The position numbers were made by a program, and so were the translations under genes. Of a stretch of DNA of 64,000 bases, positions 1 to 64,000 are shown in pieces. The number at the start of each line of letters is the position of its first letter. Positions within the stretch are counted from its first letter, which is position 1. The notes under the pieces were generated by a model, which saw nothing but the letters and a program-made list of their open reading frames with translations, searched no databases and was not told the origin of the DNA. Location of the stretch: sequence record MK250028.1. One strand, given 5' to 3'.

Positions 1-13
1 ATATCATGATTGG

Positions 14-295
14 ATGAATAAAGATATTCCATATGAATTTTATCGTGAATGTAGACATTCACCAGATGTTTTTGGAATTATATATAATGTCACGACAAAG
101 GAATTAAAGTCTCCTACTGAATTTGGTAGAAATAGAGATATTCATTTATTTACTACAAAGGAAGAATGTAATAATTTTATTGATTCATGTAATAAAATTA
201 TATTGGATAGAATAATAAAATATTATAATGAAAAGATTTCACAGTATACTTCTACTGTAAATGAAATTAAAGCAAAATTTGATAGTATTTTATAA
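14..295 (+). CDS. hypothetical protein
   Basis: 93-aa ORF ending TAA, followed by a hairpin terminator; may start upstream of the window. Confidence 0.6.
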   Translation: MNKDIPYEFYRECRHSPDVFGIIYNVTTKELKSPTEFGRNRDIHLFTTKEECNNFIDSCNKIILDRIIKYYNEKISQYTSTVNEIKAKFDSIL

Positions 296-335
296 GAATT
301 TTATTGGGTTTTACTTAATTTTTCTCAATATTTTT

Positions 336-374
336 GAAGTTTTATTAAAGTTATAAGAATTTTAATAAAACTTC
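336..374 (+). terminator. intrinsic terminator
   Basis: 14-bp inverted repeat GAAGTTTTATTAAA/TTTAATAAAACTTC followed by a T tract. Confidence 0.7.
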
Positions 375-427
375 ATTTTTTTATATGTGTTTATACTAGA
401 TAAATAATAAAAATGATTTTTTAATAA

Positions 428-703
428 ATGGAACCAAAGAAACATACTTCACGTGATGGTGGTTTAGACGTAGTAGATGTTAACGATACACCAGAGGACG
501 TATATATGGATTCATTCTTAGAAGATGGCGATGACGGTTTTGCAGAGAATTTGGAACCAGATAAGATGCCAGCAGAAGACTTAAGAATTGAAGCATTGAA
601 GAGAGCTATAGATATTGCAAAACTTATGAGTAATGTTACTACACAGGATGTTATTAACATTGCGGCTAAAATTGCTGATTATATCAGTAACACACAAATT
701 TAA
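428..703 (+). CDS. small acidic protein, paralog of 728-1123
   Basis: acidic N-terminus plus helical domain LRIEALKRAIDIAKLMSNVTTQDVINIA shared with the next gene. Confidence 0.75.
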   Translation: MEPKKHTSRDGGLDVVDVNDTPEDVYMDSFLEDGDDGFAENLEPDKMPAEDLRIEALKRAIDIAKLMSNVTTQDVINIAAKIADYISNTQI

Positions 704-727
704 AATATACATATTTAATATATAACA

Positions 728-1123
728 ATGAATACAACAACATTAAAAGAAAGATTAGGTCTTGATGAAGACGCTGTTTTCGAAGATGGAGCGACAACTG
801 CAACAGATGACGGTATGACTGATGAGGAACTTAAGATCGAATCTTTGAAGATCGCTACAAATATCGGTAAACTTATGAGTAATGTAACAACAGAAGATAT
901 TGTTAGTATCGCCGAGACAGTTGCCAAGTTTATCAAAGGTGGCGAAGGCGCATCTCTTGAAACATCAAATGATAATTCTTCTGATGAAAGTTCAGATGAT
1001 ACTGAGGAAGAAGCAGAAGATTTCGATACAAATGATGAAGATACATCTGATAACAGTGGAGAAGAAACAGATGAGACTATTTCTCCGGTTGCTGGTGAAG
1101 ATGAAGAAGATTTTGAAGTTTAA
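728..1123 (+). CDS. small acidic protein, paralog of 428-703
   Basis: LKIESLKIATNIGKLMSNVTTEDIVSIA domain plus D/E-rich C-terminal tail. Confidence 0.8.
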   Translation: MNTTTLKERLGLDEDAVFEDGATTATDDGMTDEELKIESLKIATNIGKLMSNVTTEDIVSIAETVAKFIKGGEGASLETSNDNSSDESSDDTEEEAEDFDTNDEDTSDNSGEETDETISPVAGEDEEDFEV

Positions 1124-1245
1124 TCATAAAGGAATAACATTATTTAACGATTTTGTTATTCCTTATTTTTATAATTTAAGTAAACTATTTCATGTATTCT
1201 GTATATAATCTTTAAATTGTTTAATAAAAATAAAGAAATAAGTTT

Positions 1246-1770
1246 ATGACAGAAGTAAATGTGAATGGATCTATTGATCTTAATTTGAACCGTGGTAAGA
1301 GAGTGAATAATGATAAACGTCCACGTATTAAGCGAGAGGAACGTAAGCCACGTGTTAAGACAGATGAAGAGTATATTGCGCAGCTTGAAACAGCTATGCA
1401 GAAAGCAGGTGGACGTTATGTAAAGTTTGATGATATTGATCATACAGAGGGATTGATGGTTGCAGGAGTGCAATGTAAAAACGGTAATTATATGTTTGCC
1501 GTTATGAATCGTGATCGAAAGGTACAGCTTGTTGGTAATAATGAGCATTTCTCAGTTATTCGTGATGTTCCAGCAAGTCTTTATGTATTGGATTATGTAT
1601 ATCATCGTGACCCTGAGATTTTGCTGAATATTGTTGATGCAACATTCTATCAGGATGAGATTAAGTTGATCACTAAGATGTATATTAAGGTTGCAAAGAA
1701 AGTTAATAAGGATAATAAGAAAAACACAAAGAAATCAAAGAAGAACACTAAGAAAAACACAAAGAAGTGA
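1246..1770 (+). CDS. hypothetical protein with Lys-rich KKNTKK repeat tail
   Basis: 174-aa ORF, basic termini, followed by a hairpin terminator. Confidence 0.75.
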   Translation: MTEVNVNGSIDLNLNRGKRVNNDKRPRIKREERKPRVKTDEEYIAQLETAMQKAGGRYVKFDDIDHTEGLMVAGVQCKNGNYMFAVMNRDRKVQLVGNNEHFSVIRDVPASLYVLDYVYHRDPEILLNIVDATFYQDEIKLITKMYIKVAKKVNKDNKKNTKKSKKNTKKNTKK

Positions 1771-1901
1771 TTAATAGATTTAATTTAGTTTACTTCTAAA
1801 TATAAAGAGATATATTCTAATATAGAGTATATCTCTTTTTTCATAAACTTAATTTTAATTTTAACATATAATATATAAAGATATAATATTTTTTATAATA
1901 A

Positions 1902-2300
1902 ATGGAAAAATTAAATTCATTCAAGGAACTGTTTACATGGAATAAAGATGAACAACAAGATTTGGAATTTGAAAATCTGAATCTTATAACTGCTGTTTAT
2001 TCTGCACAACGAATTGATTTGATACGGAGTGAATTTAAACGAACATATAAAGAATTAACAGATTTATTAGATATAAGGAAATCAAATGAATCGCTGAAAG
2101 CAAGGATTAATAATTTTAATTCAGAAGATTGGATACATAAAGTATATTCATTGATGAATGCGTCCGTAAAGAAATATGATGATTTAATGTATGCGATAAA
2201 TTTTCATAATATATTATTTCCTGATGAACCTGCATTAGGATTAGATGAAGATGAAATAAAAGTTATAAATCAAATAAAAGGAATAGAGTTTATTACATAA
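1902..2300 (+). CDS. hypothetical protein
   Basis: 132-aa ORF ending TAA, terminator hairpin downstream. Confidence 0.7.
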   Translation: MEKLNSFKELFTWNKDEQQDLEFENLNLITAVYSAQRIDLIRSEFKRTYKELTDLLDIRKSNESLKARINNFNSEDWIHKVYSLMNASVKKYDDLMYAINFHNILFPDEPALGLDEDEIKVINQIKGIEFIT

Positions 2301-2360
2301 TAAAAATGGGGATATAACAAATTGTATGTTATATCCCTTTACTTGTTAATAGTTATTTAA

Positions 2361-2612
2361 TCAAAAGATACAATGTAGTATTCCACCTATGCAGATTACC
2401 AATGTATATTTTAACATATCTTTGTGATTGCATACGTCACACTTTTCTGTTTGCATATGATGTACATAACAAGAGTGTACGATCATCGCTAAGATTGAAA
2501 ATGTAAATCCAGTTAACAAAGAAATTAATAACCATGCTATGAACATGATAGCATTCCCGTTATTTGTTTTTACATCATTCCAAACTTCCTTAAGTATTTC
2601 CAATATGTACAA
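2361..2612 (-). CDS. small membrane protein
   Basis: hydrophobic segments; start codon uncertain (TTG). Confidence 0.45.
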   Translation of the reverse strand: MYILEILKEVWNDVKTNNGNAIMFIAWLLISLLTGFTFSILAMIVHSCYVHHMQTEKCDVCNHKDMLKYTLVICIGGILHCIF

Positions 2613-2814
2613 GCCAAAAGTTATGAAGAACTATTTAACTGAATCAAATGTTAATCCCTTAAAGAAATTAACTAAATTTAAAAAAGAATTTAACATATCA
2701 AATTATAAATAACTATTTTTAGTATGTTATTAGTAAAACATACCTATATATTTATTAAACTATTTTACTTTATAATTATATAAACAATATGAAGTTAGAT
2801 TAATTTTAAATAAA

Positions 2815-3351
2815 ATGAAAGAACAAAGATATACAATAAAGGATGCAGAGGAAATGTCTTATAATGAAGATATTATCTGTTTTTGGAAACCATACGGAAT
2901 AAATGAAATAGGTCCACATGTATTGTGTCAGTGGTATAAGTCAATATTTAGTGATGATAAGAATACTTATTCTTGCACTGAACAATATATGATGTATCAG
3001 AAAGCTATTTTGTTTGGCGATGATGAAATTGCAAGGAAAATTCTTCAAGAAAAACGTCCAGATCAAATGAAGAAATACGGAAGACTTATTAAGAATTTCG
3101 ATGAAAAAGTTTGGAATGAAAATAAGTTTATGATTGTATATAATGGTAATTATCTTAAGTTCACGCAAAATAAGAAACTTAAGGATTATCTTAAATCTAC
3201 AGGAAATTCTATATTGGTAGAAGCATCTCCATATGATGCTGTATGGGGAGTAAAAATGTCAATGGATAATGACGATATTTTATATCCAGAAAAGTGGAAT
3301 GGACAGAATTTATTAGGATTTGCACTGATGCAAGTAAGAGATGATATTTAA
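2815..3351 (+). CDS. NADAR family protein (YbiA/DUF1768-like ADP-ribosyl hydrolase)
   Basis: motifs EQYMMYQKAILFGD, LVEASPYDAVWG and WNGQNLLGFALMQVR. Confidence 0.92.
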   Translation: MKEQRYTIKDAEEMSYNEDIICFWKPYGINEIGPHVLCQWYKSIFSDDKNTYSCTEQYMMYQKAILFGDDEIARKILQEKRPDQMKKYGRLIKNFDEKVWNENKFMIVYNGNYLKFTQNKKLKDYLKSTGNSILVEASPYDAVWGVKMSMDNDDILYPEKWNGQNLLGFALMQVRDDI

Positions 3352-3370
3352 TATTTAATTTTATATAACT

Positions 3371-3886
3371 ATGAATATACAAGAGATTTTAGGAGAGATT
3401 AAGAAATTATCTGATGATGATATTGTAAAGTTTAATAAGGAGTTTTCCACTTTTTATAAGCCATTTAAGAAGAAGGAAGATGAGATTAAAAAAGAGCAGA
3501 AAAAGAAAGAAGATGAATTGAAGCTTGTTCGTGTAAAAGAAATAGGTGATAAAATTTGTGAACTATATGAAATAAATGGATTTCCAGTTTCAAGTGTACA
3601 TAAGTGTAATGATGCACCTTACTCTACATATGAAGATTATGGTGGATATGTATTGGATGACTGTGATATAGAACCATATATTAAAAAAGTAGATGAGGAG
3701 ACGGATAAAGAATTAGATAAATTATTTAACGATTTTTATAATAATATGTCTGATAAAGAATATCTTAATGAGAAAAAAGAAGCTGATGATTTATATCCAG
3801 GTGATACAATATTTAACTTCTATATGAAAGGTGGAACATTTAAAAAAGTAATGGACAATGAAGTGGAATCTGTTATTACAGTTTAA
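3371..3886 (+). CDS. hypothetical protein
   Basis: 171-aa ORF in a tightly packed early gene run. Confidence 0.7.
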   Translation: MNIQEILGEIKKLSDDDIVKFNKEFSTFYKPFKKKEDEIKKEQKKKEDELKLVRVKEIGDKICELYEINGFPVSSVHKCNDAPYSTYEDYGGYVLDDCDIEPYIKKVDEETDKELDKLFNDFYNNMSDKEYLNEKKEADDLYPGDTIFNFYMKGGTFKKVMDNEVESVITV

Positions 3887-4163
3887 GAATTATATAAAAT
3901 ATAAAACACCTTGGAAATATTGTCAATATAATAAACAACTATATAAAAATGATAAATTCCGAATAGAATATTTTTGGAGAAGAGAAAATCATTTTGCGAT
4001 AGGTTTTTATTATGATGGAAATTTTCATACAGAAGTATGGTCTAATAATGAAAGTTGGTTTGTAAATAAAATATATATTAATTTTATATATGCATCATTT
4101 TTAATTGTTACAAAGAAAAAGTTATATTGTAAATATCCAGATGATTATTTTGATTTGAATTAA
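3858..4163 (+). CDS. hypothetical protein
   Basis: 101-aa ORF overlapping the previous gene. Confidence 0.6.
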   Translation: MKWNLLLQFKNYIKYKTPWKYCQYNKQLYKNDKFRIEYFWRRENHFAIGFYYDGNFHTEVWSNNESWFVNKIYINFIYASFLIVTKKKLYCKYPDDYFDLN

Positions 4164-4165
4164 TT

Positions 4166-4366
4166 ATGAAATTATATCAGATTTATACCAAAGGTAATTA
4201 TTGTAGTGGTGGATTTAATGAATCTTTTGATGAACCTATGGATGGTCCAGCATATAAAACAATTTTCACTACATATGAAAAAGCAAAAGAACATTTACCA
4301 GAAAAACATGGTGATAGATTTACAGGTTTTTCTGAGTATTATATAAAAGAAGTTGAAATAGAATGA
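4166..4366 (+). CDS. hypothetical protein
   Basis: 66-aa ORF, ATGA overlap with the next gene. Confidence 0.65.
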   Translation: MKLYQIYTKGNYCSGGFNESFDEPMDGPAYKTIFTTYEKAKEHLPEKHGDRFTGFSEYYIKEVEIE

Positions 4367-4731
4367 TTGATAATACGAAAGAATATATTGTATGTGCTGC
4401 TTATCTACAAACTAGAAATACTAGTAATAGACAAAATATGATAGATAAACAAGGTAAAGATCCAAAATCAATATATTATGAACCACATAATCAAGTATTT
4501 GATATGAGATTGGGGTTTAGACATCCTGATATTATATATCAATATGGTGATGAAATAAACAATAAAGAATCTGATGGTGGATTTATGACATCAAAAGGAA
4601 GATATGTAGGAAGAGTAGAAGCAATGAAAATAGCTTATGAATGTGGTCAAGTATCCAAGGAAAAAGCTATCAGGAATGATAAGTATATAAAGAATGGATA
4701 TTGGCCATTATATTCAGAAGATATTTATTAA
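4363..4731 (+). CDS. conserved phage hypothetical protein
   Basis: pattern GFRHPDII...GFMTSKGRYVGRVEAMKIA...LYSEDIY recalled from other phage hypotheticals. Confidence 0.7.
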   Translation: MIDNTKEYIVCAAYLQTRNTSNRQNMIDKQGKDPKSIYYEPHNQVFDMRLGFRHPDIIYQYGDEINNKESDGGFMTSKGRYVGRVEAMKIAYECGQVSKEKAIRNDKYIKNGYWPLYSEDIY

Positions 4732-4743
4732 TTTTAATACAAT

Positions 4744-4998
4744 ATGAAAAAGAATAAAATTACTATTGAACTATCAAATTCTGAAATTAATAGATTAACT
4801 AATCTGTTATTTAAAGGTACTGCATATGATGAAACTTATTATGATAAACGAACATGCACATTGGATGAAAAATTCAGAGAGAATTTTTGTCAGATGCTTG
4901 TAGATGGTTCAGAAAAATATAAAGATAAAAATATTAAAGTAACAACCTTTAATGGTATATTAAAAGATGTAGATAAAGATTATTACTTGTTTAATTAA
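4744..4998 (+). CDS. hypothetical protein
   Basis: 84-aa ORF in the operon-like run. Confidence 0.65.
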   Translation: MKKNKITIELSNSEINRLTNLLFKGTAYDETYYDKRTCTLDEKFRENFCQMLVDGSEKYKDKNIKVTTFNGILKDVDKDYYLFN

Positions 4999-5001
4999 AT
5001 T

Positions 5002-5310
5002 ATGAGTATGACATTAGATGAAGCTATTAAGCATGCAGATGAAGTATCAGAAACATGTGATAATAGAGATTGTGGATTAGAACATAAGCAACTTGCTAGT
5101 TGGTTGAGAGAACTTAAGGAATTAAGGAATAAACATATTCAAGATGAGTTAGAGAAAGATGCTACATTTTATGCAGATAAAACTATTTACGAAGGGAGTA
5201 TATATGGATTTCCATCAGGTGATGTTAGAGAGAAATATAATGCCGTAAAATGTGCATATAAAGAAGGATTCTGCGCATGTTTAAATAAAAATATTAATAC
5301 AAATGAGTGA
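5002..5310 (+). CDS. hypothetical protein
   Basis: MTLDEAIKHA...EHKQLASWLRELKELR helical phage hypothetical. Confidence 0.7.
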   Translation: MSMTLDEAIKHADEVSETCDNRDCGLEHKQLASWLRELKELRNKHIQDELEKDATFYADKTIYEGSIYGFPSGDVREKYNAVKCAYKEGFCACLNKNINTNE

Positions 5311-5614
5311 GATAAGAAAAGGATGCTATATGCATACATCATATAATGGTCCATGTGATGATGAGGAAACATGGATTTTCCCTGATGGATTTGAAGGTGT
5401 AGATGATGATACTTATTATGAAATTGAATATGATTATCATTCAGCAGCAGATCCTATGGATCAATCATGTACATATCATGTAACATCTATTAAACCTGTT
5501 TCTATATTGATGAAGAATGCTTATGAAATTATTCAGAAATATAAATATATGCAAAATCATATAGATGAGTTTGAAAAGTGGTTAAGTGACAATTATGAAA
5601 TTAAACGAATATGA
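5303..5614 (+). CDS. hypothetical protein
   Basis: 103-aa ORF overlapping its neighbours. Confidence 0.65.
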   Translation: MSEIRKGCYMHTSYNGPCDDEETWIFPDGFEGVDDDTYYEIEYDYHSAADPMDQSCTYHVTSIKPVSILMKNAYEIIQKYKYMQNHIDEFEKWLSDNYEIKRI

Positions 5615-5945
5615 ATTATGTAAAGCTTTCATTATGCCATGTTATTGGTATATCGAAGGTGAAGAACATGAAAAATTTTATGTTGATGAACAAACATGTG
5701 ATTGGTATAATTTCATAGAAAATGATGAGTTTAATAATAACGAAAAAGAAATACGTAAATGGTGGAAAATAATGTTATATAAACCATCAAATATAGAAAC
5801 AAAGGATCTTACAGAAGAACAATGTAAATGGTTGGTTAATGAGTGTTATCATGATATGATTAATATATATGATGATAAAGAAGATGATACAGATTATGAA
5901 AAATATGAATGGGATTTTAAAAAACATTGTATAAAAAAAGATTAA
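5586..5945 (+). CDS. hypothetical protein
   Basis: 119-aa ORF; exact start uncertain. Confidence 0.6.
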   Translation: MTIMKLNEYELCKAFIMPCYWYIEGEEHEKFYVDEQTCDWYNFIENDEFNNNEKEIRKWWKIMLYKPSNIETKDLTEEQCKWLVNECYHDMINIYDDKEDDTDYEKYEWDFKKHCIKKD

Positions 5946-5975
5946 AGATATTTTTCATATTTAAATTTTAATATG

Positions 5976-5983
5976 TAACTTTG
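5976..5983 (+). promoter_or_regulatory. Bacteroidetes primary-sigma -7 box (TAnnTTTG)
   Basis: ATGTAACTTTG upstream of 6009; variant of a motif seen 7 times in intergenic gaps. Confidence 0.6.
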
Positions 5984-6008
5984 AATTATAATTTTAATTT
6001 AATATTAT

Positions 6009-6239
6009 ATGAAATATCGTATTACAAAATCAGAAAAAGGTTATCGTGCTGAAATTGGTAAACATAATGCACGAAATGGTGTATTAGAATATATATCCAT
6101 TGAGAACGATAATAATTATTTGTGTAGTTGTGAAACTTATTATGAAACCGAGATTGATGCAATTGAAGCATGTAAGAAACATCATCATGAAAAGGGATAT
6201 GATAAATTACCTAAAGTAGTAGATGAGTTTGAACTTTAA
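6009..6239 (+). CDS. hypothetical protein
   Basis: 76-aa ORF downstream of a promoter motif. Confidence 0.7.
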   Translation: MKYRITKSEKGYRAEIGKHNARNGVLEYISIENDNNYLCSCETYYETEIDAIEACKKHHHEKGYDKLPKVVDEFEL

Positions 6240-6250
6240 ATTTATATATT

Positions 6251-6640
6251 ATGTGGTTAGCAAGGGATAAAGGCTTCGAATCATGCGGTAATGGATTTAT
6301 TCTTGGTGATGTTCATCTTTTTTCAAAGAAACCAAAACGTAAAATTAATAAAGATCGTAAGTGGGAGAAAGAACCATCTATATGGGATGGACATTGTGCA
6401 AAGATGAAGCTTAAATCGGATGAATATCCTGATTTAAAATGGGAAGATGAACCATTAGAAGTTGATTTAGATATTAATCATAATAGATGGGATTTAGATA
6501 TTTGTAAATATTTAACTGCTATTGAGAATATTGCAGGATGTTATGAAAATAAATTTACTAATGATAATCAAGGTTCAAAAATCTGTAATGAAATTTATAA
6601 TAAAGTAAAAGAGTTAAAACAATTATTAGTTTTAAAATAA
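6251..6640 (+). CDS. conserved phage hypothetical protein
   Basis: MWLARDK...LFSKKP...LKWEDEPLEV pattern. Confidence 0.7.
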   Translation: MWLARDKGFESCGNGFILGDVHLFSKKPKRKINKDRKWEKEPSIWDGHCAKMKLKSDEYPDLKWEDEPLEVDLDINHNRWDLDICKYLTAIENIAGCYENKFTNDNQGSKICNEIYNKVKELKQLLVLK

Positions 6641-6676
6641 GTTTAAGAATATCTTTCTTATTCCAATAAAAATATG

Positions 6677-6684
6677 TATCTTTG
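6677..6684 (+). promoter_or_regulatory. Bacteroidetes -7 box TATCTTTG
   Basis: ATATGTATCTTTGTA upstream of 6718. Confidence 0.7.
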
Positions 6685-6717
6685 TAATAGAGTTTAATAA
6701 CAATTAAAAGATATATT

Positions 6718-7182
6718 ATGGATAAGAAAGATATTCTTTATAATTTAAAGAAGGTTAATAAGTATATTGATTATAAAATAGGCGATTGGGTAGAAACATG
6801 TAACATGCTTCCAGGTATTGTACAAGAAATTCATAATTATTATGATCCAAGAAAAAATATGCAATGCTTTGTAGAAGATGTTATTATTTATTATCCACAT
6901 TATGCTATTGATAATCCAGATTATCATGGTGGTTCATCATGTTCAATTACAGGATGTGGTGTTCATCAGATTTCGCAGGAATATGTAAAGATATTATTTT
7001 CATTAGGTTATGATAAACTTGTTAATCTGTGGAATGATTATAAATTAAAGGATGATGAAATATCATGGGATGATTTTGTCAAGAAAGAATATGATAAACT
7101 TTCTGACGAAGAGAAATTAAATGGTATTATATTATTTAATATCGGCGAAGAATATTCACGAAAAATTAAAGATATAAAATAA
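6718..7182 (+). CDS. hypothetical protein
   Basis: 154-aa ORF. Confidence 0.7.
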   Translation: MDKKDILYNLKKVNKYIDYKIGDWVETCNMLPGIVQEIHNYYDPRKNMQCFVEDVIIYYPHYAIDNPDYHGGSSCSITGCGVHQISQEYVKILFSLGYDKLVNLWNDYKLKDDEISWDDFVKKEYDKLSDEEKLNGIILFNIGEEYSRKIKDIK

Positions 7183-7599
7183 ATGAATGATAATAAGTCA
7201 AATATAACGGGATTATATTTTGAAGATAATATGGCTGTTTTTAATAAAGCTGTAGTTTATCCTAAAAATTATAATCCTAAAACAGATTCAAAATTCATGC
7301 ATGATTTGGATTATACATCTGAATGGTGTGAACATTCTGAAGAGAGATTATTTTGGAATAATGATCTCATTGAGAATCCATTTATAACAAATGAATTTTA
7401 TTATGCAGAAATTAATCATCCTACAATGGGTAAAGCTATATATAGAAAACGAAAAAATGGTAAATATATATGGCAATTTGAAAATGAAAAAGATGTAAAG
7501 GTATCTATGAGATCATCATTTGGAAGTCAATATAAAGATATGATTAATGATGGTTATATTGTAATTAAGAAGGGACATAATAAAATTACATCAAATTAA
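7183..7599 (+). CDS. hypothetical protein
   Basis: 138-aa ORF abutting the previous stop. Confidence 0.7.
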   Translation: MNDNKSNITGLYFEDNMAVFNKAVVYPKNYNPKTDSKFMHDLDYTSEWCEHSEERLFWNNDLIENPFITNEFYYAEINHPTMGKAIYRKRKNGKYIWQFENEKDVKVSMRSSFGSQYKDMINDGYIVIKKGHNKITSN

Positions 7600-7610
7600 A
7601 ATTAAAGCGT

Positions 7611-8129
7611 ATGTATAAAGTAAAGCATATTCCAACAGGTTTGTATTATCAACCTGTTACATCATCAGGAACAAATCTTGGGAAGAAAGGAAAAATATAT
7701 GAAACATCTTCATCTTGTTTATCAGGCAGTGAAGATTATATTATTATTGATATTAAGAAAATATCTCCTATATATAGAGATTTTGCTGGTATTCTTGATA
7801 TGAAATACGGTTTAAAAAAAGCTGGTGCCAAATTTGGATATGTATATTGTAAAATTCCTAAATCAGATTTTGAAAAAGAATATTTACCTGTTGATATAAA
7901 TACATTAGAAAATATTATAAGTAAACAGAGAGAAAAATATATAGATAATGATATTGTTCAAACATGTTTAAATGAAATTATTGAACAAATAACAGGTGAA
8001 AAAGTAAATGTTAAATCAAAAAATAATGTACCTAATATAGATGAACTTGTTAAATCTGTTAGAGAAATAAAAGAATCAAAAGAAAGCGCAGAAGAACTTT
8101 TTAAAAATTTACATAGTATGTTATCATGA
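7611..8129 (+). CDS. hypothetical protein
   Basis: 172-aa ORF. Confidence 0.7.
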   Translation: MYKVKHIPTGLYYQPVTSSGTNLGKKGKIYETSSSCLSGSEDYIIIDIKKISPIYRDFAGILDMKYGLKKAGAKFGYVYCKIPKSDFEKEYLPVDINTLENIISKQREKYIDNDIVQTCLNEIIEQITGEKVNVKSKNNVPNIDELVKSVREIKESKESAEELFKNLHSMLS

Positions 8130-8329
8130 AAATATTTCAAGATGGTAATACGGATTATGATTATTATGAACATAATAATCATTTTACTGATGAGGAAGAA
8201 GATGTGATGAAAGATTATGAATGGTCTATCATGAGTCATCTATCAAAAGATGAAATAAATGAAATAAATGATTATGAATATAGTCTTTTATCTAGACAAG
8301 CAGATGATGAATATGATAATTTTTATTAA
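8126..8329 (+). CDS. small acidic hypothetical protein
   Basis: D/E/Y-rich 67-aa ORF, ATGA overlap. Confidence 0.6.
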   Translation: MKIFQDGNTDYDYYEHNNHFTDEEEDVMKDYEWSIMSHLSKDEINEINDYEYSLLSRQADDEYDNFY

Positions 8330-8335
8330 ATAATA

Positions 8336-8369
8336 AAAGAGAGTTAAGAAACGAATCTTAACTCTCTTT
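8336..8369. terminator. bidirectional intrinsic terminator
   Basis: AAAGAGAGTTAAGA/TCTTAACTCTCTTT hairpin between convergent genes. Confidence 0.75.
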
Positions 8370-8373
8370 TTCT

Positions 8374-10509
8374 TTATTCATATGTTTTAATTTCTATTCC
8401 TAATTTATTGGCTTTTTTCATTTTACTAGATGTCGAACATAAATCATCAGTAAATAAAATTTTACATTCATTCCATATAGTAGTTTCTTCATATTCTGGA
8501 TGTTCTTTTAGAAACTCTTTTTTTGTATTAAATCCAAAAGATTTTGGAGAACCAGTCATAATAATTTTAATTTTTTCAGAATTTTCATTACTAGAATTAC
8601 TATTTACTTTTGTTGTAATATCTATATTAAGTAAATTAACAACTTTCATAACTAAATTATATTCTTCACTATTTTTATCTAATGCCCAGTTATATGCAAT
8701 AGAACTAAATCCAAAAGTAGAATACTCTTCATTTCTAATAATTTTAGCACATAATGAAGATGCTCTATGTCCACATGATTTAAAGCAAAAACTTAATATA
8801 ATATCTTCTAATGTAATATGTTCTCTATATGTTTTTAAGTTATCTACAATATTTTTAATAGATTTACTTGTACCTAAATATTCTGTAATTAATTTTAATC
8901 TTTCATCTGACATTAAATATACAATATTACGTAAATCATGAATTTCATTATGAAGATTACTATCCCATAACATATTTGCAACAGCAGGTCCAATAGTGTT
9001 AATATTTAATGCAGTAGCAGAAGCTAAAAAATTATTTTTATTAAACTCATCATGAGATTTAAAAACTTTCATAAGATGCATAGTTCCAGATGATTCAGTT
9101 ACAACTTCTGTATCCTCAGGAATATTAATATTGTTTATTCCACTAGGCTTAATAATTTCATAAACAAATGGTATAATATCGCCAGCTAATGAAATTCTTA
9201 CTTCTGAACCAATACCACATTGTTTCTTGATAATATAATTATAATTATGTAATGATGCTTTCTTTAATTCTTTACCATCCAAGTATATAGGTTCAATAAT
9301 AGCTTTAGGAAAATATTCTCCTGTTTTTTTTACATTCCATTCAATATCTATAATTTTTGTAGTGTTAATCATAGGAATGAATTTCATGGCAACACAATCA
9401 AGAGGTCTTTCTCTATCTTCATTATATAATCTTGATGATGCAGAAGGTTTGAATACAATACCATCTAACGCATATTTAGAATTTTCATTTCTGAATTTTT
9501 CATATTCATCATAGATATGTTTTAAATCATCTCCTGATATATATCCATTATATGTATGACATTGACAGAAATGTAATTCAGGTAATTCGCCTATATATCC
9601 TAAATATGGTTGTAACATTTCATATGTAGGATCCGTAGGATTCATCCATGATAATTCTGTATATTTTTGTGTATCTTTATTATATATACGATAATCATAA
9701 CATACGAAATGTAAATCATTATCTATCAATAAATTTGGATCAATATCAGTTACTTTCCGACCAAGAAGACCTGCAACATATGATCTAGGATTTGTAAATT
9801 TATCAGCAAAATTTTCATTAAACACTGATATTGGTACCAATACTTCACCACGAATACATAAAATATCACCTGGTGTTAATATATTGTGACAACATTCATT
9901 TATTAATGTCCATGTATTAAGTTTAGGTAAAAACCAATGTTTAATATCTGTTCCATAATTACCGTCACCTCTTGTGGCACATGAAATTAATTCAACATTA
10001 TTATTTTTATCTAGTGTAAATTCTGTACTAAATGAACATCCATCTAATTTAGGTGTTGTCTCATAGGAAGTCGTATTATGTGATTTATTGATATACTTAT
10101 TTAACTCGTCTGCAAAATATTGCCAATTTACATTATTTGTTTCTTTATTTTCCTTAATTTGTACTTTTGATAAAGAACCCATTATAAAACTATGTTTAAT
10201 AGTATAATTCACATGTTTAGATGTATTTTTACTGCCAATATAGTTTTTATTTTCTAATCCTACAAATGATTCTAGTTCATCAAACATAGAATCATTAAGT
10301 ATTTCCCTTTGTGAATTATAATACGAATCCTTACATATACGAAGTAATTCCTTTATTTCATCAGTAGATAAATTATTTTTAATATCATCTATATTACTGT
10401 TAAATAAATTTGATTGTATACTTATATACATATCAGATGGATCCATACCTTTGAGTTCATATTGCTTTACTGCATATAACTCATTTTTTAATGTTGTATA
10501 ATTTGTCAT
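8374..10509 (-). CDS. ligA: NAD-dependent DNA ligase
   Basis: KLDG motif I, ATRGDGNYG, RGEV, DGIVFK, OB-fold ISLAGDIIP, HhH region, C-terminal BRCT-like domain. Confidence 0.95.
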   Translation of the reverse strand: MTNYTTLKNELYAVKQYELKGMDPSDMYISIQSNLFNSNIDDIKNNLSTDEIKELLRICKDSYYNSQREILNDSMFDELESFVGLENKNYIGSKNTSKHVNYTIKHSFIMGSLSKVQIKENKETNNVNWQYFADELNKYINKSHNTTSYETTPKLDGCSFSTEFTLDKNNNVELISCATRGDGNYGTDIKHWFLPKLNTWTLINECCHNILTPGDILCIRGEVLVPISVFNENFADKFTNPRSYVAGLLGRKVTDIDPNLLIDNDLHFVCYDYRIYNKDTQKYTELSWMNPTDPTYEMLQPYLGYIGELPELHFCQCHTYNGYISGDDLKHIYDEYEKFRNENSKYALDGIVFKPSASSRLYNEDRERPLDCVAMKFIPMINTTKIIDIEWNVKKTGEYFPKAIIEPIYLDGKELKKASLHNYNYIIKKQCGIGSEVRISLAGDIIPFVYEIIKPSGINNINIPEDTEVVTESSGTMHLMKVFKSHDEFNKNNFLASATALNINTIGPAVANMLWDSNLHNEIHDLRNIVYLMSDERLKLITEYLGTSKSIKNIVDNLKTYREHITLEDIILSFCFKSCGHRASSLCAKIIRNEEYSTFGFSSIAYNWALDKNSEEYNLVMKVVNLLNIDITTKVNSNSSNENSEKIKIIMTGSPKSFGFNTKKEFLKEHPEYEETTIWNECKILFTDDLCSTSSKMKKANKLGIEIKTYE

Positions 10510-10592
10510 ATTCTATATATAGTTTATCTAATTATTTTATAAAATAATAAGAAAAAAGTCTCATTAAATTTTTTATTTAGGAAATTAATATG

Positions 10593-10600
10593 TATCTTTG
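10593..10600 (+). promoter_or_regulatory. Bacteroidetes -7 box TATCTTTG
   Basis: ATATGTATCTTTGTATTGT upstream of 10646. Confidence 0.72.
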
Positions 10601-10645
10601 TATTGTTAATAAACAAATAAGTTGAACAATTAAAAATATAAGATT

Positions 10646-11035
10646 ATGTTATCATATACAGATTTACAATCAGATGAGTTTCTTTCAAAAGCAATTAAGA
10701 AGGCATATTTAGAGCAATTAGGTTCAGAAATTAAGGAAATGATTCAGACTATTGAATCACAACGTACAAAGATTCAACAGTTAGAAGGCAACCAGAAGGC
10801 ACTTGAACAAGAAATAGAAGCTCGTGATGCACAACTTAATACTCCAGAACATAAGGTCGCACTTGCAATTAAGGAAATGATGCATGCAGAAGCTTTAGGT
10901 ACTGTTGTAACAGAAACACCTTCTATCGTACGTTCACAAGTTACAAAGCATCTTGCTATCGATATAGATACCTGTGGATATTATGAGGATGGAGCAAAGC
11001 GATATGATTCAGACGCAACTGTTGAATGGCGTTAA
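10646..11035 (+). CDS. coiled-coil hypothetical protein
   Basis: 129-aa ORF with heptad pattern. Confidence 0.75.
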   Translation: MLSYTDLQSDEFLSKAIKKAYLEQLGSEIKEMIQTIESQRTKIQQLEGNQKALEQEIEARDAQLNTPEHKVALAIKEMMHAEALGTVVTETPSIVRSQVTKHLAIDIDTCGYYEDGAKRYDSDATVEWR

Positions 11036-11121
11036 ATATCTAAATTATATTAAGAGATAGATAATAAACAAACTTTATCTATCTCTTTTACTATAATAAT
11101 AAATGATATTGATCTATACAG

Positions 11122-11742
11122 ATGAAAGTTTATATAGATGTTTACTATTATACAGATAATAAAACTAGTAAAGAGTATGCTCATACAGTAGCGGGACTTT
11201 TTAAAGATTATACTGATTTAGATTTTGAAAAAGTAATAGTAACAAGAACAGATAATATAGCAGAATATGAACCAGGTAATTTTTATAAGAGAGAATTACC
11301 ACCTATTATTGATGTATTAAAAGAAATTAAAAAACAAGGATATAAACTTGATACAATAATAGTTGATGGATATGTTCATATGTGTGAAGACGATGGTANN
11401 NNNNNNNNNNNNNNNNNNNNNNCAAGACTAAAAGATTATTTATTGGATAATAATATAGATATACCTATTATTGGAATTGCAAAGCATCCTTATAAATGGA
11501 TGTATAAAGATACGTATTTTAAATATGATAACAATATAATAAAATATGAAACTTTTGATAAATCTTTGAAATTACCAAAGAAAAATATGTATATAACATT
11601 TTCTTTGGAATATAAAGATGATGTTAAATTACAAATAGTAAAGGAAATTTATGCAATGAAGAAAGTTCAACGTGATGCTAAATTTAGTTTACTGTTTACA
11701 AAAATTGATCAAATAACAAAAGAGTATAAACATGATAGTTGA
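11122..11742 (+). CDS. nfi: endonuclease V family protein
   Basis: motifs YIDVYY, YEPGNFYKRELP, IIVDGYV, IIGIAK; contains an N gap. Confidence 0.85.
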   Translation: MKVYIDVYYYTDNKTSKEYAHTVAGLFKDYTDLDFEKVIVTRTDNIAEYEPGNFYKRELPPIIDVLKEIKKQGYKLDTIIVDGYVHMCEDDGXXXXXXXXXRLKDYLLDNNIDIPIIGIAKHPYKWMYKDTYFKYDNNIIKYETFDKSLKLPKKNMYITFSLEYKDDVKLQIVKEIYAMKKVQRDAKFSLLFTKIDQITKEYKHDS

Positions 11743-12196
11743 TTTTAAAACATTTATATATGCCGGTTTCTTTGTATCAGATGATGATAAGTAGAAACTT
11801 GAAATTGCATTTTGTGAGAATGTAGAAAATGGTGCTTCATATCTACAAGATTGGAAAGTGTATATTGATCACNNNNNNNNNNNNNNNNNNNNNNNNNNNN
11901 NNNNNNNNNNNNNNNNNNNNNNTATCATTAATTATTTGAAGGATACTCCGCCTGATACACATATGTATTTAACGGTAGATGGAATTGGTAGATATGAAAA
12001 TGTATTTGCGTTTAGAATTAAGAAAACAGAAGTAGTATCTATGTTGATTAAGAATAAACAACCACATATTACATGTGTATTAAATCCTGATACAAATAAA
12101 CCTGTTGATAGTAATAAGATTTGTAACTGGATTGATATTAATCCTATTAAGATAGATACAGTTTGTAAGATTTTTAACAAGAAGAAAAAGAAATAA
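11732..12196 (+). CDS. putative 2H phosphoesterase
   Basis: ATG at 11732 is in frame with the 11858 ORF through one TAG (11792); C-terminal PHIT...KPVDSNKICNW; first His (YIDH) runs into an N gap. Confidence 0.55.
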
Positions 12197-12198
12197 TT

Positions 12199-12921
12199 AT
12201 GAATACTTATGATTTTACAGATCCATTTGATTATGAAGAATATATGAAATTATTGAATAATTTCTTAGGTCCATCAGTTGAAGAGAAAAATAATATTATA
12301 TGTAATTCTCATTTTACACTACACCCAGTTAATTCTGATACTTATAATAAGTTTAAGGAATATCTTGAATATGAATATGATAAGAATACTTGTTTTTTTA
12401 TGCATATTTGTATTGATGGAAAAATTATAAATGATTCTGTTTATTTTTGTAGATTCGATTCTTATGATTATTTATATTCAAAGATAAAGGATTATAATAA
12501 GAAGAAACATTATTTTGAATTTTTCACTAAATGTGATATAGCGTCATATACAAAAGAAGAAGTTGATAAGTATAATGATGAATATGAGCGTTATCATTAT
12601 AGAGGAAAAAAACGAAAGGTTGGTGAGAAATATTTAAAGAAAACAGATGTTATTGTTAATCTTAAATCAGGTAAAGAAGTATCGTTTATTGAAATACCTA
12701 AGTATAATAGAGGATATATTGTATATGAGAAATATTATTCACCAAATGGTGAATATAAAATTATTTCTTTAGAAACAGGTAGAATAATTGAATATGATTA
12801 TGGTGATAAAATTGAAACAGATAATCATGTAATATTTAAAGCGAAACGTAATGATTATAATGATCCTGTTAAAGCTATAGTTCTAGATAAAAGTACAGGT
12901 GATTTTATTTATATTGATTAA
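12199..12921 (+). CDS. hypothetical protein
   Basis: 240-aa ORF. Confidence 0.7.
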   Translation: MNTYDFTDPFDYEEYMKLLNNFLGPSVEEKNNIICNSHFTLHPVNSDTYNKFKEYLEYEYDKNTCFFMHICIDGKIINDSVYFCRFDSYDYLYSKIKDYNKKKHYFEFFTKCDIASYTKEEVDKYNDEYERYHYRGKKRKVGEKYLKKTDVIVNLKSGKEVSFIEIPKYNRGYIVYEKYYSPNGEYKIISLETGRIIEYDYGDKIETDNHVIFKAKRNDYNDPVKAIVLDKSTGDFIYID

Positions 12922-12935
12922 ATTATAATAAAATT

Positions 12936-13424
12936 ATGTTAGTATTTCATGGTAGTTCACAACGAATAGATTATATTGATATAGATAAATGTCATTTAGG
13001 TTGGCATTGCGGAAATATTTGTCAAGCAATAGATATTACAGACCCTAAAAGACATAATGATAAATTTGATTGGGAAACTACATATATTTATGTATCTGAT
13101 ATATATCCAACGCATGATAATACAATTTATATAGAAGATAAATTTAGATATTCTGATAATTTTTTAGATGATATTATTACAGAACTATCAAATAAGTTAA
13201 TATCAGAATTTCCTAATATATCATTAAATGATTTATATACATGTGAGTCTGAAAGAGATGTTAGAGACTTCTTACTTTATAATAATATAAAATATATTGC
13301 ATATGAAAATTTAATAGAAAGTAGAGGATTNNNNNNNNNNNNNNNNNNNNNNGGTGAAATAGATAATATACAAGAATATACATTTTATGATTTTTTAACA
13401 ATAAATTTAAATGCTAAAATTTAA
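12936..13424 (+). CDS. putative ADP-ribosyltransferase-fold protein
   Basis: N-terminal VFHGS, GWHCGxxxQA and YENxxExxG resemble H-type ART-like phage proteins; N gap. Confidence 0.4.
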   Translation: MLVFHGSSQRIDYIDIDKCHLGWHCGNICQAIDITDPKRHNDKFDWETTYIYVSDIYPTHDNTIYIEDKFRYSDNFLDDIITELSNKLISEFPNISLNDLYTCESERDVRDFLLYNNIKYIAYENLIESRGXXXXXXXXGEIDNIQEYTFYDFLTINLNAKI

Positions 13425-13641
13425 GAAACAACATAAACATTTCTTTATAACTAAATATAAATCTATGTTTTGTATAGAAGATATTATAAAAATAGCTCGT
13501 TATGATGATAATTGTACAGGAGGAAAAATATATAAAGCAAGATTAAATGGAATAAATGAAGATTATGATTTTAATATTGATCCAGATGATCAAGAACGAT
13601 TAGTAAAATATATTAAGCAGTTAGGATATGATAAAATTTAA
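13411..13641 (+). CDS. hypothetical protein
   Basis: 76-aa ORF. Confidence 0.6.
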   Translation: MLKFKKQHKHFFITKYKSMFCIEDIIKIARYDDNCTGGKIYKARLNGINEDYDFNIDPDDQERLVKYIKQLGYDKI

Positions 13642-14290
13642 TTTTGATAATAAAGGAGTTTCTATTAGTTCTAAAGATATGAAGGAATTTCAGGAGAATG
13701 TAATGACAGTAGAAGATATTGTTAATAGACTTTTGAAGTTTTATTCAAAGGATAAGACATATATGGGTGAACAGAAACAAATGCTTNNNNNNNNNNNNNN
13801 NNNNNNNNNNNNNNNNNNNNNNNNNNNNNNNNNNNNNNNNNNNNNNNNNNNNNNNNNNNNNNNNNNNNNAGCAGATAATAAATTGCATAAACTTATTATG
13901 TGGCGTGATGATAACAGTCTTCATAATTTTGCAATGTGGATTAAGAATGAAGATATGCTTGGAGGTAAGCTTGTGAAGATTTATCCAGAAGATGATGATA
14001 TTTTTACAAAGAATCAAATGGAAGGTGCAATGTATCTTGCAGAAATTAATAAGATACCATATTTTGAAGGATGTGATGAACATGCGGATAATTATGTATA
14101 TCAAACAAAGTTGAAGGAACTTGATGATGAAATTGAAAATATCAAGAATCAACGAACATCTTGTAAGAACGAAATGAAATCTATTCAAGATAGATATGCT
14201 GAACTTCTTACATATTATGCAAAGATGAAAGTAAAGCAAGTTAAATTGCAAATTGAAAGAGAAACATTAGTTAATAAACATAAGAAGTAA
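13628..14290 (+). CDS. hypothetical protein with C-terminal coiled coil
   Basis: frame is preserved across an N gap. Confidence 0.65.
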   Translation: MIKFNFDNKGVSISSKDMKEFQENVMTVEDIVNRLLKFYSKDKTYMGEQKQMLXXXXXXXXXXXXXXXXXXXXXXXXXXXXADNKLHKLIMWRDDNSLHNFAMWIKNEDMLGGKLVKIYPEDDDIFTKNQMEGAMYLAEINKIPYFEGCDEHADNYVYQTKLKELDDEIENIKNQRTSCKNEMKSIQDRYAELLTYYAKMKVKQVKLQIERETLVNKHKK

Positions 14291-14991
14291 TAGAANNNNN
14301 NNNNNNNNNNNNNNNNNNNNNNNNNNNNNNNNNNNNNNNNNNNNNNNNNNNNNNNNNNNNNNNNNNNNNNNNNNNNNNNNNNNNNNNNNNNNNNNNNNNN
14401 NNNNNNNNNNNNNNNNNNNNNNNNNNNNNNNNNNNNNNNNNNNNNNNNNNNNNNNNNNNNNNNNNNNNNNNNNNNNNNNNNNNNNNNNNNNNNNNNNNNN
14501 NNNNNNNNNNNNNNNNNNNNNNNNNNNNNNNNNNNNNNNNNNNNNNNNNNNNNNNNNNNNNNNNNNNNNNNNNNNNNNNNNNNNNNNNNNNNNNNNNNNN
14601 NNNNNNNNNNNNNNNNNNNNNNNNNNNNNNNNNNNNNNNNNNNNNNNNNNNNNNNNNNNNNNNNNNNNNNNNNNNNNNNNNNNNNNNNNNNNNNNNNNNN
14701 NNNNNNNNNNNNNNNNNNNNNNNNNNNNNNNNNNNNNNNNNNNNNNNNNNNNNNNNNNNNNNNNNNNNNNNNNNNNNNNNNNNNNNNNNNNNNNNNNNNN
14801 NNNNNNNNNNNNNNNNNNNNNNNNNNNNNNNNNNNNNNNNNNNNNNNNNNNNNNNNNNNNNNNNNNNNNNNNNNNNNNNNNNNNNNNNNNNNNNNNNNNN
14901 NNNNNNNNNNNNNNNNNNNNNNNNNNNNNNNNNNNNNNNNNNNNNNNNNNNNNNNNNNNNNNNNNNNNNNNNNNNNNNNNNNNNNNNNNNC

Positions 14992-15222
14992 GAAAGAGAA
15001 CAAGCGTCTTATTCTTCTATTATTAATAATAGTCTTAATCAGACAATGAAGAAGATGACAATTATAACCATATGTTTAATGGTCGCAGCACTTATTCCAG
15101 GATTTTATGGAATGAATTTAAATAATGGAATAGAAACATGGACATATGGATTTCCTTTTGCTGTTTGTTTAACAGGAATATGTGCAGGAATATCTTATTT
15201 TTTATGTAAACTATTTAAGTAA
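14992..15222 (+). CDS. corA: CorA-family Mg2+/Co2+ transporter, C-terminal part (5' portion hidden in N gap 14296-14990)
   Basis: translates EREQASYSSIINNSLNQTMKKMTIITICLMVAALIPGFYGMNLNNGIETWTYGFPFAVCLTGICAGISYFLCKLFK*: GMN signature between two TM helices. Confidence 0.85.
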   Translation, partial: EREQASYSSIINNSLNQTMKKMTIITICLMVAALIPGFYGMNLNNGIETWTYGFPFAVCLTGICAGISYFLCKLFK

Positions 15223-15236
15223 ATATATATATAAAT

Positions 15237-15437
15237 ATGAGTATATGTTTTAGAAATATAGATAAATGTAAATATTCAAAAGAAGAAATAAAACTTCGTA
15301 TTATTGAAAATCTTATAGAAAATAGGTTTAAAAATTACAGTAATAAAGAGTTGAAAGATTCTATGTATGGTACTAATAACGTTTTCCCAAGATTTAATGA
15401 AATTTATAATTGGATTTGTGAACATGTATTTGAATAA
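15237..15437 (+). CDS. hypothetical protein
   Basis: 66-aa ORF. Confidence 0.55.
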   Translation: MSICFRNIDKCKYSKEEIKLRIIENLIENRFKNYSNKELKDSMYGTNNVFPRFNEIYNWICEHVFE

Positions 15438-15441
15438 TGAT

Positions 15442-15642
15442 ATGATACGATTTAAAAATAAAGATAATAATATAAAACATGAATTAACAAATGAAGAGAT
15501 AAATCTTAAAATTCATGAATTAGTATTAAAAACTATTACTGCAAAAAGAACTTATCTTTCTGATATATGTACAGATATGTCAAAAGAAGATGGATATTAT
15601 AAAAAAATGGTATCTATTATAAAAGAACATATACATGATTAA
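15442..15642 (+). CDS. hypothetical protein
   Basis: probable start ATG 15442 within the longer listed ORF. Confidence 0.5.
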   Translation: MIRFKNKDNNIKHELTNEEINLKIHELVLKTITAKRTYLSDICTDMSKEDGYYKKMVSIIKEHIHD

Positions 15643-15923
15643 GTTATTATATAAATTAAAAATAAACAAAATATTAAAATAAAAGATAATATTTAAATAA
15701 TAAAATTAAATAAATAAAAGTATGTTGATTGGTTCATGTGTATTATCTNNNNNNNNNNNNNNNNNNNNNNNNNNNNNNNNNNNNNNNNNNNNNNNNNNNN
15801 NNNNNNNNNNNNNNNNNNNNNNNNNNNNNNNNNNNNNNNNNNNNNNNNNTATCGTCTATATTATTATTGGACAAAAGAGTGTAAAAGTTAATTATTGATT
15901 CACATTTAAATAATAATAGAAAA

Positions 15924-16409
15924 ATGGAAAATAATAAACAAGAGGTTAATGAGATTATTGAGAAGTATGATATTCTTATCAAAAATGCAATGAAGGCGCG
16001 TGAGAAAGAAAAACTTAATACTTATAAGTTGGTTAAGGCTCGTCTTCTTGAGTATAAAACAGGTGATAAGGATAAAAATGATAATTATCCAGTATTGGAT
16101 GAAAAATCTGAAATGCAGATTCTTAATAAGATGGTAAAGGAACTTCAAGGTGATATTGAGATTCGACAGAAAACAAATAGTCATTTGGATGAAGTTGAGG
16201 AATTTACGCATCAGATGAACTATATTAAGGATNNNNNNNNNNNNNNNNNNNNNNNNNNNNNNNNNNNTTCAGTAATTGATAAGTATATTTCTGATAATGG
16301 AAATTATTCTCAAAAAGAAATGGGTAAGGTTATCGGTTTTGTTCGTTCATCATTTAAAGCAGTTGATGGTGGAATGGTTGCAAAACTTGTTAAAGCAAAG
16401 ATGTTTTAA
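15924..16409 (+). CDS. GatB/YqeY domain protein
   Basis: AMKAREKEKL..YKLVKA at the N-terminus and MGKVIG...VDGGMVAKLVKAKM at the C-terminus. Confidence 0.85.
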   Translation: MENNKQEVNEIIEKYDILIKNAMKAREKEKLNTYKLVKARLLEYKTGDKDKNDNYPVLDEKSEMQILNKMVKELQGDIEIRQKTNSHLDEVEEFTHQMNYIKDXXXXXXXXXXXXSVIDKYISDNGNYSQKEMGKVIGFVRSSFKAVDGGMVAKLVKAKMF

Positions 16410-16515
16410 ATAATAACTAAATAAATTATAAAGTGGGTATATTCATGTATATGAAATATATCCGCTTTTTCTATATTTAATAAAATAAATATTAAAAATA
16501 TGTATATAATAAAGA

Positions 16516-17253
16516 ATGACTAGATCTGAATTTATTGAATGGTTAAAATCAGAAATAACAATGAGTAATACTATAAATATTTCTTTATCGGACCGTGAAT
16601 ATGAAAGACTTGTAGATAGAGAACTAAGAATGGTTTATGAATTGGATAATGATAGCGTGCGTTATGATAAATATATAATCCCACGAGATGTATTTTATTC
16701 TCAAGAATTTAGGAAAACTAGAACTATAAAATTTCCTGATTGCGTTTTATCTGTAGTTAAATTGGAAGAGATGAAAAGGAGAAATTATATGTATGGTGTG
16801 AACGACCCAGATCTATCATGGAACCGTATGTTTTAGACAGATATGTGGATGGGTCCGTAGATGGCGATGGACACTGTGATGTTTAGGACTATATAGTGGT
16901 CTAATTGGGATTAGTTAAAATAGTTTAATTTAGTTGATATAAAGCATAAGTGGAATAGACTTACACATTAGTTATTTGTGATGGGACATGATCCATATAA
17001 TGATGTTTATTGTGAAGTAGCTGTAAAGGTAGATGAACAGGAATTATTTGAAGATCCTTGGGTAAGACAATGGATTGCAGCTAAATGTAAGTTATAGGTT
17101 GTGAAAAAATTAGGAACATTTACAGTGACTGCAATTGGAGGTGTAACTGTAAATACAGGAACATATTCAGAAGAAGCAAATAATGATATAAATGATTGTA
17201 AAGAATATTGGACTAATTTACGTCAAGCAGATTTTTTCGAAACAGGTTGGTAA
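16516..17253 (+). CDS. neck protein, T4 gp13-like (TAG=Gln)
   Basis: continuous through TAGs to TAA 17251; C-terminal WVRQWIAAKCKLQ...GGVTVN...EEA matches the gp13 pattern. Confidence 0.75.
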
Positions 17254-17380
17254 TTAAAGAATTGGTTATTAATAAGTTAAGATATGTTAATAGAGAATGT
17301 AATATTTTGTAATTTATGAATATTGCATTCTCTATTTTTATAAAATAAATAATGTAAAATTAAGAATAATTTTAGTTAAT

Positions 17381-18805
17381 ATGGGATATAAAAGATACGG
17401 ATCAAGTATATCTATACCACAATTTGAAGAAGAAGAAGGAGAAGCAGTAAGTAGTGAATTAAGTTAGCGTTCACCTAGTAAAACTATATATTTTGGTATT
17501 AAAAAACCAAAAACTGATTCTGATTCAAATAGGTCTTGGCGAGAATTAACTAGTGCAGATTTTAATATATAGATTACAAGTGATACTACTGGATGTAGTG
17601 CAACAATAAAAAAAAATACAACTGATACTACAAATAAAACAGGTATTATTACTTATACATTATCTAAAAACTCTACGGGAAGTTAGAGACTTATAACATT
17701 TAAATATAAAGATACCGAATTATTTAAAATATTGTAGGATCCTGCGGAAGAAGATAATAATATATATGTATATTTAAGATATTGGGTATTTTTTAAAACA
17801 CCTTATTCCAATATTATAACATCAACAAATAATGATACAACTTTATATAGATTTTCATTAGGTATTGATTCAGAAGATCCTGATGCATATATAAGTTATG
17901 AAACATGGAAAGATACAGGTAATATAATATATCATGTAACTAATAATAAAGATTTAACAAGTATATTTAATGCAACGACTTCAATAAAAAAATTAGTAGA
18001 TAATGGGACATTAACATACATAGGAGGGAAAAATTTTGATAATAATACTATATCAAGTATTATAAAATTTCCAATAAAAATGTATAAAAATGAAAATACA
18101 CTTGTTCCTGTTAATGATAATAGTACTGTATATATATACTATGGTGGTTTTGAAGCGACAGTTAACGCAAATGATTATGTATATAGTAATGATAGTTTAC
18201 ATAGTATTATAAATTGGGGAAATGTTATAGATGGTGATGTAACATCTATTGGAAAGTATAAATATAATTCTGAAACTACTACAACATATACCGTTACATG
18301 GAATCTTAATAGTGGAACTATAAATGGAAATACTAGTAATCCTAAATAGGTAGGAATTACATCAGGTTCAACAGTATCTTTTGTAAATTATATACCACAA
18401 CGTACTGGTTATACTTTTGAAGGATGGGCAGAAACAAGCACAGCAACTTCTGGTAAAAAAACTGGTAATTCCGAACCTATAACATCAAATAAAACATTTT
18501 ATGCTATATGGAAAGTAACTACAAAAAATGTAATATTTAGTATTGGTTCTTCAACAAATTATATTACAATTACTTGGTCTGAACCAGGTTTACCCGATAC
18601 ATCTTTTACAATACAAGTAAAAGATGTTACAATTAGTAGTACATATGTAGTAACTATACCAGGAAATATACAAAATAACAGTTATAAAACAAACATAGCA
18701 TCTATTTCAGGTCATTCATATGGGTTAGTTAGTTGTTCACCTACAACATATAATAATGTTAATTATAGTGTATTTACTGGTTTAACATTAATAAATGGGT
18801 AGTAA
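17381..18805 (+). CDS. virion/adhesin-like protein with BACON-like domain and Listeria-Bacteroides (InlB B) repeat (TAG=Gln)
   Basis: open under code 15 to TAA 18803; YTVTWNLNSG...PQRTGYTFEGWAE...KTFYAIWK. Confidence 0.7.
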
Positions 18806-18922
18806 ATATTTTAATTCGTTATTCAAATCTAATTTTGCGTAACGAATTTTTTATTTATGTATATTAATACATAGGATTTTATATGTCTGTATAGATATTG
18901 AAATAATAAATTTCATCATTTT

Positions 18923-19615
18923 ATGTCAACATATAAAAAATATACATCATCCATAAATGCAAATATTTCTTCATCTGCTCATACAAATGAAGAATTTAAA
19001 TGGTATGTAGGTTCTTCAACATAGTCTACTGTTTATTTCGGCATGGAAGATAATGATAATAACTTTACAGGTAAATTATCAAATTCATCATATACATTAT
19101 CATCAGATGTATCCGGATGTTCTGCAACAGTATCAAATATAGATTCAACAAAAACTGCAGGAATAATATATTTAAATATACCAGCAAATACAAGTACAAC
19201 TAACAGAACAATCGTATTTAAATATAATACAGTTTCATTATTTACAATAATATAGTCAGGTAGCACAACTTCTGTAATTACTATAACATTTAGTATTGGT
19301 GGTTTTTAGGGAAATAATAAAGTTATAATTCACTGGACTGGAACTAATTTTTCATCAGATGGAACTACTGTAAGTTGTGGAATTAATGATAGTACGCCGA
19401 ATTCAGATGGTTCATATAATGCACAATTTACTATAACTATACCGTCAGGATATGGACAATCATATGCAACATGTGTTGGTGGATATGTATATAAAGGACA
19501 TAAATATTTTTTAATTGAACCATGTACACCATCATCATATGGTAATTATAGATTTAAATGTAATACTACAGAAGTTACTTATACAGATCGTATGACGGGT
19601 ACTATAACTACGTAA
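18923..19615 (+). CDS. BACON-like Ig-fold protein, paralog (TAG=Gln)
   Basis: SDVSGCSATV...ANTSTTNRTIVFKYNTVSLFTIIQ shared with 17381. Confidence 0.65.
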
Positions 19616-19674
19616 AGTGAGATATTGTATTTTCTAATTGAGTGTAGATATAAAAATTATTTTTTAATATTTTT

Positions 19675-20457
19675 ATGTCAACATATTAGAAATATCCTTA
19701 TAGTATACCAACGTTTACTATTAGTACACCAGCAAGTTCAGATTTAGTTAATTCTGACGGTGAATATGTATATTTAGGATTTGAAGATGAAGACGGTAAT
19801 TTTGTTGGAAATAATTCAATATCAAGTACAACTTCATTAATAATGTCTCCAAATACTGGAGGCTCTATTATAACGTATTCAACAGATACTACAAAAACTG
19901 CATCAAGAATACATTATTCATTTTCATAGAATACATCTAATACTTATACTATTTCATATAATAATACAGATTTATTTAAGATTGTTACACACAGTACAAG
20001 CGCAACAAAAACATATAATATATATTTAAGTTTAATAAATTTAAAAGATGTTAGTAGTTCTGATAACATTTCATATATATGTATATTTAAAAGCAATGTA
20101 GGTAATTTTCATGTAACTGATATTAATAGATTTGAATTAATGCAGGTATCAGTTTATAATAATTATATATTTTTTGGATATTCTTCAGATTATACAATGA
20201 TTTATGATACTTATAATGATATGAACCTTACATATAAATCAGGAACTAATTTTAGTAAATCAACATATGGTAATTGTTATATTGTTGATATAACAAATGA
20301 AAAAGTTTATATAGATACAAATGGTTATACAACTGAATCTATTACATATACATCTACATATTATATCTTTAGGTATGATGCTGGATATATGCAATACGTT
20401 TCATCTTTTAATATATATAATGATAATAATATCTATACATTAACAGTTACAACATAA
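19675..20457 (+). CDS. BACON-like Ig-fold protein, paralog (TAG=Gln)
   Basis: MSTYQKY start parallels MSTYKKY; YLGFEDEDGNF parallels YFGMEDNDNNF. Confidence 0.6.
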
Positions 20458-20507
20458 AAATAATATCATGAATAAATAATAAAAAGTTATTTTTTGATAT
20501 TATTTAT

Positions 20508-20921
20508 ATGAAAAGACATTCTATTCCATTAAATATACTTGATGAATATGCAAAAACAATTTCATCAAAATAGGTAAAAATGCTTTATGAATCAAAATGC
20601 AATAAGAAATNNNNNNNNNNNNNNNNNNNNNATATGAAATATCAAAATGATAAAAGTTATTCTATATATTTAAATGATTTCACTCTTGATGAAGCACATT
20701 CATCAGTAGACAAAGCATTAGTACGTTATGTAAATAAATATAAACTTCAATTCAACAAGGTATCGGATGGAGTTTACTTCTATACACCACTTGAAGAGAA
20801 TTATATTTCTTTACTTAAAAATCTTGTTCAAGATGGATTTGACATTGAACTCTTAAAGGAAAATGTAGATTCACAAAAAGCAACAGTTTATTTAGAAAAA
20901 TTAAAGTTAAATAAGAAATGA
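20508..20921 (+). CDS. hypothetical late protein (TAG=Gln)
   Basis: ATG 20508 in frame with the 20580 ORF through one TAG. Confidence 0.65.
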
Positions 20922-21625
20922 TTAAGATAAGAAGACGTAAACCTATTTTCGAGGACGATTAGAATACACAGCAATAGCAACAACCCGCAACAAATACTTA
21001 GCAACCAGCTACATAGGTGCCAGCTGCACAACCATAGTAGAATACAACTGCTCCATAGCAACCAACAAATAATCAACAACCAAATCAAACGCAAGATTAG
21101 AATAATAATCAACAACCATATGATTAGAATAATCAACAACAATAGCAACAACCAAATCCTAATGCATAGAAAGTATAGGATACATTGAAACAAATGGAGA
21201 ATACATGGTGGATGATTTCTGTTAACCTTCCTGATGAAATTCAAAAGAATATTCCTGATTTTAAACAAGGTAATCAACAAGCAGATCCAGCAATTAAAGC
21301 ATGGAATGATTTCAAACAAAATCCATCAGAAGATACATTTAAAAATTTCTTAAATGGATTTAAATCATTTGGCGGATTATCTGGTGATTAGAATGCTAAT
21401 AATAATCAACAACCATAGCAGAATAATGGAACAACAACTCAATAGCAACCTGCTAATAATACACAGCAACCTAATCAACAACCATAGCAGAATGTTAATG
21501 CAGGATTAAAAGCCGCATATTCATTCAGAAAGAATTTAATGGAAAATTTAGCTATTGCAAAATAGAAACAATATTATAATACAGTTTGTGAAGATTATTT
21601 TGATAAAAATGAATTTACATTATAA
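20918..21625 (+). CDS. Gln/Asn/Pro-rich low-complexity protein (TAG=Gln)
   Basis: poly-Q tracts written with CAA, CAG and TAG interleaved; ends TAA 21623. Confidence 0.8.
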
Positions 21626-21630
21626 TTATT

Positions 21631-22392
21631 ATGAAGAAATATAAATATGTTTACAACACAAAAACTGGACATTTTATAAAGAAACTTAATGAGGATGATT
21701 CAAATGTAAAAACCGATACAAATCAAGATAATAATAACTCTAATAATTCAACGGATAGTAAAGATGATGCTTCTACTGGAAATACATCTTTTAAATCTGT
21801 TGAGTCTGATGAAACAATTCAAGACCTTACTGCGAAAGCATAGGAAAATGAAAATAAGTTTCAACAAGACTTAAATACGCAATAGAAATTATTAGACGCA
21901 GCCAAAGCTACTGCATCAAATAAAACACCAGCAGGACCATATGATCCTGTTATGACAGATTAGAATGTTTTGAATATCATGAAGAAAATAAATGATATGA
22001 CAAAACAACATGCAATAGATTAGGCAAATTTTCAGGATTAGAAATTAGCTTAGCTTTAGAAATTATCACAAACAAATGAATCATATTATAAAATTCCAGA
22101 GAAATATAAATGGTTGAATGAATCAAATATTCACACAGCGAAAATCTATATGGGTAATCTTATTAAACCTGAAGAAGATGCTCCATTAAAAGGCATGGCT
22201 GATTTTAAGCGAGCGTTTAAAGATACTGACTTACTTTATGGAAAAGATAAGAACGGATACTTCGTTGTTTGTGTGGATTAGGAAGATTTTAATACTTTAT
22301 ATGACACTCTTGAAGAAAATTCTTATGTTAGAGACGAAATAATTGATACAGTTATGCCTTAGTTATTTGACAGACATGAAATGATCCAATAA
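21631..22392 (+). CDS. hypothetical late (possible head) protein (TAG=Gln)
   Basis: open to TAA 22390 under code 15. Confidence 0.7.
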
Positions 22393-22416
22393 AAATAATT
22401 ACATTAATATAAATTT

Positions 22417-23196
22417 ATGCAATATATAAGAACCACAGAAGATTTAGATCAAGATTTAATTTTATATGGAACATATCTGTTATATAATCCAACGACAAAT
22501 GTAACAAAGTTAAAAGTTTCAGAAAAACCTATATATATAGGATTAGATGATTTCGTTGAAGTATTAAATAGTCTTAAGAAGATTGCATCTGATTTAAAAA
22601 TAGTTCCTAATGAATATCCTGTATATCAATATATTCGTAGTAACAAATATAATGGTTCGACATGGAATATTGTTGCAGGTGTGGTTAATTCAGAGTTTAA
22701 AAAGATTGCAGATAAAGAATACTCAATGATTCCTAATATATAGAAGTTAATTCTTCCTAATAAGGAATATATTGATTTCCCACATTTTGCCGCTGTTTTC
22801 AATGGTCTCATTAATAAGCATGGTGACCTTTGTGGATATTGTGGTGATATTGTTCAGTTCGCAAAAGATATAAAAGAAAATCCAATGGTTGAATTTCCAT
22901 CTGGACATTTTGGAATCGAAGATTTAAGAACAGATATTGACGCTTATAATATATTTAAGATGAATAATAGCGATACGATAAATTCATTTAAATCTTATTA
23001 TGAAAATATGTCTGATAAGAAACGATTTTCATTATTTTTAGAAGATCATCCAAATATACTTGATAGCTTTAATAATTCAACCGATAATTTTTATCTTAAT
23101 ATATTAAAGCAAACAACAGATAAAGATTTAACAGATGAACATATAAAATTAGCATGTTAGAAAATGCAATTATATTTAGAAAATAATAAAGGTTGA
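22417..23196 (+). CDS. hypothetical late protein (TAG=Gln)
   Basis: joins ORFs 22417 and 22885 in one frame, ends TGA 23194. Confidence 0.7.
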
Positions 23197-23220
23197 GAAT
23201 AAACAAAATTCTCAACCTTT
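23188..23220. terminator. bidirectional intrinsic terminator
   Basis: AAAGGTTGAGAAT/ATTCTCAACCTTT hairpin between convergent genes. Confidence 0.75.
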
Positions 23221-23227
23221 TCTTTTA

Positions 23228-23875
23228 TTATAAGCTTTCTATATATTTCTTTATTCCTTCTACATGAATATCAATTATAGTATTCCTGCCTTCGTTACTC
23301 AATAGCCAGGAAGCATCTTCCTTGTTGTCCATAAACATATTCTCTGTTAAACATGCTGGACAATTTGTTTTACTTAATACATAGTAATTTGCTTCTTGAT
23401 CAGGATCACCATCTGAATAATCAGGTCGAAGTTTCTTTCCTAATGGTGTTAGTTTTTCTTCTGCTACTTTATATAATGCAGTTGCTAATTTATCACCTTC
23501 TGTTTGACCTTTACTTGTATATACAGACCATCCTTGTGCTTTATACCACTCACCATTTCCAGCTGCATTTACATGAATAGAAATAAAAATAGCTTTATTT
23601 CCAGATTTCTTTTCTTCTGCATATTTTGCATTAGCACGTTGAACGCGAAGACTTAAATCATGAGACTGACTTGTAATCTCTTCAACTTCAGGATGAACAA
23701 TATAACATCTATAACCTTCAGAAATTAATTTATTATAAACTTCATATCCTATTGCGCGAACATATGCATATTCTTTTAATTTAGTCTATGCATTATCAAA
23801 CACCGGACTGGATTTGCCAGGTGTATTTTGTCCGTGACCCATATCAAGCATTACTAAAACTTTACTCTTTTCCAT
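23228..23875 (-). CDS. N-acetylmuramoyl-L-alanine amidase (Amidase_3), probable endolysin (one TAG)
   Basis: LDMGHGQNTPGKSSP, LKEY, FISIHVNA, YYVLSKTNCPACLTENMFMDN; single in-frame TAG at 23786-23788. Confidence 0.92.
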
Positions 23876-23877
23876 AA

Positions 23878-25341
23878 TCAATAACTTTTATCATATAATT
23901 TAAATGTATCTACTGCTAATTCTTTCAAACAATTATTACTTAAACATACTCCATCATTTCCAGCCGTAGGCGCTAAGAAATTCTTCCATTTGTCTGAAAT
24001 ACTCTTATTTACCTTAATTGTTTTCCTATTGCGTTTACCTTGTTTAATTTCATCTTTACATCTCTATAAAGTAGAATTAAGATTATCATATATTTTTTGA
24101 ATATCTTCCTTATCCAATATATAAACGATATAATCAATATTACTAGTTCCTATATATCTTGGAAATAATACATATTTTATATTATCATCTGATAATATAT
24201 CCATTCCGCCTTTACGAGATATAGGAATTCTGAAATTATCTTCACTTGTACTCTTACGTTCAACAACAGCAAGCTCAAATTTTGCAGGATAATTTGGAAC
24301 ATTTGTTCTATTAGCAATATAAAAATCTCTACTACCAATACGCCTAGATGGTTCTCTTAATGATGCATACCCAAATTTATTTTTTAATACACCCTATATT
24401 CTCTATTTTAAATGAGAAGACGGATTATTATGCCCATAATCATATCTATCTTCATTAAGTGATTTCTTCACGCTAACTGCAATGGATTCAATTAAAGATT
24501 TATATAGTTCTTTTTTATTATTCATATTTTCAGTTAACTATAATTTTGATAACATATTTATTATTCGTTTATCAATGACAGCATACTAATCTATATCATC
24601 TACCATATCTGCATTTTCTATAATAGCTTTAAAAAATTCGTTGTTAACCTTATTATACATATAAAATGGAACATTATCTATATAACATGTACTTGTATTA
24701 AACAATACATATTTAAATTGCTTAATTAACTATTTAAATAATTCAACCAAACATTTTTCGTTTTCAAACTAACATTGTCTAATATAAACATTATTTGCTA
24801 ATTGACTTAATCCCTAATTTACAATCTAAGGAAAATTCTAAACAAATTTTAAAGTTAATTTATCATCTGTACTAGTTATCTATCTTTTATTTGATGTCTA
24901 TATAACAAATCTTTTTCTTTTATCTTTTAATTCAAATATGATCTTATCTGTTATCATATTATATTCATTAAACAACATATTAGCAAATGGTATCGCACAT
25001 GCATCATCATCTACAATTATATCATTATTTTCATACTATGCAGGATAAACCTATATGTAATTCAAATGTGTAAATGAATCATTAAAACTGAATAAGCATG
25101 ACAACATATTATATGTATACGGTAATATATCACCTTCACGTGTTTTATACTAACCTGAACAATGCTAAGGTTCATCATCTAATATTAATAAATAATGATC
25201 CTATACAACAGGAAACTAATATCTTTCTGTACCTAATTTCTTTATTAGTAACTATCCTATTTCTATAGGTACTGTTGTTCTCATTATAGAATTTGTTAAT
25301 TCAATATTATTACCAAAATCTATGTCATTAAATAAACCCAT
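23878..25341 (-). CDS. hypothetical late protein, possibly two fused units (TAG=Gln)
   Basis: no TAA/TGA in frame from 25341 to 23878; internal ATG at 24525 begins a leader-like segment. Confidence 0.6.
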
Positions 25342-25372
25342 TAAATATAAAATAACTATTTATTGTATTTAT

Positions 25373-25714
25373 TTAAAATGGTAATTCTTCACTAGGATCT
25401 TGCTGATAGAATGGAAGACAATTATTTCCGTAATGTTTCTTGAAATACTTTTTCTGAATCTTTTTTTCTTCACGTGATTGTCTCATTGATTCCCTCGATA
25501 CTGTGAAACTTGGACAATTTTCACAAATACCATACATATATTCATGTCTCTCGTTCTCTATATCATCATATGTTCTATTAGTAAAATGAGGTTGACGAGC
25601 ACAATGGAACCATGAAATAAACATAGGATATGGATCATCAGTTACCATATCATCATAAGATTTATCATGCGTACACTGACACATACAATATTTCTTTCTT
25701 AATCTACTTTTCAT
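25373..25714 (-). CDS. Cys-rich hypothetical protein
   Basis: CxC and CxxC motifs in a 113-aa ORF. Confidence 0.6.
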   Translation of the reverse strand: MKSRLRKKYCMCQCTHDKSYDDMVTDDPYPMFISWFHCARQPHFTNRTYDDIENERHEYMYGICENCPSFTVSRESMRQSREEKKIQKKYFKKHYGNNCLPFYQQDPSEELPF

Positions 25715-25830
25715 ATTTGTTAAATTTTAAACCATTATTATATAGTTTATATAATAATGTATAACTAATGTTTACTAAACTTTATTTTTATAATTAAATA
25801 CAATAATTATAAAATATTTTATTTATAGTT

Positions 25831-26967
25831 ATGACAGATATAGAATGTTTAGAATTTTATAATAAAAATATTAAATACAAACGATTTCATAAGAATTATT
25901 TAATTAAGATATATCCTGAATTTATGAAATATATACAAAATAGATTTTCGAATTTATCTGGTGATGAATCAGTTAAAGAATTAATATATAGAATAAAATA
26001 TAAATTAGTAGAAAAACCTAAATGTCCTATTTGTGGTAAATTACTTAAATTTATTAATATTAAAAATAAATACCAAACATTTTGTTCAAGAAAATGTCAA
26101 TTTTCTGATGAAGGACAATAGATACAATCTCAACTTAGATTTAATACAAAATTAAAGCGCTATGGAAATGGCACGTTCACAAATAGTGATAAAGCAAAGA
26201 NNNNNNNNNNNNNNNNNNNNNNAGTTACAAATGTCGGAGCTGTAAAAGAAGTAAGAGATAAAGTAAAAGAAACATGTTTAAAGAAATTTGGTGTAGATAA
26301 TCCCATTAAAAATAAAAATATAAAAGATAAAGTTAAGCAAACATGTTTAATGAAATTTGGTAGTGAAACGCCATTTGAATCAAATGATATATAGAAGAAA
26401 GTAAAACAAACATGTATAGAAAAGTATGGTGTAAAAAATATAATGCAACTTGAAGAAACGAAAGAAAAAATTAAGCAAACATGTTTAATGAAATATGGTG
26501 TAGAATATCCTATGCAATATAAAGATATAATGTTAAAATCTTTTAAAACATGCTGGCAATTAAAAAAAGGAAATAGAAGNNNNNNNNNNNNNNNNNNNNN
26601 NNNNNNNNNNNNNNNTACATTTATAGATAAAGATACAAAAAGACAATATTATTCAGAATTATATCCCTTTCATTGTGACTTTTATTTACCAAAATATGAT
26701 CTATATATAGAATATAATGGAACATGGACACATGGGAAACATCCATATAACAAAGATAATGAAGATGATATAGAATTACTCAATAAATGGAAAATTAAAG
26801 CAGAAAATAGTACATTTTATAAAAATGCAATTAAAAATTGGACTGTTAGAGATCCATTAAAAAGGCAAACAGCAAAATATAATAATTTAAATTATTTAGA
26901 AATATTTTATAATGATGATTATAAAACATATATATCTAATTATATAAATAGAATAAATGCTAAATAA
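25831..26967 (+). mobile_element. free-standing homing endonuclease gene (TAG=Gln)
   Basis: KPKCPICGK Zn knuckle, several KxTCLxK(Y/F)GVxxP repeats, C-terminal CDFYLPKYDLYIEYNG PD-(D/E)xK-like nuclease; two N gaps. Confidence 0.8.
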
Positions 26968-26976
26968 TTTAATTAT

Positions 26977-29139
26977 ATGGCAAGACGAAGTTCAACTATT
27001 AGAGATATTAGGGCAAACGCATTAGATAAGTAGTCAGAAAGTGTAAAAATGTCAACTGTCTATACAACTGCAAAAATTAATTAGATATTAGACGATATAA
27101 AGAAAGGTAAAAAACCAGATCTCAACCCATTTTATCATGGTAAAAAAGATTTGAGAGATTCAGGAATTACTTTTGAACGAACAGAAGAGGAAGATGAAGA
27201 ATATAAAAAATGTGCAATGAATTGTATATATTTTGTTTCTAAATATGTGAAGTTTAGAAACGATAAAGGATTTACATTAGTTAAATTAAGAGATTATCAA
27301 GAAGATGTTCTTCATCTTTTTTCTGATGAAATATGGGATGAGTCTTTACAAGATGTCCGTATGAAAAACCGTAGGGTAATCCTCCTGTAGGCACGTCAAA
27401 CGGCTAAATCCACAACTTGTGTTGCGTATTTTGTGTGGTATTTGATTTTCCATGCAGACCGTAACTTGATGATCACAGCTAATAAAGAATCAACAACTAA
27501 AGAGATCCTTAAAAAATGTATGGATGTATTCAAAGCATTGCCATATTTCTTAAAACCTGGTATTGAAGAATATAGTAAAACCACATTAAGAACTGAAAAT
27601 GGTTGTTCGCTTCGCGCAGTTGCAACTACAGGTGATTCAGCAACAGGTGATTCAATAAATATTTTGCTCATAGATGAATGTGCGTTGATATCACAAAATA
27701 TAATTAAAGAATTCTGGGGTTCTGTATATCCAACTATGTCAAATTTCCAATAGTCTTAGATTATAGTGTTGTCAACACCACGTGGAAGAACAGGACTTTA
27801 TTATGAGTTATGGGAAGGTGCGTAGAACGGAAAGAATGGATTTGTATCTAAACGCGTGGACTGGTGGCAAGTACCTGGACGTGATGAGAAATGGAAATAG
27901 GATTAGATTTCTGTATTCGGACAGGATCTTTGGGAACGTGAGTTTGAATTATCGTTTGATACTAATGAGTCAAGACTTCTTTCTAAAACAGCATTAGAAA
28001 AAATAGATCATATAAAGAGAAAATTTGAACATGTAGATATATATGGTGTTCCTAAGAGAGTGTCTGATAAGATATATTGGGATCCTGAATTTCATCCTGA
28101 TTAGTTAACATATGAAGATAAGATATAGAGACGATTTGTATGTATAATTGATACAGCAGAAGGTAAAGAAGCTGGTGAATATGGTAAGGAAGACGCGGAT
28201 TATAATGTCATGAATATATTTGAAATGAAATTATTAGATCCTGAAACCATATTGAAGAATCGATTAGGTTATAAAGCGGTTACATATATGAATTGTATAT
28301 GTTTAGAATAGGTAGGAATTTATATTGATAATAATTTCGATGAAGAAGCATGCGCAGAAGCAGCGCAACATATAGCATTTGACGTATTCAGTAACGGTGG
28401 TGGTTATCAAGGTGAAATTGATAACATGAGAATATTGTTTGAGAAAAATTTCAATGGTAAGAATTTTTTAAAGACATTTGCAAAGCATGATTAGTATTAT
28501 GAAACCATTATATAGGGATTCTTAACAACAGGTGGAAATCACGGTAAGAAATATTTCTGCGAGTTAGGTTCCAAACTTATAGATTTAGGATAGATTATAG
28601 TTAAGTAGGATCATGAAATTCCCGTTATGTCAACAGTTGAATAGTTGAAATCATTTGGTAAAGTTAAGAATAGTTATGCAGGTTTATCAATGCATGATGA
28701 TATTGCAGTTACAGTATTATTTGCTAGTAGATTTTTTGATGATGATGCTAATTTTGAATGGTTAGATGAATGGTTTAGTCAACTTCCTAATTATAATTAT
28801 TCAACGATGGAAGAGAGAAATAAAGTTAATACTATATTGAATTATCTTCAAATATATGAATATACGAATGAAGATGATGATTAGGAATCATAGAATTATG
28901 CAGAATTATCTAATATTGCTACTTCAGGATTTGGACAGATTACACAACAGGCATAGGGAACTTATGGTTCATTGATGCATGGACAAAATACATCAAATCC
29001 TTATTAGAATATGAATAATAATTATCCTATGATGAATGGTAATAATTATTATCAGTAGAATAACATGCAACCACAATATTCTGGTACATATTCAAGTCTT
29101 AGAAATAATATTACAAATTCTAGATTTATTCGCAGATAA
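26977..29139 (+). CDS. terL: terminase large subunit, T4 gp17-like (TAG=Gln)
   Basis: Walker A ARQTAKST, Walker B LLIDE, STPRG coupling motif, nuclease IDTAEG...DYN and HDD; about twenty in-frame TAGs and no TAA/TGA until 29137. Confidence 0.93.
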
Positions 29140-29169
29140 AAATAAATAATTAAAATACATTTATTTTTA

Positions 29170-30684
29170 ATGGATAGAAAATTATATAAATCATTAATAG
29201 AAGGAATATCTTAGTCATTGAAGGAAAGTTTGTTTGATGATGAGACTGATGAACTTTTGAATAATGGTGATAATTATGATAATGTTAGTTTAATGGATGA
29301 TGAGTTAAAGGAACTTATATTAAATTCATTATGTACAATAGATGATTACCATATTGTAAAATCAGATGAAAATGATGGTTTACCAATGATTAAATAGGAT
29401 CCTGAAAATACATTAAGATATTATATCGCTCCATATAGAACATATAAAACTGAAGGACTTGGACCAAGGAAGAGAAAACGATATACGTTAAATTATTTTT
29501 ACAGATATATATTAACATTTGATAATAATGGTGGAATGACATTAGATATAACAAAATTTGGAGATAAACCAAACTTTATTATTAATCTTCCATTATATAA
29601 ATTTATTTGTAAAACACCATATACAATAAATGAGATAAAGCATCATTATCCATATAATGAATATAAAGAATACGCAGAACATCAATGGGAAAAGATTTGG
29701 ATATTTGAAGGAACACCGTATGGAAGTCAAAAACATATACCTAATAGTTTTGTTAAGAATTTTCCAGAAATTATATCTCCTACTTTTTCTGATGAATTTA
29801 AAGATGATATGAATCCATCCACCAAATCTGTTATATCTAGGAATTGGTTTAAATCAGATGAAATGTTTTTATTATTCATTAAAAAGTTAGTTAATAATCA
29901 GGCATGTATTGCAGATGAAAATTTCTTTGTTTATAATTAGAATACTATAGATGAAAGAGAAAAAGAAATTTTATCTGGTGATTAGGATAAACAAATAGCT
30001 AATGAAAATGATGAAAAATTAAATTTCAGTAGGGATGTACTCGGCGAAAAATATTATCAAAAATTCTAGCAAATTTAGCAATATTTTTAGCAAAATAATA
30101 CAAAATTTTACTTAAAAACTATAAATACTTTAAGAACATGTAAAATTTGCTTAAAAGATACTATTCTTAATTTAAGGAAAGAAAACGGTTTTATATTTGA
30201 TGATATTGATAATGTAGAAGAACCAAATAGAATAGAACCATTCTTCGAAAAACAACTTTTATATAAAATGTTTTATATAATGAAATCATAGAAACTAAAT
30301 GATTGGAAAGTCGATTAGACATATGATGATTGTATTCATGGTGTTGCTAAATCATTTAATTTCTATACAACAACCACAAGTTATTATGATTTAAATTCAT
30401 TACCTATAAAGTTTGATAGTGATGATGCAATATATAAATTATATTATGTAATAGGTAAGGCAATAGCAGACAGTAAATCTATATATGATATTGGTTTAAA
30501 AGAATTTGAAAAATATTATTATAAAGATGATATAACATTAGGTCCAACAGAAGTATTAAGATCTTAGGATATAGAGAAAGCGAATAATACATCTTTTGAT
30601 ATACATAATTTTGATTATACATATTTAACAAATTAGTTAAAAACTATTATTGATAAAACATGTAAAAAATATAAACTAAAGTAA
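29170..30684 (+). CDS. hypothetical late protein with KLYKSLIE leader (TAG=Gln)
   Basis: open to TAA 30682 under code 15. Confidence 0.7.
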
Positions 30685-30695
30685 TTTAATAAATT

Positions 30696-31289
30696 ATGAG
30701 GATAACTACATTAGAACAATTAAAAGAATATACCACATATACATATTTTAAAAATAATGATCCTGAATATACAAAAAAGAAAAAGGTATATATATGTCAA
30801 CCTGTTAATTATATAGATGAAGGTTTGAAACATATGGATATATGGTCTGGATATATTTTCTATAAGACTAATGCAAATTCTCGTAAAGTCGGTTTTTATG
30901 GATTTATGTTAGATATTGATAATGATCCTACATATAAAAAGAAAACGAAAGGTCAACCTGAATATATGCGAAAATTATCACCTATGTGGTATGTTAATAA
31001 AACTTTATATAAAACACAAAGTGAAGAAAATGTTAAGTTGTTTCCAGATTTAAAATTAGAAGAAAATTTTTTAATCGAGAAAAATAAAGCTATATTTACA
31101 TTAAAGAAAGAAGCAGAACAATATATAAAGGATATTAAAAACAACATTATTAAATTACCTGAGGTTGAACATATAGTTACGATGAAAACATGGTATAAAG
31201 ATAAAGACGGTAATAAGATAGAAGAAACTTCTGTAAAACATTTGCCAAGTGGTAGAACTGATGTAACAAGAAAAATAGTTAAAGAATAA
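30696..31289 (+). CDS. hypothetical protein
   Basis: 197-aa ORF followed by a hairpin terminator. Confidence 0.7.
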   Translation: MRITTLEQLKEYTTYTYFKNNDPEYTKKKKVYICQPVNYIDEGLKHMDIWSGYIFYKTNANSRKVGFYGFMLDIDNDPTYKKKTKGQPEYMRKLSPMWYVNKTLYKTQSEENVKLFPDLKLEENFLIEKNKAIFTLKKEAEQYIKDIKNNIIKLPEVEHIVTMKTWYKDKDGNKIEETSVKHLPSGRTDVTRKIVKE

Positions 31290-31376
31290 TATAAATAAAA
31301 GTCTTCATATTAGTTTATGAAGACTTTTTCTTTTTTATGACTATATAAATGTTAATTAACTATAATTTAATAATAG

Positions 31377-32531
31377 ATGAATACAGAAAATAAATTTAAT
31401 TATGTTCTCGTTGGTGGAACATACAATGATAATAAAGGTAAAGAATCTGGAGTTGTAAATAAATTATATCATGCATTAGGAACATTTAATGCAAAAATGT
31501 ATAATGGTGGTAATTACTATGATTTAGTCGGAGAAGCATTATCCGCCATTTCAGAAACAGATCTTATTATATGGATGGCAGATGTTGATAACAAAAAAGA
31601 GAAAGTGTATCCAAAGAAAAATACCGGTTCTGTTTTGATTTGTTCAAAAGTTATTCGTGATGATTATACTTATAAGGATGCAATAGCACGTATATTCAAA
31701 ATGCATGGTAATGCCGTCATTGCAATTACAAAGGATAATGAAACAAATATGTTTGTATTTGAATTTTGGGACGCATTAGCAAACTGTTGGTATAGAGGAA
31801 GTGATATTGAAAAACTTGCATTAACTATATATCGTTTTTATATATTCAGTAGAGGTAGTATTCGCAGGCAAACATATAGAGATAAATCATTAGTTTCATA
31901 TAATGATGGAAGACCAGATGATTTGAATGATTTCATTAAGTTAAACAATGGATTAGCAGATTTTATTCAAACTTCATGCGGAGATAGGTTTTTTGGGAAT
32001 TTGTCCACAAGATGTCAGAAGTTATTTCCATCAGAACGAAAAGGTAAATTTATTTATGTAAGTCCAAGAAACGTAGATAAGAATAGATTAACACCATCTG
32101 ATTTTGTATTGTTTGATACTGATGATTATTCTTATTATGCAGTAGACGAAAAAATGAAACCTTCTGTTGATTCTCCTGTACAAGCAGAATTATATAAGGA
32201 ATTCCCGACAATTAATTATATGATTCATGGACATGCATTTGTACATGTAATGAAAGATATAGATGAAGCAAATATACCAGTTGCAAGTACAGAGAATTAT
32301 TTTCCATGTGGTGATCTCAGGGAATTGTCAGAAGTAAAGAAATTAATGAAGTTCATTATATATGATGAATGTCATAAGAACTATGGTATCATTAATCTTA
32401 AAGGACATGGTTTTTTAATGTTCAGTCAGACTTTTGAACAAATGCAATATATGATTAATGATATACATTCATTTGTTATGAATGATGGTAATAGATTATT
32501 TAATTTAAAGCTAATTGATTATGGGATTTAA
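31377..32531 (+). CDS. class II aldolase/adducin-like domain protein
   Basis: GNLSTR, KPSVDSPVQAELY, MIHGH, LKGHG metal-binding pattern. Confidence 0.75.
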   Translation: MNTENKFNYVLVGGTYNDNKGKESGVVNKLYHALGTFNAKMYNGGNYYDLVGEALSAISETDLIIWMADVDNKKEKVYPKKNTGSVLICSKVIRDDYTYKDAIARIFKMHGNAVIAITKDNETNMFVFEFWDALANCWYRGSDIEKLALTIYRFYIFSRGSIRRQTYRDKSLVSYNDGRPDDLNDFIKLNNGLADFIQTSCGDRFFGNLSTRCQKLFPSERKGKFIYVSPRNVDKNRLTPSDFVLFDTDDYSYYAVDEKMKPSVDSPVQAELYKEFPTINYMIHGHAFVHVMKDIDEANIPVASTENYFPCGDLRELSEVKKLMKFIIYDECHKNYGIINLKGHGFLMFSQTFEQMQYMINDIHSFVMNDGNRLFNLKLIDYGI

Positions 32532-33204
32532 TATTAAATCATTGTTTGTTGTAGAAGAAGATACTGCAAATAAAGATAAAGTTGAAATTAAGCAGGATAA
32601 AGTAGAACCTGCTGTAAAAAAGCAAGAAGTAAACGTAGAACAACCAGTAAAAACTGAAGATACTAATACAAATGATGAATCAAAATCTCCTACTGATGAA
32701 GTGAACCATGAATTCCTTGATAAACTTTGCAATTATTTGGAAACATGTAAAATTGAAGGTGGCGATTATATGCAATTGAAGAAAGCAGCAAATAGTGAGG
32801 GTATGCAATGTATTCCCGATGAATCGGTTAGGTTCCAAGCTGCATTTGCAACACTTAAGAGTGTAAATCCTAACCTTACAAAGGATATTATTCTTTCTTC
32901 TATTGATACTTATATTAATGAGATGAATAAGCAACGAGATATTGCTATTGATCAAGTTGAAAAGAAACGTAAGATTAATGTAGGAGACAAGTCTAAAGCT
33001 ATTGCAGATAAACAAAAACAAATTGCAGATCTTCAAAATGAAATTGTTAAGTTATCTACCGAGGTATCAACAATGAAAGAAGAAGTTGATAAAGCAGATG
33101 AAGAATGTAATAGAAATGCACGAGAATTTACGAATGCTGTTAATATTATTGTTAACGCATTGGAATCAGATAAGAAAAAGATTTCAGAAAAATTAGTAGG
33201 TTAA
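32515..33204 (+). CDS. coiled-coil protein of the PspA-like/OmpA-ABC module
   Basis: low-complexity N-terminus, GGDYMQL motif, long C-terminal coiled coil. Confidence 0.75.
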   Translation: MIMGFNIKSLFVVEEDTANKDKVEIKQDKVEPAVKKQEVNVEQPVKTEDTNTNDESKSPTDEVNHEFLDKLCNYLETCKIEGGDYMQLKKAANSEGMQCIPDESVRFQAAFATLKSVNPNLTKDIILSSIDTYINEMNKQRDIAIDQVEKKRKINVGDKSKAIADKQKQIADLQNEIVKLSTEVSTMKEEVDKADEECNRNAREFTNAVNIIVNALESDKKKISEKLVG

Positions 33205-33212
33205 ATTAATAT

Positions 33213-33395
33213 ATGAAAGTAATAATTAAGAATTATGATTCTACAAAAGCAAATGATATTGTAATTCCTGTTGAAAATAATATGGATAAACATGTAGACT
33301 TTTCTAGCGGTTATGTAGTATTATCAGATGGAAATAATGTTAAGAAAGTTTATATTGATTTTAACAAATATCCTGAAGTAGAATTAGATTTATAA
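33213..33395 (+). CDS. small hypothetical protein
   Basis: 60-aa ORF between module genes. Confidence 0.5.
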   Translation: MKVIIKNYDSTKANDIVIPVENNMDKHVDFSSGYVVLSDGNNVKKVYIDFNKYPEVELDL

Positions 33396-33416
33396 TATAT
33401 AAAAATATTTTAAAGT

Positions 33417-34484
33417 ATGTCAGATTATAGTACAACAGATGTTATTAATGTTGCGAAGAATAAAGTATCACGATGGGAGAAACCTGGTGGTACAACGGGT
33501 ATGATTGTATTGGGTGTTGCCGTTGGTGCTATTGCAATTAATATTACACCTATTATGAATTTTATTGCGGCTGCTTGTGCAAGTACACTTAGTGCAATTG
33601 GAATGGCTGCTGCTCTTTTCCTTGTATTATATTGTTTGTTTGACCCACGTATTCGTAATATAGGTTCAACTATCTATTTTATGATTATGAGAAAGGTTGA
33701 AGGACTTCTCGTAGATTATGATCCTATTTCTATTGTGAAAAGAAAGATTGCAGAGATGAATAAGAAAATTCAGGAGATTACTGATAATATGGGTAAACTT
33801 CGTGGATTGATTGATAAATCAGAGAAACGTATTCAGGAAAAGAGAAAACAATGTGATCATGATTTTCAAATGCTTAATAAGTATAAGCAAACAGGAAAGA
33901 TGCAAGATGCTGCTGTTTATGAAAGACAAGTAGCAAGACTTACAGAAGTAATTAAGAATTCTGAAGCGAGACTTACTCAATCAAAGCAGTGGTATGAGAT
34001 TATGGGCAAACTTAAACATCAGGCAGACCTTACAGTTCTTGATGCAACAAATGAGATTAATGAACGCGTAGAAGAATGGGAAATGATTAAGGCACAACAC
34101 AAGGCATTCACTTCTATTGTAGGTATTATCAACGGTAAGGATGATCAGTTCAGTTTGTTTACTCGTGCAATGGATCATATGGCAGATGATATTTCTCAGA
34201 AGCTTGGTGAGATGTCATTTATTATTGAGGAAACCGGAGGTTTGATGTCAAAGATTGATATGGATAATCTTGTGATGTCTGATAAAGCAAATGCTCTTCT
34301 TGCTCAATATAATGCAGGTGGATTGGATGCGGTTCTCCTTGGTAGTTTTGCAAATCAACCAATTGAACATCAGCCAACAGAAACCGTAGAATTTAAGGAA
34401 GTAGAATACGCAAAACCTAATAGTAATGCAAGTTCTATTACAAATAATAAACAACAAACGCTTAGTCAACCTAATTGGTTCTAA
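33417..34484 (+). CDS. membrane-anchored PspA/IM30-like coiled-coil protein
   Basis: two N-terminal hydrophobic helices, then DPISIVKRKIAEM and a long helical hairpin. Confidence 0.6.
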   Translation: MSDYSTTDVINVAKNKVSRWEKPGGTTGMIVLGVAVGAIAINITPIMNFIAAACASTLSAIGMAAALFLVLYCLFDPRIRNIGSTIYFMIMRKVEGLLVDYDPISIVKRKIAEMNKKIQEITDNMGKLRGLIDKSEKRIQEKRKQCDHDFQMLNKYKQTGKMQDAAVYERQVARLTEVIKNSEARLTQSKQWYEIMGKLKHQADLTVLDATNEINERVEEWEMIKAQHKAFTSIVGIINGKDDQFSLFTRAMDHMADDISQKLGEMSFIIEETGGLMSKIDMDNLVMSDKANALLAQYNAGGLDAVLLGSFANQPIEHQPTETVEFKEVEYAKPNSNASSITNNKQQTLSQPNWF

Positions 34485-34588
34485 GAATTATTTTATCATT
34501 CATTTCATTAATTATATTTTTTATTTAATCTTAGTGAACTATATGGATTTATTTCTATAGTTCACTTTTTTATTTAATATTTTATGTG

Positions 34589-34596
34589 TATCTTTG
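34589..34596 (+). promoter_or_regulatory. Bacteroidetes -7 box TATCTTTG
   Basis: ATGTGTATCTTTGTATTGT upstream of 34634. Confidence 0.72.
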
Positions 34597-34633
34597 TATT
34601 GTAAATTATTTAACTAATTAAAATATAGAAATT

Positions 34634-34975
34634 ATGTTAAAGGTCGTAGATACATCATATTATATAATTAATAATAAAGAAAAAAAAGAATTCTTTATAT
34701 ATTATGATATAAACCATAAGATTGATTGTAATATGTCTTTATGGGATATTATGTTTGATTTACAGATTGAAGATGTAAATGAAGATAATAAAGATTTTCT
34801 TTTACAAGAATTCTTTAAAAAGAATTGGACACGATTCTTTATGATTAAATCTATTCCTTATGATACTATGGTAAATGTATTACCATGGGATAGTATTTTA
34901 AATATGGTAAATCAAATTGTGCAAACAATAGTTAAATATGAAGATTTAAAAGCTATTCCATCAAACAATAAGTAA
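34634..34975 (+). CDS. hypothetical protein
   Basis: 113-aa ORF with its own promoter. Confidence 0.7.
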   Translation: MLKVVDTSYYIINNKEKKEFFIYYDINHKIDCNMSLWDIMFDLQIEDVNEDNKDFLLQEFFKKNWTRFFMIKSIPYDTMVNVLPWDSILNMVNQIVQTIVKYEDLKAIPSNNK

Positions 34976-35045
34976 TTTTTAAAATAAAAGAATAATAGAA
35001 ATAAACAAATTAATTTAGTAACTTTAATAAAAGATTTTTAAAATT

Positions 35046-36629
35046 ATGGCAAATGTAGTTTTGCGACCTTGGGTAAAGGTTGTAGGAGTTATTGCGGTAG
35101 TTGCCGCTATTATGTTTGGTGCATCGAAGTTTTTCGGTGGTAATAGTGATGATAAGTCATCTTCTAATAGTGGAGGATTGTTTAGTAACATTTTCTCTGG
35201 TAGTGATGATAACGTTATTACTATTGGTACAAATACATATGCAGGATTCCTTCCATTTATGTATTTGAATAATGGCCTTAATCCTAATGAGGATTGCCCC
35301 ATTTACAAGGAATATGGTATTAAGTTGAAGATTGTCGTACAAGATGATTTTGCTGCTGGTCGAGCGGCATTTAAGAACGGCGATATTGATATTATCTATT
35401 GTACTGCAGATGCTCTTCCTGTTGAAATGAGTGAAGGATCTGATATGAATGATGCGAAATTCTTTAATATTTCTAACTGGTCACGTGGTGCTGATGCCAT
35501 TGTAGTTAATAAAGGAATTCAGAATGTAAGCGGACTTATTGGTAAGGTTGTTTGTTGTTCACAGGGTACAGCATCTCATACACTTTTGTTGAATACACTT
35601 GAGACAAATGGTATTGGAACAGATAAAGTAAACATGAGTAATTCTGTTGATCCAAATAAGGTTAATGTGAAGGTTGTAGATAGTGGCTTGGATGCAGCAA
35701 GTGCATTCCGTGCAGGTTCATGTGATGCAGCAGTTGTATTCTCTCCAGATGATCAGGATTTGGTTGCAACTGTTAAGGGAGCGCATGTATTGATTTCTAC
35801 AAAACAAGCATCAAATATTATTTGTGATGGTTTGATTGCAAAGCAGAGTTATCTTGATTCTAATAAGGAAAATGTAAAGAAACTTATTTCTGCATTGTTG
35901 TGGGCAAATAACCTTATGAATACTGATAGTAAAGCTGTAGCAACAGCAGCAAAGGCATTTGCAACTGCATATAATACAGATGAGAATTTCGCTATTAATG
36001 GTTCAAAGAATATTCATTATGTCACATTGGGTGATGCTCAGAATTTCTTTGGGTTGAATAGCTCATATACAGGTGTAAAGGGAGATGAATTGTATTCAAA
36101 GATGGCTCGTACATATGAGTCTCTTGGACTTTGTAAGCATCCACTTGCATGGAGGAAAGTATCTTATTCTGATATTATTGAGAGTATTGCATCTGAGCCT
36201 GATAAGGTAAAGGGCGATCAGTCTGCAGAAGCAGGTCCAAAGTTTAATGAAACATCTATATCAGATGCAGAAACGAAGACAGCAATTTCAGACAAGAAGG
36301 TAACTATTGAATATGGTGTAAATAGTGATATTCTTGATAACGCAGCACAGAGTATTATTGATAAGGAATTTGCTGGTATTGCAAAACAGTTTGCAGGTTC
36401 AAAGATTCGAATTATTGGTAATACAGATAATACAGGTAATTATGCATATAATGTAGATTTGTCTCGTAGACGTGCACAGTCTGTTGCTAATTATCTTGTA
36501 AAAGAATATGGATTTGATAAGAACCGTTTCATTATTATTGGTAATGGTCCAAAGCGTGCCGTTGCAGATGGTGTAGTAGGAGATAATAAGTCATATCGTT
36601 CTACTGATTTTCAGTTGATTTCAGAGTAA
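35046..36629 (+). CDS. ABC substrate-binding protein (NMT1/SsuA-like) fused to an OmpA-like peptidoglycan-binding domain
   Basis: N-terminal TM anchor, NWSRGADAIVV and GTASHTLL SBP motifs, C-terminal IIGNTDNTG...NVDLSRRRAQSVANYL. Confidence 0.88.
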   Translation: MANVVLRPWVKVVGVIAVVAAIMFGASKFFGGNSDDKSSSNSGGLFSNIFSGSDDNVITIGTNTYAGFLPFMYLNNGLNPNEDCPIYKEYGIKLKIVVQDDFAAGRAAFKNGDIDIIYCTADALPVEMSEGSDMNDAKFFNISNWSRGADAIVVNKGIQNVSGLIGKVVCCSQGTASHTLLLNTLETNGIGTDKVNMSNSVDPNKVNVKVVDSGLDAASAFRAGSCDAAVVFSPDDQDLVATVKGAHVLISTKQASNIICDGLIAKQSYLDSNKENVKKLISALLWANNLMNTDSKAVATAAKAFATAYNTDENFAINGSKNIHYVTLGDAQNFFGLNSSYTGVKGDELYSKMARTYESLGLCKHPLAWRKVSYSDIIESIASEPDKVKGDQSAEAGPKFNETSISDAETKTAISDKKVTIEYGVNSDILDNAAQSIIDKEFAGIAKQFAGSKIRIIGNTDNTGNYAYNVDLSRRRAQSVANYLVKEYGFDKNRFIIIGNGPKRAVADGVVGDNKSYRSTDFQLISE

Positions 36630-36701
36630 TTAAAATAAATTATAAACATGCGGTTTATAGAAAATAATTTTTATTAAATTCTATAAACCGCATTTTTAAT
36701 T

Positions 36702-37199
36702 ATGAAATATAAGCATGAATTAATAGGTAATAAAGTATTAATTATATGTGATTGTGATGGTATAAGTATTCATCGAATATATTGTGCATATATATTGGGT
36801 GAAGTTATTGATTATAATCCTATTACAAATGAAATAAGTATTAGGATAATTAATAATGATATGAATTACTATAGAATGTACAAATTATTTTATAGTAAAT
36901 TAGGAACACGTACATATTTTGAATTTAAACTTAATACATATGATCCTTTTGATCATAAATACTGTTCAGATAATCGTTTAGGATATATAGATCCAAGGGA
37001 CTATAATGATTTATGGTGGTATGAAGCATATTCAGGTAATGAAGCAATATCATTATTAAAAAATAACCTATTAGAAACAAAAGATAAACCTGTATATAAT
37101 TATTGTTATCTATCTACTGATTGTTATGGTAGTTTTAAATCTAAAAAAGAATATTTAACATATCTTTTAAATGAATTAAGTAATGAAAATACAGAATGA
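36702..37199 (+). CDS. paralog family member 1 (KVLII..YC family)
   Basis: MKYKHELIGNKVLIIC...RIYCAYILG. Confidence 0.7.
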   Translation: MKYKHELIGNKVLIICDCDGISIHRIYCAYILGEVIDYNPITNEISIRIINNDMNYYRMYKLFYSKLGTRTYFEFKLNTYDPFDHKYCSDNRLGYIDPRDYNDLWWYEAYSGNEAISLLKNNLLETKDKPVYNYCYLSTDCYGSFKSKKEYLTYLLNELSNENTE

Positions 37200-37623
37200 T
37201 TTAATAGGTAAAAAAGTACTAATTATTCATACATATGTTAGTAAATTCTTTAGGAGTTATTGTACATACCATATAGCAACAATTAAATATTATTATCCAT
37301 CAGGTAATTTTATTATTGTAGAATGTCCGAATATTAATCGCACAAGATTTACATTAATAGATCATGATGATCCATTTATAAATAAAGATTATTCAGATAA
37401 AAAATTGGCAATGAATTTTTCAACTAATGATGGATGGTATTATGTATTTACAAATAAATCTTCAATCAGACAATTAGAATATAATTTAATACATTATAAA
37501 AATAAACGTTCATTCAATAGCTGTAGAATGATAGTTTCTACGGGACGTTTAATGACAACAAAAGAACGGAAAAACTGTTTTGAAACATTATTAAGTAAAA
37601 TACAAGATGAAATATCGAAATGA
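37183..37623 (+). CDS. paralog family member 2
   Basis: MKIQNDLIGKKVLII...RSYCTY. Confidence 0.7.
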   Translation: MKIQNDLIGKKVLIIHTYVSKFFRSYCTYHIATIKYYYPSGNFIIVECPNINRTRFTLIDHDDPFINKDYSDKKLAMNFSTNDGWYYVFTNKSSIRQLEYNLIHYKNKRSFNSCRMIVSTGRLMTTKERKNCFETLLSKIQDEISK

Positions 37624-38065
37624 CTTAATAGATAAGAAAGTATTAATTATATGTAATAGTTCTGGTCCTAACAACTGGAATCATTATTGTAGTTATGTTG
37701 TTGGGAAAGTAATAAGTTATAATCCATCTATTAATTCTATAATGATTGAATATGGTGATAAAACACGAAACTATTTTTCTTTAATTGATTATAATGATCC
37801 ATTTAAGAAACATAATGATAGTTATAATAGAGGACTATATAAACGATTAGCATATAAAATACCATTGAATAGATATTCAGAAAGTTGGTGGTATGATGTC
37901 TTTTCATTACAATCTGCAGAAAAATTATTAAATCATAATATTAAACATTCACGAGAAAAATATGTATATGGTGAATGTATATTATCAAAAGTATGTTATA
38001 ATCATATAAGTAAAAAGAATTTTTTTGAATTATTATTAAAAGAATTAAAAGATGAATCTAATTAA
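37607..38065 (+). CDS. paralog family member 3
   Basis: MKYRNDLIDKKVLIIC...HYCSYVVG. Confidence 0.7.
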   Translation: MKYRNDLIDKKVLIICNSSGPNNWNHYCSYVVGKVISYNPSINSIMIEYGDKTRNYFSLIDYNDPFKKHNDSYNRGLYKRLAYKIPLNRYSESWWYDVFSLQSAEKLLNHNIKHSREKYVYGECILSKVCYNHISKKNFFELLLKELKDESN

Positions 38066-38885
38066 ACGTTTATTTAAATTTGGAGGAACTTCTGATTTTG
38101 GTACGTTAACAAATGTAATTATTAGTATCATAGGTGCTGTTATTATCATTATGGGATGGCATTTCATTTCTGCATATGATATTGTATCTAGTAATATTCT
38201 TCCAGATCCATTTAAGGTAATTGGTAGTATTCCTACACTTATTACTGAAAATCATTTGTTTGCAAATATTTGGTATACAGTTAAACTAAATCTTTCATGT
38301 TATGTATATGCAATTTTACTATCATTTCCAATAGGATTTTTTATAGCATTATATCCTATTAATAATATACTATTTGGAAAATATATTAATTCTGTAAGAT
38401 TTATTCCATTGCCTTCTATTACAGGAATTTTCTTAGCAATATTTGGACTTACATTTGGAATGAAAGTATGGTTTCTTACTGTTGCAATTATGATTTACAT
38501 TATTCCTTCTGTTGTTAATAAGGTAAATGATTTACAAAATCCTGCTAATGAAAAAGATAATGTATATCTTCAGACCGCACAAACAATGGGTATGTCTGCA
38601 TGGCAGAAGTTCAGATATGTATATTTCCCTTATGTAACAGGTGGTGTAGTTGATTCTTGTATTGATTTGCTTGCAATTAGTTATAGTTATGTAGTTATTG
38701 CAGAAATGATTTATAAGGATGGAACTATAAGTGGTATGGGTGCATTGATTAATACGATGGTAAGACAATCACAAATGTCTTCCGCATATGCATTGTTATT
38801 CTTAATTATTATTATTGGTTGCGTACAGGATTTCTTGTTTAAGAAAGGTGCAAGACTATTATTTCCTTACAAATATAAAAATTAA
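38052..38885 (+). CDS. ABC transporter permease (NitT/TauT/SsuC-like)
   Basis: six TM segments, LPDPFKV, EAA-loop equivalent YLQTAQTMGMSAWQKFRYVYFP. Confidence 0.9.
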   Translation: MNLIKRLFKFGGTSDFGTLTNVIISIIGAVIIIMGWHFISAYDIVSSNILPDPFKVIGSIPTLITENHLFANIWYTVKLNLSCYVYAILLSFPIGFFIALYPINNILFGKYINSVRFIPLPSITGIFLAIFGLTFGMKVWFLTVAIMIYIIPSVVNKVNDLQNPANEKDNVYLQTAQTMGMSAWQKFRYVYFPYVTGGVVDSCIDLLAISYSYVVIAEMIYKDGTISGMGALINTMVRQSQMSSAYALLFLIIIIGCVQDFLFKKGARLLFPYKYKN

Positions 38886-38893
38886 TAAAGATT

Positions 38894-39883
38894 ATGAGTG
38901 ATTTTAAAACATTATTTGGACAAAATAATCAAGAGGATAAGAAAACACCTATCCTGTTAGAACAAGAAAAAAATATTAATTCATCTACAAATGATTCCAG
39001 TATTCCTGATGTAAGTAATAATGTAGATAAGCCAAATACACCAGATGTAAGTTTACCTAATAATCAGAAAAAAGATCGGGGTGATGGTAAAATAGATGTT
39101 GTTAATTTTAAAAATTTAACACAAATATTTAATAAAGGTAAGAAAAATGAATATAAATTATTTGAAAATTTCTCTTTGAATATAAATGATATTCCGAATG
39201 ATTTTCAATCCGTGAGTATTATGGGCACATCTGGCTGTGGAAAAAGCAGATTAGTACGTCTTTTATGTGGATTGGATGACGTTCAATCTGGAAGTGTTTC
39301 TGTATATGGTAAATCATTATCAGAATTTGGTAATATTCCTATGGTATTTCAAAATCATAGTAATAGTAATTATCCTTGGATGAAAATTATAGATAATGTA
39401 ATGTTACCAATGATTATTAGAGGATTTTCTAAAAAAGATGCGTATGAGAAAGCATTACAATTGATTAAGTTAGTTGGACTTGAAGGAAAAGAAAACGATT
39501 ATCCAAATATGCTAAGTGGCGGACAAAATCAACGTATAGCAATTAGTAAATGTCTTGCTTCGAATTCTCAAATTATTGTATTAGATGAAGCAACTGGCGC
39601 ATTAGATATAAAAATGAAAAAAGAGATTCAAAATATTATTTTAAAAATATTATATGATTCAAACGTAGATCCTACTATTATTAATATTACTCATAGTATT
39701 GAAGAGGCTCTATATATAAGTAATAAAATTTTTATATTAAAAGCTAACCCTTGCGGTATTGTTAAAGTTATGAATATTCATTATCCAAATGAAGAAAATA
39801 TGCACCGAGATGAATGGATTTTTCAAACAGAAGAGTATAAAAAATATTATTTAGAATTATCAAAAACATTATCTAATATTTAA
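38894..39883 (+). CDS. ABC transporter ATP-binding protein (NitT/TauT-like)
   Basis: Walker A GTSGCGKS, signature LSGGQNQR, Walker B VLDE, H-loop ITHSIEEA. Confidence 0.93.
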   Translation: MSDFKTLFGQNNQEDKKTPILLEQEKNINSSTNDSSIPDVSNNVDKPNTPDVSLPNNQKKDRGDGKIDVVNFKNLTQIFNKGKKNEYKLFENFSLNINDIPNDFQSVSIMGTSGCGKSRLVRLLCGLDDVQSGSVSVYGKSLSEFGNIPMVFQNHSNSNYPWMKIIDNVMLPMIIRGFSKKDAYEKALQLIKLVGLEGKENDYPNMLSGGQNQRIAISKCLASNSQIIVLDEATGALDIKMKKEIQNIILKILYDSNVDPTIINITHSIEEALYISNKIFILKANPCGIVKVMNIHYPNEENMHRDEWIFQTEEYKKYYLELSKTLSNI

Positions 39884-39937
39884 ATAGATAAATATAATGG
39901 ATTCATAATTATTTATGAATTTATATTTTGCAAAGTT

Positions 39938-39967
39938 GAGCATATTACTAAATTTAGTAATATGCTC
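39938..39967 (+). terminator. intrinsic terminator-like hairpin
   Basis: GAGCATATTACTAA/TTAGTAATATGCTC followed by a T tract. Confidence 0.7.
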
Positions 39968-40013
39968 TTTTATTTTATAGATAAATATAATGCAAAATAT
40001 AAATTAAATAATT

Positions 40014-40979
40014 ATGAGAAATATTACACATGATGAATTTATCACATGTGCTAGATCTATACACGGTGATAAATATGATTATTCATAGTCAAAGTTTATT
40101 AATAAATCTACGTTAATTAAAGTATCTGATAATATACATGGTATTTTTGAAATTCTTCCATTTAAACATTTATTATACGATGGATATAATAAAAATTATT
40201 TAAATAGTTATGCGAATGAATACAAAAAACATTTTATAGAAGTATGTAAATTAGTTCATAATAATAAATATGATTATTCAAAAACAGTATATATACATTC
40301 ATAAACAAAAATGTTAATAACATGTCCTATACATGGTGATTTTTATCAATTACCAATGTCACATATACATGGTAAAGGTTGTAGTAAATGTGGTGATTTA
40401 TCTACAGCTTATAAACAAGCATATACAACTGAAGAATTTATTAATAAATCAAAATAGATACATGGTAATAAATATGATTATTCTAATGTACATTATATAA
40501 GTAACAAATATAAGGTTATTATAGGATGTCCTATACATGGTAATTTTTTATAGTCTCCTGATAAACATTTAAATGGTCATGGTTGTCCAAAATGTGTTTT
40601 ATATAAATTAGAAAATACAATATCATTATTACTTGATAACAATAATATTAAATATAATAAAAATTATAAAGAATTTAAATGGTTAATAAATGATATTAAT
40701 CATTCATTAGAATTAGATTTCTATATACCTGAATATAATATTGCTATAGAATGTTAGGGTAAATAGCATTTTGAACCAGTTGAAAAATTTGGAGGAAATG
40801 AAGCATATTAAATATAGGTTAAAAATGATTAGATAAAATAGACATTATGTAAATAGCATAATATAAAATTATGTTATTTTTGTGACAAATATAACTATAT
40901 AAATAATTATAAATTAGGATATTTAACATATAAAACAGAAAATTTATTAGAATATATACGATTTCATTTATTAGTTTAA
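40014..40979 (+). pseudogene. degenerate homing endonuclease (TAG=Gln; two premature TAA)
   Basis: three H(G/N)xKYDYS...(C)xIHG repeats, GCPKC, nuclease LDFYIPEYNIAIECQGKQH; in-frame TAA at 40302 and 40809. Confidence 0.8.
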
Positions 40980-40984
40980 TATAC

Positions 40985-41332
40985 ATTTCAATAGCCCGTT
41001 CACTTGCATGTGATTCAAAATTACTTATGTTAGATGAATATTCGTCAGGTCTTGATTATTTCACTAAATTTGAATTACAAGATCTTCTATTAAGTATTTT
41101 TAATAATAGAGATGTAGATAGAACATTCTTGATAGTTACTCATAATATTTCAGAGGCTGTATATCTTTCAAATCGTATTTATATATTGGAACCAAATCCA
41201 TGTAGAATCAAGGATGTAATTGATATTAAATTCAGTCAACCAAGAACACAAGCTATTCGTGAAACAGATGAATTTAAAAATTATCAAGCTAAAGTTCTTA
41301 AAGCATTAAATGAAACAATTAATAATAAGTAA
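40985..41332 (+). pseudogene. orphan 3' half of an ABC ATPase gene
   Basis: ISIARSLACDSKLLMLDEYSSGLD...IVTHNISEAVYLSNRI begins right after the position of the signature motif; no Walker A. Confidence 0.85.
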
Positions 41333-41343
41333 TTTTAAAAATT

Positions 41344-41679
41344 ATGACAAAACATATTATAACATTTGGTGATCTTAATTCTGGAGATCATATTTTTAGA
41401 TATAGAATTGTTAAAGACAAAGCTAAATTAGAAACATTAGTAGTACAAGATATTAAAATTACAAATGATAAAGCTATAATAATTATAAAAGATTCATCCA
41501 TAATTTATACTTTTGATAAAGAACGAACATATATTATGGGCGGTAATAATGATGATTGGAGTAGTTCTGTTATTGTCTCTGATTATGAATTAGTGGAATT
41601 CATTAAAACTGTTATTAATATAACAAAACAACCACTTATAAGACAACATGTTAATTTAATAAATTTTATATCAGATTGA
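41344..41679 (+). CDS. hypothetical protein
   Basis: 111-aa ORF. Confidence 0.65.
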   Translation: MTKHIITFGDLNSGDHIFRYRIVKDKAKLETLVVQDIKITNDKAIIIIKDSSIIYTFDKERTYIMGGNNDDWSSSVIVSDYELVEFIKTVINITKQPLIRQHVNLINFISD

Positions 41680-41737
41680 AATATAAAAAGGTGAGATAAT
41701 ATACTAAACTATCTCACCTTTTTTCTTTATATATAAT

Positions 41738-42187
41738 ATGAAAATATTAAATGATATAGTTAATAAAAAAGTATTAATAATATATAAATGTAATGGTCCT
41801 GCTGGATGGCATAGAGATTATTGTGGTTATAAAATTGGGAAAATAGTAGAATATAATATTGAAAATAATACTGTTAATATTGAAGATAAAAAGAAAAATA
41901 TAAAAACATATAAAATTATAGATAAAAAAGATCCATTTAATTTAAATTTAATACAAAATAATGATAATAGATTCGCATATTATTATATTTCAAACTATAG
42001 GCAAATACGTGAATGGGAAAATGTTTTTATATATAATGATGCATTAACTATTTTAAAAAATAGTATTAAACAATCACATTCACAATATGTATATAAACTA
42101 TTTTGTTTATCTTCATTTTCATATGGTAAAAAAACAAAGAAAAGATTTTTAAGAGATCTATTAAAAGAATTAGAAGAAAATTATTAA
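41738..42187 (+). CDS. paralog family member 4
   Basis: MKILNDIVNKKVLIIYKCNGP...RDYCGYKIG. Confidence 0.7.
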   Translation: MKILNDIVNKKVLIIYKCNGPAGWHRDYCGYKIGKIVEYNIENNTVNIEDKKKNIKTYKIIDKKDPFNLNLIQNNDNRFAYYYISNYRQIREWENVFIYNDALTILKNSIKQSHSQYVYKLFCLSSFSYGKKTKKRFLRDLLKELEENY

Positions 42188-42215
42188 TAATATTTTTTGT
42201 TTAAAATAAAATGTG

Positions 42216-42223
42216 TATCTTTG
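42216..42223 (+). promoter_or_regulatory. Bacteroidetes -7 box TATCTTTG
   Basis: ATGTGTATCTTTGTATTGT upstream of 42265. Confidence 0.72.
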
Positions 42224-42264
42224 TATTGTTAATAAAATAATGAACAATTAAAAATATAAACAAT

Positions 42265-42591
42265 ATGAAAGCAAATTTTGTAACGGTTATCAAGAAGAGA
42301 GCAATCAAGAATGTACCAGCATTTCAAGATTTCTCAATGAAACAGATTAAGGTTATTAGTAATTCACCTAATTATCCAAATTCTGTAACTTTATCTATGG
42401 ACATTTATTGTGATAATGTTGATGGTTATATTTTTAATAATGCATCTACAAATGAACAATATGCATTGACATCTGTTCAACTTAGTGACGCATTACGTAA
42501 GATGATTAGTAATAAAAAGTGTTATAAGCCTAACAGTAAGGAAGATTTACTTAGACTTACATTTGATACTATTGAATCTTTTAAATTTTAA
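42265..42591 (+). CDS. hypothetical protein
   Basis: 108-aa ORF with its own promoter. Confidence 0.7.
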   Translation: MKANFVTVIKKRAIKNVPAFQDFSMKQIKVISNSPNYPNSVTLSMDIYCDNVDGYIFNNASTNEQYALTSVQLSDALRKMISNKKCYKPNSKEDLLRLTFDTIESFKF

Positions 42592-42603
42592 TTAATTTAA
42601 ATG

Positions 42604-42632
42604 TAGACAATAATACATTATTAATATATAAT
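42604..42632 (+). promoter_or_regulatory. TAGACA-N17-TATAAT promoter upstream of the tRNA
   Basis: TAGACA 42604-42609 and TATAAT 42627-42632. Confidence 0.6.
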
Positions 42633-42691
42633 ATATATAAATTATTTGATTAAACAAATTAATGAAAAATTAAAAATAATTTATTAAAATG

Positions 42692-42722
42692 TAGACAATA
42701 TCAAATAAATAACATATAAATA
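42692..42722 (+). promoter_or_regulatory. TAGACA-N17-TATAAATA promoter upstream of the tRNA
   Basis: second tandem copy of the same motif. Confidence 0.6.
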
Positions 42723-42840
42723 ATATAATAATTAAAAACAAACGCTTATTTGATTTTCGTAGCGTTATGGATAAGTTGATAGAATTCAGAAATTCCTTTT
42801 AAGACGAATACACATGGAATGGTCCATTGGTGGAATTGGT

Positions 42841-43149
42841 AAAGTGTTTGCCTGCATTAATTTGTAGAATCCATCAAATTCAGTATCAGTTAGGATTAAA
42901 TTTTAAATATTAGTAGTTGCTATTGACGAAAATATTGACAATAATTAATTTATTGTTACCTGAGGAATAAGTGTTTATTTAATAAACAACGAAGAAGCTG
43001 ACTAAGAAAACCTAAGGTCTTCATAAGAAGATAGCTTGGTAATACTGAGCCAAGATAATTTTTAATTATAAGGTGCAGAGACTATACGGTGGGAACTAAT
43101 AGCAAGTTAAGATATAGTCCAAACTTTATAGAAATATAAAGAGTTTTTG
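42841..43149 (+). ncRNA. group I intron in the tRNA D-loop (309 nt, no ORF)
   Basis: P1 GGU-AAA/UUU-GCC with U.G at the 5' splice site, P10 GUGUUU/AGACAC, P7 GACUA 43080 / UAGUC 43115, terminal G 43149. Confidence 0.88.
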
Positions 43150-43164
43150 AGACACGAGGGACTT

Positions 43165-43512
43165 AAAAAATTTGAGTGCTCTATTGAGAAATCATAGAAG
43201 TAGAATCTCCCTAACGAAACGGAAGCCTAATTATTGGTGACAATAATGGTGGTGACGAACTCACTAAGTTGTTATAGAACGTTAATCTATATTAAATGTA
43301 AATTGAAGTGTTACAGCATAAATAGCGAAGAGACTATAGAGGAGATACCTAAGTTAAAGTACACGAAGAATAATCAATTAGATTATCACTATATATGAAG
43401 AGTATATAGTTTTATAATAAGGAATGCGCATTACTTTAATATGGTAGTAAAATAGTCCAGACTACAACATCTTAATAATTAAGATGGCTTGTATTAAAGC
43501 AAGAGTAGTAAG
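43165..43512 (+). ncRNA. group I intron in the tRNA anticodon, U34/A35 (348 nt, no ORF)
   Basis: P1 ACUU-AAA/UUU-GAGU with U.G at the splice site, P7 GACUA 43332 / UAGUC 43453, terminal G 43512. Confidence 0.9.
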
Positions 43513-43568
43513 AAAATCCCTTGGGCAGAAATGCCCGTGCCGGTTCGAATCCGGCATGGACTACATAT

Positions 43569-43607
43569 AAAAGTCTGATAATCAATAGCTTAGATTATCA
43601 GACTTTT
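43569..43607 (+). terminator. intrinsic terminator after the tRNA
   Basis: AAAAGTCTGATAATC/GATTATCAGACTTTT hairpin. Confidence 0.78.
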
Positions 43608-43648
43608 ATTTTTATATAGTATATAAAGTATAATTAATATTTTTAATA

Positions 43649-44785
43649 ATGATTACAATTACAGAACAATATATAAAAGAGTACCAAAAGAAATTAGATG
43701 ATATTTCTAAATCATTTGATTTAGAGAAACAACATATTATAGTTGAAGAATTATCAATTAAAGTTTCTGCACCAGATTTTTGGGATGATTTTGAAAGTGC
43801 GACATCAATCACAAAAGAACTTAATACAGCAAAAGAAAAGATAGATGATGTTGAACATATGAAAATGCTTATTGATGAGTTATCAACTGCATTAATGTAT
43901 TATAAGGAATTTGAAGGTAAAGATGAAGAAGAATATATAAATCTAGCGAATTCTGAATTAATTAGTGAATTCAGTAAATTTGAGGATAAGTATAGATTTG
44001 TTGATCCTACAGATTCATTAGGAGCTGTATTAGACATTAATGCAGGTGCAGGAGGAACAGAAGCAAATGATTGGGCAAATATGTTATTCCGTATGTATGA
44101 GATGTGGGCAAAATCAAATAATTATAAGTTTAAAGTTTTATATTATTCAGAAGGGGATAAAGTAGGTATTAAAAATGTATCTATTGAAATTACTGGTAAT
44201 AATGCGTATGGAACATTAAAAGGTGAAACCGGTGTTCATAGAATGGTAAGGGTTTCACCATATAATGCACAAGGTAAACGTATGACTAGTTTTGCTGCAG
44301 TTTCTGTTGTGCCTTTAGTAGATAATTCTATCAAGGTTGAAATTGACGATTCTAAATTAACAATAGATACATTTAGATCTTCTGGTGCTGGTGGTCAAAA
44401 TGTAAATAAGGTAGAATCTGGTGTACGTGTAAATTATATGTATACAGATCCAGATACAGGTGAAACAGAAAAAATTCAAGTTGCAAATACAGAAACAAGA
44501 GATCAACCAAAGAATAAAGAAAGAGCAATGCAAATTCTTAAATCTATTCTTTATAAGAAAGCATTGGATAAACAATTAGCTAAGAAAAAAGAAATAGAAG
44601 ATGCAAAACTTAAAAATGAATGGGGTGCACAAATTAGATCTTATGTATTTGATGATAAGCGAGTAAAAGATCATCGTACAGGTTATCAAACAACTGATGT
44701 TGATTCTGTTATGAATGGAAATATAAATGGTTTTATAGAATCATATAATAATTGGATTATTGAGCAAGAAAATAATAGACTTTAA
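43649..44785 (+). CDS. prfB: peptide chain release factor 2
   Basis: GGTEANDWA, GETGVHRMVRVSPY (SPF-type motif), FRSSGAGGQNVNK (GGQ), WGAQIRSY; no internal frameshift. Confidence 0.95.
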   Translation: MITITEQYIKEYQKKLDDISKSFDLEKQHIIVEELSIKVSAPDFWDDFESATSITKELNTAKEKIDDVEHMKMLIDELSTALMYYKEFEGKDEEEYINLANSELISEFSKFEDKYRFVDPTDSLGAVLDINAGAGGTEANDWANMLFRMYEMWAKSNNYKFKVLYYSEGDKVGIKNVSIEITGNNAYGTLKGETGVHRMVRVSPYNAQGKRMTSFAAVSVVPLVDNSIKVEIDDSKLTIDTFRSSGAGGQNVNKVESGVRVNYMYTDPDTGETEKIQVANTETRDQPKNKERAMQILKSILYKKALDKQLAKKKEIEDAKLKNEWGAQIRSYVFDDKRVKDHRTGYQTTDVDSVMNGNINGFIESYNNWIIEQENNRL

Positions 44786-44842
44786 TTAAATATTTTCTTA
44801 TAAATAATTAATGAAATATTTTCCTATATAAAATAAATTATG

Positions 44843-44850
44843 TATCTTTG
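44843..44850 (+). promoter_or_regulatory. Bacteroidetes -7 box TATCTTTG
   Basis: TTATGTATCTTTGTATTGT upstream of 44898. Confidence 0.72.
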
Positions 44851-44897
44851 TATTGTTGATAATTAAATTAGTATAAACAATTAAAAATATAAAGGTT

Positions 44898-45119
44898 ATG
44901 AAAGTACGTATAGGAAGAGACGAAAAGTTCATTGAACTTGGTAAGTATGACGATATAACAATTATAGATGATGCTGGTACAGAGTATCGCATTGAAGCAA
45001 ATGATCCTTGTTATCAAGGTAATGGTATAAAAGTTTATGATATTGATGGGTGCATTCTTGTAAAACCATCTACATCAAATCTTGTACAAATTTTCTCGAC
45101 ATCAAAGATTGAGTTGTAA
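44898..45119 (+). CDS. hypothetical protein
   Basis: 73-aa ORF with its own promoter. Confidence 0.7.
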   Translation: MKVRIGRDEKFIELGKYDDITIIDDAGTEYRIEANDPCYQGNGIKVYDIDGCILVKPSTSNLVQIFSTSKIEL

Positions 45120-45174
45120 TATCTATAATTGTTTTATATGTTAATATGAAAATTTTAACTATAAAATATATTAT

Positions 45175-45702
45175 ATGGGTTGTCACACATGGGTTTATAA
45201 GCTAATCAGTTCGATGTCTAAAGATGAAATAAACAGAGAAATTGATTGTGTTATTAACGAACGTAAACAGCGTTTTTACATGTCTTCTAATGAGGATGAA
45301 TATGCAAATAGAATGGTAAAACTTACTAAAGATAGTTCTGTTGCACCAATGTCTTATGCAGATGCTATTAAACGTTATAAAGAAGCAAGAGAAGAAACAC
45401 AACTTATTATAGATAAGTTAACACTTGCTAAGCAAACAGGTGATTTATCTGTAATAACATATAAAAATGGATTTGATACATCAGAAGATGATACATATCT
45501 TTTCTTATGTACAAATACCCCATTTAGATGTTATGAATATACAGATAAACAATTTACAAATAAAGATGAATTGATTTCATATATACATTCAGTTGATCCA
45601 AAAAAAATTGAAGTTTATAATAATGATAAATCATTAGATGAACAGATATATGATTTCTTTAAACTTCATGGTGACAATAATTTATTATTTGAATTCGGTT
45701 AA
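45175..45702 (+). CDS. conserved phage hypothetical protein
   Basis: MGCHTW start, LLFEFG end. Confidence 0.7.
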   Translation: MGCHTWVYKLISSMSKDEINREIDCVINERKQRFYMSSNEDEYANRMVKLTKDSSVAPMSYADAIKRYKEAREETQLIIDKLTLAKQTGDLSVITYKNGFDTSEDDTYLFLCTNTPFRCYEYTDKQFTNKDELISYIHSVDPKKIEVYNNDKSLDEQIYDFFKLHGDNNLLFEFG

Positions 45703-45704
45703 AA

Positions 45705-46169
45705 ATGAGAACAAATAAGTTAAATGAATGTGTACTATCAATGATGTATACAAACATGGATTTAGAAATTGATTCTTATTCATTGTTATGTTGTTTAGAT
45801 GAAATTGGATTTACATATCCGCCCTATCCTAATTCAACTGAATATTTGAATATTGGTGAATCACGGAACCTTAGAGAATTTAATGAAACTAATAAACATG
45901 TATTCTATCACATGATTTATGATTTTATTAAATGGACATATGGAATATCTGTAAGTTTCTGGGAATCTAAATCAATATCATATAATGAAAGAGGAACAAT
46001 TGAAAAAGTTGATATTGAAGGTATGGATGAAACATCAGATATATATGGTATTATTACAAATATGGTATTTGATGATTTAAATACTGCATATAAAACTGTT
46101 GCACATATGATTGTTTCCGATTTAAATTGGAGACATAAACAAAAGAAAAAATTTTCTAATGTTAAATAA
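45705..46169 (+). CDS. hypothetical protein
   Basis: 154-aa ORF. Confidence 0.65.
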   Translation: MRTNKLNECVLSMMYTNMDLEIDSYSLLCCLDEIGFTYPPYPNSTEYLNIGESRNLREFNETNKHVFYHMIYDFIKWTYGISVSFWESKSISYNERGTIEKVDIEGMDETSDIYGIITNMVFDDLNTAYKTVAHMIVSDLNWRHKQKKKFSNVK

Positions 46170-46230
46170 GACTTTTTTAATAAACAAATATATACATAAT
46201 AATTAATAATATTTTAAATTCTATTTAAAC

Positions 46231-46791
46231 ATGGGATTGTTTGATTTTCTTAATAAGAATAAGTCAGAGGATGTAAGTACATTGTTTACTGACGAAAATA
46301 AAGGAAGTTGTGCTTCTGCAGCTGATGCATATAAGAAGTCTCGTTATGGAATTCTTAAGACTGATAAAATGATGCTTGAGGAATTTTTCACGGATGTTAA
46401 GCTTCTTGTAGAGCAGAAAAATATGGAGCGAAGCTATTGTGGAATGGTTCAAATCGGGGATGATATTATTAAGTACCTTCCTAAGATTAAGGATCGTCTT
46501 GGACGTCAGCTCGGTTATAAAGTAATTGTGTTGGATGATAATACAGTTATTACTAATAATGTATCAAATACAAAAGATATAATTAAGAGTGGACATACGT
46601 ATCTCCTTCTTATTTGGGATAAGTTGTCTGTAGAGGAAGTTGCAGAATATAATGCTACACATCCAGTAAATGATGATTCAGATGATACATCAACTGTTGA
46701 TTCATTGAAGCAAGATGAAGATACAAAGAAAGTTGAAACATCTGATACTTCAAAGAAAAACACAAAGTAGAAGAAACTTAATAAAAAATAA
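46231..46791 (+). CDS. hypothetical protein (TAG at 46768 read as Gln gives a 7-aa extension)
   Basis: code-11 stop is TAG; next TAA at 46789. Confidence 0.65.
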
Positions 46792-46802
46792 TTATCAATT
46801 TG

Positions 46803-46833
46803 TAGACAATTTGTTTATTAAGTAATATAAATA
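46803..46833 (+). promoter_or_regulatory. TAGACA-N17-TATAAATA promoter
   Basis: third copy of the motif found upstream of the tRNA. Confidence 0.6.
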
Positions 46834-46837
46834 TTAA

Positions 46838-47070
46838 GATAGAGAAAAAGGTGATAGTAATTATACATTTGATGCTTTTATAATTAACCATTTAATTTGT
46901 GTATAATTACTTTTCTTGTAAATATTTGGTTCGGTTAATTAACGAATATTTACAAACAAAGAAGAGAGAAGTAAAATGTTTTAGAAGAGAAACATTTTAC
47001 AAATGGAAAAGGAAAGATAGATATGAGGTGAAAAGTCGTTGTGATAACGGTTTTTCACCATTTTTATTTT
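46838..47070 (+). ncRNA. candidate structured small RNA (four hairpins)
   Basis: hairpins 46856-46911, 46916-46955, 46971-47000 and 47027-47059 plus T tract; purine-rich linkers; no convincing ORF. Confidence 0.45.
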
Positions 47071-47101
47071 TATAATATTTTCATAATTTAAAAATTATAT
47101 G

Positions 47102-47109
47102 TATCTTTG
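47102..47109 (+). promoter_or_regulatory. Bacteroidetes -7 box TATCTTTG
   Basis: ATATGTATCTTTGTATT upstream of 47139. Confidence 0.72.
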
Positions 47110-47138
47110 TATTATAATAATTTAAATATAGAACTATT

Positions 47139-48731
47139 ATGAAATATTTGGTTAATTGGATTGAAAAAGAAATGCATCCAGATCAGCATATAAGTTCTAA
47201 GTCAACATCTTCAGAATATTTTTACTTCTATGGTAAAAAGGTTCGACTATCTGATCACTTAAATGGTGAACATAAAGATAATGATTTGGAAATTATATGT
47301 GTGCATGATTTATTCGGTAAGAATAAACAATACATTGTAAAAGAGGGTTCATCTCCTTCTATCATGTCTGTTCCTGATGTAAAGACTTTAAAAATAGTAT
47401 TATCTACATTTTTATTTCAATATAAAAATAGTTATGATAATATACGAATAAAAAATGCTATTACAGAAAGTACGCAAAAAAGTAATTTTGATGTATGCAT
47501 TGATAAACTCAAAAATTGTGGAATTCTAAATTCTTCTGATATTGGTTCTATTAACGTATATATGAATACTATTTGTAAACAATGGGGAAGTATGAAAGAA
47601 GATCTTCGATTAACAATATTACATCTGTTTAATTCTGGTAAAACTATCGAGGAAATAAAAAATATCATTAATGTTGAATTTCCGGTTAATAATGCAAATA
47701 ATTGGCAAAATGAAGATATTCAAGATAATATAAACAAGATATATCAATATATTCCATATGATTATAAAATAGATGAGCATATCATTTGTCAAAAATCATT
47801 ATTAAAGAAAAAAGTAGAAGATAGTTATAAGAATCTTCTTGTTGAATATGAAAATTATAGACAGCAAACAATAGAGAAATTGTGTCAGCAAGATAAAGAC
47901 AGATATGTTAATATCTTTGGTTCATTACTTGTAAAAAATACAGATGGACGTTATTCTAAGTTATCTATAGCACAGAGAAAGAAATTTAGAGAACTTGCAT
48001 ACAACAAAGTCCCTTATGATATATGTCTTAACGTATTTAATCATACATTTAAGATAAAGAAAAATAAAAGATTCTTACCAGAACCTACAGAGCTTGGTAA
48101 TGTGGTAAATAAATTTTTAAAACTATACAACATTGGTATTGTAAAATATCCAGACGAAGAAGATTTTGATAATATATATTCTTCTAACTTTGAAACTAAT
48201 ATTACTACTGTAGAAAGTAATAATGTAGACGAAGTAGAAAGTAATAATGTAGATGAAGTAGAAACTAATGATAATAATGTTAATGTAGAAGAGATAATCA
48301 ATCATGATAATGATATAATTCATTTTATTCATGATACTGATAAAGTTATAAAGGAATCTTATGAATATGCAAATGCAGAATTTTTGAATATTATTGATAT
48401 TCATGAAATGTTTGATAATAATCAGATTAATATTCTTGATGAAGTAATTAAGAAGATTAATGATACAGATAAGTATACATCATTTGAAACTCGTCGTATC
48501 ACTGATGTATTTGCAAAGCATTATTCTGATATATGGGATAAGTTAACATGGGGTCAAAAAGGACTTTGTTCAACTATTATTACGGAAGAACGAATGAATC
48601 TTAATGAAACAGATTTTATTATCAATAAGATATTTGATAAAACATCATTTAATTGGCCTGTAACAGAGCAATGTCGCAAGGATATTAAAATGTATTGTCA
48701 ACGTATAAAAGAGAGCCGTATGGCTGCTTAA
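47139..48731 (+). CDS. hypothetical protein
   Basis: 530-aa ORF, N-terminal KVRLSDH motif, internal VESNNVDE repeat. Confidence 0.8.
   Translation: MKYLVNWIEKEMHPDQHISSKSTSSEYFYFYGKKVRLSDHLNGEHKDNDLEIICVHDLFGKNKQYIVKEGSSPSIMSVPDVKTLKIVLSTFLFQYKNSYDNIRIKNAITESTQKSNFDVCIDKLKNCGILNSSDIGSINVYMNTICKQWGSMKEDLRLTILHLFNSGKTIEEIKNIINVEFPVNNANNWQNEDIQDNINKIYQYIPYDYKIDEHIICQKSLLKKKVEDSYKNLLVEYENYRQQTIEKLCQQDKDRYVNIFGSLLVKNTDGRYSKLSIAQRKKFRELAYNKVPYDICLNVFNHTFKIKKNKRFLPEPTELGNVVNKFLKLYNIGIVKYPDEEDFDNIYSSNFETNITTVESNNVDEVESNNVDEVETNDNNVNVEEIINHDNDIIHFIHDTDKVIKESYEYANAEFLNIIDIHEMFDNNQINILDEVIKKINDTDKYTSFETRRITDVFAKHYSDIWDKLTWGQKGLCSTIITEERMNLNETDFIINKIFDKTSFNWPVTEQCRKDIKMYCQRIKESRMAA
48210..48275 (+). repeat. 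24-nt in-frame tandem repeat (VESNNVDE x ~2.7)
   Basis: GTAGAAAGTAATAATGTAGAYGAA repeated. Confidence 0.8.
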
Positions 48732-48738
48732 AATAACA

Positions 48739-48778
48739 AATAGGATAGATTACTAATTAATAGTATATCTATCCTATT
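48739..48778. terminator. bidirectional intrinsic terminator
   Basis: AATAGGATAGAT/ATCTATCCTATT between convergent genes. Confidence 0.75.
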
Positions 48779-48784
48779 TTATTT

Positions 48785-51700
48785 TTATATTGCATATCCA
48801 TTATTACCTTTTGATTTATTATCAGACTATGCTTCTTGTTTCGCTTGCCATGCTCGCGCTTTAGCATTATCGTCAACGTCAACAAAGTTCTAACCATTAG
48901 AAACTAAATATGTATTTCTATTTCCTTGGTTAATTTTTGTCATTGTCATATGTTTATGTTTAGGAATATCTGGTATATTATCTTGCATCTTCATATGTTG
49001 TCTATGTCTATTTCTTAACTCATCATATGTAGATTCTATTACATCTGCTAATGAAACAAGTTGCTATATATTTGTATCCTTTAATTCATCAGTATTTATG
49101 GATGTTAATGCTTTAATCTTATTAAATAATTGTTTATCTTTTTCCTATGATATTTTAACCATTTTCATTTCTGGATTATAACTAGGATTTTCAATTATAT
49201 TATCAAATATCATAGATGTTGGAACACTTGTACTTGTATTTAATGAAGGCATCTTCATATTAGAAGTGTCATAACTATTATTATAATGATTGTTTACCAT
49301 TGGAATATTATTAGTTGAACTATTTAAAATAGGTTGTGTCATTTGCATATCTATTTTACTTTCGTTCAATAATGGTTCAGTCATTACCATATTCTATTGA
49401 TAATCATTATATACAGGTTGTGTCATTACCATTGATAAACTACTGTCAATTATTTCTGGTGAAAACATTTTCATATCAGGTATTGAAGTATTATCAATAG
49501 GTTTAGACATAACCATATTTGATAAAGATGTATCATTTATTAATTCAGTCATTACCATATTTGATAAAGATGAACTATCTGTTAATTCAGTAAATTTCAT
49601 ATCAGCTGTAGATACATTCATATCTAAATATGTCATATCCATATCTGCTAATGAAATATCTTCATTAGGTTTAACCATAATCATATCAGGTAATGATGTA
49701 TTCAATTCTGGATATGTCATTTTCATATCAGTGGTTGAAACATTCATATCTAAATATGTCATATCCATATCGCCTAATGATGTACTTGTATTTATATATG
49801 TCATATCCATATCAGGTAATGATATACTTGCATTAAGATATGTCATATCCATATCTGCTGTAGATACATTCTGTTTTATTGAAGTCATTGTCATATCTCC
49901 TAATGATGTACTTGTATTAAGATATGCCATATCCATCTATATTTTTGATGTACTAATATCCATTGGTGTCATCTTCATCTAACCATTCGAAGCACCTGTA
50001 ATTTCAACTTCAAACATCTGATTAGTAAATTTAGTATCATCTCCTTTATTTGGTATCATATCCATCTTTGTTTTTGTAAGATACATATCCATTTCTACCA
50101 TTTGATTATGTGCTTGTGGTATATCATCACCTTCCAATGGTTGTAAATTATGATGTTCCTTACTAACATTCTATGGATTTGGAATTAAATTCATCTTATT
50201 CTTTACTGCATCCTATGGAACAGAAATAAAATTCATACCATTATGTGAACTATCAATATTGATACCCATGAAATTCATGTCGACTTTACTTGTATCAAAA
50301 TATGTAGAATCTTTTTTCATATCCATTTTAGTATGTTCAAGATTCATTTCAGGTTTTACATATGTCATAGAATTATGTGAACTGTCTAACTAAGGTTTAA
50401 CATATGTCATAGAATTATGAGATGTATCTATATTTAATTCTACATATGTCATATCTGATTTAGATATATCCATTTCCGGCTTAACATATGTCATAGAATT
50501 ATGTTCTGTATTCATATCGGGTGAAACATAATTCATATCAGTATGATCTAAATTCATCTTAGGTTTAACATAATTCATATCTGCATGATCAAGATTCATT
50601 TCTGGTTCAACATAATTCTAATCATGTTTATCCAAATTCATATCAGGTGAAACATAATTCTAATCAGGTTTATCCAAATTCATTTCTGGTTTAATATAAT
50701 CCTAATCTGGTTTATCTAAATTAAATTCAGGAACAACATATGTCATATTATCATGGTCTAGATTCATTTCTGGTTCAACATAATTCTAATCTGGTTTATC
50801 CAAATTCATATATGGTTTAATATAATTCATAAGATTATGATCAAGATTCATATCTGGACGAACATAATTCTGTTGAAATTTATCAAGATTCATTTCTGGT
50901 TTTATATAATCCTAATCAGGTTTATCTAAATTAAATTCAGGGATAACATATGTCTAATCTGGTTTATCTAAATTCATTTCAGGTTCAACATATGTCATAT
51001 CATTATGATTCAAGTTAAACTCAGGTGATATATAATCATACTATGGTTTATCAAGATTCATATCTAATTCTTGATAATTCTATTTAATCTTATCTAAATT
51101 TTCATTAGGTCTAATATAATTATGTTGAATTTTATCAAGATTCATATTAATACATGGATCTATCAAGATAAAACTTGCATCATCGCCTGTTATTTTTATA
51201 TTAGGATCTAATTGAGCAGTAGATGTATCTATAATTCCTGGATCAACTATATTATAATATGCATCACTTCCAACTACATATGTATTATGTAACATATATT
51301 GTATCATTACTTTGATACGATTTTTCATTTGTTCCTATGCTTTTATAACATCAGGTCCATATAATAATTGTTCATGATCATAAATATAAGATTCTTCATT
51401 AGGTCGTTGTAAATCATTATAGAATGTATCTCTATCAGGATTTGCAGAATCTCTTACTAATACAGGTCTAGAATGAATAACTTTCTTAAGATATTTCTTC
51501 AAATCTTTCCAAGACTATATAGAATATAAACTATCTCGTACATTTGCCATATGCCATGTATTATCTGGAAGCTGGGGTCCATATACATCTGCCATACCGT
51601 ATAATCTATCATAATCAGAATTATCACCAACTTTATGCGTTATTTCTTTATCAAAATACGCAGTATATTCAGATGGTGTCATGAACATTCTTCTCATCCA

Positions 51701-52882
51701 TCTTGTTCTGAAATTTGCATGATTATCAAAATCAGTTGATGTATAAGAACCTCTTTCTGTAATAGAATCAAAATCAGAAATCCAATTAACTGCGTTTTCA
51801 GAAGTTGTACTCTTTTTAGAATTATCATCCTAATTTGGATCTAATGTATCTATTTTCTTCATCAAACCATTAGAGTAATAAGTCTTTACATTCTTAACAC
51901 TTATAGTTATCTTTGTCTCCGCGTCCTTATGTTCATCATATGCAGTAGCGTATTCATTATCCCATATAGATTCTATATCAAACTCACATGGTCCACATTC
52001 CAATGCATATATAGGAAAATTATTCTAATCAACACTATATACTGCAACTTTATCACCTGTAGATTTATCTAACTTATATCCTGTCTATAATATACGTCTA
52101 TCAAATACATATATAATCATTTTGAAATATCTGTATATATCAGGTAATATCCATCTTTGCCATACATCATCATATGCTGCTTTCCTATACATCTCCAATA
52201 ATGTTCTGATTTTCAAATCAACACCTTCGTAACATTCCAATGTAATCTTTGCATCTTTTAAACGAACACCCTTTGTAGCATCAAATGATGTAAGTTTCTC
52301 TAAACCGGATATTTTCTTAAATAAATAAGGCATACTTCTTTGAATCTCATACAAACCTTTAACGAATGTTTTTATATAAGAAGCTCTCGCATCTTCATTT
52401 CTATTCATTAAATAATTATATGTATTATAATGTTCCTGATTACTCCAATTCTCTGTTCTATCAAAATTCAAAAAATTAAGGTTAAGCAACCCCATTGGAT
52501 ATTGATCATAATCTTCATAATAGATATTATTGAAAAGACTTGTTTTTTGTTGATTTTTTATTGTTTCTGTATCCAAAACAGAACATCCCCAATCACCAAA
52601 CTCAACTTTGAACATAAGTCTTGTCGGATCTTCAAAACCACTACTGAATATTTCCGAATTCATTTCAGTACCGTATTCATTTCCCATATGAAATCTTTTC
52701 ATAATTTCATTCTGTTCCATGAATCTTCCTGATGGTAATGGCCATGTTTCACTATTGGTTACTTTCTCCTCTAATTCATTTGTCTTTGTATCACCAGTAA
52801 GTAATGAATTAAAACCACTTAGGAAATTATATGCTGAATTTGTTCCTTTAACTATATTTTTAACTGCACTAAATAAACTCAT
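48785..52882 (-). CDS. large baseplate/tail-tube-initiator-like protein with a long 14-aa repeat stalk (TAG=Gln), ~1365 aa
   Basis: five listed ORFs share one frame, separated by TAG; N-terminal KITLECYEGVDLKIR...YDDVW resembles the tail-tube/gp48/gp54 fold. Confidence 0.65.
49260..51150 (-). repeat. 42-nt (14-aa) coding tandem repeats, two subtypes
   Basis: MNLD(K/H)xD(Q/M)(N/T)YVxPx (~50340-51150) and DMDMTYLxxxxSLx (~49260-49950). Confidence 0.85.
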
Positions 52883-52897
52883 AATTTAAATATCATT

Positions 52898-54448
52898 TTA
52901 TTTTACTGGTGTAATGAATGGTGTCTTATTAGGATGATTTGGTGTATCTACCAATATCAATTTACTTTCATTTCTTGTTACTGGTGAATACATATCCAAT
53001 TTATAATTATCACCAATTTCATATTCGTTCTCATATAATCTTATATTACACATCTATAAATTATTTCCCATGTTTTCAATAGTAAATTCATTTATAGAAA
53101 AATCAGATATATTCCAATCAATAGTTTTATCAGTCTTAAGCACATCTCCTATAACTTTATCATCTATTTCCTTTGGTGAACTTATAACTATTCTCGTTTT
53201 ATCTGGTGATATATCCAACATTATATAAGACCATATATCAAACTCAAAATTAACAGGTATATGTTTAGATTTATTACCGATCTATATTTGTAATTCATTC
53301 TATCTTATAAGAACGTCAAACTATATTTTATTATCTTCATCATATCCTCTGATTAATTTATAAATATTAGTCTTATAAATTTTAAGAAACTATGAATTCT
53401 CATACCATTTTGTTAATTTTTTATTTGCTTTAGTCATATCAGATGATTTAATAGCTATACCTAATGAGTCAACACATTCATCTAACTCAACAACGATACC
53501 ATTAACTTTTATTAATGAGCCTCTTGTTATTGTTATATTATCACCTAATTCCAACTATAATGTTGTCGATACTCTGAAATACCAATAATTAGAATCTTTT
53601 GAATAATATACCAATCGAATAACCTAACTATCTAATATATAGCTTGCAAGATTAACCCAACATGAATATATAAGATGATTTCTTCCTGAATTAATTTCAT
53701 ATATTAAATCATCATGATATGTAATATTCTTTGTTGCAATAGAAAAATCATAATATGCATTAGATATAAGATTTCCATTAGAACCAAATATTTGATTTGA
53801 AATAATAGATTCTATATCACAGTCTTTCTAAGGATCAACATATGTAGTATTATTATAAGATGTTTCAATAGGTGCATCAACATCTGCAACTTCTTGTGAT
53901 ATTGTATCTCCAAACAATTCTTCCTATGATGTTGTAAGTTCTTCTACAGAATCTCGGAATTCCTATGTTTCTTGTCTGGAAGCAGATGGACTATATTTAG
54001 ATAATATGACTTTATAATATGTTGGAAGTGCTGCTATTGTATAAATTAATTCAGAAGACTATACTTCAAACAATTTGTGATATATCTATACATAAACAAT
54101 ATCTCCTTTCTACGGCATTGTATTTACACCAAACATACTTTGCCATTCCTATATTGTTATATTAATTTCCAATGGCTAAACATAATTTAACCCATAAAGA
54201 TCTATAGTATATTCACCAGGATTATAATCAGCGTTAGAAACAATAACTTTAATAGTTTTAGGACATTCCAATCCAACCTATGTTAATGTATATTCCTAAA
54301 GAACAACATCTTCAGAATTGATAACAGGTGTTGCTCTTGCCCACAAACAGTCAGTTCCAACAGTCTCTGTTGCTGACTGTTGGATCTCCTTAACTGTTTC
54401 ATATGCTGATTTTATAATCTCATTAATATCAATTCCTAAACCTGCCAT
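52898..54448 (-). CDS. neck/head-completion protein, T4 gp14-like, with C-terminal extension (TAG=Gln)
   Basis: PQKGDIVYVQIYHKLFEV...YYKVILSKY resembles gp14; open under code 15. Confidence 0.6.
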
Positions 54449-56145
54449 TAGTTATTTAATGTTTCATTTATTTTTGTTTCTATCTATGATATTTCATCGC
54501 ATATCTTAGATAAATCATCTATTTGTGATTTTATATTATCCCTTGTATTTTTTAATATATTAACTTGATAAGAACTCATTTGTTTTGTATTTGAATAATC
54601 TTTCTTAAATGTTGCAATATTAACCTAAATTTTCCCATATGATATTAATGAAGATTTTAAAACTTTTGAATATACACCATATAATGTCATTAAAATTTTA
54701 AATTTATCTCTATCTGTTCTTATAACTTTCTTTATCTCAGAACATAATACCTAACCGGTTTTTGTATATGCTTGTAACTATGGTAATATTTTTTTCAAAT
54801 CATCATTAAAATTAGAAATTCCTATCATCGAACGGTTTTTTGCAATTAATGCTTTATATCTCTTTATATTGTTTTCTGCTATTTTATTACAATATTCATC
54901 ATCACCATATAAATCGTTATAATCATACTCTGATAATTTAACGCCATAATTAAAATATCTATTCTAATCGCCATTCGCATATGGTTTATATTTACCAAAT
55001 AAATCTTTTACCCATTTATATGTCTATCTATTATCAAATGCTTCCCTCTAATCATTCTTACGTTTATTAAAACCATTTTCTGTTTTATAATCATTATAAC
55101 TTTTTACTGTTGAATCCGGTAATGTATAATGTTTATCATTAGTTGATCTATATGTAGATACAACAGAACCATTAAAATCCTTATGGACTTCTTCTGGATA
55201 ATAAATTATTACATAATCATTTAAAGAGGAACCCCAACCTGTACACTTTGATAAATTACTTGCTTTTGATGTTACAGCTCCGACAGTTTTTAATTTCATT
55301 TTACCATTATGCTAATTTAAATAAAGATACTTATCAACAAAATCAATACCTACTAAATCTCGTTTATCTCCAATAAATGACATACGTGCAATAGTAGGAA
55401 ATTTTAATTCAGTACCATCATTTAAAGGCATGGTTAATGTATTTACAATAAGATTATCTTTCTTAACAGCATTTTCTATTCTATCTTTAGATATATCATC
55501 ATTCAAGTACCAACGTCTACCTGTTGTCGCAGTAACTAAAGGATTATCATTATCTATTGCAAATAGTTTTAATGTATTATTACAGCTTACAACTAATATT
55601 TCTCCTTCTTCATTAAACCAAAAACAAAGGTTATCTTTAGATGCTTTATTTACTTTTTCTTTAAGATTTTTATCTTTTTTAATTTCCTATAATGTATATT
55701 TTTCAAAATGTTCATCAGTAAGATTAAATAAATCCATTCTATATTTTGTGAAATAACCATATGTGGCATCAGAAAATGCAATACTTGGGATCAACTATGG
55801 ATCTGGTTTTATAAATAGTTTTGTTGTATAATTTACATATTGGTTAAACAATTCCATATATTTTTTATGTAAAGCGCGTTTATCATCATCTGAAACTATA
55901 CAATCACCTTTATAATAAACACTATCTTTAACTTTATTATTCCATGAATTAAATGTATTCTCTATAATAGATTTTAATTCGTTATAATACTATTTTGCTT
56001 TATAATACATTGTACCTGGATAATACATCTTATAATAAATAAACATTCCTCCTTTATCATTTAGAATATCATTAACTAATATATCAGACTGAAGTTTCTC
56101 GGTAAGATATTTTTCTGTTATATATTTCTTTAAACTAAATTGCAT
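54448..56145 (-). CDS. hypothetical late protein (TAG=Gln)
   Basis: in frame with the listed ORFs 55506 and 55299, ends TAA overlapping the next ATG (TAATG); N-terminal YITEKYLTE. Confidence 0.7.
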
Positions 56146-56241
56146 AATAATCCTATTTAATATTCTATTTTAATTATTTATTTTGATAATTTGATATATT
56201 GCGAAATAAATAATAAAACCAATATTTTTATTAATACGGAT

Positions 56242-58863
56242 ATGGGTAGTTTAAATTAGAATAGTATAGCAGATCAATATAAAAATCCTTTAAAAAAATA
56301 CGGTATAGATATATCGAATGAGAATTTGGATGATGTTATTTCAAAAATGACATCATTAACTGACTCATCTTTATACTCATAGCAAAACAGTCCATTATAT
56401 GGTGTATTTAAAAATGTGCTTGATACTTCTGCAAAGCAAGCTGATGCATTTGAACCGGGTGGATCAATAAATGATGAAATTACTAGTTACCGAGCATGGG
56501 ATCCTAGACTTCATAGAGTGGACGGATTTGTATCTAGGTCTGCGACAAGCGATGATCACCCAACAGTTGTTCCTTTCGCTTCAGAAACAGCAGCAGGAGC
56601 ATTTTATGATATGGTATTTACAATAGAAAAAGGTATCGGTGACAAAATGTCTGAAACTACTGTATATAAAGAAGGAACAAATACTAAAGATTCAAATGAC
56701 AATGAAAAAACATCATCAGATAATACGTTTTATACAGTAGATAAAAATAGTGGTGAAACTATTACAGATGTAAATAAATCAACAAAAAATTTTTATTTAC
56801 CTAATAAAACAGGTAGTAATGGAGTAAATGCAGACACAATAAAAAGTTAGATTTTAAATGACGGAGATTCTTATGGTGTGGCTTCTATTGTTAATCCGTA
56901 TACATTAACAAAATTATGTGGAGGCCTTGTAAAAGTCAAAGGAAATAATGATGAAAAAGGTAATAATGCAATAGAAGTAGAAAATCACATGTATGATATT
57001 AGAGATTCCCGAAGATTTTATGGTAATGTAATTGAAGGTGAAAATAATACAGATTTTTTAACCGTTACAAATCCTACGACGACTAATATAATAACATGGA
57101 GCAATTAGGATAGATGGGGACGAACACCATATTATTTTTAGGATTTTGTTTTTTGTAAATATTGGAATATTATACCTAATAACCGTTTAATAACATTAAG
57201 AAAGTATCATGCACCTGTATATGATAATCTTCAATTTTCAAATATGTTTGATAACAAAAAAACACATCCGTTTGCACCTATTGCTACAGTTGTAACATAC
57301 TTTGGAGATGATACTGGCAATACATTATCATCATTATTTGGTTTTACCGCCGGTACAAAATGGAGAGAATTAAAATCAGATGTACATGATGTTCAAGGAG
57401 ATTCTGGTACAGATCCACATGCAGTTATTGATAACATGTTCACAGGCGGTGGCGGATTTTCTACCGGTGAATCTAATATAATGCAACAAGTTATTGGTGG
57501 TGCAAATATGCTTACTGGTAAAATGTTTTCATTAGGTAAATTTGTCGGGTTATTAAGTCCAAATGGATATAACATGGGTAAGGATTAGGCAGTATTTGAT
57601 AAAATCTCATAGGCGAATGTGGATCCATCAGAACAAATATATGCAAATAAAATTAAAGGTCCTGTTAATAGAATTGAAACAACTAAAGCAAGAGATGCCG
57701 GTATTGTATTTGATTAGAAATTTAGTTTAACTTGTCAATATGTAGCAAGACCTATTGGTGGTGTTAATACAAAAGCAGCAATGCTTGATATATTATCAAA
57801 CTGCATGGAAATGGCATCTGCTGATGCAGTATTTTGGGGTGGTGGATATAGATTTAATATTAAGCCTCACATGTATCCATTTAAAAATACAGCATTTAAA
57901 AATAGAATAATGGATGATTTATATGCTGGTCGTATATTTGGTAAAGATGGAGCATTATCACATACAGTAGAAGGTATAAAATCATTTGGTACAGATGCAT
58001 CCGGTAATTTCTCTTGGAGTGAAATCGGTAAACATTTAAGTGAATATCTTGGTGAGACTTTAGGTGCATTAGGTGAAATGTTCAATACATTACAGAATAT
58101 GGTTTTTGGTTCAGGCGGTAGTTCAATTGGAGACTGGTTAAAAGGTAAAGGAAATGATATTGGAGGCGATAGTAGCACAGCTGGTGATAATGGGGCGAAA
58201 AAACTTAATAGCTTAGGTAAAAATCTTAATATGATGTGGCGATCAAAAGTTATACAAGCATCAACAATGCCATCCATTACCGGTATGCGTGCATTATTAA
58301 CAGGTGAAGCAGTTGGAAACTGGCATTTAACAGTAGGTAATCCTCTAAATCCTATTATGGTAATTGGTAATCTTATCTGTACAGATATGAAAGTAGAAGT
58401 CGGAGAAGAATTAGGTCCTGATGATTTTCCAACAGAATTAAAAGTTGTATATACGTTAGAACATGGTATGCCACGTGATAAATCTGGTATACAATCTATG
58501 TTTAATAGAGGTGGTGGTCGTATATATTAGTTACCTGACTGGATTAGAGCATCTTCTGATTATGAAACAAAAGTTGATAACTATACGGGTGGAAGTAACT
58601 TCTATCAACCTTCATATATGAGTTCGTCAAAACTTATGGCAATATCTGGTGCTCATGGATACTAGACCTTTAAATATGATAAAGGTAAAACACCTGATAT
58701 AAATGCACATACATCAAATGTTGTTATAGCTAAATTCACACCGCCTGATGTAGATGCAGCTATCAGTAATATAGTTGATAAATCTTCATCATTCTTTGGT
58801 TCTAATAATTCATCTAGAGCATGGATTAGAGGTACAACAGCTACAAGAAAACTTATGAATTAA
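56242..58863 (+). CDS. baseplate/tail-tube-cap-like structural protein (TAG=Gln), ~873 aa
   Basis: joins four listed ORFs; conserved-looking GNWHLTVGNPLNPIMVIGNLIC...GPDDFPTELKV. Confidence 0.6.
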
Positions 58864-58868
58864 TTAAA

Positions 58869-59603
58869 ATGTTTGTATATACAATAGATAAAAAACCAGA
58901 AATTACAGATTCAAAAGGAAATACGATTGTTGATTTTATTAAACCATTATTTAATAATGAATCAACCGGTGTTGCAGATTATCAGATTATGCGTGTAGAT
59001 GCTGAAAAATACCAAATGCGTCCAGATCTCATATCAATGGCAATGTATGGTGATATTGATGAAGCAGAATATATATTAAAATTCTCTGGTATATCAAATC
59101 CTTTTTCATTAGATAAAGATGATATATTAAAAATTCCTAATGATTAGGAAGTATATGGTATGATGGCGGTTAATTCACCAGATGAAGATACCACAAATAC
59201 TGTAGATACTGCAGCTGAAATACGTCATAATTTTAAATATTATGATCCAGAATTAAATCCATATAATAAAGATGGTCAATCATATAGAGATTTGGAAAAT
59301 AAGAAAATACCATCTGGAATTATTGATAAAGGTAAAATTGTCAATAAAACAGGTAATATCATGGTACCATATATATCAGAAGATGGACGAACTGCAGTTA
59401 CTATCCGAAATGGTAAAGTATATTTTGGTGAAGATAGTGGTTTAAATATAGCATCATCTGAAAAAATATCACAGGTCGCGAACATTACATCAACCATATA
59501 GAATGCAATAAATAATACAATGACAAAATTATCAGATTCAAACTGTTTATATAATGGTTCGAACTTAGCAGATTTTGTAAGAACAAATTTTAATAATAAC
59601 TGA
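58869..59603 (+). CDS. baseplate wedge protein, T4 gp53-like (TAG=Gln)
   Basis: RPDLISMAMYGD...ILKFSGISNPFSLDKDDILKIP LysM-like gp53 motif. Confidence 0.75.
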
Positions 59604-59610
59604 TTGAAAT

Positions 59611-62600
59611 ATGAATACAAAATATCCTTTAAATGGTAGACTGGCAACATTAGCAGATTTGGTACATGAATACGGTCCAAATTCTGGATGGCCTAGTAAT
59701 AAAACATATGATCTTTTAACATTAAATGCAGATGACACATAGCCATTTTAGACTTTAATTTTTAAATCTACATTAGATTCTAATAATAAATTTTAGGCGG
59801 AAATACCATATGAAATTGTATATTTTGATGATGTATATTCTAAAAATCAAAAAGATAATAATGGGAAAAATATGAGGCTTATATAGAGAAATGACAGCTC
59901 TGTATTTTATAATAATGAAGAATATACTACTTATGGTTAGTTAAGTCCATCATCATATATAATTGCAAATATTGTTTCAAATCCTACTAAAATTAAAAAT
60001 GGTTATTTTGGATTCAAATTTATTGGCGCTAATATAGATAAGCAATCACTCAATTATTAGCAATATTATTATAATTATAAGACATCTGATGGAGAAGCTA
60101 CTGTTATGTATGCGCTTAGAAATATATTATATATATTAAAAAAGTCAAGTAAGACGAACGATAATTAGAAAAAACATTTTATTAATAGTATTTTTTCAGA
60201 TTATACTGAATTAAAAAATTCAGACTATTATAAGAATGAGGAAAATAAACCTATAATGGTAGATGTTCTAAAAGATATATTAGATAATACAGATAAAGAA
60301 TTTTCATCATGGCAATTAGATACAGATGCATATAAATATTTAGGTGATGCTATATGGACTTCAAAACATATATATTATAAAAATTATACAAGTGAAAAAG
60401 ATAGTACAAAAAATGAATATGAACAAAATATTGTAAAAAAAGCTCGAGCTGCTAAATATTTTACTAATGCCATTGTTAAATTCAATAATTTAAATAATAC
60501 TATACGTACTATATTAGATATTAATACTACGCAAAAAAATAACTATTATTCATATAATAGTATATTTGATGATTCATTATATAGGAGATTATTATATTTT
60601 TTTGACTTATTTTTAAATTCATAGCGTTTTTTTATAAGTTTTGTAACATCATTTAGATTTTCAAAAATTTCGAATTATTCATATTTATAGAAAGATCCAG
60701 TTTTAAGGTGTGATTTGGGTGTAATGCAGTTATATGAATATATTATAATATAGAATGCTGTACATGATTGGCAAACAGCATTGCCCGCTGGTGAAATAAC
60801 ATATAATACATCTATAAATATTATTATACAATATAAAGTAAAATATAAAAATTTAACGCAACTTAGTAATATAATAACAACAACATTAGGACCTATTACA
60901 TTTGATGATATTAGAAAATATAGAACACCTACTGTTAAAGATACAAATGGAAATAATGTTGAAAATGATATATGGTATGCATTAAAGACATACCCAAAGA
61001 ATAGTAGTACGTTACCTAATGAAATAAATCCTAATTTACATGGTAATTCTATTACACCAGGATTATATAGTACAAATACTATTCTATATGGAACATCGTT
61101 TTTCCCAGCTTTACCTCATAAAGATTTTGAAAATAATAATGATTATAATATTAGTAAAGTAAATTATTCATTAGGACTATTAAGATGGCCCGTTGGTGAA
61201 AACTTAACATTGTTATCATTAGATGATGTAAAGAATTCAATGAATAATCCTAATTTCATTAGTCCTATAACAAATCAAAAAAACTATGCAGATACAAGTG
61301 ACGAAACATTATTTGGTGAAAATGATCCTAATGATATTATTAAAAAAAGTGGCATAGCTCCATTTGGTGTATTACGTATACATACTTCATTAGATACATC
61401 AGACGAAAATAAATATGGTTCATCTATCTATTTTGATATAAAATTATATAGATGTAAAAATTATTATTATATATCTACGGAGAATGCTGATAGTGACGAT
61501 GCAAATGTTTATGCATATTTTATGCCAAAGTATACAGATACAACGCCTTATATATCATTACCAATAATTAAATTAAAAAATGATGAAGACAATAGTATAA
61601 ATAATATTATCACCGAATTAGATAAAAAATTTAAGGATGGATATATTTACTCAATACCATCTCATACAATTATTACATATTTTACAATTCAAAGTGGAAC
61701 TGCAAAAACAATAATATATGCATCTGGTAGAACTGATACTCAAAATAATCTCGGTTCTGATACATATACAAATAAAAATTAGATTACGTTCTATTATTAT
61801 GTAGAAGATAGCAATGAATGGGTACAAGTAACTGGCGATTATATAAATATTAATTCAAATCCATCTGGAAATAATATAAGTAAACAATATGAAATAACTT
61901 TTAATTTATCACAAAATTATCATCAATATTGGCGATTTACATTAAATAATATAAATTAGTATTATTATTTTAGATGTAATTATTATGATAAACCAAAAGA
62001 TAACACATCATTTATAAATATGACTATACATCATCTTTTTGTATCTGATGAGTCTTTAATATAGGGAATGATAGAATATCAATTAGGTATGAGAAACCAA
62101 CAGGATAAATCTACAAATCAAATATCATTAAAATATGCAGTATATAATACAATTACTGATATTAGAAATGATAATGAAAAACCTAATGATAAGTCATCAT
62201 TATCAATTATAGAACATGCAATTAATAACGCTGAACAATAGAATGTTATTATATGTATTGATAAAATAATATACATAGAACCTATTGCTTTTAAATCAAC
62301 AGAACGATATGTATCAGAAAAATTTTATGGAAATATATATAGTCCGTTCCATGTAGCATATGAAACAAAATCATTTGATGGTATCTCAGAGTTTAATATA
62401 CAAAAACAAATATATGGATATAATTTTAATTCATGTGCATTATTTGATAAAACTTCAGACTCGCGTGTAAAAATAGAAAAACTATATAAAAAAGAAAGTG
62501 TAAATGTATATTTAGCATTTGAACCTATTTATATAATTAATAATGGTAATACATTTAAAGACAATAATGCAAAAGATGAAGATATTATAAATGAGTATTC

Positions 62601-63627
62601 TACTTATTTTAATACATGTTCAATAACAAATATAAAATTAAGCAATAATGGTACAGAACAAACTATTAACAAGAATTCTGGTAATTCAAACAATAATTTT
62701 ATTAAAAGTATATTTTCTAAATCTGTATATATTGACGCAACATCAATATGTATAAGTGTTACAAGTAATAAAACAGAACCAATTTCTTCACTTATATATG
62801 ATACAACCGATGGTTTAATAAACACCTATTTGTTCGATTTTGATATAAAATATTACAAATATAAAAATAATACAGAGAAATTTGAAGAAACAAATAGTGT
62901 AAATGTAACAAATAAAATATAGTTAATGTAGCTAAATAATACATTAAGAAATATATAGTTGAATGGTGATGAGTAGTATTTAATAAATATTGTTCTTAAA
63001 AAATTCAAGGAAAGATTAAAACATTTTACTATAACTGTAAGTTCAGACGTTCCAGCATTAAATGGTTCATGTCAAATACAAATAAAAACACTTCCTAATG
63101 AATATGAAGAAGGTATTATATCAGAAAATGATACATATCAAAATACTATACAAGTTCCAGAAAATACACAAATACATGTGAAAAATACATATAATTGGGA
63201 TGAGTATAAAACATATAAATTCCATGGGTTTTCTGTTAATAGTGTAGATAAAGGTAAAGAATTTAATTTAACTGTAACAGAGAATATATAGATATATATG
63301 TTTATAGAATACGATGGTGGTAATTCTGGTGGTAATTCTGATTCAGGTAGTATTCCTGGTAATGTTACAATTACAGAAGAATCGAATAAAAATGGTAAAA
63401 TTATATTAACATTATCTATTTCATCCTCTGATCAAAATACTTTAATTAGATATGTTACATCAACTTCAAATGTAGAACTAACACCAACATTATCAAATAC
63501 AAGTATATATTCAGATTAGCAGAAGTTAGAATTTAATAACGATATAACAATAGCAGCATGTGGTTATAATGCATCAAATTATAAATGGGGTCCAAAGAAC
63601 TAGAAACACTTTACATTAAATGAATAA
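59611..63627 (+). CDS. very large virion/tail-associated protein with C-terminal Fn3-associated-like domain (TAG=Gln), ~1338 aa
   Basis: no TAA/TGA in frame over about 4 kb; C-terminal LTLSISSSDQNTLIRYVT...ITIAACGY. Confidence 0.7.
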
Positions 63628-63633
63628 AATATA

Positions 63634-63668
63634 AAAAATCCAAACAACTAGAAATTGTTTGGATTTTT
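63634..63668. terminator. bidirectional intrinsic terminator
   Basis: AAAAATCCAAACAA/TTGTTTGGATTTTT. Confidence 0.75.
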
Positions 63669-63726
63669 ATATTATAAAAATAATTTATAAAGTTAACAGT
63701 GGAATATTTCTTATATTTAAAAACAT

Positions 63727-64000
63727 TTAATCAATGCCTAATTTAATACGATTTGAAATAAGATTCCATACCGTATTGGTAATAAAGTTTTCCTTTAGTT
63801 TCTTACCAACAGCAGGTTCAATATCTGACTTAAATGTTTCTACTACATATTTACCATTACCAGTTCTGAAAGCCTCAGTAATAGCTACAAGATTTTTCTT
63901 AGTTTGTTTCTCTATATAAAGACGAATATCTTCCTTAGTAGAGTTAGCACTAAGAGTAATCATATTTTCATTTAAAAGTTTGATGCCTGCCTTGTTAATA
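63727..64000 (-). CDS. 3' end of a gene starting beyond the window
   Basis: frame stays open to the window edge (INKAGIKLLNENMITLSAN...). Confidence 0.6.
   Translation of the reverse strand, partial: INKAGIKLLNENMITLSANSTKEDIRLYIEKQTKKNLVAITEAFRTGNGKYVVETFKSDIEPAVGKKLKENFITNTVWNLISNRIKLGID

What the first reader, a model, noticed from the sequence alone, without database searches (positions are those of the whole stretch)
16516..64000. Block-wise genetic code use: TAG=Gln in late genes, near-absent in early genes
Seen: 16516-30684 and 48785-64000 contain many in-frame TAGs (about twenty in terminase alone) and every gene I traced ends at TAA or TGA. Genes in 1-16409 and 30696-48731 are essentially TAG-free, with exceptions at 11792, 46768 and the 40 kb endonuclease. 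Boundaries coincide with hairpin terminators. Established: Lak and some crAss-like phages use code 15, and recoded codons have been proposed to gate late and lysis genes. No suppressor tRNA(CUA) is visible in this window.
Basis: partly seen in the sequence, partly recalled or inferred. Interest (0 to 1): 0.7.

Follow-up and report, generated by a model that had tools for sequence, protein, structure and literature searches.

The report
Lak megaphage: TAG=Gln confined to late genes

Summary
In-frame TAG runs at 22 and 17 per 1000 codons in 16516-30684 and 48785-63627, against 0.2 and 1.2 in the other two blocks. Off-frame TAG is equal everywhere.

The window is 100% identical to Prevotella phage Lak-B9. 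For this phage group, code 15, TAG-free regions, TAG-rich structural regions, RF2 and suppressor tRNAs are already published (Devoto 2019; Crisci 2021; Borges 2021). As posed, the finding is already known.

What I add:
- TAG behaves as a freely exchanging synonymous Gln codon in late genes but is never gained in TAG-free genes.
- TAG-free genes also almost never use TAG as a stop, so they are code-neutral rather than written in a second code.
- The two classes carry different conserved upstream motifs: AATAAATA (like the T4 late promoter) about 30-40 nt before TAG-rich genes, and TATCTTTG (like the Bacteroidetes -7 element) before TAG-free genes.
- The window's TAG-free block holds the phage's only release factor gene (RF2, 43649-44785).
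- Just upstream of it lies a tRNA-Leu(UAA) gene split by two group I introns.
- The "missing" tRNA(CUA) of this lineage exists elsewhere in the genome, with its anticodon split by a related 245-nt group I-like intron.

The parts
1..16409 (+). TAG-free block E1: 29 ORFs and one in-frame TAG (11792). It includes a NADAR-domain protein (2815-3351) and NAD-dependent DNA ligase (8374-10509, minus strand). 1010 nt are masked between 11399 and 16267.
16430..16468 (+). Terminator-like hairpin with U-run after the last TAG-free gene of E1.
16484..16491 (+). AATAAATA 'late' motif 32 nt before the first TAG-rich gene (16516). The same motif lies 23-37 nt before the starts at 17381 (motif 17344), 20508 (20471), 25341 on the minus strand (25357-25373), 29170 (29141), 56145 on the minus strand (56175-56182) and 56242 (56205). 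It also lies 48 nt before the TAG-bearing endonuclease ORF 40311 (40263).
16516..30684 (.). TAG-rich block L1: 14 ORFs with 101 in-frame TAGs. It includes the terminase large subunit (26977-29139, 21 TAG) and an endolysin (23228-23881, minus strand, 1 TAG).
30696..31289 (+). TAG-free 197-aa gene that starts 11 nt after a TAG-rich gene, with no promoter motif or hairpin between them. It is probably co-transcribed with the late operon. Its orthologues in Lak-C1 and Lak-A2 are also TAG-free.
31297..31328 (.). Bidirectional terminator-like hairpin (13 bp); the likely real end of the L1 transcription unit.
31377..48731 (+). TAG-free block E2. It holds a class II aldolase-like protein, a substrate-binding/OmpA fusion (35046-36629), an ABC permease-like protein and ATPase (38052-39883), the tRNA-Leu gene, RF2 and others. 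TATCTTTG-type motifs lie 37-55 nt before the starts at 34634, 42265, 44898 and 47139 (and, in E1, before 6718 and 10646).
40014..40811 (+). Two ORFs that match consecutive parts of a homing/HNH endonuclease profile (phrog_559). They carry 5 in-frame TAGs and are absent from Lak-C1 and Lak-A2: a mobile insertion of the TAG-using class inside a TAG-free block.
42821..43563 (+). tRNA-Leu(UAA) gene in three exons (42821-42840, 43150-43164, 43513-43563), split by two group I introns: intron 1 at 42841-43149 in the D-loop, intron 2 at 43165-43512 between anticodon positions 34 and 35.
   Evidence: Rfam RF00028 scores 40.5 bits (E = 1e-8, below the gathering score of 50) at 42967-43141. Both 5' exons end in U and both introns end in G. 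The spliced 86-nt product is a perfect cloverleaf. The acceptor stem and variable arm show compensatory changes against Lak-C1. Lak-A2 has an uninterrupted tRNA-Leu(UAA) at the same syntenic place.
43567..43609 (+). Terminator-like hairpin (17 bp, z = -5.6) between the tRNA-Leu gene and RF2.
43649..44785 (+). Peptide chain release factor 2 (378 aa, 0 TAG). It is the only RF gene in the genome. GGQ is present, the codon-recognition tripeptide reads SPY instead of SPF, and there is no programmed frameshift.
46768..46770 (+). Single TAG 7 codons before the TAA stop of a TAG-free-class gene (46231-46791). It may serve as a real stop before the switch. The Lak-C1 and Lak-A2 orthologues have no TAG.
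48738..48779 (.). Strong hairpin between convergent genes at the E2/L2 boundary.
48785..63627 (.). TAG-rich block L2: 6 large ORFs with 85 in-frame TAGs. Two have weak profile hits, to head closure (52898-54448) and tail sheath (58821-59603). A divergent pair of AATAAATA motifs lies at 56175-56212.

Best explanation
The window comes from a Lak megaphage that uses one genetic code in which UAG is glutamine. UAG is allowed only in genes of the late programme (packaging, virion, lysis and some others).

The remaining genes contain no UAG at all. The host's standard machinery can therefore read them at the start of infection, and they remain readable after the switch. This TAG-free class includes the switch machinery. 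RF2 lies in this window; it terminates at UAA and UGA but not UAG. Elsewhere in the genome lie the tRNA arrays, two sigma-family genes and a Gln-like tRNA(CUA).

I infer the following order of events:
1. Host RNA polymerase starts at Bacteroidetes-type promoters (TATCTTTG class).
2. The phage then makes RF2 and the suppressor tRNA. In this lineage the suppressor must first be spliced from a group I intron precursor. Host GlnRS charges it, since the phage has no GlnRS.
3. Transcription shifts to AATAAATA-type late promoters.
4. Only then can the TAG-rich messages be translated in full.

Shown here: the TAG distribution, its Gln-like substitution pattern, selection against TAG in the other class, the two motif classes, the RF2 gene and the split tRNA genes. 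Inferred: timing, promoter function, splicing, charging by GlnRS, and any neutralisation of host RF1.
For: - Distribution and statistics.
- Identity of the genome.
- TAG = Gln: across 123 TAG-versus-sense aligned sites between Lak-B and Lak-C1, Gln is the commonest partner (38). The Gln substitution profile beats the next residue (Lys) by 109 log-likelihood units.
- Selection: in late genes, conserved Gln sites split into 45 CAA/CAG pairs, 38 Gln-to-TAG exchanges and 48 TAG-TAG pairs. In the TAG-free genes of E2 there are 84 CAA/CAG pairs, including 24 synonymous switches, and 0 exchanges to TAG (p = 1e-14).
- Every gene keeps its class in Lak-C1 and Lak-A2 at about 80% DNA identity.
- Late functions: terminase, endolysin, and weak head-closure and sheath hits.
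- Promoter classes: AATAAATA lies 25-42 nt upstream in 45/156 TAG-rich against 9/284 TAG-free genes (p = 1e-14). TATCTTTG lies 30-62 nt upstream in 0/156 against 33/284 (p = 4e-7). Both are position-locked and are conserved as islands in otherwise diverged spacers of Lak-C1 and Lak-A2.
- RF2: TIGR00020 scores 403 bits against a cut-off of 370, and it is the only RF gene.
- No GlnRS-type gene; two sigma70-family genes, both TAG-free.
- Suppressor: Lak-B1/B9 has no intact tRNA(CUA). At B1 412033-412349 sits a Gln-like tRNA gene, at the locus where sister genomes have tRNA(CUA). Its loop becomes CTCTAAA (anticodon CUA) once a 245-nt intron is removed by the U(-1)/terminal-G rule. That intron aligns end to end with intron 2 of the window's tRNA-Leu.
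- Literature agrees on code 15, TAG-free regions, RF2 and suppressors.
Against: - There are no expression, proteome or splicing data for this genome.
- 'Early' and 'late' are inferred from gene function and motifs only.
- Only about 29% of TAG-rich genes and about 12% of TAG-free genes carry the exact motif at the right distance. Many genes lie inside operons, and other promoter classes surely exist.
- Borges et al. report that Lak replication genes are mostly TAG-using, so TAG-rich is not simply 'structural'.
- Gene 30696-31289 is TAG-free yet seems to ride on a late operon, and the endolysin has a single TAG. Gating is therefore not uniform.
- The Rfam score for the suppressor intron is weak (15.7 bits, E = 0.2). 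All four known copies of that allele are identical, so there is no covariation, and no intron-less copy of the allele was found.
- My genome-wide numbers come from a crude longest-ORF caller run on a hybrid of Lak-B1 flanks plus the Lak-B9-identical window.
Confidence: 0.85

Rival explanations
1. The TAG-free stretches are DNA acquired from standard-code bacteria or phages, so the mosaic reflects origin rather than timing.
For: Several TAG-free genes look host-derived: RF2, the ABC transporter parts, aldolase-like, ligase and NADAR.
Against: The class of every gene is conserved across Lak-A, -B and -C at about 80% identity. In late genes Gln-to-TAG exchange is as frequent as Gln conservation, so amelioration would long since have introduced TAG. 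Yet there are 0 gains against 24 synonymous CAA/CAG switches. The class also tracks a dedicated upstream motif. The one clearly recent insertion, the endonuclease at 40 kb, is of the TAG-using class.
Confidence: 0.04
2. UAG in this lineage is read mainly by the conserved tRNA(UUA), through U-G wobble as in classical ochre suppressors, rather than by the intron-split tRNA(CUA). The phage RF2 would then keep UAA termination efficient.
For: A tRNA with loop CTTTAAA is present in Lak-B1, -B9, -C1 and -A2 and is reported in 51/51 Lak genomes, against 38/51 for Sup-CTA. B1/B9 have no uninterrupted tRNA(CUA).
Against: 88% of genes in both classes end in TAA. Late genes show no shift to TGA and no excess of back-up stops, which sits awkwardly with an active UAA reader. 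The CUA gene is retained at its locus, with an intact cloverleaf after splicing, in four Lak-B genomes and three further metagenome contigs. The tRNA(UUA) does not look Gln-like (G1-C72).
Confidence: 0.1
3. TAG in late genes is a neutral by-product, tolerated wherever a suppressor is already present, and not a device that gates translation. Timing is set by promoters alone.
For: Late genes already have their own promoter class. TAG density varies widely among late genes, and the endolysin has only one.
Against: This rival differs from the best explanation only in purpose, and it predicts the same sequence pattern. TAG supplies 45-47% of Gln codons in late genes, far above the share of CAG (17 and 14 CAG codons against 101 and 85 TAG). 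That hints at more than drift, though mutation bias in a 26% GC genome could also favour TAG over CAG.
Confidence: 0.3
4. The pattern is an assembly or binning chimera of two phages that use different codes.
For: None found.
Against: The same block order is present in nine independently curated circular Lak-B genomes and, at about 80% identity, in Lak-A and Lak-C. Switches occur within operon-scale distances, and off-frame composition is the same in all blocks.
Confidence: 0.01

Closest known systems
Lak megaphages as described by Devoto et al. 2019 (PMC6784885), Crisci et al. 2021 (PMC8346664) and Borges et al. 2021 (bioRxiv 10.1101/2021.08.26.457843)
   Same: It is the same genome group; the window is 100% identical to Lak-B9. 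Code 15, regions over 5 kb without TAG, TAG use in structural regions, RF2 in every genome, Sup-CTA and Sup-TTA tRNAs, tRNA introns and highly expressed large intergenic regions are all reported there.
   Different: Those papers contain no mention of promoters. They list only one tRNA intron for the baboon genomes, in tRNA-Tyr. Their table, as far as I could read it, shows Sup-CTA for only three baboon genomes. The group I nature of the interruptions, the split tRNA(CUA) of B1/B3/B6/B9 and the doubly split tRNA-Leu next to RF2 are not stated in the text I could read.
crAss-like and other TAG- or TGA-recoded gut phages (Yutin 2021, PMC7886860; Peters 2022, PMC9523058; Borges 2021)
   Same: Recoded stop codons are concentrated in late structural and lysis genes, suppressor tRNAs are present, and the hosts use the standard code. 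Gln at TAG has been shown by metaproteomics for two crAss-like phages. Borges also notes a recoded intron endonuclease sitting in an early gene, which parallels the TAG-bearing endonuclease at 40 kb here.
   Different: In crAss-like phages the recoded genes form one contiguous module. Here they form many modules, down to single genes.
'Code-change operon' of TGA-recoded Jade phages (Borges 2021, Fig. S6)
   Same: Switch machinery written without the recoded codon: a release factor that spares the recoded stop, together with translation-related genes.
   Different: [quoted passage not shown] Here RF2 sits beside a tRNA-Leu, there is no aminoacyl-tRNA synthetase, and the suppressor is about 120 kb away.
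Phage T4 late promoters (TATAAATA at -10, read by gp55/gp33 with the sliding clamp; established knowledge)
   Same: An A/T-rich octamer (A/T)ATAAATA with no obvious upstream element, at a fixed short distance before late genes.
   Different: This is a sequence resemblance only. I did not search for gp55/gp33 homologues and no start sites are mapped. The phage has two sigma70-family genes instead.
Bacterial and plastid tRNA-Leu(UAA) group I intron (established knowledge)
   Same: Intron 2 of the window's tRNA-Leu(UAA) sits between anticodon positions 34 and 35. It follows a U and ends in G, as the classical intron does.
   Different: The same gene has a second group I intron in the D-loop. To my knowledge bacterial tRNA group I introns sit in the anticodon loop, so this position is unusual; that rests on memory, not on a check made here. 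A related intron splits positions 35/36 of a suppressor tRNA elsewhere in the genome.

Membership tests
Code 15 (UAG = Gln) recoded phage | Conserved genes are open only if TAG is read as sense | tested here: met
   ORF coverage rises from 0.40/0.49 to 0.96/0.99 in the two blocks. Terminase profile matches span residues 53-581 across many TAGs.
Code 15 (UAG = Gln) recoded phage | TAG aligns with Gln in relatives | tested here: met
   38 of 123 TAG-versus-sense sites are Gln. The Gln profile is best by 109 log-likelihood units. Only Lak relatives were used.
Code 15 (UAG = Gln) recoded phage | Suppressor tRNA with anticodon CUA | tested here: inconclusive
   There is none in the window and no intact one in Lak-B1 or -B9. 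A Gln-like gene at B1 412033-412349 yields CUA only after the inferred removal of a 245-nt intron. Splicing is not shown.
Code 15 (UAG = Gln) recoded phage | A release factor that spares UAG (RF2), and no phage RF1 | tested here: met
   The gene at 43649-44785 passes the prfB cut-off (403 against 370 bits) and fails the RF1 cut-offs. It is the single RF-1 domain hit in the genome.
Code 15 (UAG = Gln) recoded phage | Gln found at UAG positions in the protein | not testable with these tools
   This needs metaproteomics. It has been done for crAss-like phages (PMC9523058), but I saw none for Lak.
Bacterial RF2 (prfB) | SPF codon-recognition tripeptide and GGQ | tested here: not met
   GGQ is present. 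The tripeptide aligned to E. coli SPF reads SPY. The effect on specificity is unknown.
Bacterial RF2 (prfB) | Programmed +1 frameshift near the start (autoregulation) | tested here: not met
   A single uninterrupted ORF matches the profile from position 1.
Group I intron | Conserved catalytic core (P3-P7), scored by the Rfam model | tested here: inconclusive
   tRNA-Leu intron 1 scores 40.5 bits (E = 1e-8), below the gathering score of 50. The suppressor intron scores 15.7 bits (E = 0.2). tRNA-Leu intron 2 has no hit of its own but aligns along its whole length with the suppressor intron, including the P7-like boxes.
Group I intron | 5' exon ends in U paired to G in P1; intron ends in G | tested here: met
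   All three junctions obey both rules and give perfect cloverleaves. By eye, short guide pairings follow the 5' splice sites of the suppressor intron and of tRNA-Leu intron 2 (GGAG and GAGT).
Group I intron | Self-splicing | not testable with these tools
   This needs an in vitro splicing assay or RNA reads across the joints.
T4-type late promoter | TATAAATA-like -10 element specific to late genes | tested here: met
   AATAAATA lies 25-42 nt upstream in 45/156 TAG-rich against 9/284 TAG-free genes, with a sharp peak at 30-40 nt, and is conserved in Lak-C1 and -A2.
T4-type late promoter | gp55/gp33-type factors | not tested
   Only sigma70 region 2 was searched, giving two genes.

The most novel reading that the evidence does not exclude
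In the Lak-B1/B3/B6/B9 lineage the switch to UAG = Gln depends on a suppressor tRNA whose anticodon (CU|A) is interrupted by a self-splicing group I intron. A sister intron, plus a second one in the D-loop, interrupts the tRNA-Leu(UAA) gene next to the phage RF2. The two codon-usage classes are wired to two promoter classes: host-type, and T4-late-like. Ribozyme splicing would then be an obligatory, and possibly timing, step in a change of genetic code. It would also explain why some recoded phages seem to lack a suppressor tRNA.
Probability: 0.5. Interest if true: 0.6.

Novelty: already known. Interest (0 to 1): 0.35.

Why it matters
The finding itself re-discovers a published property of Lak phages, so it adds nothing as a discovery. 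It is a sound positive control for the scan, because a reader without tools correctly recognised code 15 and its uneven use.

Three details may be worth a specialist's look:
- A sequence-level link between codon class and promoter class. This gives the 'late gene' assumption behind the recoding-as-timer model its first in-genome support for Lak, and it makes the model testable by start-site mapping.
- A concrete reason why standard tRNA scans report no TAG suppressor in part of the recoded phages: 13 of 51 Lak genomes (Crisci 2021) and about 60% of TAG-recoded genomes (Borges 2021). An intron in the anticodon would hide the gene.
- Part of the 'large, highly expressed intergenic regions' and 'enigmatic tRNA introns' of Lak phages may be group I ribozymes.

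Tried and rejected
- ARAGORN's single-intron reading of 42821-43564 as tRNA-Leu(GAG) with a 649-nt intron. Rejected because it has a poor D arm and an over-long variable region. The two-intron solution gives a perfect tRNA-Leu(UAA).
- ARAGORN's reading of the B1 412033 gene as tRNA-Ser(CGA). Rejected because a short-variable-arm tRNA is not a Ser type. The junction one base over satisfies the U/G splice rules and gives the same loop as the sister tRNA(CUA) genes.
- Search for an intron-less copy of that allele, to prove the junction: none in IMG/VR or in JGI metagenome contigs. Three further intron-bearing copies were found, but all are identical, so there is no covariation.
- Read mapping to see splicing or expression.
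- Signature of UAA read-through that might explain tRNA(UUA): stop usage and back-up stops do not differ between the two gene classes.
- AATAAATA 77 nt upstream of the B1 suppressor gene: not conserved in B2, C1 or A2, so I make no claim from it.
- Pfam and PHROG searches gave nothing for most large late proteins.
I did not resend them elsewhere.
- The generic sigma-70 scan found fewer sites than in shuffled sequence, so it is uninformative here.
- No whole genome is held for the window. I rebuilt a working copy from the Lak-B1 record outside the window before noticing that Lak-B9 is the exact source. B1 and B9 have the same tRNA hits, shifted by 17-20 nt.

Full report
IDENTITY

The window is 100.0% identical to Prevotella phage Lak-B9 (MK250028.1, positions 248001-312000). 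It is 99.9-100% identical to Lak-B1 and about 80% identical to Lak-A1, -A2 and -C1. These are curated circular genomes of 540-552 kb at 26% GC, from baboon and human faeces. No annotation is held for them.

THE OBSERVATION

A longest-ORF tiling shows that 16516-30684 and 48785-64000 are only 40% and 49% coding under table 11, but 96% and 99% coding if TAG is sense. The other two blocks hardly change.

In-frame TAG density is 22.4 and 17.2 per 1000 codons in the two TAG-rich blocks, against 0.23 and 1.16 in the others. TAG in the two off-frames is equal in all four blocks, which rules out composition as the cause (Fisher p = 4e-47).

In the rich blocks TAG supplies 45-47% of all Gln-type codons. 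The three N runs inside the finding keep the flanking long frames in register at their written length. I did not try to recover the masked letters, so TAG counts for the genes that contain Ns are lower bounds.

WHAT TAG MEANS

I aligned the eight TAG-rich genes between 26977 and 63627 codon by codon with their Lak-C1 orthologues. This gave 48 TAG-TAG sites and 123 TAG-versus-sense sites. Gln is the commonest partner (38), followed by Lys, Glu, Ser, Thr and Asp, which is the usual neighbourhood of Gln. A likelihood comparison against the empirical substitution profile of each residue puts Gln 109 log units ahead of the runner-up.

Among conserved Gln sites of late genes, 38 are Gln-to-TAG exchanges against 45 CAA/CAG pairs. 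In 15 TAG-free genes of the neighbouring block there are 84 CAA/CAG pairs, 24 of them synonymous switches, and no exchange to TAG (p = 1e-14).

Every gene from 26977 to 63627 that has an orthologue keeps its class in Lak-C1 and Lak-A2. So TAG is an ordinary synonymous Gln codon in one class of genes and is actively excluded from the other.

ONE CODE, NOT TWO

Across the genome (a crude caller run on a hybrid of B1 flanks plus the window) I find 552 ORFs with 1374 in-frame TAGs. 338 ORFs have none, and there are more than 150 alternations between classes, often gene by gene. The neat blocks of this window are therefore the exception.

Of the 52 ORFs with a single TAG, most have it within the first few percent of the ORF. 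That is over-extension of the ORF upstream of the true start. Only four have it within the last 6% of the ORF, where it could be a real stop; 46768 is one of them.

TAG-free genes therefore use TAG neither as sense nor, practically, as a stop. They are readable under either code. Stop usage (88% TAA, 12% TGA) and back-up stops are the same in both classes.

WHAT THE CLASSES ARE

The TAG-rich blocks hold the following:
- the large terminase (21 TAGs);
- an endolysin (phrog_435, E = 4e-41, one TAG);
- weak head-closure and tail-sheath matches.

The TAG-free blocks hold the following:
- NAD-dependent ligase and a NADAR protein;
- an aldolase-like protein;
- a substrate-binding/OmpA fusion;
- an ABC permease-like protein and ATPase;
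- release factor 2.

UPSTREAM MOTIFS

An unbiased k-mer contrast of upstream regions gave two class-specific motifs.

AATAAATA lies 25-42 nt before the start of 45/156 TAG-rich genes but only 9/284 TAG-free genes (p = 1e-14), with a sharp peak at 30-40 nt.

TATCTTTG, preceded by TG and a T-run, lies 30-62 nt before 33/284 TAG-free genes and 0/156 TAG-rich genes (p = 4e-7).

The first resembles the T4 late promoter TATAAATA. The second fits the Bacteroidetes -7 element TAnnTTTG. Both comparisons rest on established knowledge, not on a test made here.

In the window the late motif precedes 16516 (exactly at the first boundary), 17381, 20508, 25341 (minus strand), 29170, 56145 (minus strand) and an in-frame ATG at 56242, which is probably the true start of the 56191 ORF. 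The other motif precedes 6718, 10646, 34634, 42265, 44898 and 47139. Both motifs survive as islands in diverged spacers of Lak-C1 and Lak-A2. The two Lak papers I searched for the word (Devoto 2019, Borges 2021) do not mention promoters.

BOUNDARIES

- E1 to L1: a hairpin with U-run at 16430-16468, then the late motif at 16484.
- E2 to L2: a strong hairpin between convergent genes at about 48738-48779.
- L1 to E2: nothing in the 11-nt gap at 30684/30696. A bidirectional terminator follows one gene later, at 31297-31328. The TAG-free gene 30696-31289 probably belongs to the late transcript.

SWITCH MACHINERY IN THE WINDOW

Gene 43649-44785 encodes a 378-aa release factor. It passes the curated RF2 cut-off and fails the RF1 cut-offs. 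It aligns with E. coli RF2, keeps GGQ, reads SPY where RF2 has SPF, and has no frameshift site. It is the only RF gene of the genome.

The 1-kb 'non-coding' gap before it is a tRNA-Leu(UAA) gene in three exons. The Rfam group I model hits 42967-43141 (40.5 bits, E = 1e-8, below gathering). Comparison with Lak-C1 shows five compensatory changes in the acceptor stem and one in the variable arm.

Cutting after the U at 42840 and at 43164, and after the G at 43149 and at 43512, gives a perfect 86-nt cloverleaf. Intron 2 lies at the classical 34/35 site; intron 1 lies in the D-loop. Lak-A2 has an uninterrupted tRNA-Leu(UAA) at the same place. A 17-bp hairpin separates the tRNA from RF2.

THE SUPPRESSOR

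The window has no tRNA(CUA). ARAGORN and the Rfam tRNA model find no intact one in Lak-B1 or -B9 either, whereas Lak-C1 and Lak-A2 have one.

The flank of the C1 gene maps to B1 412363-412584. Beside it, at B1 412033-412349, lies a gene with a U1-A72 acceptor (Gln-like), good D and T arms, and an anticodon arm interrupted by 245 nt. Removing the insert after a U and after a G gives the loop CTCTAAA, which is anticodon CUA and the same loop as in the sister genes.

The insert aligns end to end with intron 2 of the window's tRNA-Leu, including the P7-like boxes and the 3' end. Its own Rfam score is weak.

B1, B3, B6 and B9 carry this allele, identical in all four. B2, B4, B5, B7 and B8 carry an intron-less, different tRNA(CUA) at the same spot. 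This fits the supplementary table of Devoto et al. as far as I could read it, where Sup-CTA appears for only three baboon genomes. Three IMG/VR contigs carry the identical split allele, and no intron-less copy of it was found.

The phage has no GlnRS-type gene, so charging by the host enzyme is inferred. A tRNA(UUA) is conserved in all the Lak genomes I looked at and remains unexplained.

COMPARISON WITH WHAT IS KNOWN

- Devoto et al. 2019 state that TAG is unused in large parts of the genomes but used in regions encoding structural proteins. They also report RF2 in all genomes, predicted CTA and other suppressors, and introns in some tRNAs.
- Crisci et al. 2021 report Sup-CTA in 38/51 and Sup-TTA in 51/51 Lak genomes, and Gln at 75-85% of aligned TAG sites.
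- Borges et al. 2021 describe Lak structural and lysis genes as multiple alternatively coded modules and propose recoding as a late-gene gate.

The finding as written is therefore already known.

LIMITS

- There is no expression or protein evidence. Timing, promoter function, splicing and charging are all inferences.

Noticed in passing
window 42821-43563: The tRNA-Leu(UAA) gene carries two group I introns. One is in the D-loop, which to my knowledge is an unusual site, since bacterial tRNA group I introns normally sit in the anticodon loop. This 1-kb 'intergenic' stretch may be one of the highly expressed large intergenic regions reported for Lak phages.
   Followed up: yes
Lak-B1 record 412033-412349 (L008:50-366); identical in Lak-B9 at about 412050-412366: A Gln-like tRNA gene whose anticodon loop is split by a 245-nt group I-like intron; the spliced anticodon is CUA. 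Alleles with and without the intron segregate among the nine baboon Lak-B genomes.
   Followed up: yes
Lak-B1 record 344976-345048 (L006:32993-33065): A tRNA with anticodon UUA (ochre type) is conserved in Lak-B, -C1 and -A2, although TAA is the stop of 88% of genes. I found no sequence signature of TAA read-through or avoidance. Its function is unexplained.
   Followed up: partly
Lak-B1 record 201303-201478, minus strand (L005:1303-1478): A tRNA with an 8-nt anticodon loop (ARAGORN reads a four-base anticodon, TTTT) lies next to a 96-nt tRNA-like gene with an insertion in its variable region.
   Followed up: no
Lak-B1 record 423028-423276 (L008:11045-11293): Two adjacent tRNA-like genes have good acceptor, D and T arms but 57- and 69-nt inserts where the anticodon arm should be. 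The second insert contains CTGACGAG, which is reminiscent of a hammerhead core. They were not resolved.
   Followed up: no
window 40014-40811, and L012:13613-14392 (Lak-A2): TAG-bearing homing-endonuclease-like ORFs are inserted in TAG-free neighbourhoods. In Lak-B this is a fragmented phrog_559 gene after the ABC ATPase, with a late-type motif 48 nt upstream. In Lak-A2 a different zinc-finger ORF with 5 TAGs lies between tRNA-Leu and RF2. Selfish genes seem to belong to the late codon class.
   Followed up: partly
window 36702-38065 and 41738-42187: Four ORFs of about 150 aa all best-match one single Lak-C1/A2 ORF, which indicates a paralogue expansion in Lak-B.
   Followed up: no
window 35046-39883: A phage-encoded transport module sits in the TAG-free class: a substrate-binding domain fused to an OmpA-like peptidoglycan-binding domain, a permease-like protein and an ABC ATPase.
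   Followed up: no
window 43649-44785, residues 203-205 of the protein: The phage RF2 has SPY where bacterial RF2 has the SPF stop-codon recognition tripeptide, plus an insertion of about 8 residues after GGQ.
   Followed up: partly
window 11792: An in-frame TAG lies at codon 21 of an otherwise TAG-free ORF (11732-12196), with no alternative start close behind it. The gene contains a masked stretch, so I did not compare it with other copies.
   Followed up: no
window 2300-2815: A 515-nt gap without an ORF contains both motif types (an E-like motif at 2417, late-like motifs at 2704 and 2756). It may be another RNA gene or a long leader.
   Followed up: no

What the first reader, a model, noticed from the sequence alone, without database searches (positions are those of the whole stretch)
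31377..39883. Phage-encoded envelope module: PspA-like protein, SBP-OmpA fusion, ABC permease and ATPase
Seen: co-oriented genes for a class II aldolase-like protein, a coiled-coil protein, a 2-TM PspA/IM30-like protein, a membrane-anchored NMT1/SsuA-like binding protein fused to an OmpA-like peptidoglycan-binding domain, a permease and an ATPase. All are TAG-free, so they can be translated early. A complete ABC system is unusual cargo for a phage. Inference: tethering the binding protein to peptidoglycan and pairing it with PspA-like coiled coils suggests envelope-stress or membrane-potential maintenance during a long infection, or superinfection exclusion, rather than plain nutrient uptake.
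Basis: partly seen in the sequence, partly recalled or inferred. Interest (0 to 1): 0.75.

Follow-up and report, generated by a model that had tools for sequence, protein, structure and literature searches.

The report
Megaphage copy of PspA-like/ABC envelope operon
A Lak megaphage carries a five-gene cassette, a peptidoglycan-tethered ABC importer plus two helical membrane proteins (one PspA/ESCRT-III-like), that is also a chromosomal operon of many Bacteroidota and common in other huge phages; its link to the membrane is real, but its function is untested.

Summary
The window comes from a TAG-recoded Prevotella Lak-B megaphage. They contain no in-frame TAG, against about 62 expected.

The functional core is five genes in a fixed order:
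- a coiled-coil partner protein;
- a 2-TM protein with a PspA/ESCRT-III-like helical hairpin;
- a membrane-anchored NMT1/SsuA-type binding protein fused to an OmpA-like peptidoglycan-binding domain;
- a BPD-type permease;
- an ABC ATPase.

This exact array recurs in 50 of 60 IMG/VR loci, mostly from contigs of 100-520 kb. It also recurs in the 735-kb phage LR756501 and in at least 37 of 80 genome loci, nearly all Bacteroidota. Those include isolates in which housekeeping genes flank the array. Bacillus phage G has a rearranged variant.

The aldolase-like gene and the three paralogous ORFs between the binding protein and the permease are additions of the Lak lineage.

A related operon (PspA, TM-anchored Snf7, ABC transporter, PBPb-OmpA protein) was noted computationally by Ravi et al. 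2024. A 2026 preprint reports ABC systems next to PspA genes in huge phages.

The Lak locus is therefore a new member of a known but uncharacterised kind. The idea of membrane maintenance coupled to solute import is plausible and unproven.

The parts
31297..31328 (+). Terminator-like hairpin (13-bp stem followed by a T-run) just upstream of the block. It is the likely 5' boundary of the transcription unit.
   Evidence: 8 terminator-like sites found against 1.9 expected in shuffles
31377..32531 (+). 384-aa protein. The C-terminal part (about residues 207-306) resembles the class II aldolase/AraD fold and keeps an H-x-H motif; the N-terminal half is unknown. It is a Lak-lineage neighbour, not part of the conserved cassette.
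   Evidence: It is syntenic in Lak-A, B and C and has one homologue in LR756500, where it is not near an ABC module. It is absent from the other cassette loci.
32521..33204 (+). Coiled-coil partner protein ('CC', 227 aa from ATG 32521). It has a conserved short hydrophobic N-terminal motif followed by acidic residues, then a disordered Pro-rich linker, a small helical domain and a roughly 100-residue helix. No known fold was found.
   Evidence: Alignment A3 of 39 orthologues; AF2 pLDDT 83; no PDB or Atlas fold match outside its own family; it sits upstream of the 2-TM gene in 50 of 60 viral loci.
33213..33395 (+). 60-aa ORF between the CC gene and the 2-TM gene. It was not examined further and no counterpart was looked for in other loci; in most of them the CC and 2-TM genes abut or overlap.
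33417..34484 (+). 355-aa membrane-anchored PspA/ESCRT-III-like protein. It has a TM hairpin (helices 25-54 and 57-75), a long alpha-hairpin (103-159 and 162-235) and two further helices. The N- and C-termini are predicted to be cytoplasmic by the positive-inside rule.
   Evidence: (756 clusters at 50% identity)
34634..34975 (+). 113-aa ORF of unknown function; no family match.
35046..36629 (+). 527-aa binding protein. In order: an N-terminal signal-anchor TM, a Ser/Gly linker, an NMT1/SsuA-type (NitT/TauT family) substrate-binding domain, a linker, and an OmpA-like peptidoglycan-binding domain that keeps the N-T-D...L-S-x-x-R-A motif.
   Evidence: the nearest solved proteins are TauA at E 1.4e-12 and SsuA at 9e-12
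36702..38065 (+). Three tandem, overlapping paralogous ORFs (165, 146 and 152 aa) inserted between the binding protein and the permease. A fourth paralogue lies at 41738-42187. Among the loci compared they occur only in Lak-B copies; no family match.
38052..38885 (+). 277-aa ABC permease (BPD_transp_1 type, with an EAA-like loop).
   Evidence: (SaoP/TauC-type models, E 5e-19 and 2e-8, below the cut-offs)
38894..39883 (+). 329-aa ABC ATPase with Walker A, Q-loop, LSGGQ signature, Walker B D-E and H-loop, plus a low-complexity N-terminal extension of about 65 aa.
   Evidence: (SaoA/TauB/NtrCD-type models, E 4e-45 to 3e-38)
39938..39967 (+). Terminator-like hairpin (13-bp stem followed by a T-run) 55 nt after the ATPase stop codon. 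It is the likely 3' boundary of the unit.

Best explanation
SHOWN. The block is the Lak-B copy of a conserved five-gene cassette: CC partner, TM-anchored PspA/ESCRT-III-like protein, TM-anchored binding protein fused to an OmpA-like domain, permease, ATPase. Bacteroidota chromosomes and many huge phages share this cassette. The last three genes encode a complete type I ABC importer of the NitT/TauT (taurine/sulfonate/nitrate) family, with intact catalytic motifs. The block uses only the standard code and lies between two terminator-like hairpins.

INFERRED.
- The genes are translated before the phage switches TAG to a sense codon.
- The binding protein sits in the periplasm. Its N-terminal helix anchors it in the inner membrane and its OmpA-like domain holds it on peptidoglycan, next to its permease.
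- On the cytoplasmic face, the 2-TM protein forms PspA/ESCRT-III-type assemblies with the CC protein and stabilises or reshapes the inner membrane around the transporter.
- The net effect would be to keep the host membrane tight and energised, and a particular solute flowing in, during the long megaphage infection.
- The solute is unknown.
For: - Identity of the window: the binding protein is 100% identical to Lak-B1 and other Lak-B records, and the window shows TAG recoding.
- Viral synteny: the exact colinear array occurs in 50 of 60 IMG/VR loci, 34 of them on contigs of at least 100 kb.
- Other viral contexts: the array is present in LR756501. Of eight metagenome contexts of distant (21-36% identity) 2-TM homologues, seven have the binding protein directly downstream, and the permease and/or ATPase follow wherever the contig continues.
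- Bacterial synteny: at least 37 of 80 genome loci, including isolates with housekeeping flanks.
- PspA-like nature of the 2-TM protein.
- Importer family and OmpA domain.
- Code and unit boundaries. An RF2 gene lies in the same TAG-free stretch.
- Literature: a related operon was noted in PMC11237479, and ABC systems next to phage PspA genes in 10.64898/2026.10.24.761521.
Against: - No experiment or expression data: no RNA run holds the stretch.
- No curated PspA model hits any of the 140 family members, and a single-sequence hhalign was negative.
- BAR domains score as well as PspA in the VIA fold search, so the fold call rests on moderate evidence.
- Binding between the CC and 2-TM proteins got no answer from complex prediction.
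- Two viral loci carry the ABC triad without the helical pair. One 2-TM homologue sits beside DnaJ with no ABC genes. The parts can therefore work apart.
Confidence: 0.5

Rival explanations
1. Plain auxiliary metabolic uptake. The cassette is simply a nutrient importer (a sulfonate-, taurine-, nitrate- or bicarbonate-like solute, or a pyrimidine/thiamine precursor) that boosts host supply. The two helical proteins would be assembly or regulatory accessories of the transporter, with no general role in membrane stress.
For: - The nearest solved binding proteins are TauA, SsuA and NrtA-type.
- The transporter is complete and has intact motifs.
- The ABC triad occurs without the helical pair in L032 and L033.
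- Pocket-region residues are invariant across phage and bacterial homologues.
Against: - The helical pair is kept in fixed order with the transporter across sequences only 21-40% identical, in both phages and bacteria. Ordinary NitT/TauT importers are not described with such partners (background knowledge, not tested here).
- Peptidoglycan tethering of a binding protein is not needed for uptake.
- No score reaches the cut-off of any substrate-specific family.
Confidence: 0.25
2. ABC-powered membrane remodelling. The ABC ATPase and permease act mainly as an energy or anchoring module for the ESCRT-III-like polymer, in the place that Vps4 or the SpoVK-like AAA+ takes elsewhere. The complex, fixed to peptidoglycan, would then build or repair membrane structures such as vesicles, invaginations or the sealing of injection and lysis lesions.
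For: - A few bacterial versions add a double AAA+ ATPase directly after the ABC ATPase, as in the operon described by Ravi et al.. Phage versions lack it.
- The ATPase carries a conserved N-terminal extension in Lak and LR756501.
- The OmpA tether would give a fixed point of reference.
Against: - The permease is a standard type I importer fold and the binding protein a standard PBP, and both are well conserved.
- There is no evidence of contact between the ABC parts and the helical proteins.
- Complex prediction gave no answer.
Confidence: 0.12
3. Superinfection exclusion or envelope barrier. The peptidoglycan-tethered protein and the membrane proteins alter the envelope so that other phages cannot inject.
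For: The only support is that the block is probably expressed early and acts at the envelope.
Against: - The same operon is chromosomal in free-living Bacteroidota, among housekeeping genes.
- A catalytically intact importer is not expected for a mere barrier.
- The cassette was not scanned against the PADLOC defence models.
Confidence: 0.06

Closest known systems
Operon of PspA, TM-anchored divergent Snf7, ABC ATPase, permease and PBPb+OmpA protein (with a double AAA+), noted in Ravi et al., mSystems 2024 (PMC11237479; example OGG56892.1, Candidatus Handelsmanbacteria)
   Same: - A solute- and peptidoglycan-binding PBP+OmpA fusion with a signal/TM anchor.
- An ABC permease and an ABC ATPase.
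- A membrane-anchored ESCRT-III-superfamily protein.
- A second helical protein in the same operon.
- A double AAA+ follows the ABC ATPase in 4 of 80 bacterial loci found here.
   Different: - Gene order differs. Here the TM-anchored PspA-like gene lies directly upstream of the binding protein; there the order is PspA, PBPb-OmpA, permease, ATPase, TM-Snf7, AAA+.
- The Lak window and all 60 viral loci lack the AAA+.
- The first gene here (CC) is not demonstrably a PspA.
- That paper gives one bacterial example and no phage.
Huge-phage PspA loci with adjacent complete ABC systems (Yuan & Chen, bioRxiv 2026, 10.64898/2026.10.24.761521)
   Same: Large-genome gut phages carrying a PspA-type protein next to a binding protein, an ATPase and a permease. 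The authors offer the same speculative reading, membrane-stress mitigation.
   Different: - They report 15 such cases among 189 PspA genes, which were found through structure clusters and PF04012.
- The family here has no Pfam hit and is far larger (756 clusters at 50% identity).
- Whether the Lak locus is in their set could not be checked.
- No mention of the OmpA fusion, the CC partner or the bacterial chromosomal operon was seen in the passages read.
PspA/Vipp1(IM30)/LiaH with membrane anchors (PspB/C, LiaI)
   Same: - A long alpha1-alpha2/3 hairpin followed by shorter helices.
- A DP motif at the start of alpha1, aligned in register with E. coli PspA residues 24-163.
- Location on the cytoplasmic face of the membrane.
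- Topologically, the 2-TM anchor plus PspA-like domain resembles a LiaI-LiaH pair joined in one chain (background knowledge).
   Different: - The amphipathic N-terminal helix alpha0 is replaced by a TM hairpin.
- No curated PspA model is matched.
- There is no PspF, PspBC or LiaRS-type regulator in the locus.
TauABC / SsuABC / NrtABCD (NitT/TauT family ABC importers)
   Same: Binding-protein fold family, permease type and ATPase subfamily.
   Different: - All scores are far below the equivalog cut-offs.
- The binding protein is TM-anchored and fused to an OmpA-like domain.
- Two helical membrane proteins accompany the transporter.
- The substrate is unknown.
Bacillus phage G gp243-gp250
   Same: It carries a permease (gp243), an ATPase (gp245) and two binding-protein/OmpA fusions (gp249 and gp250, 25-31% identical). 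It also has gp246, which has the same N-terminal motif and a coiled coil, and gp247, which has one TM followed by a helical domain.
   Different: - The gene order is rearranged (permease, ATPase, helical genes, then the binding proteins).
- gp247 is not detected by the 2-TM family profile.
- The host is Gram-positive.

Membership tests
Type I ABC importer, NitT/TauT family | ATPase with Walker A, Q-loop, LSGGQ signature, Walker B D-E and H-loop | tested here: met
   All the motifs can be read in the translation. TauB/NtrCD/SaoA-type models match at E 4e-45 to 3e-38.
Type I ABC importer, NitT/TauT family | BPD_transp_1 permease with an EAA-type coupling loop | tested here: met
   SaoP/TauC models match at E 5e-19 and 2e-8. 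Pfam BPD_transp_1 hits the orthologues. The loop is visible in the sequence.
Type I ABC importer, NitT/TauT family | Cognate binding protein of the NMT1/SsuA fold | tested here: met
   PF09084 and PF13379. SsuA_fam E 2.5e-19. The domain profile hits solved TauA, SsuA and NrtA-type proteins.
Substrate-specific equivalogs (TauA, SsuA, NrtA, urea-carboxylase-linked binding protein) | Score above the curated cut-off of the family | tested here: not met
   The best score is 69.6 bits against a cut-off of 163.5 (SsuA_fam); all others fall further below.
OmpA-like peptidoglycan-binding domain (PF00691) | Domain match, with the conserved Asp and Arg of the N-T-D...L-S-x-x-R-A motif | tested here: met
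   PF00691. Solved OprF, YiaD and Pal-type domains match at E 1e-10 to 1e-4. G458, L472, S473, R476 and A477 are invariant in the wider 10-sequence alignment A2; the motif's N, T and D (N459, T460, D461) are invariant only in the six closer sequences of A5.
PspA/IM30 family (PF04012; TIGR02977) | Match to the family's sequence model | tested here: not met
   There is no Pfam hit on record. No PspA model is hit by any of the 140 members at E <= 0.1.
PspA/IM30 family (PF04012; TIGR02977) | Remote homology by profile-profile comparison | tested here: inconclusive
   hhalign of the soluble part against a 10-sequence PspA profile gives prob 75.5%, E 2.4e-5 over 140 columns, in register from the DP motif. 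Control scores are 16-19, but other coiled-coil profiles reach 25-31. The single-sequence test gave prob 2%.
ESCRT-III superfamily (PspA/Vipp1/Snf7) fold | Long alpha1-alpha2/3 hairpin followed by alpha4 and alpha5 | tested here: inconclusive
   The model has this helix pattern. The best Foldseek PDB hits are Vipp1/PspA (E 8e-3, prob 1.0). In the VIA search, E. coli PspA scores Z 11.0 (rmsd 2.8 over 122 residues), Vipp1 10.0 and Snf7 9.9. BAR domains, however, reach Z 12, and helical models have a high background.
ESCRT-III superfamily (PspA/Vipp1/Snf7) fold | Homo-oligomeric rings or rods on membranes; an AAA+ disassembly partner | not testable with these tools
   Assembly needs experiment. 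No AAA+ partner was found in the window or in the 60 viral loci.
Ravi et al. PspA/TM-Snf7/ABC/PBPb-OmpA operon | Co-operonic PBPb+OmpA protein, permease, ABC ATPase and TM-anchored ESCRT-III-like protein | tested here: met
Ravi et al. PspA/TM-Snf7/ABC/PBPb-OmpA operon | A free PspA and a double AAA+ ATPase in the same operon | tested here: not met
   The CC protein shows no PspA fold or profile match. The AAA+ is absent from the window.
Class II aldolase/adducin N-terminal family (gene 31377) | Full-length domain match with the metal-binding His residues | tested here: inconclusive
   Only about 90-100 residues align (profile positions about 33-123 of 230), at E 1e-8, far below the cut-offs. 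An H-x-H motif is present.

The most novel reading that the evidence does not exclude
The cassette is a new kind of ESCRT-III-type machine. A membrane-anchored PspA/Snf7-like polymer would be organised by the CC partner and mechanically or energetically coupled to a peptidoglycan-fixed ABC transporter, without any Vps4-like AAA+ in the phage versions. Huge phages would have captured it repeatedly from Bacteroidota to remodel or reseal the host inner membrane during infection.
Probability: 0.12. Interest if true: 0.85.

Novelty: new member of a known kind. Interest (0 to 1): 0.5.

Why it matters
PspA/ESCRT-III proteins are the main known membrane-repair system of bacteria, yet how they connect to transport and to the cell wall is open.

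This cassette links the three physically and genetically. It is conserved over deep divergence, it is found in cultivable Bacteroidota and, as a variant, in the cultivable Bacillus phage G, and it has moved between hosts and huge phages several times. That makes the proposed link between membrane remodelling and solute transport testable in ordinary laboratory systems.

For megaphage biology, it marks a probably early-expressed function aimed at the host envelope.

The work also corrects the picture: the module is host-derived operon cargo, not a phage invention.

Tried and rejected
- Complex prediction of the soluble part of the 2-TM protein with the CC protein returned no answer (score 0.00). 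It is evidence neither for nor against binding.
- Expression: no RNA run holds the stretch, only two DNA-type holders from one study.
- Whole-genome search of the window's own assembly: no genome is held.
- Sequence-level PspA tests failed: phmmer and the family profile against PDB gave only generic coiled-coil hits, NCBIfam on 140 members gave SMC/Rad50-type noise, and hhalign against E. coli PspA alone gave prob 2%.
- My last homologous-protein search, with E. coli PspA, returned only relatives at least 86% identical and was of little use. tblastn of PspA against phages and plasmids gave few diverse sequences.
- The CC protein as a PspA: no fold match, and only a short coiled-coil match to PspA. 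Rejected for now.
Narrower alignments worked.
- Sigma-70 promoter scan: no more sites than in shuffles, and the consensus is not apt for Bacteroidota or phage promoters.
- Chance adjacency of the genes: rejected by the synteny counts.
- SaoA/SaoP naming: these are merely the best-scoring ABC models, far below their cut-offs. They belong to a selenoprotein-linked operon (10.1101/2022.07.06.499078) that has nothing else in common with this locus.

Full report
**What the window is.** The 527-aa binding protein is 100% identical to Prevotella phage Lak-B1, B3, B5, B6 and B9, and 86% identical to Lak-A and Lak-C. Reading TAG as a sense codon doubles the length of long ORFs in the window. G+C is about 26%. 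The window is therefore a stretch of a TAG-recoded Lak-B megaphage. No whole genome is held for it. The masked N runs (11399-26615) were left alone.

**Check of the observation.** Between 31377 and 39883 lie eleven co-oriented, tightly packed + strand ORFs.

- 31377-32531 is a 384-aa protein whose residues about 207-306 resemble class II aldolases or AraD. Only that part matches, and it falls far below the curated cut-offs.
- 32521-33204 is a coiled-coil protein.
- 33417-34484 is a 355-aa protein with two N-terminal TM helices.
- 35046-36629 is a 527-aa NMT1/SsuA-type binding protein fused to an OmpA-like domain.
- 38052-38885 is a BPD-type permease.
- 38894-39883 is an ABC ATPase with every catalytic motif.

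The block has no in-frame TAG in 2,735 codons, where the flanking recoded genes (2.27% TAG) predict about 62. All its stop codons are TAA or TGA. Two strong terminator-like hairpins, at 31297-31328 and 39938-39967, bracket exactly this block.

**Which genes belong together.** I compared the block with other loci in several collections.
- In the 735-kb phage LR756501, which uses the standard code, the order is: 242-aa coiled-coil protein, 353-aa 2-TM helical protein, 528-aa binding-protein/OmpA fusion, permease, ATPase.
- The 2-TM protein belongs to a large family: 756 clusters at 50% identity with E <= 1e-3, nearly all about 340 aa and colinear.
- Of eight metagenome contexts of distant family members (21-36% identity), seven have the binding protein directly downstream. 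Where the contig extends upstream, the preceding gene is about 200-240 aa long. The permease and ATPase follow wherever the contig continues. One member sits beside DnaJ without an ABC system.
- A scan of IMG/VR with the binding-protein alignment gave 60 loci. Profile searches of their ORFs show the colinear, same-strand array CC, 2-TM, binding protein, permease, ATPase in 50 of them. Of those 50, 34 lie on contigs of at least 100 kb and 21 on contigs of at least 200 kb.
- Two viral loci have only the ABC triad.
- Bacillus phage G and one relative carry a rearranged version: permease, ATPase, then a helical protein with the same N-terminal motif, a 1-TM helical protein, and two binding-protein fusions.
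- The aldolase-like gene, the small ORFs and the paralogues are not found in any of these other loci. The aldolase-like gene keeps its position only within Lak A, B and C.

The conserved unit is therefore five genes, and the rest is Lak-lineage decoration.

**The cassette is not phage-specific.** A scan of one genome per prokaryotic species found more than 455 relatives of the binding protein. The 80 best are nearly all Bacteroidota: Chitinophagaceae, Saprospiraceae, Lewinellaceae, Cytophagales and others. They include three isolates (Niastella vici, Lacihabitans sp. and Flavilitoribacter nigricans) and megabase-sized chromosomes.
- The same five-gene array is present in 37 of the 80 loci exactly, and in more that are cut short by contig ends.
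- In Niastella and Lacihabitans the flanking genes are housekeeping ones (purC, a TonB-dependent receptor, TldD/PmbA), so the operon is chromosomal and not in a prophage.
- Some of these genomes have two copies.
- In Lacihabitans and three others, a 642-aa SpoVK/CbbX-type AAA+ ATPase follows the ABC ATPase directly. Only the C-terminal part (about residues 300-620) matched AAA+ models; I read it as the double AAA+ of Ravi et al. from its length, not from a test of the N-terminal half. No viral locus, and not the window, has this gene.
- In a maximum-likelihood tree of the binding protein, the Lak clade sits in a well-supported group of gut viral contigs. That group also holds 'Bacteroidales MAG' contigs from horse and ruminants, which are probably binned Lak-like phages.
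- Viral and genome-derived rows interleave with at least 7-9 label changes. Bacterial rows cluster by family. A deep clade of 21 rows is viral only.
- This pattern fits vertical inheritance in bacteria with repeated exchange with their large phages. The direction of transfer was not tested.
- In the genus of one such MAG, only 3 of 35 genomes hold the 2-TM family, with nearly equal scores. I did not resolve whether those are phage contigs.

**What the proteins are.**

*Transporter.* It is a type I importer of the NitT/TauT family. The binding-domain profile hits solved TauA (E 1.4e-12), SsuA and NrtA-type proteins, but no substrate-specific model comes near its cut-off, so the solute is unknown. 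The N-terminus of the binding protein has basic residues, then a hydrophobic helix, and no lipobox. I read this as a signal anchor that places both domains in the periplasm. The OmpA-like domain keeps the peptidoglycan-binding motif.

*2-TM protein.* The AF2 model (pLDDT 79.7) shows a TM hairpin, then helices 103-159 and 162-235 forming a long hairpin, then two shorter helices. Basic residues before TM1 and after TM2 put the helical part in the cytoplasm.
- Foldseek's best PDB hits are Vipp1 and PspA assemblies (E 8e-3 to 1e-1, prob 1.0).
- The Foldseek-independent search gives E. coli PspA Z 11.0 (rmsd 2.8 over 122 residues, and the highest identity among the rows listed), Vipp1 10.0 and Snf7 9.9. 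BAR domains reach 12, and such Z values are common for helical models.
- The Atlas search lists PspA clusters after the protein's own family.
- Curated PspA models do not match.
- An hhalign of the soluble part against a small but diverse PspA profile gives prob 75.5%, E 2.4e-5 over 140 columns. It aligns window residues 102-244 to PspA 24-163 and puts the family's nearly invariant Pro103 on the DP that opens PspA helix alpha1.
- Reversed and 20 column-shuffled controls score 10-19 against 40. Other coiled-coil profiles reach 25-31 over about 55 columns.

I take this as moderate support for membership of the PspA/ESCRT-III superfamily, with the amphipathic alpha0 replaced by a TM hairpin.

*CC protein.* It has a conserved short hydrophobic N-terminal motif followed by acidic residues, which is reminiscent of PspA/Vipp1 alpha0. 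A disordered linker, a small helical domain and a roughly 100-residue helix follow. It has no fold match outside its own family.

**How it most likely works.**

Shown:
- the anatomy of the block;
- the conservation of the five-gene order;
- the completeness of the importer;
- the exclusive use of the standard code.

Inferred:
- The block is one unit, translated before the code switch. This fits the published model for recoded phages and the presence of an RF2 gene (43649-44785, 403 bits against a cut-off of 370) in the same largely TAG-free stretch, 30696-48731.
- The binding protein is held between the inner membrane and peptidoglycan, next to its permease.
- The 2-TM protein, with CC, forms PspA-type assemblies on the inner face of the membrane.
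- Together they keep the membrane sealed and energised and keep a solute flowing in during a long infection.

I hold this at about 0.5. The identity of the parts is much firmer than the physiological role. The rivals are plain solute uptake (0.25), an ABC-coupled remodelling machine (0.12) and superinfection exclusion (0.06).

**Comparison with what is known.**
- Ravi et al. [quoted passage not shown] They suggested a link between membrane remodelling and solute transport. They cite one Handelsmanbacteria example, with a different gene order.
- Yuan and Chen (bioRxiv 2026) report complete ABC systems next to 15 of 189 huge-phage PspA genes, and speculate on membrane-stress mitigation.
- No other paper in the library connects these elements.

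The Lak locus is thus a new member of a kind known only from comparative genomics. What this analysis adds:
- the fixed five-gene order;
- the CC partner family;
- the size of the 2-TM family;
- the breadth of the operon in Bacteroidota chromosomes;
- the repeated phage-host exchange;
- the existence of cultivable carriers for experiments.

Noticed in passing
window 43649-44785 (+): An intact, TAG-free peptide chain release factor 2 gene (403 bits against the prfB cut-off of 370), with no frameshift site needed. It lies in the same largely TAG-free stretch (30696-48731) as the cassette. That fits code-switch machinery made under the standard code.
   Followed up: partly
window 40014-41332 (+): A well-conserved C-terminal fragment of a second NitT/TauT-type ABC ATPase lies at about 40985-41314, covering the Walker B to H-loop region (profile positions 157-266). 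No N-terminal half is found in any frame. Two TAG-containing ORFs (40014-40304 and 40311-40811) precede it. They carry repeated H-G-x-K-Y-D-Y-S motifs and a PD-(D/E)xK-like motif and look like a homing endonuclease. This may be a partial duplication or a disruption linked to a mobile endonuclease.
   Followed up: partly
window 36702-37199, 37183-37623, 37607-38065, 41738-42187 (+): A four-member family of roughly 150-aa paralogues (29-37% identical), with no match in NCBIfam or PHROGs. Three of them are wedged between the binding protein and the permease. Among the loci compared, they occur only in Lak-B copies.
   Followed up: partly
L148 9296-11224 (Lacihabitans sp. LS3-19); also L122, L132, L149: A 642-aa SpoVK/CbbX/EccA-type AAA+ ATPase overlaps the stop codon of the ABC ATPase in 4 of 80 bacterial loci. 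Only its C-terminal part (about residues 300-620) matched AAA+ models. It is absent from all 60 viral loci.
   Followed up: yes
L008 988-1887; L004 12265-13020: Other membrane genes ride with the cassette in some phage contigs. A Band_7/SPFH gene lies two genes upstream in L008. An Ion_trans channel gene overlaps the end of the ABC ATPase in L004 and L005.
   Followed up: no
L046-L074 (21 IMG/VR loci); L008, L009: A deep clade found only in viral contigs has longer binding proteins (about 590-610 aa). In the two metagenome contigs with such long binding proteins (L008, L009) Pfam sees only the OmpA domain, although the same five-gene order is kept. I did not place L008 and L009 in the tree, so their membership of the clade is an assumption. 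The binding domain there is very divergent.
   Followed up: partly
metagenome contig of P0306 (no DNA held): A 370-aa member of the 2-TM PspA-like family lies directly upstream of a DnaJ gene in a phage-like contig (DNA ligase, methyltransferases, IF3), with no ABC genes nearby.
   Followed up: no
G011 contig C3 near 738,500 (L155): One of three genomes in the genus of the 'Prevotella sp.' MAG that hold the 2-TM family carries it on a contig of more than 739 kb. Whether this is a chromosome, a prophage or a very large phage contig was not resolved.
   Followed up: no

What the first reader, a model, noticed from the sequence alone, without database searches (positions are those of the whole stretch)
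38894..41332. Homing endonuclease cassette that swapped the 3' half of an ABC ATPase gene
Seen: the ATPase at 38894-39883 is complete, yet a second 3' half starts 5 nt after the endonuclease stop, at 40985. Fusing 38894-39535 (ending LSGGQNQR) to 40985-41332 (ISIARSLACDSKLLMLDEYSSGLD...THNISEA) gives a seamless canonical ATPase. So 39536-40984 behaves as an insert made of a divergent replacement 3' half (IAISKCLASNSQIIVLDEATGALD), a terminator hairpin, ATAAATA motifs and the endonuclease. Established: gene-fragment replacement by free-standing homing endonucleases is known for conserved genes such as fungal mitochondrial atp6. Inference: the target here is the ABC signature motif of an accessory transporter, an unusual homing site, and the displaced half is still an open frame.
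Basis: partly seen in the sequence, partly recalled or inferred. Interest (0 to 1): 0.85.

Follow-up and report, generated by a model that had tools for sequence, protein, structure and literature searches.

The report
Mobile endonuclease cassette replacing a megaphage ABC ATPase
In this Prevotella Lak megaphage, a selfish endonuclease gene that brings its own foreign copy of an ABC-transporter ATPase has overwritten most of the resident ATPase gene and left its tail behind; related phages show the cassette has jumped repeatedly between lineages, a clear natural case of a known kind of gene drive.

Summary

- **Source.** The window is Prevotella megaphage Lak-B1/B9.
- **Three parts confirmed.** The ATPase (38894-39883) is complete. 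An endonuclease gene lies at 40014-40979. A second ATPase 3' piece lies at 40985-41332.
- **Empty alleles.** Lak-A1, A2, C1 and two metagenome contigs carry one ATPase gene. Its tail matches the displaced piece.
- **Left boundary.** The imported DNA starts near 39070, not 39536. It runs to 40987 and holds almost a whole foreign ATPase core (about 40-47% identical to the resident type), a conserved terminator hairpin and the endonuclease.
- **Right boundary.** The border sits in the ABC signature motif, between LSGG and the next codon.
- **Spread.** In ten pairwise comparisons of five carriers, the tail tracks its own phage background. The cassette does not, so it spread horizontally and repeatedly.
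- **Genetic code.** The endonuclease is written in the phage's TAG=Gln code. Read that way, four relatives have it fully intact and a fifth is shifted only at its extreme 3' end.
- **Decay here.** The window copy has two TAA stops and a 68-codon deletion.
- **Nuclease type.** The nuclease domain has a Vsr / I-Bth0305I-like fold.
- **Not tested.** Cleavage of the signature-motif site is inferred.

This is a new variant of a known kind.

The parts
38052..38885 (+). ABC permease gene. It is resident and acts as the left flank (homology arm).
   Evidence: 86-88% nt identity to empty alleles. Its dS tracks the phage background. Pfam BPD_transp_1 match is weak.
38894..39070 (+). Resident 5' end of the ATPase gene: the N-terminal low-complexity linker, about 58 codons.
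   Evidence: Homologous to the B-like empty allele L019 up to 39072. The linker follows the background in Lak-B (like L019) and in L012 (like Lak-A1).
39071..39883 (+). Imported (xenologous) ABC nucleotide-binding core, from codon ~60 to the stop. The boundary is uncertain by about 20 nt because GATGGTAAA is shared by both types.
   Evidence: No DNA homology to empty alleles. 40-47% aa identity to the resident type but 58-71% to another huge-phage/bacterial clade, in both halves. dN/dS is 0.05-0.14 between the two core subtypes.
39885..39992 (+). Cassette spacer: 15-nt direct repeats (39885-39899, 39978-39992) flanking a terminator-like hairpin at 39938-39967 plus a T-run.
   Evidence: The alignment of the stretch 39870-40025, which contains this spacer, has 95% mean column identity across the five cassettes aligned; the stems are kept and the loops vary.
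40014..40979 (+). Decayed free-standing homing endonuclease gene, read with TAG=Gln. It has 9 in-frame TAG codons. Lesions: TAA at 40302-40304 (GAA in relatives), TAA at 40809-40811 (TAG or CAA in relatives), and a 204-nt deletion of one Zn-finger module near 40577.
   Evidence: Family matches: phrog_559, 681 and 9084. The nuclease domain has a Vsr / I-Bth0305I fold.
40985..41332 (+). Displaced 3' remnant of the resident ATPase: 115 codons, from just after the signature motif to the stop. The first five codons (MLQR..) found in other carriers are missing here.
   Evidence: 81% nt and ~93% aa identity to Lak-A/C tails. Its dS tracks the background. Remnants are interleaved with full-length genes in the tree.
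41344..41679 (+). Downstream gene of unknown function. It is the right flank and is mosaic among lineages.

Best explanation
**What it is.** The region holds a mobile cassette of about 1.9 kb (window ~39071-40987). It consists of a foreign ABC ATPase core, a terminator hairpin, and a free-standing homing endonuclease gene written in the phage's TAG=Gln code.

**Proposed cycle.**
1. During co-infection, the endonuclease cuts the resident ATPase gene of cassette-free Lak phages in or next to the codons of the LSGGQ signature motif (inferred).
2. The break is repaired from a cassette-bearing genome.
3. The foreign and resident cores share no usable DNA homology. Recombination can therefore resolve only in the N-terminal linker or permease on the left, and in the resident 3' part on the right.
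4. Every event thus copies the whole foreign core plus the endonuclease, and leaves the resident last ~117 codons stranded downstream.
5. The carried core replaces the function of the gene that the element interrupts, and its own site differs from the resident one.

**State in this window (Lak-B1).** The invasion is past. The endonuclease has decayed (two TAA stops and loss of one zinc-finger module). The remnant has lost its first codons but is otherwise still open because it is young.

**Shown:** the anatomy, the empty and filled alleles, the horizontal spread, the code, and the nuclease fold.

**Inferred:** cleavage, its site, and immunity of the carried core.
For: **Identity and code**
- The window is Lak-B1/B9.
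- TAG=Q is shown by the genome: gene blocks 16516-30684 and 48785-63627 need 1-23 in-frame TAG per gene.
- TAG codons in the endonuclease fall on conserved Gln columns of homologues, including one invariant column (ECQGKQHF).
- Lak recoding and a phage RF2 are reported in 10.1101/2021.08.26.457843.

**Empty and filled alleles**
- Empty alleles: Lak-A1, A2, C1, L019, L021. Lak-A1 and Lak-C1, the two searched, hold no close copy of the endonuclease gene.
- Filled alleles with a fully open endonuclease frame: L008, L011, L026, L027/L028; L012 is shifted only at its extreme 3' end.
- L012 is 98-99% identical to Lak-A1 on both flanks. It differs by 2134 nt replacing 433 nt.
- The junction in the carriers L008, L011, L012, L026 and L027 reads HEG stop, then TATTT(TAT or GTT), then ATG TTR. 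CAA CG follows in four of them; L026 reads TAG CAA instead. The Lak-B copies lack this stretch through a 15-nt deletion.

**Horizontal spread**
- For the pair L026-L027, dS is 2.19 (permease), 1.99 (remnant), 0.10 (core) and 0.28 (endonuclease).
- For Lak-B4-L008, dS is 0.20 (permease), 1.04 (core) and 0.15 (endonuclease).
- Remnants do not form a clade among full-length resident genes: 6 label changes, no better than shuffled labels.

**Selection and family**
- Endonuclease dN/dS is 0.14-0.27.
- New and old cores fall in separate clades with 100/100 support.
- Nuclease fold: I-Bth0305I Z 10.1 with rmsd 2.6 A; Vsr Z 9.7 and Foldseek E 8.5e-4.
Against: - No cleavage assay exists. The target site and the immunity of the carried core are inferred from junctions only.
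- No genome was found with the foreign core plus endonuclease but no remnant, so the original donor is unknown.
- The left border is similar in all carriers, which also fits a single origin followed by ordinary recombination.
- Remnant-to-remnant dN/dS is very low (0.03-0.10). I explain this by repeated recent capture from functional genes, but it would also fit a functional remnant.
- dS values above 1 are saturated.
- Metagenome assemblies can be chimeric, although the architecture recurs in independent assemblies from several sources.
Confidence: 0.8

Rival explanations
1. One reading: only the 3' half was swapped. 39536-40984 is the insert and 38894-39535 is the resident 5' half.
For: The motif order of the proposed fusion is seamless, and the remnant starts just after the signature motif.
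Against: - The 5' half has no DNA homology to empty alleles from ~39072 onward.
- It is 43-47% identical to resident types but 63-71% identical to the foreign clade, the same pattern as the 3' half.
- There is no change of divergence pattern at 39535/39536.
Confidence: 0.03
2. Passenger model. The cassette spreads by ordinary homologous recombination between co-infecting Lak phages, perhaps because the foreign ATPase is advantageous. The endonuclease is a linked passenger that plays no part.
For: - The flanks offer homology on both sides.
- The left border is similar in all carriers.
- The core is under purifying selection.
- The Lak-B lineage keeps the cassette although its endonuclease is dead.
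Against: - Every close copy of this endonuclease (at least 88% identity) whose surroundings were read lies in this context, and every foreign core whose downstream DNA was read is followed by it.
- The endonuclease has dN/dS 0.14-0.27 and is fully open in four carriers (L012 is shifted only at its 3' end).
- It is more uniform across lineages than the core it travels with: dS 0.15 against 1.04 for Lak-B4 versus L008.
- The border lies exactly in a conserved motif, as is typical of homing sites.
Confidence: 0.12
3. The downstream piece is a functional small gene: a half nucleotide-binding domain kept by selection, not a mere remnant.
For: - It is open in all carriers.
- dN/dS is 0.03-0.10 between carriers.
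- An ATG start is present in L008, L011, L012, L026 and L027.
Against: - The remnants sit next to full-length genes of their own background with near-zero terminal branches.
- The ATG is the inherited Met codon of an LSGGMLQR allele.
- Lak-B lost the ATG and the first codons.
- L026 has a TAG at codon 3.
- Lak-B1 differs from B4 by 2 non-synonymous and 0 synonymous changes, one of them in the H-loop, THD to THN.
- The piece lacks the Walker A, Q-loop and signature motifs.
Confidence: 0.12
4. An intron: RNA splicing removes 39536-40984, or the whole cassette, to restore a single ATPase.
Against: - No Rfam family matches at gathering score in the window, nor at E<=1 in 38800-41500.
- The upstream gene is complete, with its own stop and terminator.
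- Its 3' half is under purifying selection.
- The resident 5' half needed for the old gene is absent.
Confidence: 0.02
5. In-situ tandem duplication of the ATPase gene followed by divergence and decay of the second copy, with an unrelated endonuclease insertion; or an assembly artefact.
For: Two ATPase-like pieces lie in tandem.
Against: - The new and old types fall in separate, deeply divergent clades with 100/100 support.
- Empty alleles carry only the old type.
- The same architecture occurs in nine Lak-B genomes, three IMG/VR contigs and several ENA and Logan assemblies.
Confidence: 0.02

Closest known systems
Free-standing homing endonuclease genes of phages with co-conversion of flanking DNA (T4 seg and mob genes; the 'HEG islands' of ICP1 and other phages: PMC2790892, PMC2988022, PMC10448857)
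   Same: - It is a separate ORF, not in an intron or intein.
- It shows presence/absence polymorphism at one locus.
- It lies at a boundary of genetic exchange, and neighbouring DNA is carried along.
- It has a modular array of DUF723/CapR-like zinc fingers, with a module gain or loss by recombination between repeats. The 204-nt difference between Lak-B1 and B4 matches what PMC10448857 describes for ICP1.
   Different: - It sits inside the target gene rather than between genes.
- It carries a whole replacement core that is about 40-47% identical to the resident one, so the resident tail is displaced rather than converted.
- Its nuclease is Vsr-like, not GIY-YIG, HNH or T5orf172.
- It is written in a recoded stop codon.
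Mitochondrial endonuclease genes accompanied by a C-terminal duplication of atp6, cob and similar genes in fungi (for example Endoconidiophora resinifera, PMC6279837; the Allomyces atp6 case is recalled from memory, not checked here)
   Same: A gene is followed by a displaced copy of its own C-terminal part, with endonuclease ORFs in between.
   Different: - Those cases involve organelles and LAGLIDADG or GIY-YIG enzymes, and usually only the 3' part is carried.
- Here almost the whole catalytic core is foreign.
- Here the host is a 0.55-Mb phage.
- Here several independent invasions can be read from empty/filled allele pairs.
I-Bth0305I (EDxHD family) homing endonuclease and the Vsr / DUF559 nuclease fold
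   Same: - These are the best structural matches of the C-terminal domain (Z 10.1 and 9.7).
- The profile also gives weak sequence matches to the Vsr-like domain of AbaSI (E 0.028) and to the 'Endonuclease-Like Protein' 3hrl (E 0.48).
- Some family members carry PF04480.
   Different: - I-Bth0305I is, as I recall, intron-encoded with a different DNA-binding part.
- Sequence identity is only 17%.
- The motif here is D..E-C-Q-G-x-Q-H..D..K. Correspondence to EDxHD was not established.
Stop-codon recoding (TAG=Gln) as a gate for late genes in Lak and other gut phages (10.1101/2021.08.26.457843)
   Same: The window shows blocks of TAG-bearing genes and TAG-free genes, plus a phage RF2 gene.
   Different: Here a selfish gene with about two thirds of its Gln codons as TAG lies alone inside a TAG-free block. 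In the text passages I searched, that paper was not seen to discuss this for endonuclease genes.

Membership tests
Free-standing homing endonuclease gene (mobile by homing) | Present or absent at the same locus in close relatives, with otherwise collinear flanks | tested here: met
   L012 against Lak-A1: 98.7% and 98.3% identical flanks, with 2134 nt replacing 433 nt. The window against L019. Lak-A1 and C1 lack the gene altogether.
Free-standing homing endonuclease gene (mobile by homing) | The history of the element disagrees with that of its flanks (horizontal spread) | tested here: met
   dS table; sliding identity; remnant tree.
Free-standing homing endonuclease gene (mobile by homing) | Encodes a DNA endonuclease with a DNA-binding part | tested here: met
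   Vsr / I-Bth0305I fold (pLDDT 86.5). Repeated Cys-rich modules; PF05265 is listed as a precomputed domain for the intact copies. Matches to phrog_559, 681 and 9084. Activity itself was not tested.
Free-standing homing endonuclease gene (mobile by homing) | Cuts the element-free allele at or near the insertion site, and the carrier is resistant | not testable with these tools
   Only inferred. The right border is the same in the carriers L008, L011, L012, L026 and L027, and in the Lak-B copies it differs only by a 15-nt deletion; it lies within the LSGG | (M/Q)LQR codons. The carried core differs from the resident site in the next codons.
Free-standing homing endonuclease gene (mobile by homing) | Not embedded in a self-splicing intron or an intein | tested here: met
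   No Rfam match. It has its own ATG, 130 nt after the ATPase stop and behind a terminator.
EDxHD (I-Bth0305I-type) homing endonucleases | Vsr-like catalytic fold | tested here: met
   3r3p_A: Z 10.1, rmsd 2.6 A over 92 of 97 residues. 1cw0_A: Z 9.7.
EDxHD (I-Bth0305I-type) homing endonucleases | The E-D-x-H-D catalytic motif | tested here: inconclusive
   Invariant residues here are D59, E70, G73, Q75, H76 and D96, with K99 nearly invariant. There is no significant sequence match to 3r3p, so motif correspondence was not established.
HNH endonucleases (the label of phrog_559) | A beta-beta-alpha-metal fold with the H-N-H motif | tested here: not met
   No Pfam HNH match. The fold search gives Vsr and PD-(D/E)XK-type nucleases only. 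The PHROG name looks like a mislabel.
Group I intron with an endonuclease ORF | A ribozyme core flanking the ORF, with exons that join to one gene | tested here: not met
   The upstream gene is complete and selected.
ABC transporter ATPase, NitT/TauT-like | Walker A, Q-loop, LSGGQ signature, Walker B and H-loop in one chain, next to a permease and a binding protein | tested here: met
   For 38894-39883: Pfam ABC_tran; best NCBIfam matches are SaoA, taurine and nitrate types, all below their cut-offs; motifs GTSGCGKS, LSGGQ, VLDE and ITHS are read directly. The piece 40985-41332 holds only Walker B (LMLDE), the D-loop and the H-loop, so it is a fragment.

The most novel reading that the evidence does not exclude
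**A third way to live inside a coding gene.** The element neither splices at the RNA level (intron) nor at the protein level (intein). Instead it brings a divergent, cleavage-resistant replacement of the gene's catalytic core. It uses the stranded resident tail as its right homology arm for the next invasion.

**A translational gate.** The endonuclease is written largely in TAG codons although it sits in a standard-code block. It would therefore be made only after the phage has switched the cell to TAG=Gln. That would tie homing to late infection and make the gene untranslatable outside recoded phages.

A further possibility is that the stranded half-domain is expressed.
Probability: 0.3. Interest if true: 0.7.

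Novelty: new variant of a known kind. Interest (0 to 1): 0.55.

Why it matters
- **A complete natural series.** The data hold empty alleles, fresh invasions, older invasions and a decaying copy. They come from uncultured 0.5-Mb gut phages that cannot yet be grown.
- **Gene flow between diverged lineages.** A selfish endonuclease moves an auxiliary transporter gene between Lak lineages that are saturated at synonymous sites. This explains local mosaicism in these genomes.
- **Annotation.** Reading the phage in the standard code makes an endonuclease that is fully open in four relatives look like debris.
- **A testable enzyme.** It offers a concrete substrate pair: a Vsr-like enzyme with zinc-finger arrays, and a predicted site in the ABC signature-motif codons. 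It is also a possible case of stop-codon recoding gating a mobile element.

Tried and rejected
- **My own first reading of the left border was wrong.** Comparison with Lak-A/C alone suggested codon ~12-17. The B-like empty allele L019 showed that the N-terminal linker is resident and that the border is near codon 59.
- **No whole genome is held for the window**. I used Lak records through handles instead.
- **No tRNA in the window**, so the suppressor tRNA was not seen here.
- **No RNA family found:** none at gathering score in the window, none at E<=1 around the cassette.
- **IMG/VR scan with the new ATPase** returned only identical copies.
- **PDB by sequence** gave nothing useful for the endonuclease and only weak Vsr-like hits with the profile.
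- **Pfam** gives no hit above cut-off for the endonuclease.
- **No RNA run holds the stretch**.
- **The one read-laying run used assembled contigs only.** It showed that other runs carry GAA at 40302, CAA at 40809 and the extra module. It cannot speak to expression or allele frequencies.
- **No donor found** with the foreign core plus endonuclease but without a remnant.
- **Complex prediction was not used.** No binding claim is made.
Full report
**1. Source and genetic code**

The stretch 38000-42000 is 100% identical to Prevotella phage Lak-B1 and Lak-B9, and 97-99.9% identical to the other Lak-B genomes.

The window itself shows that TAG is a sense codon in part of the genome.
- Under table 11, the genes of 16516-30684 and 48785-63627 fall apart.
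- With TAG=Q they become long frames with 1-23 in-frame TAG each.
- The block 30696-48731 is TAG-free and ends its genes in TAA or TGA, with one TAG stop.
- This matches what is published for Lak phages: TAG to Gln, with a phage RF2 (10.1101/2021.08.26.457843).
- An RF2 gene lies at 43649-44785 (TIGR00020, 403 bits, above the cut-off).

**2. What is at the coordinates**

- 38894-39883 is a complete 329-aa ABC ATPase. It follows an NMT1-like binding protein fused to an OmpA domain (35046-36629) and a permease (38052-38885).
- After the stop comes a 15-nt exact direct repeat (39885, 39978). It flanks a 13-pair hairpin with a T-run at 39938-39967.
- From 40014 to the TAA at 40977 runs one frame with 9 TAG and 2 TAA codons.
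- From 40985 to 41332 an open frame encodes the part of an ABC ATPase that follows the signature motif.

**3. Empty alleles and the true extent of the insert**

Lak-A1, Lak-A2 and Lak-C1 carry a single 314-aa ATPase at this locus and no endonuclease.
- Their DNA aligns with the window only at 38012-38943 and from 40988 onward.
- Their C-terminal part is the counterpart of the window's displaced piece (~93% aa identity).
- The rest of their gene is only ~40% identical to the window's ATPase.

Two further empty alleles with a Lak-B-like background, L019 and L021, refine the border.
- Window homology to L019 runs over 38012-39072 and 40988-46000.
- The N-terminal linker of about 58 codons is therefore resident.
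- About 39071-40987 replaces some 460 nt of the resident gene.

Position 39536 is not a boundary.
- Both halves of the new core are 58-71% identical to one foreign clade and 40-47% identical to the resident type.
- Both halves show the same two subtypes and the same purifying selection.
- In a tree of ATPases, the new and old types lie in separate clades with 100/100 support.

**4. Intact copies and the lesions in the window**

Relatives with the new-type ATPase carry the same arrangement. These are the 525-kb contig L008, and L011, L012, L026 and L027/L028.
- Under TAG=Q the endonuclease frame is fully open in L008, L026 and L027/L028 (389 aa) and in L011 (362 aa, a shorter C-terminus). Each has 10-12 TAG codons and no other in-frame stop. 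L012 (406 aa, 13 TAG in the listed frame) is open too, but an extra base near its 3' end shifts the last codons so that the frame runs on into the remnant.

Against these copies, the window copy has three lesions.
- TAA at 40302, where relatives have GAA.
- TAA at 40809, where they have TAG or CAA. This lies just before an invariant Asp and a nearly invariant Lys of the nuclease domain.
- A 204-nt deletion of one zinc-finger module.

Lak-B4 shares only the first lesion.

About two thirds of the Gln codons of the endonuclease are TAG. That is more than in the late genes of the window.

**5. The junctions**

- In L008, L011, L012, L026 and L027 the endonuclease stop is followed by TATTT(TAT or GTT) and then ATG TTR. 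CAA CG follows in four of them; L026 reads TAG CAA instead. These are the codons M-L-Q-R that follow LSGG in a Lak-A-type resident gene.
- Lak-B1 and B4 lack 15 nt here, including the ATG.
- Most full-length resident genes read LSGGQLQR. Only Lak-A1, Lak-C1 and P0121 read LSGGMLQR.
- The junction was therefore probably formed once in a Lak-A-like allele, and at least its first six bases travel with the cassette (inference).
- On the left, L012 keeps 52 Lak-A codons before the foreign sequence starts. L027 lacks a further 30 nt between two GATGGT repeats.

**6. Horizontal spread**

Synonymous divergence separates the cassette from its surroundings (NG86 method; values above 1 are saturated).

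| Pair | Permease dS | Remnant dS | Core dS | Endonuclease dS |
|---|---|---|---|---|
| L026-L027 | 2.19 | 1.99 | 0.10 | 0.28 |
| L008-L012 | 0.72 | 0.84 | 0.21 | 0.13 |
| Lak-B4-L008 | 0.20 | 0.43 | 1.04 | 0.15 |

- In all ten pairs the remnant tracks the permease, while the core and the endonuclease do not.
- L012 is 98-99% identical to Lak-A1 on both flanks. It is a fresh invasion.
- In a tree of resident 3' parts, the remnants are scattered among full-length genes of their own background: 6 label changes, no better than shuffled labels, with near-zero terminal branches.
- This also explains why remnant-to-remnant dN/dS is only 0.03-0.10. Most of that divergence accumulated while each tail was still part of a working gene.

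There are signs of decay after capture.
- Loss of the first codons in Lak-B.
- A TAG at codon 3 in L026.
- Two non-synonymous and no synonymous changes between Lak-B1 and B4.

**7. The enzyme**

- It matches phrog_559 (E 5e-63), phrog_681 and phrog_9084 ('homing endonuclease'). It has about a thousand phage relatives, many annotated as homing endonucleases.
- The N-terminal two thirds are repeats of a Cys-rich module. PF05265 (DUF723) is listed as a precomputed domain for the intact copies. PMC10448857 describes such modules as DNA-binding units of phage endonucleases that gain and lose copies by recombination.
- The C-terminal 145 residues fold with pLDDT 86.5.
- That model matches the I-Bth0305I catalytic domain best (Z 10.1, rmsd 2.6 A) and Vsr next (Z 9.7; Foldseek E 8.5e-4).
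- The 'HNH' label of the PHROG is not supported.
- Endonuclease dN/dS among carriers is 0.14-0.27, so it has mostly been kept working.

**8. Mechanism**

Shown:
- a cassette with fixed ends that has moved between lineages;
- resident tails left behind;
- a functional, selected replacement core;
- a decaying endonuclease in Lak-B.

Inferred:
- the enzyme cuts cassette-free genomes near the LSGG | (M/Q)LQR codons;
- the insertion splits that site, and the carried core differs there (AAT CAA CGT ATA GCA ATT against TTA CAA CGT ACG TCA ATA);
- repair can resolve only where donor and recipient are alike, which forces co-transfer of the whole core.

No intron is involved.

**9. Comparison and novelty**

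- The behaviour is that of phage free-standing homing endonuclease genes (PMC2790892, PMC2988022, PMC10448857).
- The architecture is that of fungal mitochondrial genes followed by a displaced C-terminal copy with endonuclease ORFs (PMC6279837).
- New here:
  - the setting, a Lak megaphage auxiliary transporter;
  - the size of the carried replacement;
  - the Vsr-like enzyme with zinc-finger arrays;
  - its TAG-rich coding inside a standard-code block;
  - the series of empty, fresh and decayed alleles.
- My two paper searches on Lak phages and on phage homing endonucleases turned up no description of this locus. That is a limited check.
- I rate it a new variant of a known kind, of moderate to good interest.

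**10. Limits**

- All relatives are metagenome assemblies.
- dS above 1 is saturated.
- Cleavage, expression and timing are untested.
- The original donor was not found.

Noticed in passing
window 43649-44785: A release factor 2 gene (TIGR00020, 403 bits, above the cut-off) lies in the TAG-free block, 2.3 kb downstream of the remnant. It fits the published code-switch machinery of Lak phages.
   Followed up: partly
window 30696-48731, against 16516-30684 and 48785-63627: The genome is split into TAG-free and TAG-bearing gene blocks. The endonuclease at 40014-40979 is the only TAG-bearing gene of its block. Gene 46231-46770 ends in TAG, so TAG still serves as a stop there.
   Followed up: partly
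window 36702-38065 and 41738-42187: A family of ~150-aa paralogues (starting MKY(K/R)..LI.KKVLII) occurs in three overlapping tandem copies between the binding protein and the permease, with a fourth copy after the cassette. Copy number differs between lineages: 1 in Lak-A/C, L019 and L021; 2 in L010 and L026; 3 in Lak-B and L008. No family match was found.
   Followed up: no
window 35046-36629: The substrate-binding protein of the transporter is an NMT1-like domain fused to a C-terminal OmpA-like domain. This architecture is shared by distant huge-phage contigs (L014, L015, L017).
   Followed up: no
window 41344-41679: The gene just right of the remnant is mosaic. It is about 75% identical (by eye) to the Lak-A1 protein, looks only about a third identical by eye to those of L008 and L011 (47-60% nucleotide identity to L008), and is absent in Lak-C1 and A2. 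This may mark the right-hand limit of exchange tracts.
   Followed up: partly
window 14001-16000: GC content drops to 13.9%, against about 26% elsewhere. Only weak AT-rich tandem repeats were found, at 15653-15719.
   Followed up: partly
L001/L002 (Lak-A1/C1) ATPase signature motif; filled junctions in L008, L011, L012, L026, L027: Lak-A1, Lak-C1 and P0121 have the unusual signature LSGGM instead of LSGGQ. The same ATG TTR codons sit at the junction of L008, L011, L012, L026 and L027, including those in backgrounds whose own genes read LSGGQ; the Lak-B copies have lost them. This points to a single origin of the junction.
   Followed up: partly
Lak-B4 record MK250023.1 400301-400972 (locus L024); Lak-A1 record 208675-209328 (L023, L025): More distant paralogues of the same endonuclease family (33-47% identity), also with in-frame TAG, lie at other loci of Lak genomes.
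   Followed up: no

Follow-up and report, generated by a model that had tools for sequence, protein, structure and literature searches.

The tRNA-Leu(UAA) gene of the giant gut phage Prevotella megaphage Lak-B, the phage's only tRNA gene for the leucine codon that it uses most, is present as three pieces separated by two group I-type introns, one of which lies in the D-loop, where no group I intron had been reported in the literature that we could search. The window analyzed here is a 64,000-nucleotide stretch of record MK250028.1 and is 100% identical to Lak-B1 and other Lak-B records. On the plus strand, joining 42821-42840 (20 nt), 43150-43164 (15 nt) and 43513-43563 (51 nt) produces an 86-nt sequence that ARAGORN calls as tRNA-Leu(taa) (86-87 nt), with a 7-bp acceptor stem, a 3-bp D-stem, G18-G19, a long variable arm and discriminator A73, as expected of a bacterial class II tRNA-Leu; deleting only one of the two inserts gives no tRNA. 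The observation made in the preliminary description, including its exact coordinates, is therefore confirmed. We consider this to be a real and very probably functional gene, although splicing itself has not been shown and neither mature nor aminoacylated tRNA was measured in infected cells. With regard to need for the tRNA, TTA makes up 57.7% and TTG 14.4% of Leu codons in the long ORFs of the window, and the only other Leu tRNA that ARAGORN finds in Lak-B1 is Leu(AAG). For the genome-wide tRNA scans of Lak-B1, positions 259000-275000, which match masked N stretches of the window, were left out.

Comparison with intronless alleles, which had been proposed as a check at the outset, provides evidence that the three pieces belong together by more than chance. 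Lak-A1, Lak-A2 and two IMG/VR contigs (loci L013 and L014) carry an uninterrupted tRNA-Leu(UAA) at the same place, and this reads ...GGAATAGGT|AGACACG...GACTT|AAAATC... straight across both proposed junctions and aligns with the joined exons over their whole length. Synteny was anchored on the neighbouring plus-strand gene at 43649-44785, which encodes a peptide chain release factor with PCRF and RF-1 domains (Pfam PF03462 at 2.6e-48 and PF00472 at 1.7e-30) and has orthologues at 92-100% identity beside both the intron-bearing and the intronless loci. The three-piece gene itself is kept in 9 Lak-B genomes, Lak-C1 and 4 IMG/VR contigs, and the splice-site U, terminal G, P1 and P10 are intact in all copies. 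Between Lak-B and Lak-C1, where the introns diverge by 2-7%, no substitution in a modelled helix breaks a base pair; seven pairs are changed on both sides (5 of the 7 acceptor pairs, one variable-arm pair at 43525/43534 and a G-C to A-U change in P9b of intron 2), and there are three one-sided, wobble-compatible changes, the T-stem for example changing from G-C to G-U. The only other event inside a stem is a single-T deletion in the T-run at P6a of intron 1. We cannot exclude that the coordinated acceptor-stem differences come from recombination between functional alleles rather than from selection after the introns arrived. The tRNA stems are maintained by compensatory change in relatives.

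Exon 1 (42821-42840) contributes the 5′ strand of the acceptor, U8/G9, the 5′ strand of the D-stem (42830-42832) and the D-loop up to G18-G19-U; its acceptor bases covary with 43556-43562 between Lak-B and Lak-C1. The 15-nt micro-exon (43150-43164) supplies the rest of the D-loop (AGA), the 3′ strand of the D-stem (43153-43155), G26, the 5′ strand of the anticodon stem (43157-43161), C32, U33 and U34, and is identical in Lak-B, Lak-C1 and the locus L016. Exon 3 (43513-43563) comprises A35-A36, the rest of the anticodon loop, the 3′ strand of the anticodon stem (43517-43521), the long variable arm (43523-43536), the T arm (43539-43555), the 3′ strand of the acceptor (43556-43562) and discriminator A (43563); no CCA is encoded. 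Both inserts follow a U (42840 and 43164) and end in G (43149 and 43512), both carry the same P7 (GACUAU with AUAGUC, a bulged A and a closing G-C), and neither holds an open frame longer than 55 codons.

Intron 1 (42841-43149, 309 nt) is inserted in the D-loop. Its P1 (42838-42843/42847-42852) pairs GGU|AAA with UUUGCC and places U42840.G42850 at the splice site; the U/G rule leaves only this one cut that restores GGUAGAC. The guide at 42844-42849 (GUGUUU) forms a P10 of 6 out of 6 pairs with the first six bases of the micro-exon (AGACAC, 43150-43155). Checked base by base, the remaining elements are P2 (42853-42856/42863-42866), P3 (42870-42875/43088-43093), an AAA J3/4, P4 (42879-42885/43043-43049), a branched peripheral insert at about 42886-43009, P5/P5a (43010-43040), P6/P6a (43049-43074), P7 (43080-43085/43114-43119, with bulged A43079 and G43078-C43120), P8 (43094-43097/43105-43108) and P9 (43124-43141, with a GAAA loop). 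The P3/P7 pseudoknot and the other core helices, like P1, P10 and P2, are perfect on the sequence, and the classical R and S consensus strings (GUGCAGAGACUAUA and AAGAUAUAGUCC) are present. Rfam Intron_gpI (RF00028) matches 42967-43141 at 40.5 bits, E 1.1e-8 in a 1-kb search; as this is below the gathering score of 50, and as the whole-window run at the gathering threshold listed nothing, the match leaves membership undecided by this criterion. The model alignment mis-places P3 and P4 because of the 125-nt insert. Covariation also does not settle the matter, since only near-identical copies exist (97.7-100%): all 7 Lak-B/Lak-C1 differences lie in the peripheral insert or the T-run at P6a, outside the catalytic core, which fits constraint but is not covariation. 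We found intron 1 only in Lak-B/C-type phages. A 17-mer from its core matched only Lak-B/C loci plus two chance matches in IMG/VR, and BLAST of the intron against 2.9 Mb of retrieved loci found only three known distant phage introns; three phage loci with DNA similarity to intron 1 (Fnu1, phage G and an Enterocloster phage) gave no Intron_gpI match.

Intron 2 (43165-43512, 348 nt) lies between U34 and A35. Its P1 (43161-43167/43171-43177) pairs ACUU|AAA with UUUGAGU, with U43164.G43174 at the splice site and the guide GAG at 43174-43176. The other elements, also checked base by base, are P2 (43180-43184/43194-43198), P3 (43205-43210/43341-43346), P4 (43215-43220/43252-43257), P5 (43225-43250, with a GUGA loop), P6/P6a (43268-43317), P7 (43332-43337/43452-43457, with bulged A43331 and G43330-C43458), P8 (43347-43361/43432-43445), P9.0 (43461-43465/43505-43509), P9a (43469-43485) and P9b (43488-43503). 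While P5, P6 and P6a are clear, P4 is weak, with 4 of 6 pairs and two purine-purine mismatches, and the P4-P6 domain is shorter than in most family members; P4 is better in relatives (6 of 6 in Lak-A, 5-6 of 6 in others, judged by eye), so that for this domain the evidence points neither way. Intron 2 belongs to a large, unannotated family of phage tRNA introns with at least 46 distinct cores in IMG/VR. In these, P7 pairs in 43-46 of 46 cores at each position, with C-G/G-U/A-U/U-G and U-A/C-G alternations, and the inner P8 helix pairs in 43-45 of 46, with many two-sided changes. In P9.0, 4 of the 5 modelled pairs hold in all 26 cores tested, with C-G/U-A/U-G alternation at one of them, and the outermost holds in 16 of 26. 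P3 is invariant because it served as the search anchor. The guide triplet follows the host exon (CUU/GAG, CAU/GUG, UCU/GGA, ACU/GGU). At least 20 family members sit after nt 34 of phage tRNA-Leu(UAA) genes with an intact D-arm, and others are found in tRNA-Arg, Lys and Met genes and in a crAss-like primase gene.

The preliminary description had named failure of covariance models to align either insert to the group I core as grounds for rejecting its reading, and on this point the outcome is mixed. Intron 1 is aligned below threshold, as described above, whereas intron 2 gives no RF00028 match at E up to 10, whether searched alone or within the locus. There was likewise no Intron_gpI match in Lak-C1, Lak-A and crAss loci or in eight loci of the intron 2 family, and a compact relative scored only 15.7 bits (E 0.11). 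We attribute this to a limit of the model, none of whose 12 seeds were bacterial (Williams 2020 preprint); intron 2 is supported by family covariation instead. Minimum-free-energy folding, which cannot show the pseudoknotted core, gave z-scores of only -1.6 and -1.7 for the two introns. Absence of exon-junction reads had also been specified beforehand as a refuting result; contigs from three metatranscriptome studies cover the locus only in unspliced form and none carries the exon joints. We take this as uninformative rather than as evidence against splicing, as the contigs could be DNA carry-over and cannot show rare or short products. The core interpretation, that of one tRNA-Leu(UAA) gene with two ORF-less group I-type introns and a 15-nt micro-exon, is supported, having survived every comparative test that we could run.

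We favor, with good but not complete confidence, a scenario in which this is the working tRNA-Leu(UAA) gene of Lak-B, transcribed as a precursor of about 750 nt from which the mature 86-nt tRNA is made only after two ORF-less group I ribozymes remove themselves. In this view, the guide GAG of intron 2 pairs with exon CUU, and the anticodon stem formed between the micro-exon and exon 3 holds these two exons together, while the guide GCC of intron 1 pairs with GGU and the 3-bp D-stem bridges exon 1 and the micro-exon. Each intron would therefore lie in a hairpin loop of the cloverleaf closed by a tRNA stem. It had been suggested that use of the micro-exon by both introns could order splicing or act as a timing switch. 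However, the introns use non-overlapping ends of the micro-exon (bases 1-6 for P10 of intron 1 and the last 3-4 bases, 43161-43164, for P1 of intron 2), so they can probably splice independently and in either order; nothing in the sequence forces an order, and the timing switch remains a guess that was not tested. Intron 2 is an old, widespread phage tRNA intron and intron 1 is most likely a later insertion into the highly conserved GGU/AGACAC sequence in the common ancestor of the Lak-B and Lak-C lineages. Our sequence comparisons demonstrate the gene structure, the homology, the covariation and the conservation, whereas self-splicing (guanosine dependence was not assayed), independence of the two reactions and the order of acquisition are inferred from them. 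A search for one-intron intermediates with the exon 2 pattern in IMG/VR and in metagenomes returned at least 233 hits, all of them uninterrupted genes except Lak-B itself and one truncated contig, for which pattern searches of IMG/VR and of genomes and a search with the neighbouring protein found nothing longer.

An alternative that we consider unlikely is that only intron 2 is an autonomous ribozyme and that intron 1 is degenerate, depends on a helper (a phage or host protein, or the prior folding of intron 2) or is removed by another route. In keeping with this, the exon side of P1 in intron 1 has only 3 pairs, the branched insert of about 125 nt between P4 and P5 is unusual and left the Rfam alignment without a P4 5′ strand, no relatives are available for covariation, and exon 1 GGUGGA (42829-42834) can, by inference from the sequence, compete with the 3′ strand of P3 for UCCAUC. 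On the other hand, all core pairings are perfect, core positions are invariant between lineages while the peripheral insert varies, and three-pair P1 exon sides are the rule in the intron 2 family and occur in the self-splicing Azoarcus intron. It is somewhat less likely still that the gene is dead, having been hit in the Lak-B/C lineage by two mobile elements that no longer splice or never did, with the phage relying on the host's tRNA-Leu(UAA). The lack of spliced RNA, the sub-threshold or absent Rfam scores, the weak P4 of intron 2 and the existence of intronless sister alleles (so that the interrupted state is not obligatory) are consistent with this possibility, but retention of the three-piece gene, the absence of pair-breaking substitutions alongside seven two-sided changes, and its status as the only Leu(UAA) gene in a genome where TTA is the main Leu codon argue against it. 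Chance resemblance or mis-assembly, for which there is nothing beyond the fact that these are metagenome-assembled genomes, is refuted by the same structure in 10 independently curated Lak genomes and separate IMG/VR assemblies, by contigs from other public runs that span exon-intron boundaries and by the exact match of the intronless alleles to the joined exons at both junctions.

There is precedent for much of this arrangement, and bacterial tRNA group I introns had been put forward as single insertions in the anticodon loop; only the position of intron 1 is new in this respect. Intron 2 interrupts the same tRNA at the same bond (CUU/AAAA) as the intron of cyanobacterial and plastid tRNA-Leu(UAA) (class Leu.3Ug of Williams 2020), likewise with U-1 in a U.G pair, a terminal G and no ORF, but it sits in a phage, is not recognised by Intron_gpI and belongs to a phage-borne family that extends to other genes; shared descent with the cyanobacterial intron was not tested. 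Other bacterial tRNA introns (Azoarcus tRNA-Ile, Agrobacterium tRNA-Arg and cyanobacterial tRNA-fMet, among 21 settings in Williams 2020) are also small ORF-less ribozymes with short P1 helices and U-1/terminal G boundaries. All described settings lie in the anticodon loop, although that survey only tested anticodon-loop sites, and no described gene carries two. Group I introns in the T-loop of tmRNA genes are a precedent for another loop of a tRNA-like fold, but the host is tmRNA and the intron is single. Several self-splicing introns in one phage gene are common in large gut phages (nrdD of Lak-B1, terL and nrdD of Jug phage; Twort orf142 is a further case), but those hosts are protein genes with long exons and often intron-borne endonucleases. 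Archaeal tRNA genes may have up to three introns, including at D-loop sites, but these are short bulge-helix-bulge elements removed by a protein endonuclease and ligase, and a 2014 review lists multiple-intron tRNAs for Archaea only. The gene extends where group I ribozymes are known to reside inside a tRNA, which in the literature that we could search is reported only for the anticodon loop, plus the T-loop of tmRNA, and a 15-nt exon shared by two ribozymes is a compact natural system that could be used to study how neighbouring ribozymes and a folding tRNA body influence each other.

The suggestion that standard tRNA finders would probably miss this gene is backed by our tool results and one paper. 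ARAGORN in default mode finds no tRNA in the whole window, and in intron mode it calls the locus as Leu(GAG) with a single 649-nt intron, a model that we rejected because it conflicts with the intronless alleles; tRNAscan-SE is stated not to be designed for group I introns (PMC8450103). Devoto et al. 2019 state that Lak tRNAs contain introns, but these "enigmatic" inserts of about 90-140 nt are in Tyr/Phe/Gly/Thr genes, were found with tRNAscan-SE in eukaryote mode and were left unclassified after an Rfam test. For Lak-B that paper lists one tRNA intron (Tyr) and one Leu tRNA, and the split Leu(UAA) gene is not in its tables. tRNA inventories of large phages are thus under-counted, and with a whole family of phage tRNA introns escaping Rfam, this bears on codon-usage and recoding arguments that rest on which tRNAs a phage carries.

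A more speculative possibility, which we regard as improbable but which would be of considerable interest if true, is that Lak megaphages put key adaptors of their own translation behind ribozymes. In addition to the Leu(UAA) gene, the Lak-B1 tRNA with anticodon CUA, which lies outside this window and would read the recoded TAG, carries a group I-type intron of the same family. Since splicing is GTP- and Mg2+-dependent, its rate could set when, or in which physiological state of the host, phage-biased codons and TAG become readable, in which case the introns would act as regulators rather than passengers.

With regard to the surroundings of the gene, a 267-aa ORF lies next to the intronless alleles; it had only zinc-finger matches in Pfam and PDB and none in PHROGs. 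Directly after the tRNA in Lak-B, a hairpin followed by a T-run (43571-43617, plus strand) is probably the intrinsic terminator of the tRNA transcription unit. This is an inference from the sequence; a consensus scan did not list the hairpin because its stem is AT-rich, but the stem is kept in Lak-C1 with changes on both sides (AATC/GATT to AAC/GTT).

The stretch 42700-43700 is 100% identical to Prevotella phage Lak-B1, B2, B5 and B9, 99.8-99.9% identical to the other Lak-B genomes and 91.7% identical to Lak-C1; the window as a whole is 26% G+C. ARAGORN finds no tRNA in the window, in keeping with the expectation of the preliminary description that standard tRNA finders would probably miss this gene. 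However, when 42821-42840, 43150-43164 and 43513-43563 were joined, the resulting 86-nt sequence was folded by ARAGORN as tRNA-Leu(UAA) with a 7-bp acceptor stem, a 3-bp D-stem, an 11-nt D-loop, a long variable arm and discriminator A, and removing either insert alone gave no tRNA. Both inserts follow a U and end in G and, if the intron must follow a U and end in G, each junction has only one cut that restores the tRNA sequence.

Comparison with intronless alleles in related phages had been put forward in advance as a way of checking the observation, and this comparison provided independent proof of the junctions. We used the next gene downstream (43649-44785), which encodes a release factor with PCRF and RF-1 domains that is described as RF2 in the Lak papers, as a synteny anchor to recover related loci. 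Three IMG/VR contigs are Lak-B-like and one (L016) is Lak-C1-like, and all four carry both inserts. In contrast, two IMG/VR contigs (L013 and L014) and the Lak-A1/A2 loci (L388 and L389) share the same upstream sequence at about 93% identity but carry an uninterrupted tRNA-Leu(UAA) that ARAGORN finds directly. That gene reads GGAATAGGT-AGACACG and GACTT-AAAATC across the two positions where Lak-B is interrupted. The observation of a tRNA gene in three pieces therefore holds, and the three-exon reading is right to the base. We also found that in every intronless allele a 267-aa ORF with two C2HC-type zinc fingers (L388 695-1498 in Lak-A2, and the same gap in L013 and L014) sits between tRNA-Leu and the release-factor gene, while in the two-intron alleles this gap is only 85 nt (between 43563 and 43649 in the window) and the ORF is absent. 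It is possible that this ORF is a free-standing homing endonuclease whose target the introns disrupt, although no nuclease domain was recognized.

There is evidence that the gene is under selection. Lak-B and Lak-C1 differ at 5 of the 7 acceptor pairs and every one of these is changed on both sides (GGUCCAU/AUGGACU against GGCGAGG/CCUCGCU); in addition, one variable-arm pair changes G-C to A-U and one T-stem pair changes G-C to G-U. One caveat is that the introns are more alike (93-98%) than the acceptor stems, and the stem differences may therefore reflect recombination between functional alleles rather than stepwise compensation. In intron 2, P9b changes G-C to A-U, P9a changes U-A to U-G and P5 changes G-U to A-U, and everything else falls in loops or in the peripheral P8 extension. 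In intron 1, all seven differences fall in the peripheral insert (42905-42980) or in the T-run at P6a, and contigs from other public runs vary at the same peripheral positions. No core position of either intron differs.

Failure of covariance models to align either insert to the group I core had been named beforehand as a result that would refute the two-intron reading, and here the two inserts behaved differently. For intron 1 (42841-43149), Rfam Intron_gpI aligned 42967-43141 at 40.5 bits (E 1.1e-8), which is below the gathering score of 50, and the hit is accordingly absent from the search of the whole window; intron 2 (43165-43512) was not detected by Rfam. The model alignment of intron 1 left P4 without a 5' strand and gave a poor P3, and we therefore re-derived the core by hand and checked every pair by script. 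In this structure P1 is formed by GGU followed across the splice site by AAA, pairing with UUUGCC (U42840.G42850); P10 is formed by AGACAC with GUGUUU (6 pairs), P2 by UGCA with UGUA and P3 by UCCAUC with GGUGGG; J3/4 is AAA; P4 is formed by UUCAGUA with UACUGAG; P5/P5a is a hairpin and P6/P6a is present; P7 is formed by GACUAU with AUAGUC and has a bulged A and a closing G-C; P8 is formed by AACU with AGUU; P9 is a GAAA-capped hairpin; and the 3' end is G43149. A branched insert of about 125 nt lies between P4 and P5. The insert holds no ORF. The insertion point of intron 1 is one base after the conserved G18-G19 of the D-loop.

Outside Lak-B/C we found only weak DNA similarity to intron 1, namely to intron-like regions next to homing-endonuclease genes in Fusobacterium phage Fnu1 (nrdD), Bacillus phage G (dnaE-like) and Enterocloster phages, and the core 17-mer occurs in IMG/VR only in Lak-B/C. 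There may be a second case of a D-loop intron, as a 1014-nt metagenome contig (JGI Ga0326510_1077784; L377 = L390, positions 1-110) begins 25 nt upstream of position 21 of another tRNA-Leu(UAA), and in this contig non-tRNA sequence ending in G abuts AGACACG, the same D-loop site as that of intron 1. The contig is cut off and could not be extended; the anticodon loop of its tRNA is uninterrupted. Group I-like elements are also found elsewhere in Lak-B1, where the anaerobic ribonucleotide reductase gene (nrdD; 161800-167200, minus strand; L136 about 1800-7200, and L007-L010) is broken up by several of them, together with HNH and GIY-YIG endonuclease ORFs and an intein-like domain.

Although Rfam does not detect intron 2, this intron has DNA relatives at another locus in Lak-A, between the two halves of the primase gene of the crAss-like phages cr116_1 and IAS virus (L004 and L005), and in many IMG/VR contigs that were found through a 16-mer of its P3'/P8 region, about 69 of which also carry the matching P3 5' strand. 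By cutting after a U and after the conserved 3' motif, ARAGORN recovered complete tRNAs from at least 30 of these loci. At least 20 are tRNA-Leu(UAA) interrupted after nt 34 with an intact D-arm, and the others are tRNA-Arg(UCU), Lys(UUU) and Met(CAU); examples among the IMG/VR loci L020-L122 are L033, L044, L058, L112 and L116 (Leu), L048 (Arg), L109 (Lys) and L022 (Met). Intron 2 belongs to a large family of introns in phage tRNA genes that Rfam does not detect. Across 46 distinct cores and counted per pair position, P7 is paired in 43-46 of 46 cores, with C-G/G-U/A-U/U-G and U-A/C-G alternations, and inner P8 is paired in 43-45 of 46, with many two-sided changes; P9.0 is paired in 26 of 26 cores at 4 positions and in 16 of 26 at the outermost, with C-G/U-A/U-G alternation. 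Furthermore, the three guide bases follow the exon (CUU/GAG, CAU/GUG, UCU/GGA and ACU/GGU). A guide that tracks the exon, a P3/P7 pseudoknot and a terminal G are the signature of group I splicing. In Lak-B the helices check base by base, apart from a weak P4 with 4 of 6 pairs, and the Lak-B copy, at 348 nt, is a reduced member of a family that is mostly 470-600 nt long.

Some members of this family have features of their own. In L044, L046, L049, L053, L056, L081 and L095, a tRNA-like sequence (GGCGGAATTGGTATACGG...GGGTTCGAATCCC) lies inside the 3' domain of the intron, about 30-130 nt after the P7 3' strand, and the Rfam tRNA model hits L046 2078-2182 at 34 bits; this recalls the 'intron that may encode a tRNA' of the Lak paper. 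The Lak-A copy (L002 about 1395-1880 in Lak-A2, and L003 in Lak-A1) lies in an odd tRNA-like gene that has acceptor AGCTTAG/CTAAGCT and a normal T arm but no recognizable D-arm, and that ARAGORN does not call. Lak-B1 itself has a third group I-type tRNA intron outside the window (record MK250020, 412033-412351; locus L148 about 12033-12351). Cutting after U412067 and after G412312 (245 nt) gives a 73-nt tRNA with anticodon CUA, which would read the TAG that Lak phages recode. Here the guide GGA pairs with exon UCU and the core resembles that of intron 2, but Rfam Intron_gpI scores only 15.7 bits, and the default ARAGORN run finds no CUA tRNA in Lak-B1.

The interpretation offered in the preliminary description, that of a single tRNA-Leu(UAA) interrupted by two group I introns around a 15-nt exon, is supported. 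Our analysis makes the gene structure certain and the assignment to group I strong for both introns, whereas function is very likely but unproven and the account of splicing that follows is inference. The most likely scenario is that each intron lies in a hairpin loop of the cloverleaf that is closed by a tRNA stem, with the D-stem (42830-42832 with 43153-43155) closing the loop of intron 1 and the anticodon stem (43157-43161 with 43517-43521) closing that of intron 2. Exon pairing in the anticodon stem is required for splicing of the Anabaena tRNA-Leu intron, and the same logic would apply to both loops here. It had also been suggested that use of the micro-exon by both introns might order splicing or act as a timing switch. 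Intron 1 uses micro-exon bases 1-6 (P10) and intron 2 uses the last 3-4 bases (P1); the two do not compete, so an obligatory order is not implied. One possible interference is that exon 1 GGUGGA (42829-42834) nearly repeats the P3 3' strand of intron 1, GGUGGG (43088-43093), and could therefore pair with the P3 5' strand UCCAUC (42870-42875) in the precursor, which makes it either a possible folding competitor or chance.

Exon-junction sequences in metatranscriptomes had likewise been proposed as a test of splicing. Public runs that contain the stretch include metatranscriptomes, and their contigs span exon-intron boundaries unspliced, with none showing the exon joints. Contigs cannot show short or rare products and DNA carry-over is possible, and splicing is therefore neither shown nor refuted by these data. 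With regard to the need for the tRNA, TTA is 57.7% and TTG 14.4% of Leu codons in 40 long ORFs of the window. In Lak-B1, ARAGORN finds 30 uninterrupted tRNAs, which is the number given for B1 in the Lak paper, and the only Leu species among them is Leu(AAG); the split gene is therefore the phage's only Leu(UAA). The motif AATGTAGACAAT occurs twice upstream of the tRNA gene (42600-42612 and 42689-42701) and may be a promoter element: the first copy is part of an 11-of-12 sigma-70-like match (TAGACA-17-TATAAT) and the second is conserved in Lak-A2 and L013.

The position of intron 2 is classical, whereas the position of intron 1 and the arrangement of two ribozymes around a 15-nt exon are new. 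Bacterial tRNA group I introns are described only in the anticodon loop, in 21 settings, although that survey tested only anticodon-loop sites, and tmRNA genes carry one in the T-loop. A 2014 review lists multiple-intron tRNAs for Archaea only, and tRNAscan-SE is not designed for group I introns. Our literature searches, which did not extend to subscription journals, found no report of a D-loop group I intron or of two group I introns in one tRNA. The Lak genome paper reports short 'enigmatic' tRNA introns and, for Lak-B, lists one intron (Tyr) and one Leu tRNA, with no mention of group I. At Lak-B1 129706-129921, ARAGORN in intron mode calls a tRNA with a 141-nt insert whose sequence matches the 'enigmatic' Tyr(GTA) intron printed in Table S6 of that paper, and this insert shows no group I features.
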